A DNA stretch of 64,000 nucleotides from Candidatus Omnitrophota bacterium (GCA_016206925.1 JACQQS010000037.1:838-64837); one strand, 5' to 3'. Numbered from the stretch's first letter, positions 1 through 64,000 are shown. A program made the numbers and translations. The notes: generated by a model from the sequence alone, not told the origin.

Positions 1-551
1 TGGCTAATGATTTAAGACCGGGAAATTCCATTATGCATAACGGGACGATTCATGTGATCCTGGAGGCCAGCCACCGTTCGCCAGGCAACAAGCGAGCATT
101 CATCCAGGTTTCCATGAGAAATCTGAAAAGCGGCAAGATCATTCAGGAAAAGTTTTCTTCAACCGAAGCCGTGGATCCCGCGCCGCTTGAGGCGCGGAAG
201 GCACAGTTTCTCTACAGTGACGACGGCGGGTTTCATTTTATGGACCAGACGGATTTTGAAACGCACACGATCGGGCCCGGCATCGTCGGAGAGAAGAAGA
301 ATTTTTTGAAGGAGAACTGCGAAGTGCGGGTATTTTATCACGAAAATATCCCCGTCGATTTGGAGCTGCCGCCGAAAATGGCTCTCGAAGTAACAGAGGC
401 GCCCGACTGGGTCCGGGGCGATTCCGTTTCCAATAATGTGAAGCCCGTGGTGCTTGAAACCGGTTTTAAAATAAACGTCCCCATTTTTATTAAACAGGGT
501 ACCAAGATCGTTGTCGATACGCGGTCGGGAGAATACATCAGCCGTGAATAA
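1..551 (+). CDS. efp: Elongation factor P (5' end at window edge)
   Basis: Frame of ORF 33..551 stays open back to nt 3 (ANDLRPGNSIMHNGTIH...), an EF-P-like N-terminus. Length and segments such as FLYSDDGGFHFMDQTDFE and KPVVLETGFKINVPIF fit EF-P. Confidence 0.9.
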   Translation, partial: ANDLRPGNSIMHNGTIHVILEASHRSPGNKRAFIQVSMRNLKSGKIIQEKFSSTEAVDPAPLEARKAQFLYSDDGGFHFMDQTDFETHTIGPGIVGEKKNFLKENCEVRVFYHENIPVDLELPPKMALEVTEAPDWVRGDSVSNNVKPVVLETGFKINVPIFIKQGTKIVVDTRSGEYISRE

Positions 552-939
552 GAAACTTTTCTTTGTCGTAATTTTGTCTCTGTGCGCTGCGGCAAGCAGC
601 TGCGCCCGGTCGCTCAGCATGGATCCGCTCCATTTCTGGGGCAACGCCGGCGTGAAAGAGGACAAGGTGCGGCGTGAAGCGTACGCGGCCACGCATGCTG
701 AGTTGACGCAGGAGCAAAAGACAAAAATTCTTGCGGGAGAAATCTGGAAAGGAATGAGCAAGGACGAAGCCATCGCGTCCCGGGGCCTTCCCCACGATAT
801 TTGGAGAAATTTTACGGATAATAAAGAACTGGAAAAGTGGATTTACCGCTACGATTACTACTACCCCGAAAACTTCCTCGTTTTTGACCGCCGCTCACTT
901 GTAGATTGGCAGCAAGGCTGGGAGCGCCGGGGAAAATAA
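544..939 (+). CDS. Small lipoprotein, BamE/SmpA-OmlA-like
   Basis: In-frame GTG at 544 overlapping the efp stop gives VNKKLFFVVILSLCAAASSC (signal peptide with lipobox-like Cys). GMSKDEAIASRGLP resembles the BamE/SmpA motif. ORF track start 511 is probably too long. Confidence 0.5.
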   Translation: MNKKLFFVVILSLCAAASSCARSLSMDPLHFWGNAGVKEDKVRREAYAATHAELTQEQKTKILAGEIWKGMSKDEAIASRGLPHDIWRNFTDNKELEKWIYRYDYYYPENFLVFDRRSLVDWQQGWERRGK

Positions 940-940
940 A

Positions 941-1981
941 TTGTCGCGAGTTCAGTCCGCACTTATCGATTGGTACAAAACCTCGCGCCGGCATCTTCCC
1001 TGGAGAAAAAATCCCACCCTATATTCTACGGTCCTGTCCGAGTTCATGCTGCAGCAGACACGGGTGGATCAAGTCATTCCGTATTACCGGCGGTTTATCC
1101 GTGAACTTCCCTCACTCAAGCGCCTGGCCGGTGCGGCGTTTTCCCGGGTTATAAAACTCTGGGAAGGCCTGGGCTATTATCATCGCGCCAAGCATCTCCA
1201 CGAAACTGCAAAGATACTCGCCAAAGCCCGCCGCGTAGATTTGGAAACGCTCCGCTCCTGTCCCGGAATCGGAAGTTACACGCTTGCGGCGGTAAGCAGC
1301 ATTGTCTGGAACGAGCCTCTGGCCGTAGTGGACGGGAACGTAAAGAGAGTGATCGCCCGGTTATTTGCGATTAAAGATGACATAGGCCGTCCGGCTGTGC
1401 AAGACCGGATCCGGGAAATCGCGGCCCAGCTTCTTTACCGGAAAGCGAGCGGTAATTGGAACCAGGCGGTCATGGAGCTTGGCGCGACCGTTTGCGTGCC
1501 GCGGAACCCTGCGTGCGGCTGCTGTCCGCTGCAATCCGGCTGCAAGGCTTTTCGATCCGGCGATCCCGAAAATTATCCGGTGAAATCAAAAAAACCGCCG
1601 CGCCCGCACCGTGAAATGGCGGCTGCTGTAATTCAAAATGATCGGAATGAGTTTCTTATTCTTCGCCGGCCCGACCGCGGGCTTTTGCCAAATTTATGGG
1701 AGTTTCCCAATTTCGAGATCGGCGGGGCCCGAGATCCGGCCCATGAGCTCCGCCGTGCGCTATTCGCGCAAATGAATTTGCGTATTCGTGTCGGCAAAAA
1801 AATTGCCGCCGCGGAACATGCTTACACGCATTTCTCAGTCACGATGCATGCGTTTCACTGCCGTTCTCCCCGCGATGAATTGAAGTTGAACCACAGTCAA
1901 ACTTATCGGTGGGTAAAGCCGGCCGCATTTCAGCGCTATCCGTTTCCCAAAGTCCACAAGATAATCGCGCAAGCTGTTTGA
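941..1981 (+). CDS. mutY: A/G-specific adenine DNA glycosylase
   Basis: LIDWYKTSRRHLPWRKNPTLYSTVLSEFMLQQTRV HhH-GPD N-terminus, 4Fe-4S motif CVPRNPACGCCPLQSGC, C-terminal NUDIX-like domain. Confidence 0.9.
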   Translation: MSRVQSALIDWYKTSRRHLPWRKNPTLYSTVLSEFMLQQTRVDQVIPYYRRFIRELPSLKRLAGAAFSRVIKLWEGLGYYHRAKHLHETAKILAKARRVDLETLRSCPGIGSYTLAAVSSIVWNEPLAVVDGNVKRVIARLFAIKDDIGRPAVQDRIREIAAQLLYRKASGNWNQAVMELGATVCVPRNPACGCCPLQSGCKAFRSGDPENYPVKSKKPPRPHREMAAAVIQNDRNEFLILRRPDRGLLPNLWEFPNFEIGGARDPAHELRRALFAQMNLRIRVGKKIAAAEHAYTHFSVTMHAFHCRSPRDELKLNHSQTYRWVKPAAFQRYPFPKVHKIIAQAV

Positions 1982-2051
1982 AGCCCGGTATCCACGCCTT
2001 TAGCGTTATCCTAAGCTAAGTCTCTTGAGCTACTTACATCCCTATCGTTTC

Positions 2052-2080
2052 TTGACAGTATTTGGGTATGCTTATACACT
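2052..2080 (+). promoter_or_regulatory. Putative sigma70-type promoter TTGACA-17-TACACT
   Basis: TTGACA at 2052..2057, 17-nt spacer, TACACT at 2075..2080, in the 183-nt gap upstream of the M48 peptidase gene. Confidence 0.3.
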
Positions 2081-2164
2081 ACAGTATCTCTGCTACTATT
2101 TCGATAAGAAGTAGAAATTCTTGTTTTCTGTTTTTCACGTGTCGGAGCAAAATCGGGTAAAACC

Positions 2165-3259
2165 ATGGACAGGGGAAAGGCTTACCAGAAAAAGAAGCAC
2201 ATAGCTTCGCTTTTTTCTCTCGCAGTAACCATCGTCAGCCTGGCCGTTTTCATTCTCACGCCGCTTTCTATCTGTCTTCGGGCGTTCTCCCAAAATCATT
2301 TTGAAAATCCCTGGATAGGGGTCGCCGTTTATTTCTCCCTGTTTTCGGTCATTTTATTTTTCATCGATCTTCCGCTAACGTACTACTCGGGATTTCATAT
2401 CGAGCACGAGTATGCGCTTTCGAATTTAACGATACGGGGCTGGGTCCGCGAGACGGCCAAGCGCCAGATGATCGGTTTCGCGTTTGCCGTGATTTTGGTG
2501 GAAATGTTGTACGCCATTATCCGCCGCTGGCCGGACGGCTGGTGGATCATCGCGTGGCTGGCCTGGGCTTTGGTTTCCGTGGCGATGAGCAGGCTTTGGC
2601 CCGTATTCATTGCGCCTATTTTTAACAAATACGAGCGGCTGTCCAATGAAGAGCTCAGACGATGCATCCTGGATTTGGTCAATCAAGTGAATCTCAAGAT
2701 CGAAAATGTTTATTCCATGAATCTCAGCAAGACCACGAACAAGGCCAACGCGTTTTTTCAAGGCCTCGGCTCGACCAGGCGCGTTGTGCTGAGTGACACG
2801 CTCCTACGCAGTTTTACGCCCGAAGAGATTACGGTGGTGGTGGCCCACGAAGCCGGGCATTGCAAACACCGGCACATCGTGAAGGAAATCATTTTCGGGT
2901 TTGCTGCGTCGTTTCTGATTTTCTGGCTGGCTTACCGGTGTCTGGCGGCTTTTGCCGGACCGCTCGGTATTGAATCTGCCGCGGACGTAGCCGGGTTTCC
3001 TTTGCTTTGCCTTGTAGCGGTTATCTTCGGGCTGATCTCCATGCCTTTGGGCAACTTTTACTCGAGGATGCTTGAAAGGGAAGCCGATGAGTTCGCGCTA
3101 AAAAGCACAAAGATGAAGACGGCATTTATTTCCGCCATGAAAAAGCTTTCGCTTTTAAATCTTGCCGATCCGGAACCGCATCCGTTGATCGAATTTTTAC
3201 TTTACTCGCACCCGTCGATCCGGAACCGCATCAAACATGCGGAGGCATTTGCCCGATGA
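2165..3259 (+). CDS. M48 family (Ste24/HtpX-like) membrane zinc metallopeptidase
   Basis: Multiple N-terminal TM helices, HExxH motif VAHEAGHCKH, downstream EREADEFA glutamate motif typical of M48. Confidence 0.8.
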   Translation: MDRGKAYQKKKHIASLFSLAVTIVSLAVFILTPLSICLRAFSQNHFENPWIGVAVYFSLFSVILFFIDLPLTYYSGFHIEHEYALSNLTIRGWVRETAKRQMIGFAFAVILVEMLYAIIRRWPDGWWIIAWLAWALVSVAMSRLWPVFIAPIFNKYERLSNEELRRCILDLVNQVNLKIENVYSMNLSKTTNKANAFFQGLGSTRRVVLSDTLLRSFTPEEITVVVAHEAGHCKHRHIVKEIIFGFAASFLIFWLAYRCLAAFAGPLGIESAADVAGFPLLCLVAVIFGLISMPLGNFYSRMLEREADEFALKSTKMKTAFISAMKKLSLLNLADPEPHPLIEFLLYSHPSIRNRIKHAEAFAR

Positions 3260-4632
3260 AACCCCTTTTCCGGCGGGCGATATTTTTCCTGGGGATCTGG
3301 CTTACGATCGCTTTTTTGACCGCGTTGGCTTTAATGCCCGAAAACCCGGTCAACGCCAATCAACCCACCGCCGCGGAATTTGAGGCAGAGGTCAGGAAAT
3401 TGGAAAGTGCCTACAAATCCAATCCTAAGGACGATCTTTTGCGCGGCCGGCTTTTGATGGCCTACCAGCAGATGAGCGCCCTGCTCGTCAAGGAAAACAA
3501 CCTGAACGATGCCCTACATTACCTGCAGTGGGCGGATGACCTTCAGGCGGGGGATGCCGGCAAGTTCTCCCAATCGGGCGGAGGGTATTTCGCCGTTGGC
3601 GCCGCATTTGTGGAGCAAGGGGATTTAAGACAGGCCCAGGACAATTTTGACCTGGCGCTTCAAAAGAATCCGCAGGATGAAAATCTGCGCAAAGCCATTG
3701 CAACGGTGCTGCACAATGCCGGAGTCGCAAAAATCAACCTCAAACAGCTCCAGGAAAGCGTGCCCTATCTGGAACTTTCCGTGCAATATTACGACAAACT
3801 TCAAAACACATGGGAAACACTCGGCGATCTGGCTTATGCCAAGCAAGATCTCAGGAAAGCCCAGCAGTGTTGGCAGAAAGCCAATGCACTGGGCTCCACG
3901 CTAGACCTGAAAGCAAAGCTGGAAAAGCTCGGGCGCGAAGCGGGCGTGGAACTGGGCCTCGCACAATACGGCGCTTCGCATTTCATTATTCGATACAAGC
4001 GCTCCAACGAAACGTACCAGGGGCAGCAGCTAAAACAGCTTCTGAACAATGCCTATCGTGATATTTCGCGCGATTTGAATTATTACCCCGACATCATGAT
4101 TCCCGTGATTTTGTACGATCAGGCCGAATTTGCCCAGATTGTCAATTCTCCCCACTGGTCAGCGGGTGTTTATGATGGCAAAATACGCCTGCCCGCCTAC
4201 GAGGAAGGCAAGTCGGATGAGCGTGAGTTGACGCGCGTCATTTATCACGAGCTGACACACGCGTTCGTCGTCGATATGGTGGGTAACGCCTGCCCGATCT
4301 GGCTGAATGAAGGCCTGGCACAGCACGAGGAAAACAAGGTTGTTCCGGTTGACATTTCGAACCTGAAAAATTCGCTTGCCAAAGGCCGGTATTACCAATA
4401 CGAAACACTCAAGGCGGGGTTGGAAAATTTGCTGGAAACCGATCAGGTAGCCGTGTTTTACCAGCAGTCCTACGTCATGACCAAGTTTCTCATCGAGCGC
4501 TATCGTGTGCACCGCGTCAAGGAAATGCTGGAAATCATGAAGGCCGGCGAAAGTTTCGAAGCGGCGCTCCGGAAGACTACGGGGCTGTCTATTGAACAGC
4601 TTGAGCAAAAATGGCAAGAAGCACTGCGTTAG
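3256..4632 (+). CDS. Secreted TPR-like protein with MA-clan peptidase-like domain
   Basis: ATGA overlap with upstream gene, N-terminal TM/signal segment, helical-repeat N-half, HELTHAF (HExxH) followed by WLNEGLAQHEE. Confidence 0.6.
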   Translation: MKPLFRRAIFFLGIWLTIAFLTALALMPENPVNANQPTAAEFEAEVRKLESAYKSNPKDDLLRGRLLMAYQQMSALLVKENNLNDALHYLQWADDLQAGDAGKFSQSGGGYFAVGAAFVEQGDLRQAQDNFDLALQKNPQDENLRKAIATVLHNAGVAKINLKQLQESVPYLELSVQYYDKLQNTWETLGDLAYAKQDLRKAQQCWQKANALGSTLDLKAKLEKLGREAGVELGLAQYGASHFIIRYKRSNETYQGQQLKQLLNNAYRDISRDLNYYPDIMIPVILYDQAEFAQIVNSPHWSAGVYDGKIRLPAYEEGKSDERELTRVIYHELTHAFVVDMVGNACPIWLNEGLAQHEENKVVPVDISNLKNSLAKGRYYQYETLKAGLENLLETDQVAVFYQQSYVMTKFLIERYRVHRVKEMLEIMKAGESFEAALRKTTGLSIEQLEQKWQEALR

Positions 4633-5096
4633 ACCATTACCCAAACGGCATCGAAGACCGTTGCCACTTTACGGTCAGCGAATCAAAGCAATGGGCGGAG
4701 CTGCTCGAGGACCTTTCGAGGCGGGAGAAGAGAGCGCCGGAGGAAATTCTACGAGACGTGAAATTTTCCGCCGTATTGCATGATGTCGGTCTTTCGCGAA
4801 AGGAGCGGGGCGCGCGTCTGCTGCTTATCTTGAAAGAGGCCTGTCTGCCCAATCTTTCCCGCTTGGAGGAAATTTGGAAGGCTGGGCTTGAGCGTCTGGG
4901 GCGTCCGCAGGATGTCTGGATTCCTTTACCCAGGGCGCTTGAATCGGTTGAAATCGAAAATGCACTCGAATGTTCTCCCGGAAGGAAAAAGGCGGGCCTG
5001 GCGTGGATCGCGGAAAACAAATCCGCCTTGTCCGCGCTTTGCCGGCAGATCAGCGAGCAAGTTTGCTTTAATAACGGACCAAAACACGTTACATGA
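4611..5096 (+). CDS. Hypothetical protein
   Basis: 161-aa ORF co-directional with neighbours. Its stop overlaps the next start as ATGA (5093..5096). No recognisable motif. Competes with antisense ORF 4637..5233. Confidence 0.4.
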   Translation: MARSTALDHYPNGIEDRCHFTVSESKQWAELLEDLSRREKRAPEEILRDVKFSAVLHDVGLSRKERGARLLLILKEACLPNLSRLEEIWKAGLERLGRPQDVWIPLPRALESVEIENALECSPGRKKAGLAWIAENKSALSALCRQISEQVCFNNGPKHVT

Positions 5097-7048
5097 AAAT
5101 TCGTAAAGTTTTCGCATTCCTTGCAATTTATGTGGGCTTCGTGTTTGTGCTCACGGGCGTTGCGTTTACCGCACTTCCTGAAGTCACCATTACGTTTGAC
5201 CGGCAGACTGTTTCCGTCGGGGAAGAAGTGCACTTGACCATTCGCATCGAGGGTTCACAGGGAGAGTCGGAGCGCCCGCGGCTGCCATCTATTGAAAGCT
5301 TTACCACGTTTTACACGGGCCGGTCCACCCAAACCAAGGATAAGAACGGTCAGACGATTTCGGTTTCGGAATTCCGGTTTGTTTTGGTGCCAAACGCGGT
5401 AGGCAAATTTACATTTCCCGCGGTTGAGGTTGAAGTGGAGGGTCAGGTTTTTCGCACCTCTTCGGTGCAATTTGAGGTCATGGCCAATGAAGGTGCGGCC
5501 GGTACGGCAGCAGGCTCACCGGCCAATTCTTCTATTGGGGTATCTCATTTGAATGGAAGCAGCACCGGCCAGCCCCCCGCGCAGCCGCCCAGTTACTACC
5601 AGATTCCGAAGACGCCGCCCCAGGGTTTTGTGCCTCCGGGAGCGGACCCAAATATTTTCCTCAAGGCCTGGGTTGATAAAACGGTTGCCTATCCCAATGA
5701 GCCCATTGTTTTGACTTATTCACTCTACACCCGGCAGGATACCCAGTACGAAGGATTTTCCGAAGAGCCTGTGATCACCGGATTCTGGATTGAGCAGTTT
5801 GCAACCCCAGAAAAACTGGGCAAAACGGTGGTCCAGATCGGCGGCAAACGGTACGTACGCGCCGACGTACGCAAGATGACGCTTTTTCCCCAGGGCAGCG
5901 GTGAATACAGCATCCAGCCCGGCTCGGTGAAGGTAAGCGTGGAGGAACAGTCGCACTATGAAAGTTTTCTGGATGAGTTTTTTGACGACAGCTTTTTCTC
6001 GCGGCGGATTTACGCCAAGAAAATCCCGAAGATTCTCGCTACGTATCCCATTTCGATCACCGTGAAACCGTTTCCGGATCAGGGGAAGCCTGAGAATTTC
6101 TCTGGAGCAACGGGCCGGTTTACGTTTACGGGGACAATCGACAGGCGCGCGGTAAAGCAGAATGAACCGGTCACGCTTACCTTGACCATCGAAGGCGAGG
6201 GCAATATCGAAACGATGGAAAAGCCCCGCGTTCCGGAGCTAAAGAATTTTCAAACATACGAATCGGATGTTTCGACGCAGATGCTCGATCGCAAAGATTC
6301 CGTCATGGGGCGGAAAACTTTTCAGACGGTATTCATTCCCGAACTGCCGGGCAATTTTGAACTGCCGTCCGTTGAATTCTCTTTCTTCGATCCCCAGAGC
6401 GAGAAATACACGACGCTTCGCACAGAGGCGTTTCAAATCCGCGTAACGCCCGGAGAAGCCGGGCCGGTTCCAAAACTGAAATCCCGGGAAGAACAGGAGC
6501 AAAAGAAAGGCGTTGAGCTCGAAGCCCGCGATATTTTCTTTATCAAGGACCGTTTGGAAAAATCGTTGTTTGAACGGCTTTATCCCCGCATGCTGCTTAT
6601 CCTGATGGGCGACGGCGCAGCTACCATTCTAGCCCTGATTCTGCTCCTTCTGGTCAAACGGCGTGAGGCATTGGATACCAACGTTGCTTTGAAGCGGAGG
6701 ATTGAGGCTCCACGCGCGGTACGGCGCGGTTTGCGCAAAATGGGCAAGGTCATGAAAGATTCGTCCCGGGAAGGGCAGCAACAATTCTGCGAGATTGCCC
6801 AGAAAACGCTGATGAAATATCTTTCAGACCAAATGAATGTGTCTGCCCACAGCCTGACGGTTCCGATGGTTGAGGATGCGCTTAAGGAGCGCGGCGAACC
6901 GGAAGAAACCATCGAGCGCCTTAAATCCTTTCATGATATCTGCAATCAGGTGCGCTTCACGAATGTTGACATTAACGATGAAAAGAAAGAAGAGCTTTTT
7001 GATACGGTCCAAATCATCTCCAAATCGATAGCAAGGCATAAAAAATGA
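5093..7048 (+). CDS. BatD-like (oxygen tolerance family) protein
   Basis: Signal peptide, repeated beta-rich segments of the BatD type (VGEEVHLTIRIEG..., GKFTFPAVEVEVEGQVFRTSSVQFEV), C-proximal TM LLILMGDGAATILALILLLLV and a cytoplasmic tail. Confidence 0.7.
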   Translation: MKIRKVFAFLAIYVGFVFVLTGVAFTALPEVTITFDRQTVSVGEEVHLTIRIEGSQGESERPRLPSIESFTTFYTGRSTQTKDKNGQTISVSEFRFVLVPNAVGKFTFPAVEVEVEGQVFRTSSVQFEVMANEGAAGTAAGSPANSSIGVSHLNGSSTGQPPAQPPSYYQIPKTPPQGFVPPGADPNIFLKAWVDKTVAYPNEPIVLTYSLYTRQDTQYEGFSEEPVITGFWIEQFATPEKLGKTVVQIGGKRYVRADVRKMTLFPQGSGEYSIQPGSVKVSVEEQSHYESFLDEFFDDSFFSRRIYAKKIPKILATYPISITVKPFPDQGKPENFSGATGRFTFTGTIDRRAVKQNEPVTLTLTIEGEGNIETMEKPRVPELKNFQTYESDVSTQMLDRKDSVMGRKTFQTVFIPELPGNFELPSVEFSFFDPQSEKYTTLRTEAFQIRVTPGEAGPVPKLKSREEQEQKKGVELEARDIFFIKDRLEKSLFERLYPRMLLILMGDGAATILALILLLLVKRREALDTNVALKRRIEAPRAVRRGLRKMGKVMKDSSREGQQQFCEIAQKTLMKYLSDQMNVSAHSLTVPMVEDALKERGEPEETIERLKSFHDICNQVRFTNVDINDEKKEELFDTVQIISKSIARHKK

Positions 7049-7062
7049 CTAAACGATGCAAC

Positions 7063-7175
7063 GTCATTGCGAGCGACATCAAGAACGCAGCCGGGGCATC
7101 TTGCCCCGGATTAGCTCTGCGGGGCGAGACGCCCCGCCTACGTGATCGTCGCACCTTCGGCTGCCTCGCAATGAC
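7063..7175. mobile_element. MITE-like palindromic element, subfamily A (copy A1, 113 bp)
   Basis: Termini GTCATTGCGAG (7063) and CTCGCAATGAC (7165..7175). Internal twin hairpins CCGGGGCA-TCT-TGCCCCGG and GCGGGGCG-AGA-CGCCCCGC. Near-identical to copy at 33468. Confidence 0.8.
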
Positions 7176-7929
7176 AACGAATATTTTGTTTGTATTGTTT
7201 TTCTTCGCACTTCTTTGTGATCCGTTGGCGGCGGAGACTATTGATCTCTTTAGCACCGCGCAGGCGGAGTACAAGGGAGGCCGTTATCAGGAGGCCATTA
7301 ATTTATACGAGCAGATGCTGAAAAGCGGTCAGTTGTACGCGGTCGTTTATTACAACCTGGGCAATGCGTACGCGAGGGTGGGCGATCTCGGAAAAGCTGT
7401 TTTGAATTTTGAAAGGGCGCGGCGTCTCAATCCAAGGGACCCGGAAATTCTGAACAATCTCGGGTACGTGAACGGCCTGCTTGAGCAGCAAATCGCAGAC
7501 ACCCGGCCCGCTGTTTTGATCGGCCTTAACCGGATTCTGGACTTTACGAGCGCGATGGAAACGGAGCTGCTCAGCCTGCTTTCCTACACATTGTGGATAC
7601 TTGCCTATATTTTGCATCTTCTTTTGAAGCGGCCGCGCTGGATGAAACGGATTTCGTCCGTTACCTTTTTCGTTTTCTTACTTTCCACTTCTGCGGCTGT
7701 GTTGAAGCATTTCGTTCTCCGGGAGGAAAACGCGGTCGTCGTGGAAAAAACCGCGGAAGTTAAATACGGACCTTCGGAGCATGACAAGACAGCTTTCAAA
7801 CTTACGGCAGGTTTGCCCGTATTTGTCCGGGAGAAAAGAGATTTCTGGTCCCGAATCGAGCTCCGAGACGGAACCGGCGGCTGGATTTCAAATGAAGCGA
7901 TAGAGCCGGTGTATCAAAAAGCACCTTAG
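7171..7929 (+). CDS. BatE-like TPR plus SH3b protein
   Basis: Start at the ATG inside the MITE right terminus gives MTTNILFVLFFFALLCDPLAAE signal peptide. TPR repeats (YYNLGNAYARVGDLGKAVLNFERARRLNP), TM helices, C-terminal SH3b-like WSRIELRDGTGGWISNEAI. ORF track start 7045 reads through the MITE. Confidence 0.65.
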   Translation: MTTNILFVLFFFALLCDPLAAETIDLFSTAQAEYKGGRYQEAINLYEQMLKSGQLYAVVYYNLGNAYARVGDLGKAVLNFERARRLNPRDPEILNNLGYVNGLLEQQIADTRPAVLIGLNRILDFTSAMETELLSLLSYTLWILAYILHLLLKRPRWMKRISSVTFFVFLLSTSAAVLKHFVLREENAVVVEKTAEVKYGPSEHDKTAFKLTAGLPVFVREKRDFWSRIELRDGTGGWISNEAIEPVYQKAP

Positions 7930-7964
7930 AATACTTAAGGTACCACTTTCAGGGAGAATAGGTT

Positions 7965-9269
7965 ATGAGCGGATATAAAAAAATTGGCGAAGCGGAATTA
8001 AAAATCGAGAATAAGGTTATCAAGCTGCCACTCTTCGAAGGCGCGGAAAAAGAGCATGCCATTGACATCGGCAATCTCCGGTCTGAAACCGGCAGCATTA
8101 CGATGGATCCGGGTTACGGAAACACCGGTTCCTGCTTTAGCTCAATCACGTACATCGACGGAGAGAAGGGAATCCTCAAGCACCGCGGCATTCCGATCGA
8201 AGAACTTGCCGAGAAATCCTCATTTCTTGAAGTTTCGTACCTGCTCATTTACGGGCATCTGCCGGGCAAGAAAGAGCTGAATGATTTCACGACAAGCGTT
8301 ACGCGGCATTCGATGATACACGAGGATATGAAACGGTTTTTCAACAATTATCCAGCCACAGCGCATCCCATGTCCATCATTTCCTCCATGATCTGCTCGC
8401 TGTCGAGTTACTATCCGGACTGCTTCAACTCGGATCCCGCATCCGTGGACCTGAATATTGCCCGCCTTATTGCCAAGGTGAATACAATCGCGGCATTTTC
8501 CTACAAGAAATCAATCGGCCAGCCGTTCATCGGTCCCATCAACCGCCTGAGCTACGTTGAAAATTTTCTGCACATGATGTTTGCCGTTCCTGCCGAACCG
8601 TACACGGTGGAGCCGGTTTTCGCAAAAGCGCTCGAGCTTTTTCTCATCCTGCATGCCGATCACGAGCAGAATTGCAGTACTTCCACCGTCCGGATGGTGG
8701 GTTCCAGCCTGGCCAATCTGTACGCGTCCATCTCCGCGGGGATTTGCGCGCTTTGGGGGCCCCTCCACGGCGGTGCGAACCAGGCCGTTATCGAGATGCT
8801 AACCCGGATTGAGAAGGAACGCATGGACGTGAAGGACTTTGTCCAGCAGGTAAAAGACAACAAGAAATCCGGGATCCGTCTAATGGGTTTCGGCCACCGC
8901 GTTTACAAAAGTTTTGATCCCCGCGCCAAAATTTTGAAGAAAGCCTGCGATGATGTTTTGAAAAAAATCGGCAAGCACACGGCTCTTCTGGATATTGCAA
9001 AGCGTCTTGAGGAAACGGCGCTGAAAGATTCCTATTTCATCGAGCGGAAACTTTATCCGAACGTCGACTTCTACAGCGGCATTCTCCTCCAGGCCATCGG
9101 TATTCCGGTCAATATGTTCACCGTTATGTTTGCCATCGGCCGGATGCCGGGCTGGATCGCGCAGTGGAAAGAAATGCTTGAATCGCCGGATTTAAAGATC
9201 GGCCGCCCGCGCCAGATTTATACCGGTCCGGTCACGCAGCCTTACGTACCCATCGATCAGCGGATTTAG
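7965..9269 (+). CDS. gltA: Citrate synthase
   Basis: ITYIDGEKGILKHRGIPIEELAE, LILHADHEQNCSTSTVR, GPLHGGANQAV, MGFGHRVYKSFDPRA are canonical citrate synthase motifs. Confidence 0.95.
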   Translation: MSGYKKIGEAELKIENKVIKLPLFEGAEKEHAIDIGNLRSETGSITMDPGYGNTGSCFSSITYIDGEKGILKHRGIPIEELAEKSSFLEVSYLLIYGHLPGKKELNDFTTSVTRHSMIHEDMKRFFNNYPATAHPMSIISSMICSLSSYYPDCFNSDPASVDLNIARLIAKVNTIAAFSYKKSIGQPFIGPINRLSYVENFLHMMFAVPAEPYTVEPVFAKALELFLILHADHEQNCSTSTVRMVGSSLANLYASISAGICALWGPLHGGANQAVIEMLTRIEKERMDVKDFVQQVKDNKKSGIRLMGFGHRVYKSFDPRAKILKKACDDVLKKIGKHTALLDIAKRLEETALKDSYFIERKLYPNVDFYSGILLQAIGIPVNMFTVMFAIGRMPGWIAQWKEMLESPDLKIGRPRQIYTGPVTQPYVPIDQRI

Positions 9270-9330
9270 TGCCCTGGTGACTGTCCCTTTGCGAAAGAGT
9301 GTCACCCCGTGCACACCCTGTACACGGTGA

Positions 9331-9930
9331 GTGATTATGCCCATCGGAGATGCGCGGTTTAAAAAAGCCATCGAGCTCATCGATCGCGAGAACGCCCGCG
9401 ATCCAAATTTGGAGCACGCAGACGGAAAGCCCGAACCTAAAGAGCTTCTTTACTCCAAGCGCCTTACTGAAATTGTAAAAGAGATTTGCGCTGCGCCGTC
9501 GGAGGATCTGCTCGTCGCCATCCGCGGCCAGCATATTTGCCGCTGGATGATTCCGCGAAGCGATTTCTCGATGGACCGCAAAGGCTATCTGGCTTGGCGC
9601 GAAAAATTGAAAAAATTCCACGCTGAAAAAGTGGGCGGGATTCTCAAAGAGGCCGGATACGGGCCGGAATTCATCGAGCGCGTCGCTGCGCTAATTACAA
9701 AGCGCAATTACCCCCAAGATGAAGAATCGCGCGCCTTGGAAGATGCGGTCACGCTTTACTTCCTGAAATACCAGTTTGCCGGTTTCTTGAAAGAGCAGGG
9801 GAATGAGAAAACCGTTGCAATCGTCAAGAAGGTTTGGCGGAAACTAACTCCCGAGGGGCAAAAGCGCGCGTTGTCCCTGCCGCTCGGCAGCGATGAACGC
9901 GAGCTGATCAAGAAGGCAATTCATGAATAG
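9331..9930 (+). CDS. DUF4202 family protein
   Basis: RGQHICRWMIPRSDFSMDRKGYLAWREKLKKFHAEKVGGILKEAGY matches my recollection of the DUF4202 core. Confidence 0.7.
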   Translation: MIMPIGDARFKKAIELIDRENARDPNLEHADGKPEPKELLYSKRLTEIVKEICAAPSEDLLVAIRGQHICRWMIPRSDFSMDRKGYLAWREKLKKFHAEKVGGILKEAGYGPEFIERVAALITKRNYPQDEESRALEDAVTLYFLKYQFAGFLKEQGNEKTVAIVKKVWRKLTPEGQKRALSLPLGSDERELIKKAIHE

Positions 9931-10882
9931 GCGGGATTTTTTTGGGAAGGCCGCCGGAGCGCTGGCGGCGCTTTATGCCTCACTGAAAATCCCGGGGTTT
10001 GGCGAAGCCGCTGGGGAATTTGAAACGATGCAAAATGGCGCGATACCGAAAAGAGATTTTGGGAAGACAGGCGTTCAGGTCACAATTTTCGGCCTGGGCG
10101 GGGAGGGAATTCTGCGAACTTACGGCCGGAAAAAAGAGGCTGTGCCCGTCATTGAGCGCGCGCTTGACCTCGGCGTGAATTATTTCGATACCGCGCCGGC
10201 TTATTCCGAAAGCCAGGATTATTACGGCGCGGTGTTTAGAAGCCGCCCGGGCGCGCGGGACGGTATTTTTCTGGCTTCAAAAACGCATGACCGGATGCGC
10301 AAAGGTTCTCTCAGGCTTCTTGACGACAGCTTGGAGCGTCTCGGAACGGACCATCTCGATCTCTGGCAGCTTCACGATCTGCGTGAACAGACGGACCTCG
10401 ATGAGATTTTTTCCAAAGATGGCGCCATTCATGCGCTTGAGGAAGCACGCAAAAGCGGCAAGGTTCGGTTTCTCGGGATCACCGGGCACCACGATCCGAA
10501 GATTTTAAAAGCCGCGGCCGAGCGCTACGATTTCGATTCGGTTCTGGCGGCGCTCAATGTCGCCGACCGCACTTCACATTCGTTCATCGAGGAATTTTTA
10601 CCCGTCGCGAAAGCCAAAGGTATGGGCGTGATCGGAATGAAGGTGTACAGCCGCGGAAGAATTCTTGAAAAAAATCTGCTCACGCCTAAGGAAGCCCTAA
10701 ACTATGTTTTGTCGCTTGCCGTTTCCCATATCATCATCGGGTGCGATAACGTGCGGCAAGTTGAGGAAAATGTCTCATTGGCGAAACAGTTTAAAGCGCT
10801 CTCCGAGGAAGAAATGTCGGCTCTGGAAAATAGGGTCACGGATTTGGTTGCGCCTCTCACGTATTACAAAGGCCATTGGTGA
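9923..10882 (+). CDS. Aldo/keto reductase with Tat-type signal
   Basis: MNRRDFFGKAAGALAALYA twin-arginine leader. AKR motifs GVNYFDTAPAY, LGTDHLDLWQLHD, VRFLGITGH. Confidence 0.85.
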   Translation: MNRRDFFGKAAGALAALYASLKIPGFGEAAGEFETMQNGAIPKRDFGKTGVQVTIFGLGGEGILRTYGRKKEAVPVIERALDLGVNYFDTAPAYSESQDYYGAVFRSRPGARDGIFLASKTHDRMRKGSLRLLDDSLERLGTDHLDLWQLHDLREQTDLDEIFSKDGAIHALEEARKSGKVRFLGITGHHDPKILKAAAERYDFDSVLAALNVADRTSHSFIEEFLPVAKAKGMGVIGMKVYSRGRILEKNLLTPKEALNYVLSLAVSHIIIGCDNVRQVEENVSLAKQFKALSEEEMSALENRVTDLVAPLTYYKGHW

Positions 10883-10997
10883 AGCTTCTCTTAATTCAGC
10901 CGCCCTTCAGGATTTCTACGATACCGGTATCCGCCTCCAGCCCATCGGGCTTTGCTATCTGAAAGCCGCCGTTAAGAAGTTCCTGCCGGAATGGTAG
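10880..10997 (+). pseudogene. Remnant of the N-terminus of a B12-binding radical SAM-type gene (frameshifted, truncated)
   Basis: GTG-AAG-CTT... reads VKLLLIQPPF, then a +1 shift reads QDFYDTGIRLQPIGLCYLKAAVKKFLPEW-stop. Together these resemble the MKxLLIxPP...YxxxxxxPLGLxYLAAxL start of B12-binding radical SAM proteins. Nothing follows. Confidence 0.4.
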
Positions 10998-11311
10998 CCA
11001 CGCTATTTTGCATATTTGGGTTATCCCATTTCTCCTTTTGACGACTGGCGGGTAAAACCGACGGATTTTATTGGCAATCCGGTTCTGAACGAAGTTGGTT
11101 AAAGTTGAAAATAATGTTTGAATGCAAAATAGAATTGATTTAATATCATCCTCAGATTGTACATGTTAAAGGGTTACGGACGTAAACATGTTCTGTAGAA
11201 AAGTCGGTAGAAACGATTAGCCCTCCAAATGAACGGCGCCTAGCTAAGCGCACAACATAGGAGGGTATCGCAAATTGCGATAACCTCAAAAGCCTTAAGT
11301 TCTCAGCCCAT

Positions 11312-11641
11312 TTGCCTTATGCGTTTACGGAGCAAGGGGTCGCTATGCTTTCCAGCGTGCTTAATAGCGAACGAGCCGCCGTTCCTTTTGTTCAAAAGTT
11401 GAGCGAAAGCAAACAGCACATCCTGCTAAACAAAAACCGCGGGGAATACGGCGACAACACGGTAGAAAAATTAAGTGAACGGCTTGGCGTAGATCCTAGC
11501 GTTCTCGGGCGGCTTAAACTTTTTGCCGAGAAATACCCAATTTTGGCCATGTGGCCAAAACTCACCTGGAGCCATTTCCGGATTCTGATTCCCGTCGAAG
11601 ACGACAAGACCCGCCTGGAACTCACCGAAATGACAGCTTAA
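11312..11641 (+). pseudogene. Chimeric gene fragment: ORF6N-domain tail fused to a YhcG/DUF1016 N-terminal region
   Basis: PYAFTEQGVAMLSSVLNSERA is the conserved end of ORF6N/KilA-N-type domains. YGDNTVEKLSERLG...LTWSHFRILIPVEDDKTRLE resembles the N-terminal part of DUF1016 (YhcG) PDDEXK proteins. The nuclease part is missing. Confidence 0.5.
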
Positions 11642-11744
11642 GACACCGGCATTTCTAGATCTTCAATGGGCTGAACAAATTGTTGGCAGTGATATAACTG
11701 TATGTAAAAGCACGGCGGCGGCTTAAGCGCGGCGTAGTTTAAAA

Positions 11745-11763
11745 CTTGCACCATTGGTGCAAG
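11745..11763. promoter_or_regulatory. Perfect 8-bp inverted repeat CTTGCACC-ATT-GGTGCAAG (operator candidate)
   Basis: Seen directly, about 90-110 nt upstream of the wHTH gene at 11851/11872. TATACT -10-like hexamer follows at about 11803. Confidence 0.25.
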
Positions 11764-11850
11764 AAATCTACGCTACACCTTGCTTCAGCGCTCATTTTAC
11801 GCTATACTTTCGGCATATGTAATGTTCCGACAAATGTCGAAAGATAGTAT

Positions 11851-12561
11851 ATGTTCAGAGGATGTAATCCGATGGCAACAAGAAGGTTGGTAAAGAACAT
11901 CTTTGGCGACCGCTCTTCGTTAACCCTGCGCGCTTTATTACGGGAGCCCAAAAAGAAGTGGACGCTTGTCGATTTGACCAAGGAAGGAATCTCTATAAGC
12001 CTTGCGAGCGATGTCTTGAGCAAGGCGGAAGCGCGGGGCTATGTCGAGCGGGTTATCAAAGGACCGAATAGTTATACCCGGCTTATACGAAAAGACGCGC
12101 TTCTGAAAGACTGGTTAAGCGCATACGCTTTTGAACAAAATGACCAGACCTACTATCTCACCACGGATAAGAATTTCCTAAAAACATGCGCCCTATATTT
12201 GAAGCAGAAAAAAAAGATATTTGCTTTAACGCAGTACAGCGCTAGCCGTTTAATTTCTCCTTACGTCAAAGACGGACGGCATTTTATTTATTTGGATCTC
12301 GAACGCGGGGAATTTCCCGCCTTTTTAAAAGAGATGGCGACGCAGCTTAATTTATACAAGCTTGTTCAGGGTGGAAACGTTTGTTTCGCCCTTCCGTTTT
12401 ATCGGAGTTCCGTTTTTAGGGACTCCGGAGCGGTAAAAGGTTATCCGGTTGTTTCTCGTTTGCAGCTTTATCTGGATTTGATGACGTTCCCACCGACTGG
12501 AACGGAGGAGGCGGAACATTTAGTTTCCTATTTCAAAAGAAAAGGGCAAGCCTTTGTCTGA
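11851..12561 (+). CDS. wHTH protein, AbiEi-like (putative type IV antitoxin/regulator)
   Basis: N-terminal winged-helix-like segment (LTLRALLREPKKKWTLVDLTKEGISISLASDVLSKAEARGYVER). C-terminal YPVVSRLQLYLDLMTFPPTG resembles the AbiEi C-terminal motif. 8-nt overlap with the next gene. Confidence 0.45.
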   Translation: MFRGCNPMATRRLVKNIFGDRSSLTLRALLREPKKKWTLVDLTKEGISISLASDVLSKAEARGYVERVIKGPNSYTRLIRKDALLKDWLSAYAFEQNDQTYYLTTDKNFLKTCALYLKQKKKIFALTQYSASRLISPYVKDGRHFIYLDLERGEFPAFLKEMATQLNLYKLVQGGNVCFALPFYRSSVFRDSGAVKGYPVVSRLQLYLDLMTFPPTGTEEAEHLVSYFKRKGQAFV

Positions 12562-13348
12562 CTTCGAAACAATGGAAAAAGGGTTTCTGGACACGCTGCT
12601 CGCCATCGCGGATGATCTGGACAAAATTATTATCGTAGGCGGATGGTGCCCGTATCTTTATGCACAATATCATTGGCACAAAGAAATTCCCAATATTCCG
12701 ACAACGACCGACGTTGATTTAGGGGTTTTAGAAACAGGCCCGCGGAGATTTGATCAAACGATTTACGACAGGCTTACCAAGGCGGGCTTGGCTGTTCAGA
12801 GAATCTATGAGGACGAGCCGGAGCCTATCGAATTTATATACAAGAAAAAAGAGTTGGAAATGAAAGTGGAGTTTATTACTTCGTTTGACACTTCCGACGA
12901 TACGCTGAATAGATTTTTAGGACCTCAGCTGGCTTGCAATCGTATTGAAGCATTTGAAATTTTGCTTGAAGAGCCCGCTCAGATAGGCATTCAGCATTTG
13001 GGGAAGACTTTAAGCCTGAATATTCCGAAACCCGAAACTTTTTTGTATCACAAAGGGATTAGTTTCGTTATGCGATCCGGCGAGGCTAAACGTGATAAAG
13101 ATTTATCGTACGTTTATTTTATACTGAAGTTTTTCCCTGATCAGGCAGCCGTTCTCGAGGCTCTTATTCGATACAAAAAGCACGAGCTTTTTAAATCGTT
13201 CCGGCATAATTTGAAACAGTATCTTGGCGATGTAAGCAAGCCCGGTTACGCCATGCTTCGCCCGTTCGTGCGCCGTTGGGTTGAAGAAAAGAAAATCAAT
13301 CAAGAAATCAAAGAAGTATTTGATCCGCTTTTGGCATTCATCCACTAA
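12554..13348 (+). CDS. Nucleotidyltransferase-fold protein (AbiEii/GSU2403-like putative toxin)
   Basis: IIIVGGWCPYLY ... TTTDVDLGV fits the G-x-x-x...D-x-D minimal NTase signature. Translationally coupled to the upstream wHTH gene. Confidence 0.5.
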   Translation: MSDFETMEKGFLDTLLAIADDLDKIIIVGGWCPYLYAQYHWHKEIPNIPTTTDVDLGVLETGPRRFDQTIYDRLTKAGLAVQRIYEDEPEPIEFIYKKKELEMKVEFITSFDTSDDTLNRFLGPQLACNRIEAFEILLEEPAQIGIQHLGKTLSLNIPKPETFLYHKGISFVMRSGEAKRDKDLSYVYFILKFFPDQAAVLEALIRYKKHELFKSFRHNLKQYLGDVSKPGYAMLRPFVRRWVEEKKINQEIKEVFDPLLAFIH

Positions 13349-13404
13349 CTCACTAACACTCTCTTTACCGAATATCCAGGGCTCATTGATTTTAAATAGG
13401 CAAT

Positions 13405-14640
13405 ATGTTAAGCTCCGTGCTTCTTTTGAAGAGTAAAGGAGTTACGGCATTGCCAGCAAAAACAGTTCCCGATAAAAAAGGTTATTTTGGCTCCTACGGC
13501 GGCCGGTTTGTGCCCGAGACGCTCATCTCGGCGCTCGACAGGCTCACCGATGCTTATAAAACGGTCAGGCGCGATTCCAAGTTTAAGCGGGAACTCGCGG
13601 GCTATTTAACCGATTATGCCGGGCGGCCGACGCCTCTTTATTTTGCCGGAAATCTCACGCGGCGTTACGGGCGGGCCCGGATATTTTTAAAGCGCGAAGA
13701 CCTTCTCCACACCGGCGCTCACAAAATCAACAACACGCTCGGTCAGGCGCTTCTAGCACAGTTTCTCGGAAAGAAAAAAGTGATCGCCGAAACCGGTGCC
13801 GGTCAGCACGGCGTTGCTACGGCTACGGCCGCGCGCGTACTCAATCTCGAATGTGATGTCTACATGGGCGATGAGGATATTCGCCGCCAGGCGCTCAATG
13901 TTTACAAAATGCAGATTCTCGGCGCGCGCGTGATTCCCGTTCATTCCGGTTCGAAAACGCTGAAAGACGCCACGAACGAGGCCATCCGCGCGTGGGTAAC
14001 CCATGTCGATACAAGTTATTATCTTCTCGGCTCGACCGTCGGACCGCACCCTTATCCGGTGATGGTGAGGGATTTTCAAAGCGTGATTGGCGTTGAGGCC
14101 CGGAAACAGCACAGAGAAAAAACGGGCAGGGAGCCGGATTATTTGGTGGCCTGTGTCGGCGGCGGCAGTAATTCGATGGGGCTTTTTTACCCTTTCCTGA
14201 AAACGCGCTCGAAAATGTTCGGCGTCGAAGCGGCAGGCTCGGGAATCCATACGCGCCGTCACGCAGCAACAATTACAAAGGGAACGAATGGCGTATTGCA
14301 CGGCATGAAGAGCATTGTTCTCCAGGACCGGGTCGGACAAATTCAGCTCGCGCATTCTATTTCCGCCGGTTTGGATTATCCGTCTGTAGGTCCTGAACAC
14401 GCCTATTTATCAAAAACCGGACGCGTCGAGTATGTGGCGATTACGGACAAAGAAGCTTTGGTGGCATTCAGGCGGCTCACGCTTGAGGAAGGAATCATGC
14501 CGGCGCTTGAGCCTGCGCACGCGCTGGCGTATTTGGAAAAACTCATGCCGCGGACTAAGAAAAACGAAACGGTGATCGTCGGGCTAAGCGGCCGCGGCGA
14601 TAAAGATATTGACACGGTAAGACATGCCCTCAAACTCTAA
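13405..14640 (+). CDS. trpB: Tryptophan synthase beta chain
   Basis: [31 protein letters not shown] (PLP lysine), [21 protein letters not shown] likelier start is TTG 13450, preceded by AAGGAG. Confidence 0.95.
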
Positions 14641-15532
14641 TCGATTGACGCAGAAAATTAGGCAGGCGCGGCGGGAGGGGCGGAAACTGCTTTGCGCCTA
14701 CATTACGCTCGGATTTCCCAATCTTTCGACGACGGAGAAACTTTTGGCAGGACTTGACCGCGCCGGCGTGGATATTCTGGAGCTCGGATTTCCTTTCTCC
14801 GATCCTCTGGCCGACGGCCCGACGATTCAAGCAGCTTCGGAACGCGCGCTTAAACATTCGATTACGATCGACATTGCGCGAAGCATTGTAGCCAAAGCAC
14901 GCAAGCGCGGCGTTGCAATGCCGATTATCTTTTTTTCCTACGTCAATCCAATACTTCAATACGGCCCGAAACGTTTTGCCAAAGGCATTCGCCGGGACGG
15001 ATTTGACGGCGTGATCATTCCCGATTTGCCGCCGGATGAGGACCCCGCGCTGGTTGACGCTATTCAGCGGGCTGGGCTTTCGTTCGTTAATCTGGTTGCG
15101 CCGACTTCTTCAAACGAACGCATGAAATTTCTCGCGCGGAAATCAAAGGATTTCATTTATTACGTTTCGCGGCGCGGCGTGACGGGCGAGCGGAAACAAT
15201 TTGAGCAGGGAATGGATCGGAATATTCGCCGCCTCCGGAAATTTTCCAGAAATCCCATTCTGATCGGATTCGGCGTTTCAAGTCCCGAACAAGCAAAGTC
15301 AGCTTCGCGGGTCGGCGATGGCGTCGTTGTCGGAAGCGCATTCATAAGTGCCATCCGGCAAGCCAAGGGCGGAACCGCGTCCGTTGTTAAGCTCGCGCAG
15401 AAATTTTCTCGCGCTGTGCACGGAAGGGCGTCATTGCGAGCCCCCGATTGCGTAGGCCGGGCATCTTGCCCGGCAATCCGGGGCGAGACGCCCCGGCTAC
15501 TGGTTGCGCCTGTGGCGAACTCCTCGCAATGA
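14624..15532 (+). CDS. trpA: Tryptophan synthase alpha chain with a MITE-encoded C-terminal tail
   Basis: [41 protein letters not shown] motifs. The last 34 codons and the TGA stop (15530..15532) lie inside MITE copy A2. Confidence 0.9.
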
Positions 15533-15533
15533 C
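15430..15533. mobile_element. MITE-like palindromic element, subfamily A (copy A2, 104 bp)
   Basis: GTCATTGCGAG at 15430, CTCGCAATGAC at 15523..15533. Twin hairpins GCCGGGCA-TCT-TGCCCGGC and CCGGGGCG-AGA-CGCCCCGG. Confidence 0.8.
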
Positions 15534-15945
15534 ACAGATTCTCGGCATCGATTACGGTACGAAGCGAATTGGGCTGGCGAAAAGTGACGAAGCCGGATGG
15601 CTGGCCCACGGCCTGGGTTTTGTGGCCGGCCCGAAGGACGGCGGGGAAATTCAGGAAATTATCGAACTGATCCGGGCCGAAAATATCGGTACGGTGGTGA
15701 TCGGGCATCCTGTTAATATGGATGGATCCGTCGGCCCGAAGGCGCGCGAAGCGGAGGCGTTCGCCGAATCGCTTCGCCAGGCCGCGCAGGTGGAAGTCAA
15801 GCTCTGGGATGAACGCCTTACCAGCAAAGAAGCGCAGCGGTATTTGATTGCAACGAACATGTCGCGTACCAAACGAAAAAAGAAAGTAGATCAATTGGCT
15901 GCACAGATCATGTTACAGGGGTATCTCGATGCTCAACGAAAATAA
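15529..15945 (+). CDS. ruvX: Holliday junction resolvase-like protein RuvX/YqgF
   Basis: [20 protein letters not shown] is the canonical YqgF N-terminus. The ATG lies in the MITE right terminus and overlaps the trpA stop (ATGA). ORF track start 15448 reads through the MITE. Confidence 0.85.
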   Translation: MTQILGIDYGTKRIGLAKSDEAGWLAHGLGFVAGPKDGGEIQEIIELIRAENIGTVVIGHPVNMDGSVGPKAREAEAFAESLRQAAQVEVKLWDERLTSKEAQRYLIATNMSRTKRKKKVDQLAAQIMLQGYLDAQRK

Positions 15946-17227
15946 AAGAGACGGTGAATTCAATTATCATTTGAGCGAACTGAAAAACGGCTTGCGTGTC
16001 GTGACTTGCCCTGCACCGGGCAGGGATTCCGTTGCGCTAGCCGTTTGGGTGAAGGTTGGAGGCCGGTTTGAATCCAAAAAAATTACCGGCGTTTCCCACT
16101 TTATCGAGCATATTCTCTTTAAGGGAACCAAAAACAGAACCACACGGCAGATCAAGGAAGAAATCGAGGGCGTGGGTGGAATGCTGAACGCATTCACCTC
16201 CGAAGAATGCACCTGCTACATGGCGCGCGTGCTCAATAAAGACTGGGAAAGTGCTTTGGATGTGCTTGCCGACATGATCAATGACGCGATACTTACTTCG
16301 AACGATATCGAGAAAGAGCGGACAGTCATTCTCGAGGAAATCAAAATGTATTTCGATTTGCCGATGCATTTTGTGCACGAAATGCTCATGGATCTCCTGT
16401 GGCCCAACCAGTCGCTCGGCAATTACATTGCGGGAACGCTCGACAGCGTGAACGGACTTGGACCTTCGACGATCCGGGATTTCAAGCGCCAATATTACAA
16501 TCCGCGGAATATTCTGGTGACCGTGTTCGGGGATGTGCATCCCAACACTGTTTTGGAACAAATCGAAGAACACTTCGGCCGTAAACCCGGCGGCCGTGCG
16601 TCTACATTCCGCCCCGCCCGAAGCCGTTTGCGCAATGTGCGGACCTGCTTTGAGGACAAAAAAACCGAGCAAACACATTTTGTAATGGGTGTGCACTGCG
16701 GTTCGCGGAATAATCCTGACCGCTACAAGACCGCGCTTCTGAACGTGATTTTGGGCGGCAACATGAGTTCGCGGCTCTTCGAGCAGGTGCGCGAACAGCG
16801 GGGGCTGGCGTATTCGATCCGCAGTCATATTTCCGCTTACGAAGATACCGGCGCATTTACGATTTCGGCCGGCGTGGATGACCGCAAAACGTTTCAGACC
16901 ATCTGCGTGATTATGCGCGAGCTGGACAAGCTTGCGACAAAACGCGTTCCGGAAGCGGAACTGCGGCGGGCAAAGGATTATTTCTCGGGCCAGCTTATCC
17001 TGGGGCTCGAAGATATCCTGGAGCACATGCTTTGGGTGGGCGAGCGCTATTTGTTTACCCATCAGGTGCCCGACCGGAAAAAAATCGAGCAGGAGATTGA
17101 GGCGGTTAGCGCGGAGGATATCCGCGGCATAGCCCGGAAACTTTTCCGGGACCAGCATTTCGCGGTTTCTTTAATCGGCCCCACCAAGGAAAAAGTTTTG
17201 AGCAAAATAAAGAAGGAAATTAGTTGA
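15929..17227 (+). CDS. M16 family (pitrilysin-like) zinc peptidase
   Basis: Inverted zinc motif HFIEHILFKGT (HxxEH), downstream EEIEGVGGMLNAFTSEE and typical two-domain length. Confidence 0.85.
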   Translation: MLNENKRDGEFNYHLSELKNGLRVVTCPAPGRDSVALAVWVKVGGRFESKKITGVSHFIEHILFKGTKNRTTRQIKEEIEGVGGMLNAFTSEECTCYMARVLNKDWESALDVLADMINDAILTSNDIEKERTVILEEIKMYFDLPMHFVHEMLMDLLWPNQSLGNYIAGTLDSVNGLGPSTIRDFKRQYYNPRNILVTVFGDVHPNTVLEQIEEHFGRKPGGRASTFRPARSRLRNVRTCFEDKKTEQTHFVMGVHCGSRNNPDRYKTALLNVILGGNMSSRLFEQVREQRGLAYSIRSHISAYEDTGAFTISAGVDDRKTFQTICVIMRELDKLATKRVPEAELRRAKDYFSGQLILGLEDILEHMLWVGERYLFTHQVPDRKKIEQEIEAVSAEDIRGIARKLFRDQHFAVSLIGPTKEKVLSKIKKEIS

Positions 17228-17868
17228 AGCACAAAATAATTATTTCACCCAGCATTCTTTCGGCGGATTTTGCCTGCCTGGGGAATGAAATTAAACAAGT
17301 CGAATCGGCGGGCTGTGACTGGATTCACGTGGACGTGATGGACGGGCATTTTGTGCCGAATCTCACCATCGGGCCGAGTGTCATTAAATCGATCCGCAAG
17401 CGGACGAAATTGCTGCTCGACGTTCATCTGATGATCGAAGAACCCGGCGACTGGATTGTGGACTACGTAAAGGCGGGCGCGGATCTCATCACGGTTCACG
17501 TTGAGGCCTGTAATGATGTACGCCAGACCCTGGATCAAATCCGCCAGGGAGGGAAAAAGCCCGGCCTTTCGCTTAGGCCGAAGACTTCGGCGGATGAAAT
17601 TAAACCCTTCCTCAAGTACGTCGATCTTGTGCTTGTGATGACGGTTGAGCCCGGTTTCGGAGGACAAAAATTCATGCCGGAGCCGATCGAGAAAATCCGC
17701 GTTCTGCGCCGGGAAGGGTTTGAGGGCCGCATCTCTGTTGACGGGGGGATTAACGCCGAAACCGCCGAGCTTGCGCTGGATGCCGGCGCGGATGTGCTGG
17801 TGGCGGGCAACGCCATTTTCGGTTCATCCGACCGCAAGGCCGCCGTGCAATCGCTCGTTGCCCGATGA
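17224..17868 (+). CDS. rpe: Ribulose-phosphate 3-epimerase
   Basis: ISPSILSADFACLG, IHVDVMDGHFVPNLTIGP, VMTVEPGFGGQKF, DGGIN motifs. TTG start overlapping the upstream stop. Confidence 0.95.
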   Translation: MKHKIIISPSILSADFACLGNEIKQVESAGCDWIHVDVMDGHFVPNLTIGPSVIKSIRKRTKLLLDVHLMIEEPGDWIVDYVKAGADLITVHVEACNDVRQTLDQIRQGGKKPGLSLRPKTSADEIKPFLKYVDLVLVMTVEPGFGGQKFMPEPIEKIRVLRREGFEGRISVDGGINAETAELALDAGADVLVAGNAIFGSSDRKAAVQSLVAR

Positions 17869-19649
17869 CTTCCCCGGAAAAAATAAGAAATTTCTCCATC
17901 ATTGCCCACATCGATCACGGCAAATCGACATTGGCCGACAGTTTGCTTCTCGCCACCGGCGCCATTTCGCCCCGGGAATTTCACGAGCAAATGCTGGACG
18001 ACATGGATTTGGAGCGCGAGAGGGGCATTACCATCAAGGCGCGCGCGGTCACCATTCCTTACAAAGGGTACGAGCTCAATTTGATCGACACACCTGGTCA
18101 TATCGATTTCACCTACGAAGTTTCCAAGAGCCTCGCGGCCTGCGAAGGCGCATTGCTTTTGGTGGACGCCACTCAAGGAGTGGAGGCGCAGACGATCACA
18201 AATCTGCTTCTGGCCAAGGATAGAAACCTGGCTGTTATTCCCGTATTATCCAAAATGGATTTGCCCAACGCCGATGCGGAAAAGGCGAAACTCGAACTCG
18301 TGGAACTTTTGGACATCGATGACCGGGAAGTATTGGAAACGAGCGCGAAGCTCCAGAAGGGAATCGAGGAAGTTTTGGATGCCGTCATCGAGCGGATTCC
18401 GCCTCCGGCCGGTTCGCAGAACAAACCGCTTCGTGCGCTTGTGTTTGATTCGAAATACGACACGTACAAAGGCGTGGTCACCTACATCCGCGTGGTGGAC
18501 GGGGAAATCAAAAAGGGCGAGAAGATATTTCTCTTTGCTTCACAGAAAGAATTTGAAGTCAACGAGCTCGGATTTTTTGATCCCCATCCTCACGAAGTGT
18601 CCGCGCTGTCAACGGGCGAGGTCGGTTATCTGGCCGCCAATATCAAATCCGTGGAAGATGTGAAGCCCGGCGACACCGTTACGCTGAGCGGACAGCGTGC
18701 CGGGGCGCCGCTTACGGGTTACAAGGATATCCAGCCCATGGTTTTCTGCGGGCTTTATCCGATCAATCCGAAGGACTTCGTGCTTCTCCGCGATGCGCTT
18801 GCGAAATTAAAATTAAACGATTCCTCGCTCAGCTACGAACCCGAAACCTCGGTTTCGCTCGGAATGGGGTTCCGCTGCGGCCTGCTCGGCCTTTTGCATA
18901 TGGATATCATGCGCGAGCGGCTTGAACGTGAATTTAATTTGGAACTTTTGATCACGGCGCCGAATGTCGTTTACCGTATTGTAAAAAAAGGCGGCGAGCG
19001 CGTGATTCTGGATAATCCCGTGAAACTTCCCGATCCTTCACAGATCGAGAAAATCGAGGAGCCGTACATCAACATTCAGCTAATCATCCGCGCGGAGGAT
19101 CTCGGCACCATCATGGCGCTTTGCCAGGACCGGCGGGGAATTTATAAGAGCACGGAATATTTGAGCCCGACGCGGGCAAAGCTTGTGTATGAAATGCCGC
19201 TCGCGGAGGTCGTGATGGATTTTTACGACAAGATCAAGTCGGGTACCAGCGGTTACGGCTCGATGAGTTACGATCTCATCGGTTATTGGCCGTCTCCGCT
19301 TGTAAAGCTTGACATTTTGATCAACGGTGAAGTGGTCGACGCGCTTTCCAGTATTGTTGTCAAGGAGTCGGCCTACCACCGCGGCCGCGCGCTTGTGGAA
19401 AAATTGAAGGAAGTGATTCCGAGGCAGCTTTTTGAAGTGGTCGTTCAGGCGGCGGTTTACGGTAAAATCATTGCGCGCGATTCCATCAAGCCGATGGCCA
19501 AAAACGTAACCGCCAAATGTTACGGCGGCGATATTACGCGAAAAAGAAAATTGTGGGACAAAGTAAAGGAAGGCAAGAAGCGGATGAAACGGTTCGGAAA
19601 AGTGGAGATTCCGCAGGAGGCTTTCATTTCCATTTTAAAAATAGACTAG
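17865..19649 (+). CDS. lepA: Translation elongation factor 4
   Basis: IRNFSIIAHIDHGKSTLADSLL, NLIDTPGHIDF, LepA-specific C-terminal domain (YDLIGYWPSPLVKLDILINGE...CYGGDITRKRKL). Confidence 0.97.
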   Translation: MTSPEKIRNFSIIAHIDHGKSTLADSLLLATGAISPREFHEQMLDDMDLERERGITIKARAVTIPYKGYELNLIDTPGHIDFTYEVSKSLAACEGALLLVDATQGVEAQTITNLLLAKDRNLAVIPVLSKMDLPNADAEKAKLELVELLDIDDREVLETSAKLQKGIEEVLDAVIERIPPPAGSQNKPLRALVFDSKYDTYKGVVTYIRVVDGEIKKGEKIFLFASQKEFEVNELGFFDPHPHEVSALSTGEVGYLAANIKSVEDVKPGDTVTLSGQRAGAPLTGYKDIQPMVFCGLYPINPKDFVLLRDALAKLKLNDSSLSYEPETSVSLGMGFRCGLLGLLHMDIMRERLEREFNLELLITAPNVVYRIVKKGGERVILDNPVKLPDPSQIEKIEEPYINIQLIIRAEDLGTIMALCQDRRGIYKSTEYLSPTRAKLVYEMPLAEVVMDFYDKIKSGTSGYGSMSYDLIGYWPSPLVKLDILINGEVVDALSSIVVKESAYHRGRALVEKLKEVIPRQLFEVVVQAAVYGKIIARDSIKPMAKNVTAKCYGGDITRKRKLWDKVKEGKKRMKRFGKVEIPQEAFISILKID

Positions 19650-19656
19650 GGAAAAC

Positions 19657-20307
19657 ATGAGCGAATCAAAAAAAGAGAAAAGTCAGGAAACGTATAAAAC
19701 TTGGTCTTTGAAATGGTGGTGGCATGAATGGATTCAGCCACTGCTCTGGGCATTTGTCCTGGCGCTGATCATCCGCGCGTTCATCATTCAGGCGTTTAAA
19801 ATTCCCACGGGCTCCATGCGTCACACACTGCTTGAAGGAGACCGGATACTCGTAAACAAATTCGGATACTGCGGGCGGTTTGAAATCCGGATTCCCTTTA
19901 TCGAAAAAACCATTCTTTCGTTTCCGATGATTACTTTCAGAGAACCCGAGCGCGGAGACATTATTGTGTTCCGTTATCCGGTGGACGGGGAAAGGGATTT
20001 TGTGAAGCGTCTGGCCGCTTTTGGGGGTGAGGTCATTTCTATAAAGGATGGACACCTCTTTGTCGATGGTAAAATAGTCACGGAACCGGATATATTTCAA
20101 AAGTTCTATTATTACAACCGGCCTGATTGGGCATATGGCAAGCCGGGACAGCAGATTGTCGTACCGGAAGGACAGTTCTTTGTGCTGGGCGACAACAGTG
20201 CGGAAAGTTCCGATTCCCGGAATTGGGGTTTCGTGCCGAGAGAAAACCTAATTGGGAAAGCCATGTGCATCTACTTCCCCTTCAAGCGTTTGGGTGGGGT
20301 CAGATAG
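19657..20307 (+). CDS. lepB: Signal peptidase I
   Basis: PTGSMRHTLLEGDRILVNK (Ser box), DFVKRLAAFGGE (Lys box), VLGDNSAESSDSRNWGFVP. Confidence 0.9.
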   Translation: MSESKKEKSQETYKTWSLKWWWHEWIQPLLWAFVLALIIRAFIIQAFKIPTGSMRHTLLEGDRILVNKFGYCGRFEIRIPFIEKTILSFPMITFREPERGDIIVFRYPVDGERDFVKRLAAFGGEVISIKDGHLFVDGKIVTEPDIFQKFYYYNRPDWAYGKPGQQIVVPEGQFFVLGDNSAESSDSRNWGFVPRENLIGKAMCIYFPFKRLGGVR

Positions 20308-20389
20308 TCCTGAAACAAACCTTTGAGAAACCCATTGACCTGCGGATTCCGCGGGTCATTTTAAGATATTGATAATCAAGGACTTACGT

Positions 20390-21085
20390 ATGCAGCGGGA
20401 TCTTTTTTCATCCGTATCACAAGAAGCATCGCAAACAGCCATGTCCGATTTCAATCAAGGACCGGCGTTAGATTCAAAGAGTAAGATCTCCACGTACGGT
20501 TTGGACAAACTTCTAATCGGTGTATGTTTATTGGTCATTTCGTATGTGGTTGTCTTTTCCTGGGGGGTCGAGCGCGGCAGGAAACAGGTTAGAATGGAAA
20601 CAGAGGTAAAAGTTGAAAAATTGCACAACGAGCTCAGCCGGCTGACTTTAGTAGCACGCGAACTGGTGCGCACGCCTCTGCCGAGGATCGAAACTCCGCC
20701 CGCGCCCGTTCAAGCCGTGGGAACTGCGGAAGTTCAGTCCGTTTCATTGATTCAAGACCGGGACTATTCCAAAGCGGCAAGCAGTCCGGCCCCTTCAGCG
20801 GTATCTGATGAGACGGCCGGTGAGGTAACGGTAAAGGGCGTTTTGATCGGCAAAAAGCAGTTCACCGTTCAACTGGCGACTTATCTAACTGCCGTGCGCG
20901 CCGAAGAACAGATAGAGAAGTTGAAAAAAATTGGGTATGATGCTTTCGTTATCCCGAGCGGGAAATATTTCCAGGTTTGTATCGAGAAACTGCCGAAAAA
21001 ATCGATGGCCGAGACGATTATGAACAAGGTCAAGAACGAATCCAGTCTTTACAGAGACGCGTATATTCGAAACGTTCCCGTATGA
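20390..21085 (+). CDS. SPOR domain membrane protein
   Basis: ATG 20390 (track start 20369 is TTG). One TM (LLIGVCLLVISYVVVF). C-terminal SPOR-like FTVQLATYLTAVRAEEQIEKLKKIGYDAFVIPSGKYFQVCI. Confidence 0.65.
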   Translation: MQRDLFSSVSQEASQTAMSDFNQGPALDSKSKISTYGLDKLLIGVCLLVISYVVVFSWGVERGRKQVRMETEVKVEKLHNELSRLTLVARELVRTPLPRIETPPAPVQAVGTAEVQSVSLIQDRDYSKAASSPAPSAVSDETAGEVTVKGVLIGKKQFTVQLATYLTAVRAEEQIEKLKKIGYDAFVIPSGKYFQVCIEKLPKKSMAETIMNKVKNESSLYRDAYIRNVPV

Positions 21086-22365
21086 AATTTTTTCTTCTTG
21101 CCGTGCTTCTTTCCATTCTTCCGCTGAATTCCGCATCGGCCGATCAGGTGGAGAGCCTCATTAAAATGATCGGCGAAACGGATCAGGTGGAAACAAAACT
21201 TGCCGCGATCCAGCAGCTCGGCGATATCGGCGACGATAGAGGTGTGCCCGTTTTGCTCGATCAGGCAAAATTATCCGATCCCCAGATTCGTTTTTCCGCC
21301 ATCAAGAGTCTCGGCCGCATCGGTACGGAACAGGCGCGCGCGGCGCTCCGGGAAATGGAGCAGGCCGGCGATGCCGAACAGCAGAAAGCGGCGCTCATCG
21401 GGTTGGCCATGGCTAAAGACACCAGCGCAAAACAACTCGCGGAAGAAGCTCTCCGGTCACCCGCTTGGATGGCGCGTTGGTACGCGGTGCTGGCGCTTGA
21501 TATTTTGAACGATCCCGAAAGCATTTCTCTTCTGGAGAGCGCTTTAACAGACCCCTTCCAATTACCCGATGGCGGGCGCTTCCCGGTCCGCGAAGCGGCG
21601 CAGGCCGCACTAGACCGCTTTAAGTCGTCCGTTTACTGGTCGTACACCTTTAACGGCGGACTTGAGAGAGCAAAAGTTGAAAGCAAGCCCATTTTGCTTT
21701 ATTTCTTCATAAACGGCGGTGAATGGTGCGAACAGTTTGAGCAGGAATCGCTTGCGAAGGAATCGATTCAAAAGCTTATGAAGGAATTTGTACCGCTGCG
21801 CATCAACGCCTATTCGGAGGCCGGTTTGAGCGAACGGTACGGCGTTGCCGGTACGCCGACGATCATCATTCTCGATCCACAGGGCGGTGAGATTTCCCGG
21901 CTGCCCGGGTATGTCGGGAGCGAACGCGTCGAGAGTTACCTGGAAGAATCGCTCGCGGCGTTGTCGGATAAAGGGGGCAGTGCCGAATTGTGGATAAAGG
22001 CGCAGGGATTCATCGATCAAGGGCATTATCAGGAAGCCGTCTCCGTTTTGGAGTCGTTTTTAGCGGCTCCCCCGGAAGGAAGCGCCGGCACAAAGGAGGA
22101 ATGGGCCAGATTCATGCTGGCCTTGTCTTACGGAAAAATAGAAAACTTCCACCGGTCGAAAGAATTATTCGAGCAATTCATCAAGCAATTTCCGAATTCG
22201 GAACTTTCGGACAAGGCGCTTTACTGCCTGGCCCTTTCGAAATTACACCTTGCCGACCGTGATTCAGCCAGGGATACGCTTACAGACCTCCTTGCACGTT
22301 TTCCCTCCTCCTCCGTCGTAAAACAGGCTCAGGATCTGCTGAATCAAGTCTTAGAGCATTCGTGA
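21082..22365 (+). CDS. Secreted HEAT-repeat / thioredoxin-like-fold / TPR protein
   Basis: ATGA overlap at 21082 gives MKFFLLAVLLSILPLNSASA signal peptide. HEAT-like repeats (AIQQLGDIGDDRGVPVLL, AIKSLGRIGTEQA). Thioredoxin-like segment KPILLYFFINGGEWCEQFE...GVAGTPTIIILD without CxxC. C-terminal TPR. Confidence 0.6.
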   Translation: MKFFLLAVLLSILPLNSASADQVESLIKMIGETDQVETKLAAIQQLGDIGDDRGVPVLLDQAKLSDPQIRFSAIKSLGRIGTEQARAALREMEQAGDAEQQKAALIGLAMAKDTSAKQLAEEALRSPAWMARWYAVLALDILNDPESISLLESALTDPFQLPDGGRFPVREAAQAALDRFKSSVYWSYTFNGGLERAKVESKPILLYFFINGGEWCEQFEQESLAKESIQKLMKEFVPLRINAYSEAGLSERYGVAGTPTIIILDPQGGEISRLPGYVGSERVESYLEESLAALSDKGGSAELWIKAQGFIDQGHYQEAVSVLESFLAAPPEGSAGTKEEWARFMLALSYGKIENFHRSKELFEQFIKQFPNSELSDKALYCLALSKLHLADRDSARDTLTDLLARFPSSSVVKQAQDLLNQVLEHS

Positions 22366-23180
22366 AATTTGTGAGAATCGTCATTCCATTGACCGCTATT
22401 CTTGTCTTTACGGCCTCCAGCCGAACGCTTTATGCCGAACCCGCAAAAGAGGAGCTGAGCACAGTCCTAAGCGGGGAAGGGGTGTCGGACAAGGAGCTTG
22501 CCGTTGTGAACGGCTTGCGCGCTCTTGAGTTTGAGAAGCACGGAGCTTACGAGCGGGCTATATCCGAATATCAAAAGGCACTTAAACTTGACTCTGAAAA
22601 TGCTGATATAAGTTCAAATTTTGCAACGCTTTATCTTGATCTGAACGAATTCGGGAAGGCGGAGAAGTTATTCAAGAAGGCCATCCGCCTCGTCCCCGAA
22701 ACACCCGCGTTTCATATCAATTTGGCCAACCTCTTTTATTTCCGGGAGAAATATGATCAGGCTATTAAGGAGTACAAGATTGCTCTGGAACTGGATCCCG
22801 GTTCAGCAGTAGCTCACGGCAATTTGGGCGACGCCTATCTTAAAAAATCGCTCTTTAACCTCGCCTTGCGGCATATTCAGAAAGCTATCGAGATCCAGCC
22901 GGATTTTGACGTTGCGCATAACAACTTGGGGAGCTATTATTATGCAGTTGGTGACAAGGTCAAAGCCCGCCAATCTTTCCAAAAAGCGTTAGAGTTAAAT
23001 CCACGACTCTCTGCGGCTTATGAAGGTTTGGGCAGGATCGATTTGGAGGATAATCGTCCAGCGGAAGCGTTGATGTGGTTCAGGAAGTCGCTGGAATCAG
23101 CCGCGAGTGCTTACGAAAAAGATCAGGCGAGAGCAGGCCTTTCCAAGGCGGAAAGTTTGTTGAAGGCTTCGAATATTTAA
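22362..23180 (+). CDS. Secreted TPR repeat protein
   Basis: Signal peptide, then about 6 canonical 34-aa TPR units (AISEYQKALKLDSENA, AIKEYKIALELDPGSA, ...). Confidence 0.7.
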   Translation: MKFVRIVIPLTAILVFTASSRTLYAEPAKEELSTVLSGEGVSDKELAVVNGLRALEFEKHGAYERAISEYQKALKLDSENADISSNFATLYLDLNEFGKAEKLFKKAIRLVPETPAFHINLANLFYFREKYDQAIKEYKIALELDPGSAVAHGNLGDAYLKKSLFNLALRHIQKAIEIQPDFDVAHNNLGSYYYAVGDKVKARQSFQKALELNPRLSAAYEGLGRIDLEDNRPAEALMWFRKSLESAASAYEKDQARAGLSKAESLLKASNI

Positions 23181-23197
23181 TGACCAGGGTATGAGGA

Positions 23198-23368
23198 ATG
23201 AGTCAGCATAGAAGTTTGCGGGCAGGCGATGTCAGCGTGAAGCGCAGAAATGTGTTGAAGCGTTTCGAGCGGATCAAAGCGATGTCTGAGCCCGAGAGTA
23301 AACAACAGGCAAAATCAGCTTACAACCTGCCGAAGCTGCGTCCAGATAAAGTTAAGGGCGGGAAATAG
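23198..23368 (+). CDS. Small basic protein (56 aa), PVC-type
   Basis: Not in the ORF track (<60 aa). ATG 23198 to TAG 23366..23368 reads MSQHRSLRAGDVSVKRRNVLKRFERIKAMSEPESKQQAKSAYNLPKLRPDKVKGGK. The MSxHxSL...RNVLxRxERI pattern matches my recollection of the small basic protein family restricted to Verrucomicrobia/Planctomycetes/Chlamydiae relatives. Confidence 0.5.
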   Translation: MSQHRSLRAGDVSVKRRNVLKRFERIKAMSEPESKQQAKSAYNLPKLRPDKVKGGK

Positions 23369-23397
23369 ATAAGACAAGTAAATCCACCCGGGTATAT

Positions 23398-23889
23398 ATG
23401 GCCAGCCCAAATATCCGAAAATTCCGGCCGCAGGATGCCGCTGAAATAAGATCGCTCATTTCCTCCATCATGGAAAGAGAATTTCCGGGTGATGCTGAGG
23501 CTTATCCAACGGATGATCTTGAAGATATTTCCAGGCACTACGGTCATATCGGTGAAGCGTTTTTTGTTGCCGAAAACGATAATGGTCATATTGTCGGCAC
23601 CATCGCGATCAAAAGAGACGACGAGCGGCACGCGCTTCTTAGGCGCTTTTTTGTGTTGCCCGAATATCGTGGCAAGAGCGTGGGCAAGAAATTGCTTCAA
23701 CACCTGATTGATTTTTGCCGGGAAGTTGGTTATCAGGAGATTGTCGTCAAGACAACGACCAATATGAAGCGTGCCATTAAAGTGTGCCGCGATCACGGTT
23801 TTGCCGAGAAAGCCAGGGTCGATTTGGGTGGTATTAAATTGTGTAAATTGGCGCTTTTCCTTAGAGAAAACTCACCCTTAGCAGCGTAA
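23398..23889 (+). CDS. GNAT family N-acetyltransferase
   Basis: Motif A: FFVLPEYRGKSVGKKLLQHLIDFCREVGYQEIVV. Confidence 0.85.
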   Translation: MASPNIRKFRPQDAAEIRSLISSIMEREFPGDAEAYPTDDLEDISRHYGHIGEAFFVAENDNGHIVGTIAIKRDDERHALLRRFFVLPEYRGKSVGKKLLQHLIDFCREVGYQEIVVKTTTNMKRAIKVCRDHGFAEKARVDLGGIKLCKLALFLRENSPLAA

Positions 23890-23915
23890 TAAAAAAAACA
23901 GCAGCGCATTTTTCT

Positions 23916-25019
23916 ATGTTCTTCAATTCGGGCAAGTCAAAAAAAGTAAAGCAGCTCAATAGTAAGCCTGCCGTTCTCTCCGAGAACCAAATCCAAGAGC
24001 GTCTCTACGGTGAATTTCAGTCACCGGCGCATTCGGGAAATGGCGGTAAGCCGTCCGCAAAAACGCCTGTTTCTCCGAAGGCAGAATTGCGTTTCGCGGA
24101 AAGGTCATCTGGCCGTTCGAATTTATTTGGCCAGGAAATTGTCGACGAGCCTAAAACAGCCATCGTTTCTAAAGTGATGATGAGAAAGATTGCGCCTTCC
24201 GCATCGAGAGGCCAGGCCGGGTTATTCGAAGAAGATCACAGAAAGGCCCCTCCGGTCAAACCGTTTGGCACCTTTTCCAGAAAATTCAAAGAGGAGAAAG
24301 ACCAAAAGAAAGTTTCAAACGTGGTTTCGAATGACTTTTTGGCAGCCGGTGACAAGCCCAACTTCCAGCTCGAATGGCAGGAATGGGGCGACCGGCTGAG
24401 AAGTATTTCGATATGGCATGTGTTAACGCTCATCGCATTGCTGGTGGGTGCCGTCGTTTTGTTTAATGTTTTCGTAAACCTGGCATTTGACCGCCGCCCG
24501 CCTATAAAAATTGGCGGCGAAAGGAAAACGGTTCCGCCTTCCGTTCCTGCTTCGCCGAATATTACGGTTTCTCCGATTTCGAGCGAATCCTCAGCAGAAA
24601 TGTTCCGAGAGAGCTTAAAGGATTTTGAGAAATTGCCTACGGATGAACTGCCCGAAGGCCGGAAGCGTTTACCGCTTGAAGCCGCGCCTGAAAAGCCCGC
24701 AGTCAAGATCGCATCGCAGGAAAAAGACGCGACCGGTGTGACTACCGTTTCCCGTTCCGCGGCAAAACCCCGCCATGTGATTCAAGTGTGCATTTATGAG
24801 AGCAAGAGCGCGGCGGAAAAACTGGTTGCCGAGTTGACCGAGCAGGGCTATCCCCACGTTACTTTTGAATCTATGCAGACCGGTTCCGGGCGGAAGCTTT
24901 ACCGGGTGTATTGCGGGCAGTTTTCAACCTTCCGCGAAGCGCAAGACGGCGTGCGTCAATTTGAAAAAATGGGCCTTTTCAAGAGATTTCCGGACGGATT
25001 TATCCGCCAGGCAAAATAA
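23916..25019 (+). CDS. SPOR domain membrane protein
   Basis: Low-complexity N-half, one TM (VLTLIALLVGAVVLFNVFV), C-terminal SPOR-like HVIQVCIYESKSAAEKLVAELTEQGYPHVTFE...YRVYCGQFSTFREAQ. Confidence 0.65.
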   Translation: MFFNSGKSKKVKQLNSKPAVLSENQIQERLYGEFQSPAHSGNGGKPSAKTPVSPKAELRFAERSSGRSNLFGQEIVDEPKTAIVSKVMMRKIAPSASRGQAGLFEEDHRKAPPVKPFGTFSRKFKEEKDQKKVSNVVSNDFLAAGDKPNFQLEWQEWGDRLRSISIWHVLTLIALLVGAVVLFNVFVNLAFDRRPPIKIGGERKTVPPSVPASPNITVSPISSESSAEMFRESLKDFEKLPTDELPEGRKRLPLEAAPEKPAVKIASQEKDATGVTTVSRSAAKPRHVIQVCIYESKSAAEKLVAELTEQGYPHVTFESMQTGSGRKLYRVYCGQFSTFREAQDGVRQFEKMGLFKRFPDGFIRQAK

Positions 25020-25047
25020 AGACAAATAAAGTATCAGGAGTTTTGAG

Positions 25048-25434
25048 ATGTGGCAGGGATTGAATCATAGAAAATTTCCGAGAATGGTGGTGGCATGCGA
25101 TGTTTTTGTGCGCGGCGAAAAAAGGGGTTTCACGCTGTCCACGATGACCACCAATTTAAGCCGCGGCGGGCTTTGTGTCATGCTGGGCAGGGCATTACGA
25201 AAGTTCGAACTTGTTAGTCTGAAAATGATTCTTCGCGATAACGAGCCCCCCTTGGAATGTATGGGGAAAGTGTGTTGGAGCATTCCTGCCAAGATTTTTC
25301 GCCGCGAAACTTCCGCTTACGATACCGGAATAGAATTTATCAATATGACCAGGAGTTCGGGCGACCGCATCGACGAATACCTGGCCGAGCAGGAAAAATT
25401 GAGCGCAAGCGGTCCGTTCCCAGACTTGCTTTAA
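25048..25434 (+). CDS. PilZ domain protein
   Basis: N-terminal HRKFPR (RxxxR-like) and DLSRGG-like LSRGGLCV motif characteristic of PilZ c-di-GMP binding. Confidence 0.7.
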   Translation: MWQGLNHRKFPRMVVACDVFVRGEKRGFTLSTMTTNLSRGGLCVMLGRALRKFELVSLKMILRDNEPPLECMGKVCWSIPAKIFRRETSAYDTGIEFINMTRSSGDRIDEYLAEQEKLSASGPFPDLL

Positions 25435-25452
25435 TTCCTCGGGAATTCTCCG

Positions 25453-25956
25453 ATGGCCAAAGAAGCGTCTTTCGATATTGTTTCCGAAGTAGATCTGCAG
25501 GAAGTCGACAACGCGGTGAATCAAACCAAGAAAGAGCTTGTGAGCCGGTTTGATTTCAAGGGCACGTCCTGGAAAATCGATCTCGAGCGCGCTCCGGAAA
25601 AACGCATCTATTTACAGGCTGCCGACGGCATGAAACTGCGCGGCTTAAAGCAGCTCCTTCACGAAAAGCTTTCGGTACGCGGTGTCGCCGTGCAGGCGCT
25701 GGATTATCAGGCAGAAGAGCCGGCCGAAAGCAGTTCCATCCGGCAGATCGCAAAAATTCAACAGGGGATTCCGCACGAAGAAGCGAAGAAAATCGTTAAG
25801 CTCATCAAAGACATCAAAATGAAGGTTCAGGCAACCATCCAGGGCGAAACGGTGAGGGTTAAAGGCAAGTCGCGCGACGATCTTCAGGAAATCATTAAGC
25901 TGTTAAAAAATAACAGCTTTAAAATTCCTCTTCAGTTCACGAATTTTCAAAGTTAA
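25453..25956 (+). CDS. yajQ: YajQ family (UPF0234) nucleotide/c-di-GMP-binding protein
   Basis: MAKEASFDIVSEVDLQEVDNAVNQTKKELVSRFDFKG is the conserved YajQ N-terminus. Length 167 aa. Confidence 0.9.
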   Translation: MAKEASFDIVSEVDLQEVDNAVNQTKKELVSRFDFKGTSWKIDLERAPEKRIYLQAADGMKLRGLKQLLHEKLSVRGVAVQALDYQAEEPAESSSIRQIAKIQQGIPHEEAKKIVKLIKDIKMKVQATIQGETVRVKGKSRDDLQEIIKLLKNNSFKIPLQFTNFQS

Positions 25957-26001
25957 TCTCGGTCCCTTTAACCTGCCCGTTCCAGAAAAGGCAAAGGCGG
26001 A

Positions 26002-26238
26002 ATGTTCGACTTTGAAAAACTGCATGAACTCAATCAAGTGCTCTCCAGCGAAAAGGGGCGTAAGATTTTGAGTTACCCAAAGCTCGCCTCACTTTTGCAG
26101 GATGAGGAATTTAAGAAAGCGATTGAGGAGAAAAACATCGCAAAAATTATGACCAACGCTAACTTCCGAGCGCTTACGCAAGACCCTGAATTCAGAGCAC
26201 TTATGGCAGAGTTTAAGGGGAAGAAGGAGAATTTCTAA
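26002..26238 (+). CDS. Hypothetical small helical protein
   Basis: 78-aa ORF, co-directional, internal duplicated FRAL(T/M) segment. No recognised family. Confidence 0.35.
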   Translation: MFDFEKLHELNQVLSSEKGRKILSYPKLASLLQDEEFKKAIEEKNIAKIMTNANFRALTQDPEFRALMAEFKGKKENF

Positions 26239-26459
26239 AAAAGCGGGCAAAAAAAGCGGCAAAAGCGAGCAGGTTTCTTGTATTTTGCAAATCGCTGTGC
26301 TATACTTCAAATGTCCGCAAAAAATTTATCTCGTAAGGTGCTGACTTTATTAAAGTTATGGAAATTGTCACCACCGAAGCGTAATTTAAAATTCTGCATA
26401 TTTTGAAGGCCGCATCGTCATCCGATGGATGGGTGAGTAATTCCTGGGGGAAAGAAAGG

Positions 26460-26870
26460 ATGGGGCAAATGGAAAAAGAAAAAAGGAAATTCAAGAGATT
26501 TGACGCGTTTTTAGGCGTACGTTACAAAGTCACGGACGATTCGCCGAAACAATGCCTATGTCTAAGCCGAGACCTCTCCCGGGAAGGCATGAAAATGACG
26601 CTGACGGAGGAATTAAAAAGAGGAACCGTGTTCGATATGGAGATTGACATACCCGATGACCCCAAACCCGTGCATACTTCAGCCGAAGTGGTATGGTCCC
26701 ATCCTTCCGGTCCTTCCGGCGGCGGAGATAAAGCATTTGATATCGGTATCCGGTTTTTAATGATGGATCCTGTGGACAAGTTCCGGGTACTTGATTTTGC
26801 GTATAACCACTGGCTCGAAACCAAGGTCAATGATTTCTCCGATCCGGAGAAAGTTTCAGAGCTTGCTTGA
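26460..26870 (+). CDS. PilZ domain protein
   Basis: Start at ATG 26460 after a GGGGGAAAGAAAGG purine tract. EKRKFKRF (RxxxR-like) and DLSREGMKM (DxSxxG) PilZ motifs. Confidence 0.7.
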   Translation: MGQMEKEKRKFKRFDAFLGVRYKVTDDSPKQCLCLSRDLSREGMKMTLTEELKRGTVFDMEIDIPDDPKPVHTSAEVVWSHPSGPSGGGDKAFDIGIRFLMMDPVDKFRVLDFAYNHWLETKVNDFSDPEKVSELA

Positions 26871-27060
26871 TTGCTTGATCGATATTATAAGCCGGATAAA
26901 GTCCCTCCAGACCTGATTACTGCCTGAAAACAGACAGCAGCCGATTTTTTTAAACAAATCTCTTTCCTTGCATTGCCTGCCCTTCAAGCCGAAAGTATAC
27001 TTCTTGGTAGGAGCATATTTTATTTCAGCCGTTCATTAACTTAAAGATAGAAGGTTTGCC

Positions 27061-27828
27061 ATGGAAGGTCCTTTGGTAATAGCTCACCGCGGATGCCATA
27101 CGTTTGCTCCGGAAAATACGATTGCAAGCTTTAAAGCTGCGTTAGAAAAGGGCGCAGATATGGTCGAGCTGGATGTCCGCCTGACCCGCGATAATATCCC
27201 CGTGATTTTTCACGATCGGAAGTTTCGAGATGCCAGCGGCCGGTCACACATCACCGCACGCTTGACAGAAAATCAATTGCGAGGTGTCCAACTTAAGTAC
27301 CCGGGATCTAACAGTGTTTCTTCTGACTATTTAATCCCCACGCTTGATGAGGTTCAAGATCGTATATTGCCGGATCTGGCGCTAAATATCGAACTCAAAC
27401 CGGACTTGCGGCGGGGTGATAAACTCGTTGTCGAGGTGCTCAAGCGGATTCCGCACCGGCATCAATCGAAGATTATTTTTTCATCCTTTTCAAAAACGAT
27501 TCTCAGGAAATTGTGGTCACGAAATCCAAAATTGAAACTGGGTTATTTGTTCCGAAGCAACCCGGAACAGGCTCTAAAATGGGCCAAACGCCACCATTGC
27601 TTTTCTGTTCATCCCAATATCGATGTGTGCTCGGAATCTTTTGTAGGCAGCGCCCAGGCGTCGGGTTTGAAGGTTATCGTCTGGACCGTGAATGACAAGC
27701 GAACGGCGTGGCGGCTATTAAATTGGGAGGTCTTTGGAATCATTACCGACAACCTCGGTCTCTTTCGCAGACGGCCAAGGATCGAGGGACGGCATAAACA
27801 GAACGCTTTGAGAAGCCGATATTATTAG
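27061..27828 (+). CDS. Glycerophosphodiester phosphodiesterase
   Basis: VIAHRGCHTFAPENTIASFKAALEKGADMVELDVRLTRDNIPVIFHD is the GDPD signature (HR...E.D...HD). Confidence 0.85.
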   Translation: MEGPLVIAHRGCHTFAPENTIASFKAALEKGADMVELDVRLTRDNIPVIFHDRKFRDASGRSHITARLTENQLRGVQLKYPGSNSVSSDYLIPTLDEVQDRILPDLALNIELKPDLRRGDKLVVEVLKRIPHRHQSKIIFSSFSKTILRKLWSRNPKLKLGYLFRSNPEQALKWAKRHHCFSVHPNIDVCSESFVGSAQASGLKVIVWTVNDKRTAWRLLNWEVFGIITDNLGLFRRRPRIEGRHKQNALRSRYY

Positions 27829-27870
27829 AATAGAATTTTTATAGAAATAATTTAAAACCGGCAGGGAGCT

Positions 27871-29931
27871 ATGGCGTTTTTTCAATACGGCAAAAAGACA
27901 GACACTTCGAAATCCTGTGCGCTGAATCAAATTCCCCTTTTTTCGGACCTTTCGGGCGGCGAACTCAAGGCCGTTGAGAAAAGATCCCGCTTGGTGGAAT
28001 TCCACAAAGGCGAAAAGGTTTACGGGCAGGGGGATCTGCCCGACGCCTTTTACGTGGTTCTCTCTGGCCGGTTTCAAGTGCTGCACAAAAAGAGTGACGG
28101 CGGAGAAGATAAGGTTGTCAACCTTTACCGGAACGATTACTTCGGCGAAATCTCCCTGCTCACGAATCAGCCGCATTCGGTTAGCGTCAAAGCGCTGAAT
28201 GATGCGCTGGCTATTCGCATCGATCGGGATGACTTTGCGAAGATTCTCTTGGAAGTCCCTTCGCTTTCCCTCCATTTAAGCCGCCTGCTCGGAAGGCGTC
28301 TTAAGGAACGGGATGAGCGCCGCGCGGTAGAGCATGCGGAAATTGCTTCTGTGTACAGCGTAAGAATTGCCATCGGTAAAACAACGATGATTACAAATTT
28401 GGCGGTGGCGATCCATACGGAACTGAAGCGGCGGGTCATGGTGGTCAATATGAACCCGCCCGGCTCGGGCGAAAAACCGTTGCAGGGAAGCTTATTGATC
28501 GAAAATCTGGAGAACCGTTACTTGGACGCATTGGATAAGTATATTTTTCATAACAAGGTTGGTTTTGACTACGTCAATGTATTTCAGGAAAAAATCGGGA
28601 GCGAAGCCACAGAACGAAAAATTACATCTTTACTAACATTTCTCTTGAGCCGCTATCAGTTTGTGCTCGTCGACTTGCCCCAGGAAATCCCCGGCCTGGC
28701 CTACAAAGTATTGTCGCAGTCCGATGTGGTGTATCTCCTTACGGATGACGATACGGACAATCTCGAAAAATGCCGGGCATTGTCCAAGGAATTGAAGGAG
28801 TCCTTTCATTTTAAGGATGAGCAGATTAAGTTGCTGATGATCGAGGAATCCGGTAAAGCGCGTTTAACGATGATTCAGCGGCGTCACATTGCGGGCCAGC
28901 GCGTCTTTGCCGCCATTCCCTTTATTCCGGAATTAAAAGATGCGCCGGCGTCCCAAGATGCTCCGTACATTTTGCGCGCACCGAAATCGCATTATGCAAA
29001 GACAATCCGCTATCTCGCGCGCGATCTTGGCAATGCCTTGGTTGGGCTGGTGCTTAGCAGCGGCGCCGCGTTCGGTCTCGCGCACATCGGGGTATTAAAG
29101 GTTCTGGAGAAGGAAAATATTCCAATTGATGTTGTAGCCGGCTCGAGCATCGGGTCACTCATCGGAGCTTTTTGGGCCGGCGGAATGAGTGCCGGCGAAA
29201 TGGAGGAATTGGCACTCAGCTTTAATGCCAAAAACAGTTTCTTCCGGCTCATCGGATTTGGCGATGTAATGCTTCCGCATTGGGGAATATTCAAAGGCAA
29301 TCAAATAGAGCATTTCATGCGCCAATTTCTGGGGCAGAAAACTTTTGAAGATTTGAATACTCCCCTCCGCATTGTAGCGACAAATTTAGGCACTTCCGAG
29401 CCGGAAGTTTTTGAAGAAGGCGATGTCGTAAAAGCCATACGGGCGAGCTGCTCTATTCCCGGGATTTTTCGGGCTGTTCGGCACGGCAACAAAATCATGG
29501 TAGACGGAGGAATTGCCGACCCTCTTCCGGTAGGCGTTTTATCGCGCATGGGCGTCAAAAAAATCATTGCGGTGAATGTGTTGTCCGGGCCGCGGCATCA
29601 TACGGACCGGAAAGAAGTTTTCCGCCGCAGGCGGGAATTGCTTGAAGAGCAGACGAGGAGCAAAAGCACGTGGCGGCGCTTCCTGTTTGATATGGAACGC
29701 AAATTTGCTTCGAGCCAGGTGGACAATATTTTCAATGTTCTCATGAGCACGATTCAGTTCATGGAGTACAGCATTGCTTCAAGCGCTGAGATCGGCGCTG
29801 ATGTGGTGATCCGTCCCGTGGTCATCGATTCGCACTGGGCAGAGTTTTACTCCGGAGGAAAGTTCGTTAAAATGGGCGAGCAGCAGACCCAGGAAGCGAT
29901 GAAAGAGATTAGAGCGCTGCTTGAGGCTTGA
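27871..29931 (+). CDS. Cyclic-nucleotide-binding / degenerate ParA-MinD-like / patatin-like phospholipase fusion protein
   Basis: cNMP-binding domain (YFGEISLLTNQPHSVSVKA). Central P-loop-like region IAIGKTTMITNLAVAI lacking the KGGxGK lysine-glycine context. Patatin motifs SSGAAFG, GSSIGS (GxSxG), VDGGIADPLP (DGG). Confidence 0.8.
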   Translation: MAFFQYGKKTDTSKSCALNQIPLFSDLSGGELKAVEKRSRLVEFHKGEKVYGQGDLPDAFYVVLSGRFQVLHKKSDGGEDKVVNLYRNDYFGEISLLTNQPHSVSVKALNDALAIRIDRDDFAKILLEVPSLSLHLSRLLGRRLKERDERRAVEHAEIASVYSVRIAIGKTTMITNLAVAIHTELKRRVMVVNMNPPGSGEKPLQGSLLIENLENRYLDALDKYIFHNKVGFDYVNVFQEKIGSEATERKITSLLTFLLSRYQFVLVDLPQEIPGLAYKVLSQSDVVYLLTDDDTDNLEKCRALSKELKESFHFKDEQIKLLMIEESGKARLTMIQRRHIAGQRVFAAIPFIPELKDAPASQDAPYILRAPKSHYAKTIRYLARDLGNALVGLVLSSGAAFGLAHIGVLKVLEKENIPIDVVAGSSIGSLIGAFWAGGMSAGEMEELALSFNAKNSFFRLIGFGDVMLPHWGIFKGNQIEHFMRQFLGQKTFEDLNTPLRIVATNLGTSEPEVFEEGDVVKAIRASCSIPGIFRAVRHGNKIMVDGGIADPLPVGVLSRMGVKKIIAVNVLSGPRHHTDRKEVFRRRRELLEEQTRSKSTWRRFLFDMERKFASSQVDNIFNVLMSTIQFMEYSIASSAEIGADVVIRPVVIDSHWAEFYSGGKFVKMGEQQTQEAMKEIRALLEA

Positions 29932-29944
29932 CGGAGGATCATGA

Positions 29945-30004
29945 GCAAGTCGGTTTGTGCAAGTCGGTGCAAGTCGGTTTGCAAGTCGGTGTTTGCAAGT
30001 CGGT
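29945..30004. repeat. Five direct copies of GCAAGTCGGT
   Basis: Copies start at 29945, 29959, 29969, 29981, 29995 (spacings 14, 10, 12, 14 nt), ending 3 nt before a TTGACA hexamer. Confidence 0.9.
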
Positions 30005-30007
30005 TTG

Positions 30008-30036
30008 TTGACAGCGTTTTACACGCGTGTTAGACT
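30008..30036 (+). promoter_or_regulatory. Putative sigma70-type promoter TTGACA-17-TAGACT for the beta-oxidation operon
   Basis: TTGACA 30008..30013, 17-nt spacer, TAGACT 30031..30036. About 140 nt upstream of the thiolase start. Confidence 0.45.
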
Positions 30037-30174
30037 TTAAACGTATTAAGCTGTAATATAAACTTATATGCAGAAAGGACTTAAGATGCGTTTTAGCCAG
30101 TTTCTTCGAAAAGGAACTGGTTTTTAATTTTGGGTCTGGAAACAAGCGGATTTTTTAACACAAGGACGTTTGGA

Positions 30175-31365
30175 GTGAAAGAAGTTGTCATTATCGAGGG
30201 CGTCAGGACGGCCCAGGGAAATTTGGGCGGGGCGGTACGGGACTTAACCGCGCAAAAATTGGGCGAAACCGTTGTCCGCGCCGTCCTGGAACGGTCAAAA
30301 ATCTCTCCGAAAGAAGTCAGCGAAGTCATCTTTGGCTGCGTTGGCCAGCAAAGCGATGCGGCCAATATTGCCCGCGTCATCAGCCTTAAAGCCGGCCTGC
30401 CCAAGGAAGTTCCCGCCTTTACCGCAGCGCGAAATTGTGCTTCGGGCCTTCAGGCCATCGTCAGCGCCTATCAAACGATTCAGTGCGGTGTGGGTGATCT
30501 CGTGATTGCCGGCGGCACGGAATCCATGTCCTCATCTCCTTACGTGAGCCGCGATATGCGGTTTGGCAAGCGGCTCAAGCATTCCACCATGATCGATTCG
30601 CTTTGGGAAGGTTTGACCGATCCGGTCTGCAATCAAATCATGGGACGCACAGCGGAGAATTTAGTCGAGGAATTCGGCGTAACGCGCGCCGAGCAGGACA
30701 AATATGCCATGGAAAGCCACAAGAGGGCTTTCCGCGCAACGCGTGAGGGAAAATTTAAAGAGGAGATTGTACCCGTTGAAGTGCCCAAGTTTGCTCACGG
30801 AAAACCCATGCCGCCTGAAATTTTCAAGGAAGATGAGGGCATCAATGTTGCGCTAAACGAACAATTGCTGAGCCAGTATCCCGCCATCTTTAAGGAAAAT
30901 GGCTCGGTTACGCCTGGAAATTCCTGCCCGATTTCCGACGGCGCCGCGGCCGTTATCGTGACAACCGAGGAAAAGGCGAAAGCGCTCGGCAAACCGCCCT
31001 GGGCGTACATCCGCTCGTATGCGTTTGCGGGTCTCGAACCCGAACGGATGGGCATGGGCCCAAGCTGCGCGACGCCGATTGCGCTTAAACGCGGGGGCCT
31101 GGCGCTCAAAGATATCCAGCTGATCGAATTTAACGAGGCTTTCGCGGCACAGGTCATTGCCTGCGAGAAAGTCATGAAGTTTGACCGGAACATCGTCAAT
31201 GTAAACGGCGGCGCGATAGCGCTCGGTCATCCGGTCGGCGCAACGGGAACGCGCCTGGTCGTTACGCTCCTGCATGAGATGCGGAGGAGAAATCTTACGC
31301 TCGGTCTCGCAACCATGTGTGTCGGAGGCGGCCAGGGTGGTGCCATTGTGATGGAAAGGAAATAA
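30175..31365 (+). CDS. Acetyl-CoA C-acyltransferase (thiolase)
   Basis: GTG 30175 with AAGGA 8 nt upstream gives VKEVVIIEGVRTAQG. Active-site regions ARNCASGLQAI, NEAFAAQV, NVNGGAIALGHPVGATG, CVGGGQG. ORF track start 30130 (TTG) is probably too long. Confidence 0.92.
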   Translation: MKEVVIIEGVRTAQGNLGGAVRDLTAQKLGETVVRAVLERSKISPKEVSEVIFGCVGQQSDAANIARVISLKAGLPKEVPAFTAARNCASGLQAIVSAYQTIQCGVGDLVIAGGTESMSSSPYVSRDMRFGKRLKHSTMIDSLWEGLTDPVCNQIMGRTAENLVEEFGVTRAEQDKYAMESHKRAFRATREGKFKEEIVPVEVPKFAHGKPMPPEIFKEDEGINVALNEQLLSQYPAIFKENGSVTPGNSCPISDGAAAVIVTTEEKAKALGKPPWAYIRSYAFAGLEPERMGMGPSCATPIALKRGGLALKDIQLIEFNEAFAAQVIACEKVMKFDRNIVNVNGGAIALGHPVGATGTRLVVTLLHEMRRRNLTLGLATMCVGGGQGGAIVMERK

Positions 31366-31367
31366 CC

Positions 31368-32585
31368 GTGTACATCTACAAAGCCGGGGTTATCGGAGCG
31401 GGAACGATGGGCGCAGGTATTGCCCAGGCGATCAGTTACTCCGGTCTGCCCGTGGTGCTGAAAGATGTCAATCAGGAGCTTGTGGATAAAGGCATTGCAA
31501 GAATCCGGGAGATCTACGAAGGAAGAGTTAAGAAAGGAAAGATGAACGCTTCCGAAGCGGAGCAAAAAATGGCTCTGGTTTCAGGCACAGCATCCCTGGA
31601 TGACTTTAAAGACGTGGACATCGCCATCGAGGTTGTTCCGGAGAAAATGGATTTAAAAAAGAAAGTTTTTACCGAGCTTGACCAAATTTTGCCGGAAAGC
31701 GCGATTTTGGCGAGCAACACGTCGGCGCTTTCGATTTCGGAACTGGGTTCGGCTACCAAGCGCCCCCATCGCGTCATCGGACTCCATTTCTTTTTCCCTG
31801 CGCATGTCATGAAACTGGTCGAGGTAATTCCGGGGCTTGCGACGGAAGAGGAAGTGGTCACCGATACGGTTGCGTTCTCCGAGTCGCTCAGGAAAATTCC
31901 CATTCGCGTAGCGGAATGCGCCGGATTTCTCATTAACCGTTTGCTCATGCCTTATTTAAACGAAGCCGCATTCTGCCTTCAGGAAGGAGCGGCCAGTCTG
32001 CGTGAAATAGACGAAGCAGCCGTGAAATTCGGCCTGCCGATGGGCCCCTTCACTCTTGTTGACAATTTGGGTCTTGATGTTTGCTCGGATGTCGTCAAAG
32101 TGCTTCTTGAATCCTACGGCAACCGTATGCAGCCCGCGCCCATTTGGCAGAAGCTTTACGATAAAAAAAGATTCGGCGTGAAAACAGGCGCCGGGTTTTA
32201 CAATTACACGGGCGGATCGGATGATGCAGTTTTAAATCAGTGTTTGCAGGAAGCTCAGCAAGCGGCGAAAAAGAAGGAAACCGCGTTTTCAATCGAGCGC
32301 ATTATTTATCCGATGGTAAACGAAGCGGTGATTTGTCTGCAGGAAGGCGTATCCAAAGCAGCGGATATTGATCTGGGGCTTCTGGCCGGCGTCGGATTTC
32401 CCCAGGACAAGGGCGGCATTCTTCATTATGCGGACAAAGCCGGGCTCGATGCCGTGCTGAAAGGTTTAGAGCAGCTCTATCGTGAACACGGCGAGCGTTT
32501 CTGGCCGGCGCCCATGCTCCGGCGGATGATTGCCGCGAAATTTTTAGGCGAGAAGGCCAAACGAGGTTTCTTTGAATATGGATAA
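31368..32585 (+). CDS. 3-hydroxyacyl-CoA dehydrogenase
   Basis: GTG 31368 just after the thiolase stop. Rossmann AGVIGAGTMGAGIA. SNTSALSISE, HFFFPAHVMKLVEV and a duplicated C-terminal dimerisation domain. Confidence 0.9.
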   Translation: MYIYKAGVIGAGTMGAGIAQAISYSGLPVVLKDVNQELVDKGIARIREIYEGRVKKGKMNASEAEQKMALVSGTASLDDFKDVDIAIEVVPEKMDLKKKVFTELDQILPESAILASNTSALSISELGSATKRPHRVIGLHFFFPAHVMKLVEVIPGLATEEEVVTDTVAFSESLRKIPIRVAECAGFLINRLLMPYLNEAAFCLQEGAASLREIDEAAVKFGLPMGPFTLVDNLGLDVCSDVVKVLLESYGNRMQPAPIWQKLYDKKRFGVKTGAGFYNYTGGSDDAVLNQCLQEAQQAAKKKETAFSIERIIYPMVNEAVICLQEGVSKAADIDLGLLAGVGFPQDKGGILHYADKAGLDAVLKGLEQLYREHGERFWPAPMLRRMIAAKFLGEKAKRGFFEYG

Positions 32586-32595
32586 CATTCCACCG

Positions 32596-32650
32596 TGCAG
32601 GCGGGGCATCTTGCCCCGCAGATCCCGGGGCGGGACGCCCCGGCTACGCG
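32596..32650. repeat. Solo twin-hairpin core of MITE subfamily A (no termini)
   Basis: GCGGGGCA-TCT-TGCCCCGC and CCGGGGCG-GGA-CGCCCCGG followed by CTACG, in the 81-nt gap between two operon genes. Confidence 0.7.
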
Positions 32651-32666
32651 TCCGAGGAGGTATGAT

Positions 32667-33452
32667 ATGGCTGACCGGCAATTTATCAAAGTGGCAATAG
32701 AGGAAGACGTGGCGGTCATCACCATCGACCGGCCGCCCGTCAATGCGCTCAGCATGCAGACCATGCAGGAACTCGACAGCGCCATTGATGAGTTAAGCAA
32801 GGACGACGGCGTAAAAGCCATCGTGATTACGGGAGGGGGGACTTACGCGTTTGTGGCCGGCGCCGATGTGAGTGAAATTGCTCAAATTACTTCGCCGGAT
32901 GTGGGGAAGAATTTGGCGTTAAAAGGGCAGGCCGTGCTGGATAAGATCGAGGCGCTGAAGAAGCCGATTATCGCGGCCATTAATTCCGTCTGCCTCGGCG
33001 GAGGCAATGAATTGGCCATGGCCTGTCACATGCGCGTGGCCTCGGACCGCGCGCGGTTTGGCCAGCCCGAAATTAATTTGGGAATCATTCCCGGATTTGG
33101 CGGGACACAGAGGCTCTCGCGGCTTTGCGGCGCTTCAAAAGCGCGGGAACTGGTTTTGACCGGCGATATGATCACTGCACAGGAAGCACTGAGAATCGGA
33201 CTTGTGAATAAAGTGGTACCTGACGGAGAGGTTTTGAAACAGGCCAAAGGCCTGGCCAAAAAAATCGCAACGAAGGGTGCGGTCGCTGTCCGTCTTGCGC
33301 AACAGGCCATTGCGGAAGGCTCGGCCCTGCCGTTAAAAGATGGTCTTAGGAAAGAAGCCGAACTTTTTGGCGAAGTGTGCAAGACCGACGATATGAAAGA
33401 AGGCGTCAAGGCATTTTTGGAGAAGCGGCAACCCAAGTTTCAGCATAAGTGA
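32667..33452 (+). CDS. Enoyl-CoA hydratase (crotonase family)
   Basis: ATG 32667 preceded by GAGGAGG. ITIDRPPVNAL, FVAGADVSE, INSVCLGGGNELAMACH, GQPEINLGIIPGFGGTQRL. Confidence 0.9.
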   Translation: MADRQFIKVAIEEDVAVITIDRPPVNALSMQTMQELDSAIDELSKDDGVKAIVITGGGTYAFVAGADVSEIAQITSPDVGKNLALKGQAVLDKIEALKKPIIAAINSVCLGGGNELAMACHMRVASDRARFGQPEINLGIIPGFGGTQRLSRLCGASKARELVLTGDMITAQEALRIGLVNKVVPDGEVLKQAKGLAKKIATKGAVAVRLAQQAIAEGSALPLKDGLRKEAELFGEVCKTDDMKEGVKAFLEKRQPKFQHK

Positions 33453-33467
33453 CAGACTGCAAACATC

Positions 33468-33578
33468 GTCATTGCGAGCACAAGAACGTAGCCGGGGCAT
33501 CCTGCCCCGGATTAGCCCTGCGGGGCGAGACGCCCCGCCTACGTGATCGTCGGCCCTATCGGGCCTTCTCGCAATGAC
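33468..33578. mobile_element. MITE-like palindromic element, subfamily A (copy A3, 111 bp)
   Basis: GTCATTGCGAG at 33468, CTCGCAATGAC at 33568..33578. Core almost identical to copy A1. Lies intergenic inside the operon. Confidence 0.8.
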
Positions 33579-33595
33579 GTAACCGAGGAGCAATT

Positions 33596-34750
33596 ATGGA
33601 TTTCACTTTTACGCCGGAACATCAGATGCTTCGAGAGATGGTGAAGAAATTCACCGAGAAAGAAGTCCGCCCGCTTTCCCAAAAGATAGACCAGGAAGCC
33701 AAGGTGCCGATGGAATTATGGAAGAAAGCAGCGGAGCTGGGACTACTCGGTATCGCATTTCCCGAAAAATACGGCGGGGCAGGTGCCGGAGAGATGGGCT
33801 ATTGCATAATGCTTGAAGAATTGGCGCAGGGCGACGCATCGTTTACCGTGATGCTTGGCGCGCATATTTCGATCGGCGCAATGTCCATTTATCTGGACGG
33901 GACGGAAGAACAGAAACAGAAATACCTCACGAAGATGTGCAGCGGCGAATATATTTCAGCGTTTGCGCTGACGGAAGTCAATGCAGGCTCCGACGCGGCC
34001 AATATTGAAACGACTGCCGCATTAAAGGGCAGCGATTACGTATTGAACGGCACGAAATTTTACATCACGAACGGCGGGATTGCCAACGTGGTGATTGTGT
34101 TTGCGGTAACGGACAAAAGCCTCGGCGCGCACGGCGGCGTAACCGCTTTTATTGTGGAATCAAAGACGCCTGGATTTAAAGTCGGCCGGGAGCTCGATAA
34201 GATGGGCATCCGCGGCTCAAACACGGTGGAGCTGATTTTTGAAAATGTGCGGGTGCCGAAGGAAAACGTGCTCGGCAAAATCGGTGAAGGCTTCAAAACG
34301 GCGATGAAAGCGCTCGACCGCGGACGCTTGTCTCTTTCGGCGGGATGCCTCGGCGGCTCGAAACGCGCGCTTGAACTCAGTCTTAATCATGCGAAACAGC
34401 GCGTGCAATTTGGAAAGCCCATCGCCGAGCAGCAGGCCATTCAATGGATGATTGCCGACATGGCGGCGGAGATTTTTGCGATGGAAAGCATGGTGTACCG
34501 TTCAGCCTGGGCGCATGACCAGGGAATGCGGATTACACGCGAAGCGGCGATCGTGAAAATGTATTGCTCCGAAGCGCTGGACCGGATTGTAGACCGTGGC
34601 GTGCAGATTCACGGCGGAATGGGATTTATACGCGAGTGTGATATCGAACGTGCTTACCGCGATGCGCGGATTAACCGGATTTTTGAAGGAACGAACGAGA
34701 TTCAGCGGCTGGTTATTGCCCGCGATGTGCTTACCAAAGGCGCCTACTAG
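33596..34750 (+). CDS. Acyl-CoA dehydrogenase
   Basis: FALTEVNAGSDAANIET, YITNGGIANV, QIHGGMGFIRECDIERAYRDARINRIFEGTNEIQ. Confidence 0.93.
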   Translation: MDFTFTPEHQMLREMVKKFTEKEVRPLSQKIDQEAKVPMELWKKAAELGLLGIAFPEKYGGAGAGEMGYCIMLEELAQGDASFTVMLGAHISIGAMSIYLDGTEEQKQKYLTKMCSGEYISAFALTEVNAGSDAANIETTAALKGSDYVLNGTKFYITNGGIANVVIVFAVTDKSLGAHGGVTAFIVESKTPGFKVGRELDKMGIRGSNTVELIFENVRVPKENVLGKIGEGFKTAMKALDRGRLSLSAGCLGGSKRALELSLNHAKQRVQFGKPIAEQQAIQWMIADMAAEIFAMESMVYRSAWAHDQGMRITREAAIVKMYCSEALDRIVDRGVQIHGGMGFIRECDIERAYRDARINRIFEGTNEIQRLVIARDVLTKGAY

Positions 34751-34753
34751 CCG

Positions 34754-35377
34754 ATGAAAGTAGTCGCGTTGGTCAAAGCGGTTCCCGATCTTTCAGAGTC
34801 CCGCTACAGCAAAAGCGAGCAGAGAATTCAGGAGAAGGGACCGCGCCTAATGCCGGCCGTTTCGGAGAACGTGCTTGAAGTGGTACGGCAGATCCGGGAA
34901 ATGGGAAAAGAAGTTTCGGCGGCCGGAATGCTTTTTGGAAATCAAAGCGAAGAAGCGATTCTCAGAAAAGCGCTGGCTTTCGGCCTTGATCAAGCCTGCC
35001 TCATTTCAGGCGCCACAGACCGGACCGATCCTCACGTGAAATCGAAATTGATTGCGAAAGCCATCGAAAAACTGGGCGTGCCCGACATTCTGGTTGTCGG
35101 CGGCGCGTCCGGATTCGGCGGCGGCGGGCAGGTGGGCGTACGCGTTGCGGAATTGCTCGGATTTGAAGATGTCTGGACTGTTCAGGATGCGGTCAGCGCC
35201 AAAAGCAAATCTGTTTTGGTCGTCGAGCAGGGATCGAATCAGCCGCGCATTCCAAACGTAATGGCGGTTATGAAAGCCGGATCGAAAGAAATGGTCATGT
35301 TCAAAGCGGAAGAATTTTTAACCGCCGACGAACAAAAGCCCGTTGCCTTAATTTCGAGGGAGGAATGGCTCGCATGA
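34754..35377 (+). CDS. Short ETF beta-subunit-like protein
   Basis: MKVVALVKAVPD..., LRKALAFGLDQACLISG, DILVVGGASGFGGGGQVGVRVAELLG follow the EtfB pattern, but at 207 aa it lacks the C-terminal arm. Confidence 0.6.
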   Translation: MKVVALVKAVPDLSESRYSKSEQRIQEKGPRLMPAVSENVLEVVRQIREMGKEVSAAGMLFGNQSEEAILRKALAFGLDQACLISGATDRTDPHVKSKLIAKAIEKLGVPDILVVGGASGFGGGGQVGVRVAELLGFEDVWTVQDAVSAKSKSVLVVEQGSNQPRIPNVMAVMKAGSKEMVMFKAEEFLTADEQKPVALISREEWLA

Positions 35378-35997
35378 CGGAAGAAGATCCGCTTGCGTTT
35401 ATGAGGGGCGAAGCAGTTCCCGCGGAGGATTTGCGGAAACGGGAAGCCGTTGCTCAGGGGATAGCCGTTGTTCTTGAAACTGATCAGAATGGCAAACCGA
35501 CCACGGCCAGTGAAGAGTTGATCGGAAAAACGCTTGAGTTAAATAGCGAGCTAGGCAGCCGCGTAACGGGATGTATTTTGGGAGAGAAGGGGGAGGATTA
35601 CTCTAAATCGTTTGTGCATTACGGTCTTGATAAGATTTTTTTCATCGAGAAACCTGCGAAAACTCCGGGGCAGGAAATTGTTTCAAAGCTCCAGAGTTTA
35701 TTTGAAAAAATCAAGCCGGAACTTCTGATTTTTCCGGATACGGCGGCCGGACGGAGAATGGCCGCAAGAGTTGCTGCCCGCCTGGGGACGGGGCTCGTGA
35801 CATCGGTTGAATCGATGGGCATTGATTTCAATGACCGGAGCATTGAAATGACCCACACGGAGCTTCAGGGTAAAATGCGCCGTATCATTGTGATACGGGA
35901 AGCCAGGCCGCAAATGGCGACGCTGGCTGCCGGATGCTTTACCCCGGCCCGCCTGGATGAAACGGTTCGATCGCCGGTTGAAAAATTTGAGGGATAG
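35365..35997 (+). CDS. ETF alpha-subunit N-terminal-domain-like protein (no FAD-binding C-domain)
   Basis: LIFPDTAAGRRMAARVAARLGTGLVTSV matches EtfA domain I. The ORF ends after about 210 aa without the PxLYIAxGISGAxQH FAD-binding domain. Confidence 0.5.
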   Translation: MARMTEEDPLAFMRGEAVPAEDLRKREAVAQGIAVVLETDQNGKPTTASEELIGKTLELNSELGSRVTGCILGEKGEDYSKSFVHYGLDKIFFIEKPAKTPGQEIVSKLQSLFEKIKPELLIFPDTAAGRRMAARVAARLGTGLVTSVESMGIDFNDRSIEMTHTELQGKMRRIIVIREARPQMATLAAGCFTPARLDETVRSPVEKFEG

Positions 35998-36000
35998 AAA

Positions 36001-36789
36001 TTGAGAATTATTTGTTGTGTAAAACACGTTCCCGACACCAATGCGCAGATTCAGCTTGCGGCGAATAAAAAAGATATTGCGCGCGAGGCGATTAGTTACG
36101 TCATGAGTCCTTACGATGAGTTTGCGGTTGAAGAGGCATTAAGAATCAGGGAGAAAAATCCCGGCACGACCGTTGCGGTCATAACACTTGGTCCCGAACG
36201 CGTTGACCAGGTTCTGCGTACCGGGCTTGCCATGGGTGCTGATGAAGCCATCCATATTTTGGATCCCGACAGTTCGATTACGGACCCGTTGATTGTGGCG
36301 CGTTGTCTTGCACAGGTTATCAAGAGCGGCGGATATGATATTGTTTTCTGCGGGCGGCAGGCCGTCGATAACGATGCTTTTCAAGTGGGAAGCGCCATAG
36401 CCACGATGCTTAATGTGGCGGGCATGACGCTGGCCGGCAAGGTAGAAGTGGATGCAAATGCGAAGAAAGTTAAAGTCGAGCGGATTGTGGAAGGCGGGAC
36501 CAGACAAATCATCAGCGGAAGCTTTCCCGTCTTAATTACTGCCCAGAAGGGATTGAACGAACCGAGATTTGCTTCGCTGCCGGGTATCATGAAGGCAAAG
36601 AGCAAGCCGGTTACAAAGAAAAACGCCGCAGAGCTCGGCGTGGACTTGAACACGAAAATGATAATTGAATTGCTCGAAGTACCTGTTTATCAGCGGAAAA
36701 AACGTGTGATTCAGGCCGGCGAAGACGGGAAATCAGCCGTGAAACAATTAATCGAGCTTTTGAGAACCGAAGCAAAGGTGCTTGAATAG
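36001..36789 (+). CDS. etfB: Electron transfer flavoprotein beta subunit
   Basis: TTG start. MRIICCVKHVPDT, MSPYDEFAVEEALR, RTGLAMGADEAIHI, FCGRQAVDNDAFQVG, full 262-aa length. Confidence 0.9.
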   Translation: MRIICCVKHVPDTNAQIQLAANKKDIAREAISYVMSPYDEFAVEEALRIREKNPGTTVAVITLGPERVDQVLRTGLAMGADEAIHILDPDSSITDPLIVARCLAQVIKSGGYDIVFCGRQAVDNDAFQVGSAIATMLNVAGMTLAGKVEVDANAKKVKVERIVEGGTRQIISGSFPVLITAQKGLNEPRFASLPGIMKAKSKPVTKKNAAELGVDLNTKMIIELLEVPVYQRKKRVIQAGEDGKSAVKQLIELLRTEAKVLE

Positions 36790-36791
36790 CC

Positions 36792-37751
36792 ATGAACATT
36801 TTGATTGTAGCGGAAGTTAGCCAGGGCAAGGTTAAGCGTGCATCGCTCGAAGTATTGACCCGGGCGCGTGAAATTTCAGCGGGCGGTGAGATTGCCGTAG
36901 CTTTGGCCGGTGCGTACAGCGCCGATGCGGAAAAAACGCTTGCGCGGTTCGGTGCCGGGAAAGTTTTTTATACGGATCACGATCAGGTAAGCAGGCAAAA
37001 TCCGGAAGCTGTGTTTGAGCTGGCTAAAATGTGCGCGGCGGAGTGCAAAGCCGGACTCATTTTGCTCGGGGCAAGTTTTCTCGGCAAGGAAGTTGCGGCG
37101 CGGCTTTCCGCACAATTGGGCGCTCCTCTTGCGAACGATTGCATCGAAATCAAAACGGCTGGAAACGGCGTCGTTGTCCAGAGGCCGATGTATGCCGGAA
37201 AAGTCATTGCAACGGTGCAGCTCGGCGGCGCCCAGAATATTGTTTCTATCCGCCCGAATTCCTGCGTCGCTAAAGAATCTCCGGCCGAAGCGCAGGCGAA
37301 AAAGATTTCCCTTGATTCTGTTTCGTTAAAGACATCGGTTGAGTCTCTCGAGATCGCACCACTAAAAAGGCCCGAATTGACCGAAGCGGACATCGTTGTC
37401 TCCGGCGGCCGCGGAATGAAGGGTCCCGAAAATTACAACGTCATTGAGGCGCTTGCCGATAAACTCGGGGCTGCCGTGGGGGCTTCCCGCGCTGCTGTGG
37501 ATGCCGGCTGGCGTCCGCATTCCGATCAGGTCGGCCAGACAGGGAAAGTTGTCAGTCCAAAGCTCTACATTGCCTGCGGAATCAGCGGAGCCGTTCAGCA
37601 TTTTGCAGGGATGGGCTCGTCGAAGTGTATTGTAGCTATTAACAAGGATGCGGAAGCGCCCGTATTTAAAAAATGCGATTACGGAATTGTGGGAGACTTG
37701 TTTCAGATCGTACCGCTTCTTACGCAAGAGCTGTCCAATTCACGAGATTAG
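36792..37751 (+). CDS. etfA: Electron transfer flavoprotein alpha subunit
   Basis: VVSGGRGMKGPENY, GASRAAVDAGW, GQTGKVVSPKLYIACGISGAVQHFAGM FAD-binding signature. Confidence 0.9.
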   Translation: MNILIVAEVSQGKVKRASLEVLTRAREISAGGEIAVALAGAYSADAEKTLARFGAGKVFYTDHDQVSRQNPEAVFELAKMCAAECKAGLILLGASFLGKEVAARLSAQLGAPLANDCIEIKTAGNGVVVQRPMYAGKVIATVQLGGAQNIVSIRPNSCVAKESPAEAQAKKISLDSVSLKTSVESLEIAPLKRPELTEADIVVSGGRGMKGPENYNVIEALADKLGAAVGASRAAVDAGWRPHSDQVGQTGKVVSPKLYIACGISGAVQHFAGMGSSKCIVAINKDAEAPVFKKCDYGIVGDLFQIVPLLTQELSNSRD

Positions 37752-37796
37752 GCTCAGGAGTCATTTTTTGAATTTCTGGACGATAATAGGGAGGAA

Positions 37797-38585
37797 ATGA
37801 GCATGAATTTTTTTTCGTTCATTATATTGGCGGCATTCGTGTTTATGCTGAGCGACACAGCTTCTGCACAGTTTTGGAAGAGATCCGAAGAGGAAAAAGC
37901 TGAAAAGCCCGAACGCGTAAAGACGGAAACGGCCAAGGCAATATCACCGAATGCGACAGCGGCTGCCGGGGAACCTCAGCAACCGGCCGTGCCGGTCATT
38001 CCTCCGACGCCTCCAAGAATCGACAGCGCTGTGCGAACTTTAAAAACCGCCCAGATTTCAAATGTCCAACCGCTGGTTGGTTTGGAAACGATCACATCGA
38101 CCCAGCGCGAGCTGGAACTGTTGGCAAGCCGCTACGAAGATCTCAGGCGCGGACATGAGGAGCAGTTGATTTCACTGCGTGCGCTGGCGAGTCAGGCCAA
38201 AATTCATTCCCAGCTTCTGGATGGTATTAAAGCGCAGTTCTCTGTTTCTGCTGGCGCTTCCGCGGCGCCGCCAAGTCTCGATGCGTCCAGTCTGGAGAAA
38301 TACCGGCTTATTCGCGAAAGAATGTCTGCACAGCAGCAGGTGCTTAAAGATATGACGGAAACTCAAGATCGTCTGAGGGATCTTTTGTCCACAACACGCA
38401 TTCCCACCGCGCCTCCAGCCATTAAGCTTCCGCCGAATCCCAGGGTGGCTGCGTCGTCGTCATTGGATGTTATTAAGGGAGCCAACCAGCTGAAAGTAAC
38501 AGAGAGTGTTTTGGAAAGCGCGAAAGACGCCAAAGCGAGAGCTGAAGCAGAGCAGAAAGAAAAGGAAAAGGGAGAGACAGCATAA
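37797..38585 (+). CDS. Secreted coiled-coil hypothetical protein
   Basis: Signal peptide MSMNFFSFIILAAFVFMLSDTASA. Pro/Ala-rich then heptad-like sequence. Embedded in the operon. Confidence 0.5.
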   Translation: MSMNFFSFIILAAFVFMLSDTASAQFWKRSEEEKAEKPERVKTETAKAISPNATAAAGEPQQPAVPVIPPTPPRIDSAVRTLKTAQISNVQPLVGLETITSTQRELELLASRYEDLRRGHEEQLISLRALASQAKIHSQLLDGIKAQFSVSAGASAAPPSLDASSLEKYRLIRERMSAQQQVLKDMTETQDRLRDLLSTTRIPTAPPAIKLPPNPRVAASSSLDVIKGANQLKVTESVLESAKDAKARAEAEQKEKEKGETA

Positions 38586-38599
38586 AGCCCGCCGCACTG

Positions 38600-40387
38600 A
38601 TGGTGCACCGAAACATACCAAAACTTTTCTTCCAGCAAGCTAAAAGATTAGGCCCGCGCGTTTTCTTGCGTGCCAAGTGCGGCGGAGCATATCGTGATCT
38701 GTCGTGGGATTGGGTTAAGGAGCAGGTTGTCGCGACAGCGGCAGCTTTGCATGAGCTTGGCATCAAGCGCAGCGATAAAGTTGCCGTACTTTCGGAAAAT
38801 CGGCCGGAATGGTTGATCGCGGATATTGCCATCCTCTCGCTCGGCGCGGTTACCGTCCCGATTTACGCGACCAGTACTTCAGCTGAAATTCAGTACATAT
38901 TAAAACACTCCAAGGCGCGCGCGCTTTTTGTATCGACTCTGGAGCAGGCCGACAAGCTGCATGAAACCGGAAAGCAGCTGCCCGATTTGCTTTCAATCGT
39001 TTTGTTTGACGGTCAGGAAAGAAGGCCGGGTGTGACGCTCTTTGAAAACTTCGTCCGAAATTCCGAAGCGGAAGCCGGAAAAGGGAAGATCGAAAAATAT
39101 CTCGATATCATTGAACCGTACGATCTCGCCAGTATCATCTACACATCCGGAACAACGGGCCCGCCGAAAGGCGTGATGCTGACACACGCGAATTTTCTTT
39201 CAAATTGCGAGGCCTGCCAGACCTTCATTCCGGCCGGCGAAGATGACGTCACGCTTTCGTTCCTGCCGCTCAGTCACGTATTTGAACGGATGGCCGGTTA
39301 TTACTATGCGTTATTAAACGGCTCGACCATTTGCTATGCGGAGAAGATGGATACCGTTCCGCAAAATCTCATCGAAACCCGGCCCACCATTTGCGCGAGC
39401 GTTCCGCGGTTTTTTGAAAAGATACACGCCAAGATCATAGAGCAAGTTTCGAGCGCGCCGCCGCTCCGCCGAAAACTTTTCTTCTGGGCGAAAGGCGTCG
39501 GGGAGCGTGTTTTGAAAATGAACATATTGCATCAGTCCGTACCGCTTTCGCTTCGTATCCAACACATGATCTCGAACCAGCTGGTATGCAAGAAAATCCG
39601 TAAGAAACTGGGCGGGCGGATGCGTTTCTTCATCTCCGGGGGCGCGCCGCTTTCAAAAGAGCTGGCCGAATTTTTTTATGCGTTTGGCGTGCTGATCCTC
39701 GAAGGGTATGGGCTGACGGAAACTTCGCCCGTTATCACCGTGAACAGCCCAACCGCGTTCAGATTTGGCTCGGTGGGCCGCGTCATTCCGGGTGTCCAGG
39801 TAAAAATTGCCGCGGACGGAGAAATTCTTGCGCGCGGGCCGAATATCATGAAAGGTTATTTTGAAAATGAGGCGGCAACTCGGGAAGTCATGTCCGGGGA
39901 TTGGTTTGCAACCGGCGACATCGGGCGGCTGGATGAGGACGGCTTTCTTTTTATTACCGACCGGAAAAAGGATATTATCGTGACTGCTGGCGGGAAGAAT
40001 GTGTCTCCGCAGAATATCGAGCGCACACTGGGATCGGACCGTTACATCAGTCAGGTTTGCGTATTTGGCGACCGCATGCCGTTTCTCACCGCCGTGATTG
40101 TTCCCCATTGGGAGGCAATGCGTTCCTGGGCGGAGGAAAACGGCTTAAAAGGAAGCACGAAAGAAGAGCTATCCAAAAACGAATCCGTGCTCGCGTTCTT
40201 TCGAAAAAAGCTTGACGAACTCATGGTGGATTTTCCGCCGTATTCCACCATTAAACATTTTCGCCTGATTGCTGAGGAATTTTCCCAGCCCACCGGTGAA
40301 CTTACACCCACACTCAAGCTCAAACGGAAAGTCATCGCGCAGAAATTTGCCCCGCAGATTGAAGAAATGTACGCTTCCGCACGGTAA
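38600..40387 (+). CDS. fadD: Long-chain fatty acid--CoA ligase (AMP-forming)
   Basis: AMP-binding motif IIYTSGTTGPPKGVMLTH, EGYGLTETSP, TGDIGRLDEDGFLFITDRKKDII, TLKLKR. Confidence 0.9.
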   Translation: MVHRNIPKLFFQQAKRLGPRVFLRAKCGGAYRDLSWDWVKEQVVATAAALHELGIKRSDKVAVLSENRPEWLIADIAILSLGAVTVPIYATSTSAEIQYILKHSKARALFVSTLEQADKLHETGKQLPDLLSIVLFDGQERRPGVTLFENFVRNSEAEAGKGKIEKYLDIIEPYDLASIIYTSGTTGPPKGVMLTHANFLSNCEACQTFIPAGEDDVTLSFLPLSHVFERMAGYYYALLNGSTICYAEKMDTVPQNLIETRPTICASVPRFFEKIHAKIIEQVSSAPPLRRKLFFWAKGVGERVLKMNILHQSVPLSLRIQHMISNQLVCKKIRKKLGGRMRFFISGGAPLSKELAEFFYAFGVLILEGYGLTETSPVITVNSPTAFRFGSVGRVIPGVQVKIAADGEILARGPNIMKGYFENEAATREVMSGDWFATGDIGRLDEDGFLFITDRKKDIIVTAGGKNVSPQNIERTLGSDRYISQVCVFGDRMPFLTAVIVPHWEAMRSWAEENGLKGSTKEELSKNESVLAFFRKKLDELMVDFPPYSTIKHFRLIAEEFSQPTGELTPTLKLKRKVIAQKFAPQIEEMYASAR

Positions 40388-40395
40388 GGAGACGC

Positions 40396-41937
40396 GTGTT
40401 TAAGTTCAGCGAATCGCGAATTCTGGCCCCGGACGGTTGTAAGCTCGCGGTTTATACCTGGAAGCAAGCCGCCGATTCGGAGGGGCCCTTATGTATTATT
40501 GTGCATGGAATGGCGGAATACGGTTTGCGGCAGGGACGCTTGGTCCGCGATTTGGAAAACACCGGCTGGTCCTTTGCAGCTTTCGATATGCGCGGGCATG
40601 GGTATTCCGAAGGAAAACCAATGCGTATGCAAAGTATCGCCGAGCCGGTCCGTGATTTGCATTGTGTTCTTAACTTTGTGCGGGGCAAGGAACTCAGGAG
40701 GCGGCCGGTTGTTTTGCTGGGGCATAGCTTCGGAGGGCTCGTTTCTTTGCTCTTTGCCCATTGGTTCCCCCAGGATATCTCCGGATTGATTTTGTCCTCG
40801 CCGGTTTTAGGTATTTATCCGCTTTTTCCATTTACCGATCGGTTGATCGAATTGCTTTATCAGATCTTCCCGGACATCGTTGTTCCGAAGCCCGTGCGCC
40901 CAAACAAGCTGACGAGCGATCCGGAGGTGCAGAAGCAGTACATTTCGGATCCGAAGATTTACAAGTTTACGGGAATCGATTTTCTCTATCACATGCTCCT
41001 CGGAATGCGGTATGTCGAAAGAAATATTCGCCTGTTGCCGATGCCGATGCTCATGATATTGGGCGGCAGGGACGAGGTTGTGGACAACCGGAAGAACATT
41101 GATTTTTTCAACCGGCTTGGCAACTCTGCAAAAGAGATCCAAATCTGTGATGGGTTCATGCACGAAACGTTTAATGAGATGGGAAGGGAGCGGTCCATTC
41201 AGCACGTCCGGCAATTCTTAGGCCGAATAAGGAAATCGTTTGCCGCACTCGCATTCATATTTTACGCGAGCGTCCTTTTAAGCTTGAGCGGGTGTGTCTA
41301 TTATCTCCCAATTGCTTCGCCGGTCCGTTCGCCGGATTTTTATGATTACCGGATTTCAAAAAATGGGATTACGGTTGCGTGCGAGCCCTATACCAGCGAA
41401 GCGCAATCAAGGTTGACGTTTGGCGTGGATGTTACGCGCGCAGGCGTTCTTCCACTTGAAGTGATTATGTTCAATCAAGCAAAAGCTGATTTTGATGTAT
41501 CGAAAATCAGCACCCGGCTCACCGATACGCACGGCCGCGGCGTGCCGCTGCTTTCACCGGAGACGGCCAATGCCCGCGTAAAAAAACTTACGGGAAAAAC
41601 GCTCGGCGCATGGGGAACTACCGGCTTGTTAATGGTTTTCTTTACTTCGCCTGCTATTTTCAGGGGCGATGAAGGTTCGCCGATGCACTTGGAACCGGTT
41701 GAAGCCGTCAAGAAATCAAAGACGGCTGTGCTTGAAGCAGGCGGAAAGCCCATTTCCCTGCTTCAAGGTGAGAATGTGCGCTGGTTCAGCTATTTTGATT
41801 TGTCTGCGGACGGAAAAAACTCCGGCGTGGAATTGCTGAAGCAGGATTTATTTCTGGAGGTTTCAGGACTCATCAATAAGAAAACGGGGCAAGAACATAA
41901 ATTTACCGTTTTCATCCCGCTCTCCGAAAAATTCTAG
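40396..41937 (+). CDS. Alpha/beta hydrolase (lysophospholipase-like) fused to a C-terminal membrane/lipoprotein-like domain
   Basis: IIVHGMAEYG, RGHGYSEG, nucleophile elbow LLGHSFGG, C-terminal H in GFMHETF. Then hydrophobic FAALAFIFYASVLLSLSGC and a 230-aa unassigned beta-rich domain. Confidence 0.75.
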   Translation: MFKFSESRILAPDGCKLAVYTWKQAADSEGPLCIIVHGMAEYGLRQGRLVRDLENTGWSFAAFDMRGHGYSEGKPMRMQSIAEPVRDLHCVLNFVRGKELRRRPVVLLGHSFGGLVSLLFAHWFPQDISGLILSSPVLGIYPLFPFTDRLIELLYQIFPDIVVPKPVRPNKLTSDPEVQKQYISDPKIYKFTGIDFLYHMLLGMRYVERNIRLLPMPMLMILGGRDEVVDNRKNIDFFNRLGNSAKEIQICDGFMHETFNEMGRERSIQHVRQFLGRIRKSFAALAFIFYASVLLSLSGCVYYLPIASPVRSPDFYDYRISKNGITVACEPYTSEAQSRLTFGVDVTRAGVLPLEVIMFNQAKADFDVSKISTRLTDTHGRGVPLLSPETANARVKKLTGKTLGAWGTTGLLMVFFTSPAIFRGDEGSPMHLEPVEAVKKSKTAVLEAGGKPISLLQGENVRWFSYFDLSADGKNSGVELLKQDLFLEVSGLINKKTGQEHKFTVFIPLSEKF

Positions 41938-41943
41938 GATATC

Positions 41944-42261
41944 TTATTTTGGATCTGTAGCGCCTGCCGGTGCGGTTGGCGTACCGGGCGTGCTAAACGG
42001 GCACATTCCCTTAAAACCAAATTTTTTAGACATGCCCGGCCCAAATTTAGAACCGTGAAGCGGGCAGATCCCGCATTGACTCATATACACGCATTGCGCC
42101 ATGCAGATGGTCATGCATACCGCGCCGAGGAGCGCGGCAACCATAATGATCACGCCGACCATTCGCCCGAGCTGTTTCAGCTGTTTCTTGTTGTTCGAGC
42201 TGGCTTCTGCAAAAATCTTGTAGCCGAATCCGAGTGCGATGAGAAGTACTGCTATTTCCAT
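41944..42261 (-). CDS. Small Cys-rich membrane protein
   Basis: One of only two convincing minus-strand genes. Two hydrophobic helices plus CMTICMAQCVYMSQCGICP and a C-terminal basic/Pro tail. Confidence 0.5.
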   Translation of the reverse strand: MEIAVLLIALGFGYKIFAEASSNNKKQLKQLGRMVGVIIMVAALLGAVCMTICMAQCVYMSQCGICPLHGSKFGPGMSKKFGFKGMCPFSTPGTPTAPAGATDPK

Positions 42262-42350
42262 AGCGAATCTCCATTCTGTTTTAACTGATTATATCGACTC
42301 TTTCTCTTTTGGTCTCGAGAAGCGTGGATAATCTCTTTACAATTGGATTC

Positions 42351-42380
42351 CAGGCGGAGGGTTTGAAAACCGCCTGTTTT
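42351..42380 (+). terminator. Terminator-like hairpin CAGGCGG-(12)-CCGCCTG-TTTT
   Basis: 7-bp GC-rich stem 42351..42357 / 42370..42376 followed by TTTT. No plus-strand gene ends directly upstream, so the function is uncertain. Confidence 0.3.
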
Positions 42381-42462
42381 CGTCGTGTTGAAGAGCATAA
42401 GTTATTTGAAATTAAAGGTTTGCAGTTATTTAAGTTCTATGATTCATCAAATCGCCTGATCA

Positions 42463-42471
42463 TGCTATACT
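42463..42471 (+). promoter_or_regulatory. Extended -10-like element TGCTATACT (TATAAT also at 42475..42480)
   Basis: TGn-TATACT at 42463..42471 and a consensus TATAAT 4 nt later, about 110 nt upstream of the giant ORF start. No good -35. Confidence 0.3.
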
Positions 42472-42519
42472 TCTTATAATATTTATCCCTATTGACAGAT
42501 GTAGTGGGTGTAAGCAAAA

Positions 42520-42554
42520 CCCGCTGAATTTTTATGGTGACAGCGGGATTTTTC
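42520..42554 (+). promoter_or_regulatory. Leader hairpin CCCGCTG-(14)-CAGCGGG-ATTTTTC (attenuator/terminator-like)
   Basis: 7-bp stem 42520..42526 / 42541..42547 followed by a T-run, 33 nt before ATG 42587. Confidence 0.3.
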
Positions 42555-42586
42555 TATTTTCTATCGCTGAGAGATTTAAAAAGCTT

Positions 42587-45500
42587 ATGACGGCCAAAAA
42601 ATACCGGACACTAAAGCGATTACTCGCCGCCGTTCTCTGCGTGACGATGACCGCAACCAGCGTGCCCGCTGGTTCAGCGGGCGTCGTAAACGACGCCCCT
42701 ACAACCATGTTACCTTACCATGACATCACCATAGCCATCCCAGCCGAAATTGGCACTATCAGCGAACGCCGTGACCGAAAAAGAAGCAAAACAATCATCT
42801 ACATTCAAGACGCGCACGATTCCCTGGAAGCGCAGGAAAATATTGCCAAGCTTATCAACCACCTCGTTGAAAATTACGGAGTCAAAACTGTTTTTGAAGA
42901 AGGCTACGAAGGGAAAGTTCCCACGGATGATTATTTCAGTTCGATCAAGGATCCGAAGGCTCGTGAGAAGGTTTCCTACTTTTTGTTAGATAAACTCAGA
43001 ATCGGAGGCGCCGAGTACGCGCACATTAACCGCAAAAAAGATTTCAAACTTATCGGTGCCGACAACATAAAACTTCATTTGGAAAACGTCGATTGGTACC
43101 GCAAAGCCGCCGAAGACAAAACAACTACCGAAAAGGATCTCGCCGCGCTTCACTTTCACATTGAAAATCTAGCCTATCGCTATTTTCCGGAAGAGCTGAA
43201 AGAGTGGATGAAGTTCAAAGAAAAATTCGATCGTGGCGAGCTCGATCTGGTTGGTTATCTTGACCGGGCAAGAACAGTATTTGTTCAAAAAATAGGCGCC
43301 GAGACATTCCAGCAAGAATATCCCCACATTGAACTCCTTCGGTTTGCCGGGAACACCGATGATCCGGAAATTTACGAACAGGTGAAGACCGTAAAGCCCG
43401 TCGCGTTATTTCAAGAAATCGACCGGATGGAAAATGAATTTGCAATGACCGTCATTGCGAGGAGCGCCGAAGGCGCGACGAAGCAATCTCCCACCAGCTC
43501 TGAGATTGCTTCGCCCCCTGCGGGGGCTCGCAATGACGTTTTATTAAAAATATTTGATTATTACAAAGGCGTTGCGCTGATCAAGCGGCTTTCGAATATC
43601 GAGATCAACTCGGATGAATTCGAAGCGGTCAAAGATACGCTTGTGCGGCTCAAGACCGAGCCTCTTGCGCATTTTATTTCCGATCGAACCAAAAAATCCG
43701 TGGTGCTTTCCAAGCGTTGGGAAGTGCATATTCAAAACGCAATCGAATATTACGAAACTTCCCGCAAGCGCGACGACGTCATTAAAAAGGAATTCACCGA
43801 TTTTCTCACAAACTCTAGCGAAGATACGGCCGTTCTTGTGTTCGGCGGATTCCATAAAGACCGCATTAGAGAAATTTTCCGCCAAACCGGGGTTTCGTAT
43901 GTGATCGTCACTCCTAAAATCACCGAATTAAATCCAAAGCACCGAGATTACTACAAGCAGCTCATGTCCGTCGGCCGCCACTCGTTTGAAGTTCCGTTCA
44001 GCGTAAGCACCGGTGCGCGTCCGCCGAATAGTTTTGAAATAAACGGCCGCGATTTTGTTCTGGTGCTGAATAAAGCTATCTCACGCACACCCAATACAGA
44101 TTTACGAAATCCCATTTCCATGAGACAGCTCGAAGAATCGCTTGCGCGCGGCTTCGGCGCGGCGGGAGAGTTGTCATTGCGAGGAGCGGAAACCTTTGAG
44201 GCGACGCAATCTCGGGTCCGCCCGGAGATTGCTTCGCCTCTGTCGGGGCTCGCAATGACGCGCGCTTTTTCCGGCTTTGGCGCGGGGGGAGAAGAGATAT
44301 CTTCGACCGGAAGCACTTCGAATATACTACGGACCGCATCGGAGATAGTGGATGAATTAAAAAAACAACCGGAATGGGACGAAAGCGCCGGTGCTTTGAA
44401 TGCGTTGGGGAAAACGCTTTGGGCATTGAGGGGCCGATTTGATGAGGCAGCGCGTAAGAAAATTGAATCTGTACTTGAGAAATTACGCAGCAGGACAACT
44501 CCGCCGGATTCCAAATGGCGGATCGACCCCAGCGGCCGTCCCCACCCGGCTGTGGCGGTTGAAGCAGGTACCTACAAGGATAGAGAAGTGCTCACGCGCG
44601 CTATATTTTTCAAGCCGCTGGCAAAGCTAATCAAACACGTAGGTATTGATAACGTTAAAACGGAGCTCGTTAAATCACATTCCCGCGAGGTTGCCGTTAT
44701 TCTCAACGAAGTGATTCGGGTACTCCGAAAGCAGGTTTTGTCTGACAGCCGCGCGCCGCCGGTCGAGAAGCCGGCTCGTGTGTCAAGGCCGCAGGTTGTG
44801 AAAACTCTTCTGATTGCCGGCGCTTTTTTTTCCATTGCCGTTCTCTTCGTGACCGCATTCGTTTCTCTGCTCAACCGAATCGAACCCGCCCAATACCGGC
44901 CGTTAGCGTCCGTCCAAGCAACTGCTTTGCCTGAATTTCCGTCTGCCGAAGCATATCAAAAGATCGCCTTCTTTACTCCCGGTGAGTTTCGATCAGCCAA
45001 ACCCTGGCTCAAGCCTGTTCTCGGCCATAGCGCTGTTACCGATCCCGCTTTTTACGCGCGCGCTCAGAATATGAAAGTTTTTGCACTGGAAGGTCCGCTC
45101 GTTCCCGGTGAAATTTTCTACACCAGCATTTTAACATGGATGGATGAAAATGGAGCCCTTCATCCTGCGCAAGATATGGAGGAGATTTCTCAAGGGAACG
45201 CAACCGGAGAAACCGTTACCGTTCGCGCCGCATTGGAAAATGTCCGCCAGGGCGATCAACTCGAACTTCTGCGCGTCGTGAATGGAACGGTTACGGATAT
45301 TCAGTATGACAAGACACTCCTTCGTTTCGATGAACAAACCGGGCGGCTTGTGGGCATCCGGGACGAGCGGCCGGATGAAACATCCTCTATTGCCTGGACC
45401 ATTAAGCGGTATTCGAGAAACAATATGTATCGGTTTTCTGAGAGGAGTGTACCTGAGCGGGAGCTTGAAACACTTCCCGACGTATTTAAGCGCATTCTTG

Positions 45501-48500
45501 ATCCTGCCAAAGATAGGGATGCGCCCGCCAAAGTTAACGCCATCCGCACCATTTTCCGGAAGTATTTTTCTTATGCGCTCATAAAATTTAGGAAAAGCGA
45601 GAACGAGACTTGGGGCGAGAAAGCCCGTGACACTTTAGGCCGCCAAGACCGGATTCGCTGTGATTGTGATGTGCTTGCGACATATCTTTTTCTATTTGCC
45701 CGATACCTGGATCTTCCGGCCAATGTACTGATCGGATTACTCAATAACGATCAAAATATATTCTTAACGATTAACGAGGGCCATGCAGCCAACATGGTGG
45801 CCATTCAAGTGGAGGGAGAAACCATTTGGTTTTCCTGGGACGTTACAGCGGATACGGCGCTCGATGAAGAAGAAAAAGTTCGGCGTGAACAACTTGCCAA
45901 ACTCCGAGCCGAGGAAAAAACTACTTCAATGTCCCGGGCAGCCGTTGCGCGATCTGTGGCGCAGGATATCGGCTTCCTGACCGCGACTCTGCGACAGAGG
46001 ACAGGTGGCAGCCAGGACGGCCGTCCCTTGACACCTCTTGAGAAGGTCGTGCTGTACGACATTTATGGTCTTGAGTTGTTTAGTGAGGATAAACGGGTTC
46101 TCGGGGAAAGTTCGCTTGAAGAGCGCCTGGCTGCGCTCGACCGCTGGGTAACCGGGTGGCCGAACAGCAGAACCAAAGATGAAGCGCGCCGCGACGCAAG
46201 CCGGCTCATCGAGGCGCTGAATCGAACATTGGACACCGAGGATGGCGAACTTCCCGGCAGCTTGGCGCTTTCCAGAGAAGCTTGGCTGCATGCGATGCAT
46301 ATCTTGCACGAGATGGCTCGCTTAAGCTATCCAAATTTTTACTTGGAGTATGACGCTGCATGGCGTTCCTTGTTAACTCAACTGGTCGATCATTATTTCC
46401 GCGCAATTTATCCGGGAATCGATCGTGACAGGGACAGGGAAAGGGAGGGAGAAATGGCGGAACTCTCCGAATTTTTCTCCAAATCTGCTATTTGGGGGAT
46501 TGTCCCTCTCCGTGATTATGTCGATCTTCTCATCTTCGAACGCATCTTAAGAACACACGGTAAACTCGTGCCCCAAGACATACCCTTTCTGGATGCTCTC
46601 TTGTCTCGATCGAATCAAACATTGGATGTTTTGGAGCGGGCGATTCTTGCCATGGCCCAGCATGAAAGCTTGACATCGGAAGAGCTGACTTTCTTGGGAC
46701 GGGCGGAACAGCTTTATGTCGAACTGCTGGATCACATTGAATACTGGGACCGCGGAGACCGCTACCATCAGTTCAAAGAAAAAGTTAAGGCCGCGGGAAT
46801 GGAAGAAGCGTTTAAGCCTATCCGGGAAGCGCGTGAGGAGAAAATGAAAGGGTGGGAAGAAAGTGACAGACGTTGGAAAGAGAAGTCGGAGCAGAAAAAC
46901 ACGGAAGAATCCGGCTTTGGTGCCACGTCCCAAAATAAGGAGCCGTTCTCGGGGGGCGGCACGGAAGAGTTGGGAACTTTGCCTGATGTGGTAAGACATG
47001 AGCATGAATTTGGAAAAGGCGGGGGTGAGGCAAGCAAAAGTCAGGAAGGCAGAGTTAGCGGTGTTTTCGCTTCTGAAAGCGGTCAATCAAAAACATTATA
47101 CCAACCGCAAGTATCAGAAGTCCTGCTCCGACTGCTCCGTCCATTTGTTCAACCCTCCTTTTCGTCGCTGCACAGCAACTATCCAAGTATAAATGTTACA
47201 AACATGAATGTCCAGACTGTTATTCTCAACTTCATTTCAAACTGGACAAGAAAGTTGGCTGCAAAGAGACTGGCCAAAATGACTTTGGCACAATCCATAA
47301 GAGTTTTTGCAACAAGATTTCTCTTTCCTTGGCTAAATAAATTCATGGGGTATCTTCCTGTATGGAATTTAATTTCACTATGGCGAGGGAGTGTGAAAAG
47401 ACTAGCAAAATATAATGAAATAGTCAATAGAAATATGATTATAAATAATTACCCCAGCCGGGCCACAACCGCCGGCTTCGGCGCGGCATCCCAAAATGAG
47501 GAGCCGTCCTCGGAGCATAGCGCAGAGGGCGGCGCGAGCAAAGAGGATTCTCGAGAGGCGCCGCTCACTGAACCGGAAGAAAAAGATGGCTTGAGGGTAC
47601 TTGTAGTAGGTGATAGCCCTCTGGTTCGCTCATATGAGTCGGCACTGATCCAACTTAAGGGTGAGAAACATATTTTTATTAGGCGTGCGAATAGCTTATA
47701 CCGGGCTATTTCGTATCTCAATAAGCAGGATACAGAACCTCCAGAGATTGTTATGGTCTCTATGCGCAAGCTATCGGATGAGAGAATTAGTGATAAGTCC
47801 AAAGGGAAATTCTACGAAAGTCTTCCCGGCATTGCTTATCCAAAGATTGTTGTTCCAGATCTTGAGGGTCGAAGAAGGGAATTAACGCCTCAAGGTCTCA
47901 AAACGATTGCGAGAGCGGTAGATCGGGCCTGGGCACTAAAGCACTTTTCGGCAGAGGACTTTCCAAAGCACGCGAGAGAACTGGTTACTCTGCATCCGGA
48001 TGAAGCCGAAGACCTACCTGCGGGTTTTTCACTTGAGGACGTGACACAGTTTTATCTGGCCATCCGTGACGTGATCGGTATAGACACAGTTCATGCGATC
48101 CTTGTGATCAAGCTTGACTCTTTCGACGTCATCCATAAAGCAGACAGCGACTATATCATTGTACCCGTTGGCGAAGGCGAAACAGACACTATTGTGCCTG
48201 TTTACGTAGGTTTTCGCGGCGACGTTTGGTCTTTCTACGACGCCTCGCGCAGGTCCGATCTAGTTAGGACCATGATAGATTCTTTTCGTGTCGCGGCTAA
48301 GGCCGAGGAACTCGCAGGAGATCCGCAGAAAGTGATGTGGCAGGTAGCTTTAAGATTGACACTGCGACGATTTAATCCAGACGGCACTCTTAGGGGTTCC
48401 CCACCCACCGGCTTCGGCGCAAGTGTACAGGGTCAAGCCGCGGCGTTCTTTAACCAGTTAGCAAACACTCCGGTCTTTACAACAGAGAACGACCGATTAT

Positions 48501-51500
48501 TCTTTGCAGGCAAACCGGACGACGAGAATTACGCCGCGTCCGTTTCCTGGCTGCCGCTTACGGATCGTATCCTGGTGCGCTTTAAAGCGCGCGATCAACT
48601 GCCAAAGGATTTTTTTGCGCCTACTGCGCCGGCTGATTACGATTATTATCACTTCGTACTGCCCGAAGATATCACGTGGAAGGAGTTGATTCGGTTCAGG
48701 AATGTATTGGCTAAATTGCCGCAAGGCTCCCAAGGCACCCTTTTCTCACGCTTGAGCAGGCGTTACAAAACAGCGGCTATCTATCTAGCCCGGAATATGG
48801 AAACGCAAAAAGCCTCAGACACCGTTCAGGCCTTCATCTCGTTTCTACATGCCGTAGGCGCATTCCTGGAAGATGCCGGCGAAAACTCCGAGCCGGTCTT
48901 TCTATCCTTAGAAGAAATAAAAGCCAAGCCTCTTACCTCAGTAGAGGAAAAAGAAGCCTCGGGCTGGCTTGGTATCGATCAAGAGAAAATCGGAAACTGG
49001 CAGAAGAAGTTAGATGGCAACGAGGCGCTCGCCCGACGCTTCTTCTCAAAACTCAGCCGCCCGCTGCTCAACTCAGCCATTCAGACAGCGCGCATTGAAA
49101 TAGAAGCTGTTACGTTTCAGCGCGGCTTTCGGTTACTGGCCCAACAGCTTATCGGTGACGAAGGTCGTATCACGATCGATCTAGACCGCCTCAAGAGCAA
49201 TCTCCGAGCCGTGGAAGGAAAAACAAAGGATGACATTGCGCAAATACAAATCGAGACCATTGAAGAAGTACTCAAATCCGTCCGCACGCTTCCGGGCTGG
49301 ATTAAGGAAGGGTACGAGCGTCTTCTCTTTGAATCTTCTCCCACCCATGCTCGAGCTATGGGTGAGCTTAACTGCGTGGGCCGATGCGGTGCTGTGGCCG
49401 AATACCTAACGGATATCGGCATACCGCTTTCACTTGTAGATGTGCAACTGTTTCGGCACAAAGCAGGAGATGGACAGCATGTTCTTTTGCTTGCGTATTT
49501 AGCAAACGGAGCATTTTATTGGGTTGAACCGTCCACACGCCTTCTAACGTTTGATGGTTCCCTCCGGCCCGCAGAATTTGACGATATTCCCAAACTTGAA
49601 GGGCATGTTTTTGAGCTTTCGTACGATACGTATCTTAAACGGTTCAACGTTATGCCGCTGCACGTTGGTCTTCTTGCTTACTTCTACAACAACCTAGGCC
49701 TTCGCTTGCTTGAACAAAAACGATACGATGAAGGCGAGGCTTCTTTACGTAAAGCCATTGAACTAGTCCCCGAACTTTCTTTAGCCCACAATAACTTAGG
49801 CCTTCTCTTGCGTGAACGAAATCGATACGATGAAGCCGAAGCTTCTTTCCGCAAAGCCATTGAATTAAATCCCGACTCCGTCTTAGCCCACAAAAACCTG
49901 GCCAATCTTTTACGTGAACTAAAGCGAAACGATGAAGCCGAATTTCATGAACGCAGAGCCATTGAACTTGATCCAAAGTATGTCCAAGCCAAGAAAAAAC
50001 TAGCTTCTTACCGCGAAGCCGTTGAACTGGATCCCCAATCTGCCTTAGCCCACAGCAATTTAGGCAGTGCTCTGCATATTTTAAGAAATTATGGCGAAGC
50101 GGAAGATCATTTTCGCGAAGCCATTAGATGGGACCCCCGATACGCCGAAGCTTATAAGAACCTGGGTCTTCTCTTGAGTGAACAAGGGCGGCAGAAAGAA
50201 GCCGAAGAGTACATGAACAGGTTCATCGAAATCCAGCGCCGAGCTGCCATAGCTCGCAGCAATCCAGGCATTCCCTTGCCTGACCCAAAACAATACGGCA
50301 ACGCCGAAGCTTCTTACCGTGAAAATGTTGAACGGGATCCCCAATCTGCCGTAGCCCATTTCAACCTCGGCTTTCTCTTGCACTATTTAAAACGATACGC
50401 TGAAGCCGAAGCTTCTTACCGCAAAGCCATTGAATTGGATCCCCAATACGCCGAAGCTTATAAAAATCTGGGCAATCTCTTGACGGAGATAGCACGGTAT
50501 ACTGAAGCGCTGGAGATTTTTACTAGAGCCGCTCAAATTAATAGTCCAACATCGTCCGGCTTCGGCGCGGCATTGAAAATGGATATGAAAACGGTCTCCG
50601 AGGAGCCGGAACTTAAGCTAGAGTTGGCTGTCTCAAGAAGCAGCCACAAGGCTGGTTTTGGTGCGGATGCCGCAGGCAAAATTTCTGAACTGGAAAAGCA
50701 GACTGCTATTGAAGGGTTGATGAACAAGCTGGTCCGGCATGGCTGGATGAAAGGGCCGGTCAAAGATAAATTGAGAATACTTTATAGCCCGGAAGAAGAA
50801 CTTCTTAGCGTGGGTCCCTATAAGATGCTTCAAGAACATTACTTACACGACTTCAAAGTATTGTCCATTCACTTGGACCGGATGTTGAGCGGGCCTGTTC
50901 TAGAGCATATCCTTAAACAAAATCTTCTCAAAGAAACTCCAGCTTTTAAGGTTGTTACAACCTTCAAATCTCTCAGAAAAGACACAGAAGCTGGCTTCGG
51001 TGCGGAGCGCGGTGCATACGACTCTGCGCCCAAGCAGATTCAGATAAAAGGATTGCTGGAACGGCTGGAAAAGATAAGGGAAACGGTAGAAAAGCACCCG
51101 ACGCTTCCAAACGAGCGTTGGAAGGAGCTGCTTACCAAACTTGACCAAGTCTGGCCGCTGCTCAGGACGGAGAATTATTTTGAAGCGGCCGAGCAGCTAA
51201 GAAAACTTGTTCATGACCCCGTTGTAATTCATGATCAAGAGAGATATCTTTCCCGAAGTTCTATTCGATGGCTTGCCAATGCTATTGAGCGCGCGTCTGT
51301 TCCCGAAGAATTGCTTCAGTGGTTTCGTGAAAGTCACCGAAGACAGCCGGATAAAAATGGAGATCGGTACGAGGTGCTTGATGCGCTGGTAAAGAAAGTG
51401 TACGGCGTAGAGCTTGGCGAGGTGATGAGGAAGATTAAATTTGCGGATGCTGATGAAATAAAGCAGACGCCAAACCAGCCTATTTTTGTCGAAGCCATTT

Positions 51501-52846
51501 TGGAATGGCGAAACAAGAAACAGTTCGACTTAATTTTTTACCGTTACGCAAACATCTATCCAGTTGCAAAATGGCCCGCCGGCAAAATCCCCATGTTAAG
51601 CATTCCGTTCGGAATGTCTCGACACTTTGGCCCAGCGGCTTGGACCCTTTTCATTAATCATTTCGCTAGAAAAGTTTCTGCCGCAAGGGATCACCACGAT
51701 CATCGCACCTCCGGCTTCGGCGCGGCCTTAGCATCGTTTGAGCAAACGGAATGGATTTACGACGGGAATATTTCGGTAGAGGACAGAGAGGCCCTGTTTG
51801 ACATTATTGAGCAGCGCGGTCTGTCGCTGCATTTTAAGTTGATGGATGACTACATTCCCGGATGGATACGAAGCGCAGTGGTGAAGCGGCAGAATACTGC
51901 TGTGGGCGGCTTTTTCTTTGAAATGGAAGACTCAACAAGGATTTCCAAAGATGGTAGACCGGGGCTAGCCTACGTTTATGGGTACGTCGCGGTGAACAAT
52001 TATGTTGAGGGTCAGGGACTTGGCGGACGCCTTGTCGACGAACAGATTCGTCTTATGAAAGAGGATCGGCGCAAGTTTGATACGGCCATTGTTTTTCACG
52101 TAACACAAAGCGCGGTTAATTTACGGCTCAAGCGAGGCGGAAAAATTGTGGAAGAATCTAAAGGACCCTCTGGGAATAAACTCTACAACATACGCATCAC
52201 TCTTACGAGCCAATCGCATGAAACGAATAACGAAATAGCCGGCTTCGGCGCTGAGGAAGCGGTTGGAATAATGCGAACCGGTTCCCGGTCCGGCTTTGGC
52301 GTGGCGGAAAGCGTTACGAATCATAAGCTGTATACAGAAATAGATATTGCGATGGTAGATCATGTACGATCGGATGTTGTTTTCTCAATGGATGCCAAGA
52401 CAATTCAAAATCTTTCGCCGGAGAAATGGACGGAGCTTTTAGCGCTTAAGGCGCTTAATCAAGAGAAGCTTCATATTTTGATCCGCTACGATCGGATTGA
52501 AGAGCTGGCGGCGCCGCGCGTGGAAGAGCTTCGGAATGATTTCAAGAATGTGCGCGTTGGAGTTTGGAGTAATCGATTGCCTCAAAACGCGCCGGTGTTT
52601 TATTTCTCCGATCCGACTGAAGGAATTCATCCGAGCAAACGGCTTGATCCGCAACTCGCGCGCCGCATTAACGGAAGGTATTTTGGTTTGCTGTTTGGCG
52701 TAGCTCTGCTTTACGAATTTCACGAAGAAAAATTGCCCGGCCTTATGAAGATGAACGGCTATTGGAACGATCCCACCGGTTGGTATGCTTCGGAAGTGTT
52801 GAGCCTTCTATTCAACAGTTACGTCGCCGTTGCCCGCGCTGCGTAA
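42587..52846 (+). CDS. Giant modular secreted/membrane protein (3,419 aa) with GFGA-linked modules
   Basis: Uninterrupted 10,260-nt ORF. Signal peptide MTAKKYRTLKRLLAAVLCVTMTATSVPAGSAG, TM at about aa 740-762, two transglutaminase/papain-like C-H-D/E cores, receiver-like segment, TPR array, GNAT-like segment, eleven GFG[AV] linkers. Antisense ORFs are short and low-complexity. Confidence 0.85.
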   Translation: MTAKKYRTLKRLLAAVLCVTMTATSVPAGSAGVVNDAPTTMLPYHDITIAIPAEIGTISERRDRKRSKTIIYIQDAHDSLEAQENIAKLINHLVENYGVKTVFEEGYEGKVPTDDYFSSIKDPKAREKVSYFLLDKLRIGGAEYAHINRKKDFKLIGADNIKLHLENVDWYRKAAEDKTTTEKDLAALHFHIENLAYRYFPEELKEWMKFKEKFDRGELDLVGYLDRARTVFVQKIGAETFQQEYPHIELLRFAGNTDDPEIYEQVKTVKPVALFQEIDRMENEFAMTVIARSAEGATKQSPTSSEIASPPAGARNDVLLKIFDYYKGVALIKRLSNIEINSDEFEAVKDTLVRLKTEPLAHFISDRTKKSVVLSKRWEVHIQNAIEYYETSRKRDDVIKKEFTDFLTNSSEDTAVLVFGGFHKDRIREIFRQTGVSYVIVTPKITELNPKHRDYYKQLMSVGRHSFEVPFSVSTGARPPNSFEINGRDFVLVLNKAISRTPNTDLRNPISMRQLEESLARGFGAAGELSLRGAETFEATQSRVRPEIASPLSGLAMTRAFSGFGAGGEEISSTGSTSNILRTASEIVDELKKQPEWDESAGALNALGKTLWALRGRFDEAARKKIESVLEKLRSRTTPPDSKWRIDPSGRPHPAVAVEAGTYKDREVLTRAIFFKPLAKLIKHVGIDNVKTELVKSHSREVAVILNEVIRVLRKQVLSDSRAPPVEKPARVSRPQVVKTLLIAGAFFSIAVLFVTAFVSLLNRIEPAQYRPLASVQATALPEFPSAEAYQKIAFFTPGEFRSAKPWLKPVLGHSAVTDPAFYARAQNMKVFALEGPLVPGEIFYTSILTWMDENGALHPAQDMEEISQGNATGETVTVRAALENVRQGDQLELLRVVNGTVTDIQYDKTLLRFDEQTGRLVGIRDERPDETSSIAWTIKRYSRNNMYRFSERSVPERELETLPDVFKRILDPAKDRDAPAKVNAIRTIFRKYFSYALIKFRKSENETWGEKARDTLGRQDRIRCDCDVLATYLFLFARYLDLPANVLIGLLNNDQNIFLTINEGHAANMVAIQVEGETIWFSWDVTADTALDEEEKVRREQLAKLRAEEKTTSMSRAAVARSVAQDIGFLTATLRQRTGGSQDGRPLTPLEKVVLYDIYGLELFSEDKRVLGESSLEERLAALDRWVTGWPNSRTKDEARRDASRLIEALNRTLDTEDGELPGSLALSREAWLHAMHILHEMARLSYPNFYLEYDAAWRSLLTQLVDHYFRAIYPGIDRDRDREREGEMAELSEFFSKSAIWGIVPLRDYVDLLIFERILRTHGKLVPQDIPFLDALLSRSNQTLDVLERAILAMAQHESLTSEELTFLGRAEQLYVELLDHIEYWDRGDRYHQFKEKVKAAGMEEAFKPIREAREEKMKGWEESDRRWKEKSEQKNTEESGFGATSQNKEPFSGGGTEELGTLPDVVRHEHEFGKGGGEASKSQEGRVSGVFASESGQSKTLYQPQVSEVLLRLLRPFVQPSFSSLHSNYPSINVTNMNVQTVILNFISNWTRKLAAKRLAKMTLAQSIRVFATRFLFPWLNKFMGYLPVWNLISLWRGSVKRLAKYNEIVNRNMIINNYPSRATTAGFGAASQNEEPSSEHSAEGGASKEDSREAPLTEPEEKDGLRVLVVGDSPLVRSYESALIQLKGEKHIFIRRANSLYRAISYLNKQDTEPPEIVMVSMRKLSDERISDKSKGKFYESLPGIAYPKIVVPDLEGRRRELTPQGLKTIARAVDRAWALKHFSAEDFPKHARELVTLHPDEAEDLPAGFSLEDVTQFYLAIRDVIGIDTVHAILVIKLDSFDVIHKADSDYIIVPVGEGETDTIVPVYVGFRGDVWSFYDASRRSDLVRTMIDSFRVAAKAEELAGDPQKVMWQVALRLTLRRFNPDGTLRGSPPTGFGASVQGQAAAFFNQLANTPVFTTENDRLFFAGKPDDENYAASVSWLPLTDRILVRFKARDQLPKDFFAPTAPADYDYYHFVLPEDITWKELIRFRNVLAKLPQGSQGTLFSRLSRRYKTAAIYLARNMETQKASDTVQAFISFLHAVGAFLEDAGENSEPVFLSLEEIKAKPLTSVEEKEASGWLGIDQEKIGNWQKKLDGNEALARRFFSKLSRPLLNSAIQTARIEIEAVTFQRGFRLLAQQLIGDEGRITIDLDRLKSNLRAVEGKTKDDIAQIQIETIEEVLKSVRTLPGWIKEGYERLLFESSPTHARAMGELNCVGRCGAVAEYLTDIGIPLSLVDVQLFRHKAGDGQHVLLLAYLANGAFYWVEPSTRLLTFDGSLRPAEFDDIPKLEGHVFELSYDTYLKRFNVMPLHVGLLAYFYNNLGLRLLEQKRYDEGEASLRKAIELVPELSLAHNNLGLLLRERNRYDEAEASFRKAIELNPDSVLAHKNLANLLRELKRNDEAEFHERRAIELDPKYVQAKKKLASYREAVELDPQSALAHSNLGSALHILRNYGEAEDHFREAIRWDPRYAEAYKNLGLLLSEQGRQKEAEEYMNRFIEIQRRAAIARSNPGIPLPDPKQYGNAEASYRENVERDPQSAVAHFNLGFLLHYLKRYAEAEASYRKAIELDPQYAEAYKNLGNLLTEIARYTEALEIFTRAAQINSPTSSGFGAALKMDMKTVSEEPELKLELAVSRSSHKAGFGADAAGKISELEKQTAIEGLMNKLVRHGWMKGPVKDKLRILYSPEEELLSVGPYKMLQEHYLHDFKVLSIHLDRMLSGPVLEHILKQNLLKETPAFKVVTTFKSLRKDTEAGFGAERGAYDSAPKQIQIKGLLERLEKIRETVEKHPTLPNERWKELLTKLDQVWPLLRTENYFEAAEQLRKLVHDPVVIHDQERYLSRSSIRWLANAIERASVPEELLQWFRESHRRQPDKNGDRYEVLDALVKKVYGVELGEVMRKIKFADADEIKQTPNQPIFVEAILEWRNKKQFDLIFYRYANIYPVAKWPAGKIPMLSIPFGMSRHFGPAAWTLFINHFARKVSAARDHHDHRTSGFGAALASFEQTEWIYDGNISVEDREALFDIIEQRGLSLHFKLMDDYIPGWIRSAVVKRQNTAVGGFFFEMEDSTRISKDGRPGLAYVYGYVAVNNYVEGQGLGGRLVDEQIRLMKEDRRKFDTAIVFHVTQSAVNLRLKRGGKIVEESKGPSGNKLYNIRITLTSQSHETNNEIAGFGAEEAVGIMRTGSRSGFGVAESVTNHKLYTEIDIAMVDHVRSDVVFSMDAKTIQNLSPEKWTELLALKALNQEKLHILIRYDRIEELAAPRVEELRNDFKNVRVGVWSNRLPQNAPVFYFSDPTEGIHPSKRLDPQLARRINGRYFGLLFGVALLYEFHEEKLPGLMKMNGYWNDPTGWYASEVLSLLFNSYVAVARAA
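43451..43537. mobile_element. MITE-like palindromic element, subfamily B (copy B1, 87 bp) in frame inside the giant ORF
   Basis: GTCATTGCGAGG ... GAAGCAATCTC ... GAGATTGCTTCG ... CTCGCAATGAC. 87 bp = 29 codons, read as VIARSAEGATKQSPTSSEIASPPAGARND. Confidence 0.8.
44173..44259. mobile_element. MITE-like palindromic element, subfamily B (copy B2, 87 bp) in frame inside the giant ORF
   Basis: Same termini and a GCAATCTC/GAGATTGC inner inverted repeat. 87 bp, but entered at codon position 3, read as SLRGAETFEATQSRVRPEIASPLSGLAMT. Confidence 0.8.
49660..50545 (+). repeat. TPR array inside the giant ORF with 102-nt periodicity
   Basis: Units starting 49721, 49823, 49925 (102 nt = 34 aa apart) are alignable at nucleotide level by eye (CGATACGATGAAGCCGAAGCTTCTTTCCGCAAAGCCATTGAA...). 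Consensus peptide Y.EAEASYRKAIELDP..A.AH.NLG.LL. Confidence 0.8.
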
Positions 52847-52875
52847 TATTATTCTAAAGCTGGGCGTCCAGGTTC

Positions 52876-52884
52876 TGGTATAAT
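52876..52884 (+). promoter_or_regulatory. Extended -10 promoter element TGGTATAAT
   Basis: TG at 52876..52877 and TATAAT at 52879..52884, 34 nt upstream of ATG 52918, directly after the giant ORF stop. Confidence 0.45.
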
Positions 52885-52917
52885 GCGCTGCATCCGACTA
52901 GAAAACGAGATTTCCAT

Positions 52918-53121
52918 ATGCTCAAGAATAAAACTAAGTGGAACACTTTCCAGCGAAAACTCCTGAAAAAGGAGCGTTTTTCCTATCGAGAAGCATTGCG
53001 TGTTTATGAAGCACTGCACAAAGAAGCGGTCGCTTTAGGAATCATAAACTCACGGAACCTCTTAGATGGGCTTGAAGTAGACATCAGATTAGCCAAAGCC
53101 TTAAACCGTCTGGCCGCATGA
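52918..53121 (+). CDS. Small helical protein, putative partner (antitoxin-like) of the downstream nucleotidyltransferase
   Basis: 67-aa ORF. The stop overlaps the next start as ATGA (53118..53121). No catalytic motif. Confidence 0.45.
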   Translation: MLKNKTKWNTFQRKLLKKERFSYREALRVYEALHKEAVALGIINSRNLLDGLEVDIRLAKALNRLAA

Positions 53122-53672
53122 TAGAGAACCTTATTCGCCGGATTGCCCGCGCGTTGGATAATAACAGGATCCCGTACATGATCATTGGTGGGCAAGCCGT
53201 GCTCATTTATGGCACGCCCCGGTTAACTCGTGACATTGATATCACATTGGGAATCGATACGGATCTGTTTGATCAAGTGGAAGGCATCTGTAAAAAGCTG
53301 AAATTGAAAATCTTGTCCGACCACCCCGATCGATTTGCCCGCGAAACAAAAGTGCTTCCTGCCGAAGACACGAAACTTAAAATACGGATCGATTTTGTTT
53401 TTTCGTTTACTCCATATGAGCATCAAGCAATGAAGCGTGTGAGGCGAGTTATCCTCGATCGATATCCGGTTAAATTTGCGTCTCCGGAGGATGTTATCAT
53501 TCATAAAATGATTGCCGGACGGGCTGTCGATCGAGAAGATGTTGAAAATATTCTTGTGAAGATGGATGCGAAACTGAACATGCGGTATGTCCAGAAATGG
53601 CTTCGAGAATTTAACCGGATTCCCGAGCTTAATGGGATCGTAGAACGCTTTCGAGAGTTGAAGATAGAATGA
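53118..53672 (+). CDS. Nucleotidyltransferase-fold protein (DUF6036/MNT-like)
   Basis: IPYMIIGGQAVLIYGTPRLTRDIDITLG fits the GG-x-A...G-x-x-R-x-T-x-D-x-D minimal NTase signature. HKMIAGRAVDREDVENIL is typical of this family's C-terminal half. Confidence 0.6.
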   Translation: MIENLIRRIARALDNNRIPYMIIGGQAVLIYGTPRLTRDIDITLGIDTDLFDQVEGICKKLKLKILSDHPDRFARETKVLPAEDTKLKIRIDFVFSFTPYEHQAMKRVRRVILDRYPVKFASPEDVIIHKMIAGRAVDREDVENILVKMDAKLNMRYVQKWLREFNRIPELNGIVERFRELKIE

Positions 53673-54244
53673 TAGATCCGTTGTATCGATTTCTTCGCGA
53701 CATGAAGCGCGCTGGCCGCGCCGGTGTCACGCTGCCGAATGCGATGGCGCTTGCGACCGCCACGAAGCGCGGCGCGCCTTCGGTTCGAACGATGCTTTTG
53801 AAGAGCGTGCAAAACGGAAATTTCATTTTTTACACGAATCTTGTCAGCCGAAAAGTGGGCGAATTGAAATCAGCCAAACGCGCTTCGATGTGTTTCTGGT
53901 GGCCGCCGCTTAAGGAGCAGGTGCGTATTGAGGGAACGATCAGTCCCGTATCCACGCGCGAGGCCGATGAATATTTCGCAAGCCGTCCGCGGGGAAGTCA
54001 GATTGCGGCCTGGGCATCTCAACAAAGCCGTGTTTTATCTTCGCGAGCCGTCCTGTTTCGTAATGTAAGTCACCTTGAGAAAAAGTTTAAAGGCCGTGCG
54101 GTGCCGCGCCCTCCGTTCTGGTCCGGATTTAAACTAAAGGCCTCAAAGATTGAATTCTGGTTCGACGAACCAAGCCGCCTCCACCGCCGCTATCTTTATG
54201 TTCTCCGTGCCCGCCGATGGCGTGTTAGACAACTTTATCCCTGA
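53669..54244 (+). CDS. pdxH: Pyridoxamine 5'-phosphate oxidase
   Basis: PNAMALATATKRGAPSVRTMLLK, FYTNLVSRKVGEL, QVRIEGT, YFASRPRGSQIAAWAS, EFWFDEPSRLHRR. Confidence 0.9.
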   Translation: MIDPLYRFLRDMKRAGRAGVTLPNAMALATATKRGAPSVRTMLLKSVQNGNFIFYTNLVSRKVGELKSAKRASMCFWWPPLKEQVRIEGTISPVSTREADEYFASRPRGSQIAAWASQQSRVLSSRAVLFRNVSHLEKKFKGRAVPRPPFWSGFKLKASKIEFWFDEPSRLHRRYLYVLRARRWRVRQLYP

Positions 54245-54276
54245 GTCTTTTCAAAACTTTCCGAAGAAAATAATGA

Positions 54277-54316
54277 AAAAGCCTCTTTAGAAAGAAAAAG
54301 AGGCTTTTTAGTTTTT
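54277..54316. terminator. Bidirectional rho-independent terminator
   Basis: AAAAGCCTCTTT (54277..54288), 8-nt loop, AAAGAGGCTTTT (54297..54308), then T-rich run. A-run on the other side serves the convergent minus-strand gene. Confidence 0.7.
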
Positions 54317-54326
54317 GCGGGGCTGG

Positions 54327-54539
54327 TTATTTGTTGCAGGCCGGGCAGGCTTTAATGACTGAAACGATCAGCCCTATTCCGGAAAGTCCGACAAGCGCGT
54401 AGACGATCTTGGCCGGCATGGTCATATCGCCGAGGATCGCCGTCACCAGATTGAAATTGAACAGCGCTACCAAACCCCAGTTCAGCGCTCCAATTCCTGC
54501 AAGGAGTGTCGCAATCTTACAAACGCCGCATTTTTTCAT
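54327..54539 (-). CDS. DUF378 family small membrane protein
   Basis: IGALNWGLVALFNFNLVTAILG...IVYALVGLSGIGLIV matches the DUF378 two-helix pattern. Confidence 0.75.
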   Translation of the reverse strand: MKKCGVCKIATLLAGIGALNWGLVALFNFNLVTAILGDMTMPAKIVYALVGLSGIGLIVSVIKACPACNK

Positions 54540-54628
54540 ATCGCGCCCCTTGGTTTATGGGTTCTTGCCCATACTTTGATTATCGGCAGGCGGGGAATTT
54601 AAAAGAAGTTTCGCTGTAGAAGCTTTTC

Positions 54629-54657
54629 TTGTGATCTAACTTAATTTTATGTATCAT
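54629..54657 (+). promoter_or_regulatory. Putative promoter TTGTGA-17-TATCAT immediately upstream of thyA
   Basis: -35 at 54629..54634 and -10 at 54652..54657. The -10 ends 8 nt before ATG 54666 and no SD is visible, so the thyA mRNA may be leaderless or nearly so. Confidence 0.35.
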
Positions 54658-54665
54658 AACGACTT

Positions 54666-55460
54666 ATGAAACAGTACCTCGACCTTTTAAAACATATTCT
54701 TGACGCCGGCGAAGAAAAAAGAGACCGCACGGGAACCGGCACGATAAGCACGTTCGGTCATCAGATGCGCTTTGATCTGGGCCGGGGTTTTCCGCTTCTC
54801 ACAACGAAAAAAGTCCATCTGAAGTCCGTGATCTACGAGCTTCTCTGGTTTCTTGCCGGCGATACGAACACCAAATATCTAAACGATCACGGCGTGACGA
54901 TCTGGGACGAATGGGCGGATGAACGGGGAGAGCTGGGTCCGGTTTACGGTAAACAGTGGCGCTCCTGGCCGGCGGCTGACGGCCGCACGATAGATCAAAT
55001 GAGCGAAGTGATTCAGCTCATCAAGACAAATCCGGAGAGCCGCCGCTTGATCGTAAGTGCGTGGAATGTCGGCGAAATTGATAAAATGGCTTTGCCGCCC
55101 TGCCACCTTCTTTTTCAATTTTACGTGTCGAACGGTCGGCTGAGCTGCCTGCTTTATCAGCGGAGCGCCGACGTGTTTCTCGGTGTACCGTTTAATATTG
55201 CCTCCTATGCGCTTCTCACCATGATGGTTGCGCAGGTGACGGGTTTTAAACCGGGCGATTTCGTGCATACCTTTGGTGATATCCACATCTATTTGAATCA
55301 TTTGGAGCAGGTGAATCTCCAGCTCAGCCGCGAACCGCGGCCGCTTCCTGCCATGCGTATTAATCCGGGCGTTAAGGATCTTTTCAAATTTACGTTTGAA
55401 GATTTTCAGATCGAAAATTACGATCCGCACCCTCCCATCAAAGCTCCCGTAGCCGTGTAG
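54666..55460 (+). CDS. thyA: Thymidylate synthase
   Basis: [31 protein letters not shown] (catalytic Cys), [21 protein letters not shown]. Confidence 0.97.
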
Positions 55461-55466
55461 GACATT

Positions 55467-55979
55467 ATGCTTTATCACGTTGTCGCGATGGCGAAGAACC
55501 GCGTCATCGGAAAAGAAAATAAGCTTCCCTGGCATTTCTCATCGGACTTGAAACATTTCCGCCAGCTGACGACCGGTCAGACGGTTATCATGGGCCGAAA
55601 AACTTTTGAGAGCATCGGCAAACCGCTGCCGAACCGAGAAAACTTCGTCGTATCCCGCTCGCGGGGCGTGGGCGCCGAAGGTCTTCGATTTTTTAACTCA
55701 CCCGAGAAGGCATTTGAAGCGGTCAGGACGGATAGCGCGTACATCATCGGCGGTGCCGATCTTTTCCGGCAAACCATGGAGGGGATAAACGGAATTTATC
55801 TGACGCTGATCGAACAGGCATTCGAAGGCGACGCATTTTATCCGCAGATTCCCGAGTATTTCGAGAAACGTTCAAGTCATTTGCTCCAGGAGAATCCTAT
55901 GATCAGGCTAATTTTTTATGAGAATACGAAAAATAACTTCCTCCGGACGGAAGAGATTAGAAGGGTGGAGAGAAAATGA
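55467..55979 (+). CDS. folA: Dihydrofolate reductase
   Basis: IGKENKLPWHFSSDLKHFRQLTTGQTVIMGRKTFESIG, PLPNRENFVVSR, YIIGGADLF. Confidence 0.9.
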   Translation: MLYHVVAMAKNRVIGKENKLPWHFSSDLKHFRQLTTGQTVIMGRKTFESIGKPLPNRENFVVSRSRGVGAEGLRFFNSPEKAFEAVRTDSAYIIGGADLFRQTMEGINGIYLTLIEQAFEGDAFYPQIPEYFEKRSSHLLQENPMIRLIFYENTKNNFLRTEEIRRVERK

Positions 55980-55999
55980 GGACTTGTGATCTTAATGTC

Positions 56000-56082
56000 G
56001 TCATTGCGAGGGCGCGAAGCGCTCGAAGCAATCTCAGTGCCCGTGGATTGCTTCGTCGGCCTGCTGGCCTTCTCGTAATGAC
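56000..56082. mobile_element. MITE-like palindromic element, subfamily B (copy B3, 83 bp)
   Basis: GTCATTGCGAGG at 56000, inner GAAGCAATCTC / GGATTGCTTCG, degenerate right terminus CTCGTAATGAC at 56072..56082. Confidence 0.75.
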
Positions 56083-56593
56083 CGCGGGTTTACTTGTTAT
56101 TGTTTTCACTTTACCTGCTTCGGCCGGCGCGCCCAAGGATGAAGCTTGGGAGAAATATGTTTCTTCTTACAAGAAACTGCAAGTGGCGTTCCACGATTTG
56201 GTGAGGCTCCATCAGCCCGAACTGGGCGAGGCCATTGATCAGAGTCTCGAACTGGGACTCGCGATGATGGACGAGAGGTCAGAACAGTTTTATCACCTGC
56301 TCAAAAATCAGCCGGAGCGGATCGTCCACGATGCCGGTTTCCGCGCGTTTATCAATTTTGCCTGGCTGCACGAAGACGACGAAGCGCTTCGTGAGAAAAG
56401 CCGAAGCTACAAGAAAATCCAAAAGCGCATTGAAGAGCTCAAAGCGAAGACCGACACAAATGAGCAGTTCCCGAAAATTCAGGAAGAGCTCCGCAGGATG
56501 GAGAACGATCAGCGCTATATGGAAGTCGTCGCCCGCTTCCGTTTTGTGTCGGAAGAGGTGGAAAAGCTGCTTGCTGGACAGCAGGTTTCTTAA
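56078..56593 (+). CDS. Secreted helical hypothetical protein
   Basis: ATG within the MITE right terminus gives MTAGLLVIVFTLPASAGAP signal peptide. ORF track start 55976 reads through the MITE. Confidence 0.5.
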   Translation: MTAGLLVIVFTLPASAGAPKDEAWEKYVSSYKKLQVAFHDLVRLHQPELGEAIDQSLELGLAMMDERSEQFYHLLKNQPERIVHDAGFRAFINFAWLHEDDEALREKSRSYKKIQKRIEELKAKTDTNEQFPKIQEELRRMENDQRYMEVVARFRFVSEEVEKLLAGQQVS

Positions 56594-56665
56594 ACCGATG
56601 GCTAGAGATTAATATTTCGCTAAAATTTTGCTTTGAGGTAGATTGTGAGTATTGGAGGTAATGCG

Positions 56666-56866
56666 ATGAAGGTAACTTATGATATGAAAACCGATACGCT
56701 TAGCGTCATTTTTAGGACGGATACAAAAGTTTCCGAGAGTGATGAAGAAAAGCCGGGTGTTATATTGGATTATGATCAGAAGGGAAATCTTGTGTCTCTC
56801 GAAATTCTGGACACATCAGAACGTGTTACCGAAGCAAGTAAAATTGAATTTCAAGCAAGTGATTAG
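56666..56866 (+). CDS. DUF2283 domain protein
   Basis: GGAGG 6 nt upstream of ATG 56666. MKVTYDMKTDTLSVIF...GVILDYDQKGNLVSLEILD is the DUF2283 pattern. Confidence 0.7.
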   Translation: MKVTYDMKTDTLSVIFRTDTKVSESDEEKPGVILDYDQKGNLVSLEILDTSERVTEASKIEFQASD

Positions 56867-56985
56867 CGATCTTCCTTACCAAATAAATCATGTTTGCCTG
56901 TTTCAATTTGGGCAGATCTAAAGATGCGAGCTGTTCATCCTGAACAGCTTCTTCCGATCTACCCAAATTGAAGCTGCCCATCCAT

Positions 56986-57058
56986 GGGCCTGTAGCTCAG
57001 CTGGGAGAGCGCTACATTCGCATTGTAGAGGTCAGGGGTTCGACTCCCCTCAGGTCCA
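56986..57058 (+). tRNA. tRNA-Ala (anticodon CGC)
   Basis: Cloverleaf folded by hand: acceptor GGGCCTG/CAGGTCC with G3:U70, D-arm GCTC/GAGC, anticodon stem CTACA/TGTAG with loop TTCGCAT, T-arm AGGGG-TTCGACT-CCCCT, discriminator A. CCA is not encoded. Confidence 0.95.
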
Positions 57059-57115
57059 TGGAGGGACAGGTCCGCGAGTAGGTAATTAATTTGGCCAGTC
57101 ACAAATAACAAAACT

Positions 57116-57457
57116 ATGAAGATATTAGATAAATCAATTACGGTTGATGAGTTAAAAAAAATAGCGGTGAATACCTTCGGCGATATGGTCAAAGCTGTTG
57201 CGGACATCGAAAAAAGTTTGCTTGCCATTGACGCGGAATTGCACTCTGATCTGGAGGCGTTGCTTCTCGAAAACGGTTCCAAGCAAAATAATCTGTGGGG
57301 CATAAATTTCTACCCTGATCTTCCGGGGGATGACTTTATCGAGTTTGATTCTGTGATTAACATGCGTCCCTCGCAAGGGAATATGAGCCGCGGAGTGGAT
57401 GATCCGGCGGTTCAAAAAAAAATCACAGCGGTTGTCGACAAGTGGGTGAAAAAATGA
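57116..57457 (+). CDS. DUF5674-like protein
   Basis: 113-aa ORF. DMVKAVADIEKSLLAIDAELHSDLEALLLENGSKQNNLWGINFYP matches my recollection of DUF5674. Confidence 0.55.
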   Translation: MKILDKSITVDELKKIAVNTFGDMVKAVADIEKSLLAIDAELHSDLEALLLENGSKQNNLWGINFYPDLPGDDFIEFDSVINMRPSQGNMSRGVDDPAVQKKITAVVDKWVKK

Positions 57458-57786
57458 GCGTTCAACACAAAGATTTAGCATCGGGACGTTGGGGTGAAAT
57501 GCCGCTTTGCGAGCAATTAGCCAATATTGGGAGTGAGGTCAGCCGGGCGTTGAATTGGCGGAAGAAGGGGAATGAAGAATATTCTAAACAAGCTGTCTTC
57601 AGGGCGTTGGAATTGTTTGATTTGAGTTTAAGTTCTGCCCGGTCTTTCCCCCGCCTTAAAGAGTTTGCTCGTTTGCGAGAAGCGGTTGTTGATTATTTTC
57701 TGGGGACGAACCAATTTTCGTCTTCCGAAACGCTCTGGCGAAAATATTTTGATCCGTTTAACCACCTCGCGCGAAAACAATATTAA
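57454..57786 (+). CDS. Hypothetical helical protein
   Basis: ATGA overlap with upstream stop. MSVQHKDLASGRWGEMPLCEQLANIGSEVSRALNW. No family assigned. Confidence 0.5.
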   Translation: MSVQHKDLASGRWGEMPLCEQLANIGSEVSRALNWRKKGNEEYSKQAVFRALELFDLSLSSARSFPRLKEFARLREAVVDYFLGTNQFSSSETLWRKYFDPFNHLARKQY

Positions 57787-57787
57787 T

Positions 57788-59572
57788 ATGAAGACTGCGG
57801 AAAAATCTATTCCAGCGGTAACGGAAAGATTCTCGATCCAATTTCCCCGCGTGGAACTGGCGCAGGCGGTGCGCGGCACGATCAAGTCTTTGGAAGGGAA
57901 AGATTTCGCGCGAAGGCTTTGGAATAAGGACGGAACGGTCTGGACTGCGGACAAGGCTGTGCAGGCGGGCATTCGGGGCAGGCTGGGCTGGCTGGATGCG
58001 CCGATGGTTTCGAAAGCAGCGGTTCCTGAAATTAAAAATTTTGCCGAAGAGGTTGTCCGTGAAAAATTCGGCTACGTTGTACTCCTCGGAATAGGCGGAA
58101 GCAGTCTTGCGCCGGATGTGTTCAGCAAAGTATTTAAGCGCCCCAAGGGTTATCCGAAGTTAATCGTCCTGGACAGTACCGATCCGGTTGCCGTTAAGGA
58201 AGTTGAGCAATCCGTTGAACTCAACCGAACCCTGTTTATTGTTTCCAGCAAATCCGGATCGACGATTGAGACCGAGTCGTTCTACCTTTATTTTTACGAT
58301 CTCTTAAAACGAAAGCAGGGTGCCGCAGCAGGCAGGCAATTTGTTGCGATTACGGACGCTGGTTCTTCTCTTGAAAAAACAGCCGGGGAGAATGGCTTCC
58401 GGAAAATTTTCCTTACTCCGGAAGATGTCGGCGGCCGTTATTCCGCGCTTACTTATTTCGGACTGGTCCCGGCCGCGCTGATGGGTATTGATATTGAAAA
58501 ACTTCTTGAGCGCGCCGAAATGGCGGTCCTTGAATCCGGAAGCGACGTACCGATTTCAGCGAATCCAGCCATTCTCCTTGGTGCAGCACTTGCCGAGTCA
58601 GCAAAACTGGGTCGCGATAAACTGACGCTTTATTTTCCAAAAGCGCTTGAGCCGTTCGGTGATTGGGTGGAGCAGCTTGTCGCGGAAAGTACAGGCAAAC
58701 AGGGCAAAGGAGTGTTGCCCGTTGTCTGCGAACCCGGAACGCTTTTAAAATTTTACGGCCAAGATCGGTTCTTTGCCTTTACACGCCTGGCACGAGTGAA
58801 AGGCAATCCGCCGCAGAAGAGGCAAAATGATCTGCTCAAGCTCGGCCATCCCGCCGCTCAGATTGTGCTGAAGGACATTTACGATATTGGCGCACTTTTC
58901 TTTTTCTGGGAGATGGTTACGGCCGTAGCCGGAATTTGCCTGGTCATTGATCCTTTTGACGAACCAAATGTTTCGGAGAGCAAGCAGATCACGAAATCGC
59001 TTCTCGCGAGTTTTGCAGAGAAAGGCAGATTAAGAGAAGACACGGATAGTAGCCCGGGCGTCCCGCCCGGGAGTCTGCGGGGCGAGACGCCGCTTGGCCG
59101 AGCGGCGGTCGGCGCGGCGCCCCGCCTACGCGATGGCATGCTTCCTCGTAGTGACAGTCTTAAGGCGCTTCTCGATACGATTAAACCTGGCAACTACATT
59201 GCTTTCATGATTTTTGGACAGCCGTCGGAGCCCGTTAAGAGAATGTTGAATCCGATACGTGCGGCATTGCTTAAGAAAAAGTGCGTGGCATCAACGGTCG
59301 GATTTGGCCCGCGATTCCTGCATTCAACCGGACAACTGCATAAGGGTGGTCCGGCCGGCGGCCTATTCATTCAAATTGTTCATGAATCCGAAACGGACGC
59401 AGCCATTCCGGGAAAGCCGTACTCGTTTGAAGTTTTAAAGCGCGCACAGGCACTTGGCGATTACGAATCACTTAAGAATAAAAGCCGGCGCATCATCCGC
59501 GTTGCGGTACAAGGCGCTTTTGAAACGGGACTTCGAAAATTTTGCAAAATCTTTTTAGAAAGTTTGGCATAG
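57788..59572 (+). CDS. pgi: Glucose-6-phosphate isomerase (type seen in transaldolase/PGI fusions) carrying a 35-codon repeat-derived insertion
   Basis: ATG 57788. [74 protein letters not shown] track start 57665 overlaps the previous gene. Confidence 0.85.
59051..59155. repeat. Degenerate subfamily A MITE remnant in frame inside pgi
   Basis: CCCGGGCG-TCC-CGCCCGGG hairpin, GCGGGGCG...CGCCCCGC-CTACG with an expanded loop, degenerate right terminus CTCGTAGTGAC (59145..59155). About 105 nt = 35 codons ([36 protein letters not shown]). Confidence 0.65.
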
Positions 59573-61767
59573 CCGCAATTCTGATTCTTTCGGTAACCGC
59601 TCATTTCGGATGCGGTAAGGCCCCGATTAACCTGGACAAAGAAATGCGCAAAAATCGATTGGCAAAAGAAAAAAGCCCCTACCTCCTGCAGCACGCGGAA
59701 AACCCCGTAGATTGGTATCCGTGGGGCGCGGAAGCGTTTGAGAAGGCGAAGAAAGAGGATAAGCCGATGTTTCTTTCCATCGGATATTCCACCTGCCATT
59801 GGTGCCACGTGATGGAGCATGAATCCTTTGAAAACGAGGATATTGCGAAAGTAATGAATGAAAATTACGTGTCGATCAAGGTGGATCGCGAAGAACGGCC
59901 CGATGTGGATCAAATATACATGCAGGCGGTAATGGCTTTGACCGGCTCGGGAGGCTGGCCGCTTTCCGTTTTTATTACGCCGGAACTTAAGCCGTTTTAC
60001 GGAGGAACATACTTTCCGCCGGATGACCGCTGGGGACGCCCCGGATTCAAGTCCTTGCTTCTCTCCGTTGCGGAAGCTTGGAAATCAAAAAGGCAGGATG
60101 TGATCAGCACCGCAGCCGATCTAACGGAAGTGCTCCGGAATATAAGAAAAGACCGGCCGCAGGGTGAATTGGATCAGCTTGTTTTAAAGAAGGCGTTTGA
60201 ACAGCTCCAGATGAATTTTGACGCGCGGTCCGGAGGATTTGGTTCCGCGCCCAAATTTCCTCGGAGCCATCTCCTGTCGCTCCTTTTCCGGTATTGGAAG
60301 CGGACGAAAGACAATGTAGGGGCGGTTCATGAACCGCCCCTACAGATGGCTGAACAAACGCTGGTCGAAATGGCCAAGGGCGGAATGTACGACCAGATCG
60401 GCGGCGGATTTCACCGATATTCCACCGACGCTAACTGGCGCATTCCGCATTTCGAGAAAATGCTTTACGATCAGGCGCTGCTTGCCCGGACTTATCTGGA
60501 AGCATATCAAATCACGAAGAAGGAAACGTACGCAGCCGTTGCCCGTGAGATATTTGAATACGTGCTGCGTGATCTGACGCATCCGGAAGGCGGCTTTTAT
60601 TCGGCCGAAGATGCGGACAGCCTTCCTCCGGGCGGAACGGAAAAAAGGGAAGGCGCTTTTTATCTTTGGAGCGAATCGGAATTAAAGGAGCTTCTCGAAG
60701 CTGATTCCGCAAAGGCAATCATTTATCAATTCGGCGCTGAGCCGGCTGGAAATGCGCGGAGCGATCCGCAAGGTGAATTTAAGGGGTTGAATACGCTTTA
60801 TCAGGCGCATTCCATTGAAGAGACCGCGCGGTATTTGAATTGGTCCGTTGAGAAAACCAAGAATACTTTAGAGCGGTCCAAGAAGAAACTTTTTGAAACT
60901 CGGCTGAAACGGCCGAGGCCGCATTTGGATGACAAAGTCCTCGTGGATTGGAACGGGCTCATGATTTCAAGTTTTGCATTTGGCGCGCGCGTGTTGAATG
61001 ATGATCGTTATCGCCAAGCGGCAGAACGCGCCGCCGATTTTATTTTGTCGCATTTGGTTGCGAAGAATGAAAGGCTTCTACACCGCTTCCGAGATGGGGA
61101 AGCCGGCATCGACGGTAAGCTTGAAGACTACGCGTTTTTTGTGAACGGGCTTCTCGAATTATATGAAGCTACGTTTGATATGAAGTATCTGCGGGAAGCA
61201 AAACGCTTGACGGATATCACGATCGATTTGTTCTGGGACGCCGAGTCCGCAGGATTTTATATGACGCCGAAGGATGGAGAGGCGCTTATCACTCGACCGA
61301 AAGAATTGTACGATGGCGCCATTCCGTCAGGGAACTCGTTTGCTTTGTTGAATTTGCTGCGCCTCGGCCGGTTGACCATGAACGAAGCTTACGAGAAGTA
61401 CGCGGAAAATATGATAAAAGCGTTCTCCGCGGAAGTTGAATCGGCGCCGACCGCGTATCCCCAATTTCTCTCTGCGTTTGATTTTGCGATGGGCCCGTCG
61501 AAGGAAATTGTCATTGCCGGCGGGACAGATGCGACGGGCGCGATTGAAATGATAAATGAAGTTTTCAGCCGATTCATTCCCAATAAAGTTGTTGCGTTTA
61601 GGCCGCCTTCGGAAAGCGCTGTCCGGGACATTGCTGAATTGATTCCCTTCATTGAAGACCAAAGACCGCTCGACGGAAAAGCAACGGCCTATGTCTGTGA
61701 AAACTATATTTGCAAGCTTCCTACGACAGATATGGAACAATTTGAAGCGTTGTTAGATGGAAAATAA
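59542..61767 (+). CDS. Thioredoxin-domain protein of the DUF255/YyaL (SPATA20-like) family
   Basis: [52 protein letters not shown], then a six-hairpin glycosidase-like domain. N-terminal lipoprotein-like signal [13 protein letters not shown]. Confidence 0.85.
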
Positions 61768-61774
61768 TTGTGGG

Positions 61775-61811
61775 GGCGGACGCTGTCCGCCTGGGCGCAC
61801 TGCGGTGCGCC
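61775..61811. repeat. Twin GC-rich hairpins resembling the subfamily A core
   Basis: GGCGGAC-GCT-GTCCGCC (61775..61791) and GGCGCAC-TGCG-GTGCGCC (61794..61811) followed by TCTAC, in the gap before nadE. Confidence 0.5.
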
Positions 61812-61829
61812 TCTACAACACGAATCATA

Positions 61830-63458
61830 ATGAAACCATTAAATATTGCCATTGCACAAGTGAATCCAACGGTTGGAGATTTTGAAGGAAATCTCCAGCG
61901 GATTTATTCCCGCGTGCGCGAAGCGCATAAAAAGAGAGCCGATATCGTAATTTTCAGCGAAATGTCTATCTGTGGCTATCCGGTGTGGGACCTTGCCAAT
62001 AAACCCCGGTTTGTGGCAGCCGGCCTCCGCGCTTTGAAGAAACTTCAGAAAATGACTGCGCGATTGAGGCCGCTTGTTATCGTGGGCTTTATCGACCGGC
62101 AGGCCGGAGAAAAGAAATCATTCAATGCACTTGCCGCTATTTATCGCGGGGGCATTGTACACAAGCAATACAAAACATTGCTTCCCACTTACGATGTATT
62201 CTTGGAGCAGATTTTCTTCCAGCCGGGCGGAAAATCCCGGCTTTTTGAATTCAAAGGCTGGAAAATCGGAACGAGCATTTGCGAAGATCTTTGGGATGAT
62301 GACTACGAGGAAAAGCCAACCCAGAAACTTTCGGAGCTCGGAGCCGAATTCATCGTCAACATTTCCGCATCTCCGTTTCATCAAAATGTCGGCCCGGTCC
62401 GGGAAGCGCTGGTTACCCGGCAGTCGCGGAAATGCGGCGTGCCCATCGTTTACGTTAATCAAACCGGTGCGCAGGATGATTTGATCTTTGACGGGCGAAG
62501 CCTTGTAGCAACGCCCGACGGCAGGATCCGGTTTCGCGCTCCGGCGTTCGAAGAGGGGCTTTTCATGTTTAAGTTAGGTGCAGTCCATCCGCGACCGCGC
62601 GGTAATCCGGAGCGCGTGCGACTGGTTTACGCTGCATTAAAGCTTGGCATACGCGATTACTGCAGGAAAAATGGTTTCACGCACGTCGTGCTTGGCTTAA
62701 GCGGCGGCATTGATTCAGGGCTGACCGCTGCGCTCGCGGCTGACGCGCTTGGCGCGGAAAACGTACTGGGTGTTACGATGCCCGGTCCTTATTCATCGGA
62801 GGGGAGTATTCAGGATTCCCGGGAACTTGCCGAAAAACTTGGAATCGAATTTCGCGAAATTCCGATTACCGGAATGTATGATGAAGCGCGCCGGCAGCGT
62901 TACGGAGAAACGAAAGGGCGGGAGATTACGCTTGCGGATGAAAATTTTCAGGCACGCCTTCGCGGGCTGGAACTGATGTATATTTCGAATAGCGAAGGGC
63001 GGCTCCTGCTTTCAACGGGGAATAAATCCGAGCTTGCGGTCGGCTATTGCACACTTTACGGAGATATGTGCGGAGGGCTCTGCGTTTTAGGTGATGTGTT
63101 CAAGACCGAAGTGTATAAGCTTGCCCGCTTCCGGAATGGAATTTCTCCGGTCATTCCCGCCGCCACATTGAGAAAACCGCCGTCCGCTGAACTGCGCCCG
63201 AATCAGACGGACCAGGATTCTCTGCCGCCGTACGATCAATTAGACAAAATCTTGCGGGACTACGTAGAGGAAAATCTTTCAAGAGCCGAAATTGAAGCCA
63301 GGTATCGCAGCCGGATTTCTCCGTCCGTTATCTTTCGCGTTCTCAATCTGGTGGATCATAATGAATACAAGCGGCGGCAGGCAGCGCCGACGCTCCGCAT
63401 AAGCACGAAAGCGTGGTTCGGCAGGCGCATGCCCATCACGAATCGATTTAGAGATTAA
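61830..63458 (+). CDS. nadE: Glutamine-dependent NAD+ synthetase
   Basis: ATG 61830 gives MKPLNIAIAQVNPTVGDFEGNL (CN-hydrolase domain, ICEDLW catalytic Cys region). C-terminal LGLSGGIDSGL PP-loop synthetase domain. Confidence 0.93.
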   Translation: MKPLNIAIAQVNPTVGDFEGNLQRIYSRVREAHKKRADIVIFSEMSICGYPVWDLANKPRFVAAGLRALKKLQKMTARLRPLVIVGFIDRQAGEKKSFNALAAIYRGGIVHKQYKTLLPTYDVFLEQIFFQPGGKSRLFEFKGWKIGTSICEDLWDDDYEEKPTQKLSELGAEFIVNISASPFHQNVGPVREALVTRQSRKCGVPIVYVNQTGAQDDLIFDGRSLVATPDGRIRFRAPAFEEGLFMFKLGAVHPRPRGNPERVRLVYAALKLGIRDYCRKNGFTHVVLGLSGGIDSGLTAALAADALGAENVLGVTMPGPYSSEGSIQDSRELAEKLGIEFREIPITGMYDEARRQRYGETKGREITLADENFQARLRGLELMYISNSEGRLLLSTGNKSELAVGYCTLYGDMCGGLCVLGDVFKTEVYKLARFRNGISPVIPAATLRKPPSAELRPNQTDQDSLPPYDQLDKILRDYVEENLSRAEIEARYRSRISPSVIFRVLNLVDHNEYKRRQAAPTLRISTKAWFGRRMPITNRFRD

Positions 63459-63461
63459 AAC

Positions 63462-64000
63462 TTGGAAATTGTCGGCATTCCTAAAGAAATCAAACCGAAC
63501 GAAAAACGCGTAGGACTCACTCCAACCGGTGTTCGCACATTGACGGAGCACGGCGCGCGCGTTCTGGTTCAAAAGGACGCCGGAACCGGTGCCGGTTTCA
63601 CTGATGATTTGTACTTGAAAGCGGGTGCCAATATCGTTAGCGAAGCGCGCGAGCTTTGGCAGATGGCTTCGATTATTCAAAAGGTGAAAGAGCCGGTCTC
63701 CGCCGAGTTCGGATTTTTGCGGGAGAGCCAGGTTTTGTTCTGCTATCTGCATTTAGCATCCCAGGAGCAGTGCGCATTGGTGAAGGCGCTCGTTGCTTCC
63801 GGAATTACCGCAATTGGTTACGAAACGGTTGAAGTTGACGGCAGCACACCGCTTCTTAAACCCATGAGCCAGGTGGCCGGAACGCTGGCCGGTTATTATG
63901 CGGGCATATTCAGAAATCTGACGGAAGTAACGCGCAATACGGCAAGGCTTAGCGAGAGCGGTAAAAAACTGGTGCATCAGGCTGCCGGGCGGTATCCGGA
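63462..64000 (+). CDS. ald: Alanine dehydrogenase (3' end beyond window)
   Basis: Not in the ORF track (runs off the edge). TTG 63462 reads LEIVGIPKEIKPNEKRVGLTPTGVRTLTEHGARVLVQKDAGTGAGFTDDLY...KVKEP...LFCYLHLA...GYETV...PLLKPMSQVAG, the AlaDH N-terminal pattern. Confidence 0.85.
   Translation, partial: MEIVGIPKEIKPNEKRVGLTPTGVRTLTEHGARVLVQKDAGTGAGFTDDLYLKAGANIVSEARELWQMASIIQKVKEPVSAEFGFLRESQVLFCYLHLASQEQCALVKALVASGITAIGYETVEVDGSTPLLKPMSQVAGTLAGYYAGIFRNLTEVTRNTARLSESGKKLVHQAAGRYP

Follow-up and report, generated by a model that had tools for sequence, protein, structure and literature searches.

Element copies and hairpin doublets in the window

The window analysed here, a 64,000-nucleotide stretch of Candidatus Omnitrophota DNA, carries a dispersed, non-coding palindromic family that has no gene of its own within it, as the initial annotation had described. 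Allowing at most one mismatch on both strands, we found 12 matches to GTCATTGCGAG in the 64-kb window against 1.24 expected, a count reached by 0 of 100 shuffles. These matches pair up to give the same six full copies as had been listed before, each with 11-nt inverted ends, GTCATTGCGAG/CTCGCAATGAC (Table 1). The ends are exact apart from a G>A-type mismatch at one end of the 56000-56082 copy. The six copies fold with minimum free energies of -44 to -64 kcal/mol (z -4.7 to -7.4), and 0 of 200 shuffles folded as well.

Table 1. Element copies, GC-hairpin doublets and a solo head in the window
Feature	Position	Strand	Structure
Chimeric copy, A type, 113 nt	7063..7175	.	GTAG-type REP doublet at 7087-7141 between the family's ends
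Chimeric copy, A type, 104 nt	15430..15533	.	Core doublet 15452-15500
Stand-alone GTAG-type REP doublet	32597..32647	+	GCAG, GCGGGGCATCTTGCCCCGC … CCGGGGCGGGACGCCCCGG, CTAC
Chimeric copy, A type, 111 nt	33468..33578	.	Core doublet 33488-33542
Solo reverse head GCAATGAC	43440..43447	.	Head-to-head with the 43451 copy, 1 nt from its left end
Canonical dimer, B type, 87 nt	43451..43537	.	GTCATTGCGAG head, GC hairpin with GAA loop, CGAAGCAATCTC, 11-nt loop, GAGATTGCTTCG, GC hairpin, CTCGCAATGAC
Canonical dimer, B type, 87 nt	44173..44259	.	Encodes SLRGAETFEATQSRVRPEIASPLSGLAMT
Canonical dimer, B type, 83 nt	56000..56082	.	Right end CTCGTAATGAC
Degenerate A-type copy	59049..59155	+	GTAG doublet (59049-59129), 26-nt insertion in second hairpin
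Variant twin GC-hairpin doublet	61771..61816	+	GGCGGACGCTGTCCGCC, GGCGCACTGCGGTGCGCC, then TCTAC

The initial annotation had divided the copies into two subfamilies of one element. Both forms are real, and the inner inverted repeat of the B type (CGAAGCAATCTC/GAGATTGCTTCG) and the twin GC hairpins of the A type were both seen, but to call them forms of one element is imprecise. The A type is a chimera, in which GTCATTGCGAG/CTCGCAATGAC ends surround a GTAG-type REP doublet belonging to a separate repeat family; this chimera was found in this window only. GTAG-type REPs are normally linked to RAYT transposases. Five GC-hairpin doublets in the window have the form GTAG/GCAG, hairpin … hairpin, CTAC, with the two units inverted. 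The hairpin with the CATCTTG loop comes first in all five, and to this extent the single orientation claimed earlier holds, but orientation is not definable for the near-perfect palindromes. Of the cores thought to lack ends, two are confirmed, one at 32597-32647 and one at 59049-59129, the second of which retains a degenerate right end, CTCGTAGTGAC, at 59145-59155. The third, at 61771-61816, is a variant doublet whose membership in the family is uncertain.

The window copies mostly overlap coding frames; three are clearly in-frame insertions in genes, and three others overlap gene ends. The 43451 copy lies in frame within a giant ORF (42587-52846), where it encodes VIARSAEGATKQSPTSSEIASPPAGARND. 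In an alignment, its 29 residues form an insertion within the conserved N-terminal domain that is missing from 13 homologues. The flank at 43440-43447 reads tttGCAATGACc followed by GTCATTGCGAG and codes for part of FAMT in the host protein. The 44173 copy is in frame in the same ORF, in a variable linker region and in a different reading frame from the 43451 copy. The copy at 56000 follows an ATG at 55976 that has an SD sequence ahead of it, and precedes a signal-like hydrophobic segment; its terminal ATG is in the same frame, and the ORF as called in the public annotation (205 aa) takes in the element. The degenerate 59049 copy is in frame inside ORF 57665-59572, past its PGI-homologous part; PGI homology to solved structures stops before the element.

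Among the A-type copies, the 7063 copy occupies the 5' part of ORF 7045-7929, ahead of a signal-like segment. A trpA-like ORF runs through the 15430 copy up to the TGA in its terminal AATGAC, and a ruvX/yqgF-like ORF begins at the ATG in the same AATGAC; TrpA homology to solved structures stops near residue 265, and the element begins at residue 269. The 33468 copy, which shares 90% identity over 84 nt with the one at 7063, is intergenic, 15 nt past a stop at 33452 and 17 nt ahead of an ATG at 33596. Also intergenic is the stand-alone doublet at 32597, directly upstream of the RBS of an enoyl-CoA-hydratase-like ORF, and the variant doublet at 61771 comes after a stop at 61767 and ahead of MKPLNIAIAQ, the likely start.

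Unit anatomy and distribution

Each copy is an inverted (tail-to-tail) dimer of a hairpin unit of 30-45 nt. The unit begins with a (C/T)GTC head; next comes a mini-hairpin, either small and GC or GCGNAGC, closed by the stem ATTGC…GCAAT, and a C (tail CCA or CTC) follows. Conservation runs one base further outward than the 11-nt ends, so that the true element end is (C/T)GTCAT: among 143 copies from many genomes, position -1 was C in 69% and T in 27% (C/T in 96%) and position -2 a pyrimidine in 76%, while the GTC of the head was invariant by search design. The inner arms GCAAT/ATTGC were present in 238 of 289 copies, and the base following GCAAT was C in all eight commonest tails. CCA accounted for 236 of about 476 tails (50%) and CTC, which the window copies use, for 125. 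The self-complementary part of the unit, ATTGC/GCAAT, spans 5 bp with 7-21 nt between its arms; the spacers are mainly CGNAGCGAA, in which N is free, giving GCGNAGC. CGAA-, CGTG- and CGCG-GCAAT types combine as homo- and heterodimers, and we therefore regard the unit as a module; single units occur too. As ssDNA a single unit folds in the NTS register, but shuffled sequences fold just as stably as the canonical single unit (z about 0), and recognition might therefore need the dimer.

The family is very widespread, as had been suspected, and copies are by no means confined to the window. There were at least 120 matches in species genomes and at least 120 in viral contigs, covering at least 15 bacterial phyla plus the viral contigs and including Rickettsiales and Tisiphia loci (L019, L053, L074) and a Coxiellaceae locus (L048). 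Copies occur in both orientations and all frames, also inside ORFs, and are intergenic in most genomes. No pair of empty and filled sites, a comparison raised by the initial annotation, was found. The family is indeed the source of the spurious peptides (VIARS…/SLRGA…/…LAMT) noticed earlier.

GIY-YIG genes between the same ends

In a Lacinutrix locus (L094), a full element lies 8 nt upstream of the ATG of a GIY-YIG ORF (11 nt start to start; Pfam PF01541, 4.8e-18), and a unit lies over the 3' end of the gene. We then considered the 80 metagenomic loci that encode GIY-YIG relatives at 53-88% identity, one clade of single-domain protein. Ends (at most two mismatches) were present within 200 bp of the gene in 72 of the 80 loci and on both sides in 62. 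The density of heads (at most one mismatch) was 7.86/kb near the gene compared to 0.28/kb beyond 400 bp, a 28-fold difference. The gene was inside the element, in its loop, in 23 of the 80 loci and between complete dimers in 20. Locus-specific paired end variants, for example GTCTTTGCGAG/CTCGCAAAGAC, also occur. Relatives at 44-53% identity had other head-GTC…ATC hairpins instead, including the NTS-like CGTCATTCCCGCGAAGGCGGGAATCCAG. The assignment to GIY-YIG (putatively cd10448-type) is by Pfam, and the association covers one protein clade in mainly Flavobacteriaceae-like loci, not Omnitrophota. No ssn gene lies within the 64-kb window, and only 1 of 240 element-centred loci contained one; this is expected for a single-copy gene, yet it lends no support.

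The same ends and inner arms elsewhere bracket or directly flank a GIY-YIG gene, and for this reason we consider the window copies to be, quite probably, miniature unit-ssn-unit modules that lack the gene. Since the gene between these ends encodes a single-domain GIY-YIG nuclease, the element belongs with the CGTC-tagged REPs and Ssn-related hairpin repeats (PMC3733652, PMC11893778). The published Ssn-motif pattern (SRM), HGTCWYN(0-2)YYVSBRHN(0-5)WNVSBRGN(0-2)RNCYNB, matches NTS and none of our units, with 0 matches across both strands of the window, so the family is a further member rather than NTS itself. This mismatch counts against the explanation, as does the 5-bp stem, compared to 8-9 bp in described CGTC/NTS units.

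Judging from the homologues, whenever replication, repair or DNA uptake makes the DNA single-stranded, each unit would be bound by a cognate Ssn-type nuclease encoded elsewhere in the Omnitrophota-like genome. By the same analogy the nuclease would nick just outside each dimer end, on opposite strands. We hypothesise that such breaks could be repaired or copied by host functions, and that copies multiply in this way. GIY-YIG nucleases cut DNA and do not join it, so the copying mechanism is missing from the explanation. The three A-type copies and the degenerate 59049 copy are a local chimera, with the same heads enclosing a GTAG-type REP doublet. Copies survive in genes as inserts of 28-38 residues because the sequence has few stop codons.

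A role at the RNA level, with transcribed hairpins serving as terminators, mRNA stabilisers or translational couplers and selection, not a nuclease, maintaining the repeats, appears unlikely. It would fit the strong folding, the single transcription direction of the window copies within operon-like gene runs, and the ATGA stop/start overlap recreated at the end of the 15430 copy. However, there is no strand asymmetry: A-type copies fold as well or better from the minus strand, and G-U pairs are few. The elements are also near-palindromic and occur in both orientations and inside ORFs in all frames. Rfam held no match for the element, and GCGNAGC is reported (Hirao et al.) to be an unusually stable mini-hairpin of DNA. 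REPs are reported by Di Nocera et al. to lie mostly just downstream of ORFs (PMC3733652), which favours an RNA role, but SsnA does not bind RNA (PMC11893778). RNA effects may be a side consequence of the repeats.

Still less probable is mobilisation of the whole family, GTCATTGCGAG ends included, as REPINs by a RAYT (an HUH tyrosine transposase). The copies are inverted doublets of hairpin units without target-site duplication, the A-type cores have the typical make-up of REP doublets with GTAG heads, and RAYTs are single-copy, so that absence from 64 kb is uninformative. But tblastn with 11 RAYT/TIRYT queries detected no homologue at E<1e-3 in the window or in 240 element-bearing loci (about 2 Mb), and neither RAYT nor IS200/IS605 TnpA, the partners suggested by the initial annotation, was found beside the ends. 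The ends are instead enriched around GIY-YIG genes, and Di Nocera et al. likewise report no tyrosine transposase adjoining CGTC repeats (PMC3733652). For the GTAG doublet cores alone, RAYT mobilisation is plausible.

The family had also been called MITE-like. A classical MITE, an IS deletion derivative moved in trans by a DDE-type transposase binding the 11-bp terminal inverted repeats, requires a target-site duplication and a parent IS that encodes a transposase. Such an origin agrees with the large number of small, dispersed copies, their perfect 11-bp inverted ends and the lack of an internal gene, but we think it very improbable. No duplication was present in 132 of 143 copies, and exact flank repeats matched the shuffled-pair control, in line with the earlier failure to see one. 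Across 120 loci there was no recurrent neighbouring protein family or transposase cluster, the only gene between the same ends encodes a 95-aa GIY-YIG nuclease and not a transposase, and units also occur singly and as heterodimers. The idea that the shared ends are a piece of a conserved protein-coding motif can practically be dismissed, since, although several window copies are translated in frame, the frames differ (VIARS…ARND compared to SLRGA…LAMT), copies are intergenic in most genomes or lie in unrelated proteins, and the insert is missing from homologues at the same position.

The Ssn-related reading can be extended, tentatively, to a general scheme that we regard as possible at best. 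Unit-ssn-unit would be the autonomous form of a mobile element and the gene-less dimers, which are far more numerous, its miniature form, with a GIY-YIG ssDNA nuclease of ~95 aa as sole enzyme and neither transposase nor target-site duplication. Spread would occur via ssDNA nicks at both ends and host repair or replication, and the GTCATTGCGAG family would be among the most successful lineages, picking up foreign cores and settling in frame inside genes. The kind of element is already known and very widespread; what is unusual here is how often it lies inside genes.

Comparison with known systems

SsnA, a single-domain GIY-YIG nuclease of ~95 aa, acts on the Neisseria NTS/dRS3 repeat only in single-stranded form, binding it and cutting a few bases 5' of its head; cutting is affected by the 3 nt that precede the palindrome and binding by the C that follows it, and ssn genes are flanked by NTS-type repeats (Chenal et al. 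2025, PMC11893778). With NTS/dRS3 and SRM the window family shares an oriented hairpin unit, a (C)GTC head, an AT…AT palindrome with C directly after it, hundreds of dispersed copies, and the unit-gene-unit layout around a ~95-aa GIY-YIG gene. Its palindrome, ATTGC…GCAAT, surrounds a mini-hairpin with 5 bp, whereas NTS has an 8-bp ATTCCCGC stem, and most of its copies pair two units tail to tail around a loop that varies. An intragenic position is rare for NTS (2%) but usual for the window copies. The Neisseria and Wolbachia pairs are the only ones in which an Ssn is known to bind and cut its cognate unit as ssDNA (PMC11893778), and cleavage is proposed here by analogy.

Di Nocera et al. (2013, PMC3733652) describe CGTC-tagged REPs with a CGTC/TGTC (or CCTC) head, an AT-starting stem and a CCA tail, forming dimers without a transposase; some copies lie in frame within genes and encode 20-30 aa, and Neisseria dRS3 as well as Rickettsia RPE-4/RPE-6 belong to the group. 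Our family has the same CGTC/TGTC tag, AT stem start and CCA tail (in 50% of units). Its units likewise form homo- and heterodimers, its spacers contain small stem-loops, there are copies in frame within genes, and no transposase is linked to it; the two also occur in overlapping taxa (Bradyrhizobium, Micavibrio, Rickettsiales, Sphingomonads, Coxiella). Our family differs in its 5-bp stem, longer interior and outward heads, the REPs having stems of 8-9 bp, 4-5-nt loops and mostly 'HH' dimers.

REPIN-RAYT systems (Bertels & Rainey 2011; Nunvar 2010) likewise have inverted hairpin doublets, no target-site duplication and a single-copy partner gene flanked by repeats, and the GC-hairpin cores in the window have GTAG/GCAG heads, as in RAYT-linked REPs; the partner of the GTCATTGCGAG units, however, is a GIY-YIG nuclease and not an HUH tyrosine transposase. 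Rickettsia palindromic elements (RPE; Ogata et al. 2000/2002) are also palindromic and add short peptides by in-frame insertion in genes, but the window family is not limited to Rickettsia. None of 18 element-encoded peptides matched NCBIfam at E<=10, a weak result given that NCBIfam may not include RPE models. Finally, the small form of QMITE2 from Coxiella burnetii (Wachter et al. 2018, PMC5896051) is a REP-like palindrome without terminal inverted repeats or target-site duplication. It is reported as a hot spot for IS1111 insertion and as matching 83-100-nt sequences in Bradyrhizobium (PMC5896051), which is the length of the window family in that genus.

Copies in the window and anatomy of the unit

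At ≤1 mismatch on both strands of the window, the 11-mer GTCATTGCGAG occurred 12 times compared to 1.24 expected, and 0 of 100 shuffles gave 12 occurrences. These matches paired into six elements, all of which folded much more strongly than their shuffled versions (z –4.7 to –7.4). In the three B-type copies, small GC hairpins separate the outer stems from the stems of an inner inverted repeat, CGAAGCAATCTC/GAGATTGCTTCG; the three A-type copies have twin GC hairpins in place of the inner inverted repeat. The initial annotation had described six copies in two forms plus end-less cores, which was accurate, and the possible core it marked at 61775 turned out to be a variant twin hairpin.

Repeat elements and related hairpins in the window
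Position	Feature	Basis
7063-7175	paired-end element, A type	paired GTCATTGCGAG matches
15430-15533	paired-end element, A type	paired GTCATTGCGAG matches
33468-33578	paired-end element, A type	paired GTCATTGCGAG matches
43451-43537	paired-end element, B type	paired GTCATTGCGAG matches
44173-44259	paired-end element, B type	paired GTCATTGCGAG matches
56000-56082	paired-end element, B type	paired GTCATTGCGAG matches
32597-32647	end-less twin hairpin	similar to A-type core
59049-59129	end-less twin hairpin	similar to A-type core
near 61775	variant twin hairpin	

Statistics on anatomy were taken from 289 copies. No target-site duplication (TSD) was found in the flanks, which showed nothing but a pyrimidine at position –1 when the ATGAC end was considered as a duplicated target. 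Immediately beyond each end stands C (69%) or T (27%), which makes CGTC/TGTC the true head; the next outward base is a pyrimidine in 76%. GCAAT…ATTGC inner arms were present in 238 of the 289 copies, and GCAAT was followed by CCA (236), CTC (125) or other triplets, the eight commonest all beginning with C. The CGAA-, CGTG- and CGCG-GCAAT arm types combine freely into homo- and heterodimers. This indicates that the repeating module is the half element, or unit, and not the dimer. Between head and tail, most units have CGNAGCGAA or GAGCGNAGCGACGAA, giving a GCGNAGC mini-hairpin in which N is free (A 63, C 28, T 9, G 8), and some have a longer GC hairpin instead, often GAA-looped. Fold prediction for the unit as ssDNA placed ATTGC/GCAAT as the closing stem of a distal hairpin and left CGTC and C-NN unpaired; the stability of the canonical short unit was no greater than that of shuffles. 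Folding showed no strand asymmetry, the property examined as a test for RNA function. End variants of the family include GTCTTTGCGAG, GTCATCGCGAG and GTCATTCTGAG, and its units are written GTCATTGCGAG…GCAATCTC.

The twin GC hairpins of the A type are inverted GTAG-headed REP units (e.g. GTAG-CCGGGGCATCCTGCCCCGG…GCGGGGCGAGACGCCCCGC-CTAC). These units form heterodimers in constant + strand order, and the shared orientation noticed earlier holds for the GC-hairpin doublets, which always stand in one order on that strand. Among the 289 copies, inner arms are truly missing only in the window's three A copies; the others flagged as being without them were point mutants. The copies at 7063 and 33468 share 90% identity over 84 nt with the junctions included, indicating that the whole chimera was copied in one piece. 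The 59049 element is an A copy that has decayed. In REPIN/RAYT systems elsewhere, the GTAG-headed REP form of the A-type cores is linked to RAYTs (HUH tyrosine transposases), and a RAYT-type partner had been suggested for the present element, but tblastn with 11 RAYT/TIRYT sequences from PMC3733652 matched nothing in the window or in 240 element-centred loci.

Genes hosting or touching copies

Every long ORF in the window is on the + strand, and a clearly intergenic position is seen only for the 33468 copy and for the 32597 and 61775 doublets. The 43451 and 44173 copies are both read in frame within one 3419-aa ORF, each in a different frame from the other. Homologues of this giant ORF make Candidatus Omnitrophota the likely source. 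In an alignment with 13 homologues, the 29 residues that the 43451 copy encodes stand out as an insertion in a conserved N-terminal domain; one of the homologues, P0005, carries its own independent insertion at the DNA level (locus L330), consisting of two single in-frame units, (C)GTCATTGCGAG-hairpin-CGCGGCAATCTC. A PGI-like ORF contains the degenerate copy (here 59049-59155) in frame, beyond the part that matches solved PGI structures. At 15430, a trpA-like ORF reads across the element and stops at the TGA within its terminal AATGAC; the similarity to TrpA gives out about 4 residues ahead of the element. The ATG within that same end starts a ruvX-like ORF. At 7063 and 56000, the copy is preceded by an ATG and followed by a hydrophobic signal-like segment, and the element's terminal ATG is in frame, so that either ATG may be the start used. 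In the window, such repeats can be carried as 28-38-residue inserts in real proteins and form gene ends. Copies elsewhere are mostly intergenic: open frames of ≥80 codons were found on both sides in only 9 of 137, an upper bound because spurious open frames arise in GC-rich genomes. The window is distinctive for its local chimeric variant and its unusually high intragenic fraction.

Several further features were observed around these genes. The giant ORF (42587-52846) has a signal-like N-terminus and two repeat insertions, and its conserved N-terminal domain is common to Omnitrophota proteins of about 430-1330 aa. Residues 978-1085 weakly match a transglutaminase core, and diverged 102-nt tandem repeats (families D1-D3, 49687-50508) code for a TPR array at about aa 2370-2640. 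Inside the 5' end of this ORF (42664-42698), two overlapping GC hairpins, GCCCGCTGGTTCAGCGGGC and GGGCGTCGTAAACGACGCCC, are followed by CTAC and may be another REP-like doublet. At 43440-43448, GCAATGAC and then C adjoin the left end of the 43451 copy, producing a head-to-head palindrome, GCAATGAC-C-GTCATTGC; this GCAATGAC either survives from an older unit or was a target similar to the element's own end. At 15530, the TGA that ends the trpA-like ORF recreates an ATGA overlap. In three cases, the terminal AATGAC contributes an ATG that is in frame with the protein downstream: the ruvX-like protein (15527-15533) and two proteins with signal-like N-termini (7171-7175, 56078-56082). The lengths of the 7063 and 56000 copies are not multiples of 3; the upstream SD-preceded ATGs (7045, 55976) are nonetheless in frame through them. 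At 29945-30018, in the gap between an ORF ending at 29931 and one starting at 30130, GCAAGTCGGT(T/G)T(T)G is repeated three to four times in tandem, possibly as a regulator-binding array. The sole RNA gene found, tRNA-Ala (CGC) at 56985-57059, follows the 56000 copy at a distance of about 900 nt.

Spread of the family and its association with a GIY-YIG clade

The initial annotation expected the element to be widespread. The pattern GTCATTGCGAG-N61-91-CTCGCAATGAC, for which we estimate a chance expectation of about 1 per 596 Gb, matched at least 120 stretches in one-genome-per-species contigs, spanning many phyla, and at least 120 stretches in IMG/VR viral contigs; the copies are thus not confined to the window. 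Among the matches listed were Alphaproteobacteria (many Bradyrhizobium, Sphingomonads, Micavibrio, Rickettsiales/Tisiphia), Gammaproteobacteria (Coxiellaceae and Legionellales included), Bacteroidota, Patescibacteria, Chloroflexota, Planctomycetota, Desulfobacterota, Clostridia, Zixibacteria, Margulisbacteria, Ignavibacteriota and Campylobacterota. The pattern was rare in curated phage genomes (6 records, half-unit matches only) and in plasmids (11 records, 0 annotated at the matching site). All-against-all blastn of the element loci gave no empty sites, and a Novosphingobium plasmid locus had no syntenic relative in PLSDB. Long end pairs (130-3000 bp) in the 240 loci revealed no autonomous element, being chance pairs, half-unit arrays or tandem duplications, and all-against-all clustering of 2423 neighbouring ORFs gave no recurrent family.

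Unusual arrangements were seen at L043:2729-2790, L228:680-1167, L120:1617-2511, L178:8930-9091 and L219:300-1000 (loci from other genomes or metagenomes). Such layouts include four tandem heads, GTCATTGCGA, spaced 17-18 nt apart in Sphingobacterium, half-unit arrays at intervals of about 200 nt, a loop containing a 5-fold tandem repeat and a 238-bp tandem duplication bearing the element. At L053:2681-2843, L110:2138-2260 and L088:4635-4824 (Tisiphia, Anaerolineales), sister families with GTCAT…ATGAC ends and other palindromes (ATTCCCGC/GCGGGAAT; ATTCCGAGCG…GAGGAATCC) are adjacent to or nested with the GTCATTGCGAG-ended family, so several specificity classes can coexist in one genome.

A tblastn probe of the element loci detected one GIY-YIG ORF, in a Lacinutrix locus (L094), whose protein matches Pfam GIY-YIG at 4.8e-18. 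Upstream, a full element is separated from the ATG by 8 nt (11 nt start to start), and the 3' end of the ORF is overlain by a unit. We then compared 80 metagenomic loci encoding relatives of this protein (53-88% identity). GTCATTGCGAG/CTCGCAATGAC ends (≤2 mismatches) occurred within 200 bp of the GIY-YIG gene at 72 of the 80 loci, on both sides at 62, and the density of ends (≤1 mismatch) was 7.86 per kb near the gene compared to 0.28 per kb >400 bp away. The gene was inside one element, between GCAATCC and GGATTGC, at 23/80 loci (e.g. L295, L255, L304, L282), and flanked by complete short dimers at 20/80. Distant relatives on viral contigs (44-53% identity) are flanked by other head-GTC…ATC hairpins, some NTS-like (NTS, a Neisseria repeat), and some loci have matched end variants, e.g. 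GTCTTTGCGAG/CTCGCAAAGAC. This suggests that protein and motif change together. No solved structure for the clade was found by sequence. Several GIY-YIG calls (among them P0062, P0083, P0084 and P0136; 104-129 aa) exceed the ~95-aa core. At L094:1560-1650, it is the flanking repeat unit that encodes the additional C-terminal residues (VIASRND…SNL); the nuclease ORF therefore runs into its own repeat.

Predicted action and relation to known repeats

The anatomy, TSD absence, spread across phyla and in-frame residence in genes are the well-supported core, and the ends are tightly associated with one GIY-YIG clade, gene-in-loop form included. By analogy with tested homologues, each unit would be an ssDNA binding site for a putative cognate Ssn-type nuclease. 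The dimer would present one unit in active orientation per strand, so that one nick is predicted immediately beyond each end, the two falling on opposite strands. DNA joining is not an activity of GIY-YIG enzymes. The many natural pairs of gene-in-loop and gene-less forms are material for testing mobility of the Ssn module.

The suspicion that the element yields spurious hypothetical peptides was borne out: it is among the commonest sources of such 'hypothetical proteins' in bacterial and metagenomic annotation (VIASEAKQS…, SLRGA…, …CFASLAMT, …RFARNDG), and assignment to a class and a GIY-YIG clade enables annotators to mask it. Rfam at gathering threshold gave no element match, only a tRNA; an NCBIfam scan of 18 element peptides gave no matches, in a library that perhaps does not hold the RPE (Rickettsia palindromic element) domain models; and a literature search for end and arm strings returned unrelated primers only. 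The Cardinium 'widespread MITE' is unrelated, being an IS982 derivative. QMITE2 of Coxiella (PMC5896051), compared by description only, is possibly linked to the family.

CGTC-tagged REPs, defined by Di Nocera et al. 2013 (PMC3733652), have a CGTC/TGTC head, an AT-starting stem and a CCA tail, form mostly dimers with structured spacers, and include intragenic copies in frame with 20-30 encoded residues. Neisseria dRS3 and Rickettsia RPE-4/-6 are their counterparts, and no transposase is associated with them (PMC3733652). We liken the family to them by described features; CGTC-1…4 are candidate classes for it. NTS (CGTCATTCCCGCGMAVGCGGGAATCYRG), an extended dRS3 repeat, was studied by Chenal et al. 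2025 (PMC11893778). SsnA, a 94-aa single-domain GIY-YIG protein, binds NTS and cuts it as ssDNA only, a few nt 5' of the repeat; the three bases ahead of the palindrome control cutting, the C behind it controls binding, and 'Ssn-related motifs' (SRM) flank ssn genes across phyla (PMC11893778). The folding register of NTS is the same as that of our ssDNA unit. The published SRM search pattern, which matches NTS, matches 0 of the family's units and 0 sites in the window. The family thus adds, to the candidate Ssn nuclease/target pairs already listed, one that this pattern misses; such nucleases attract interest because they cut ssDNA site-specifically. The initial observation is real, but the element does not represent a new category: it joins the CGTC-REP/Ssn-related repeat class as a further and very successful member, and the window copies are the gene-less form of the unit-ssn-unit module.
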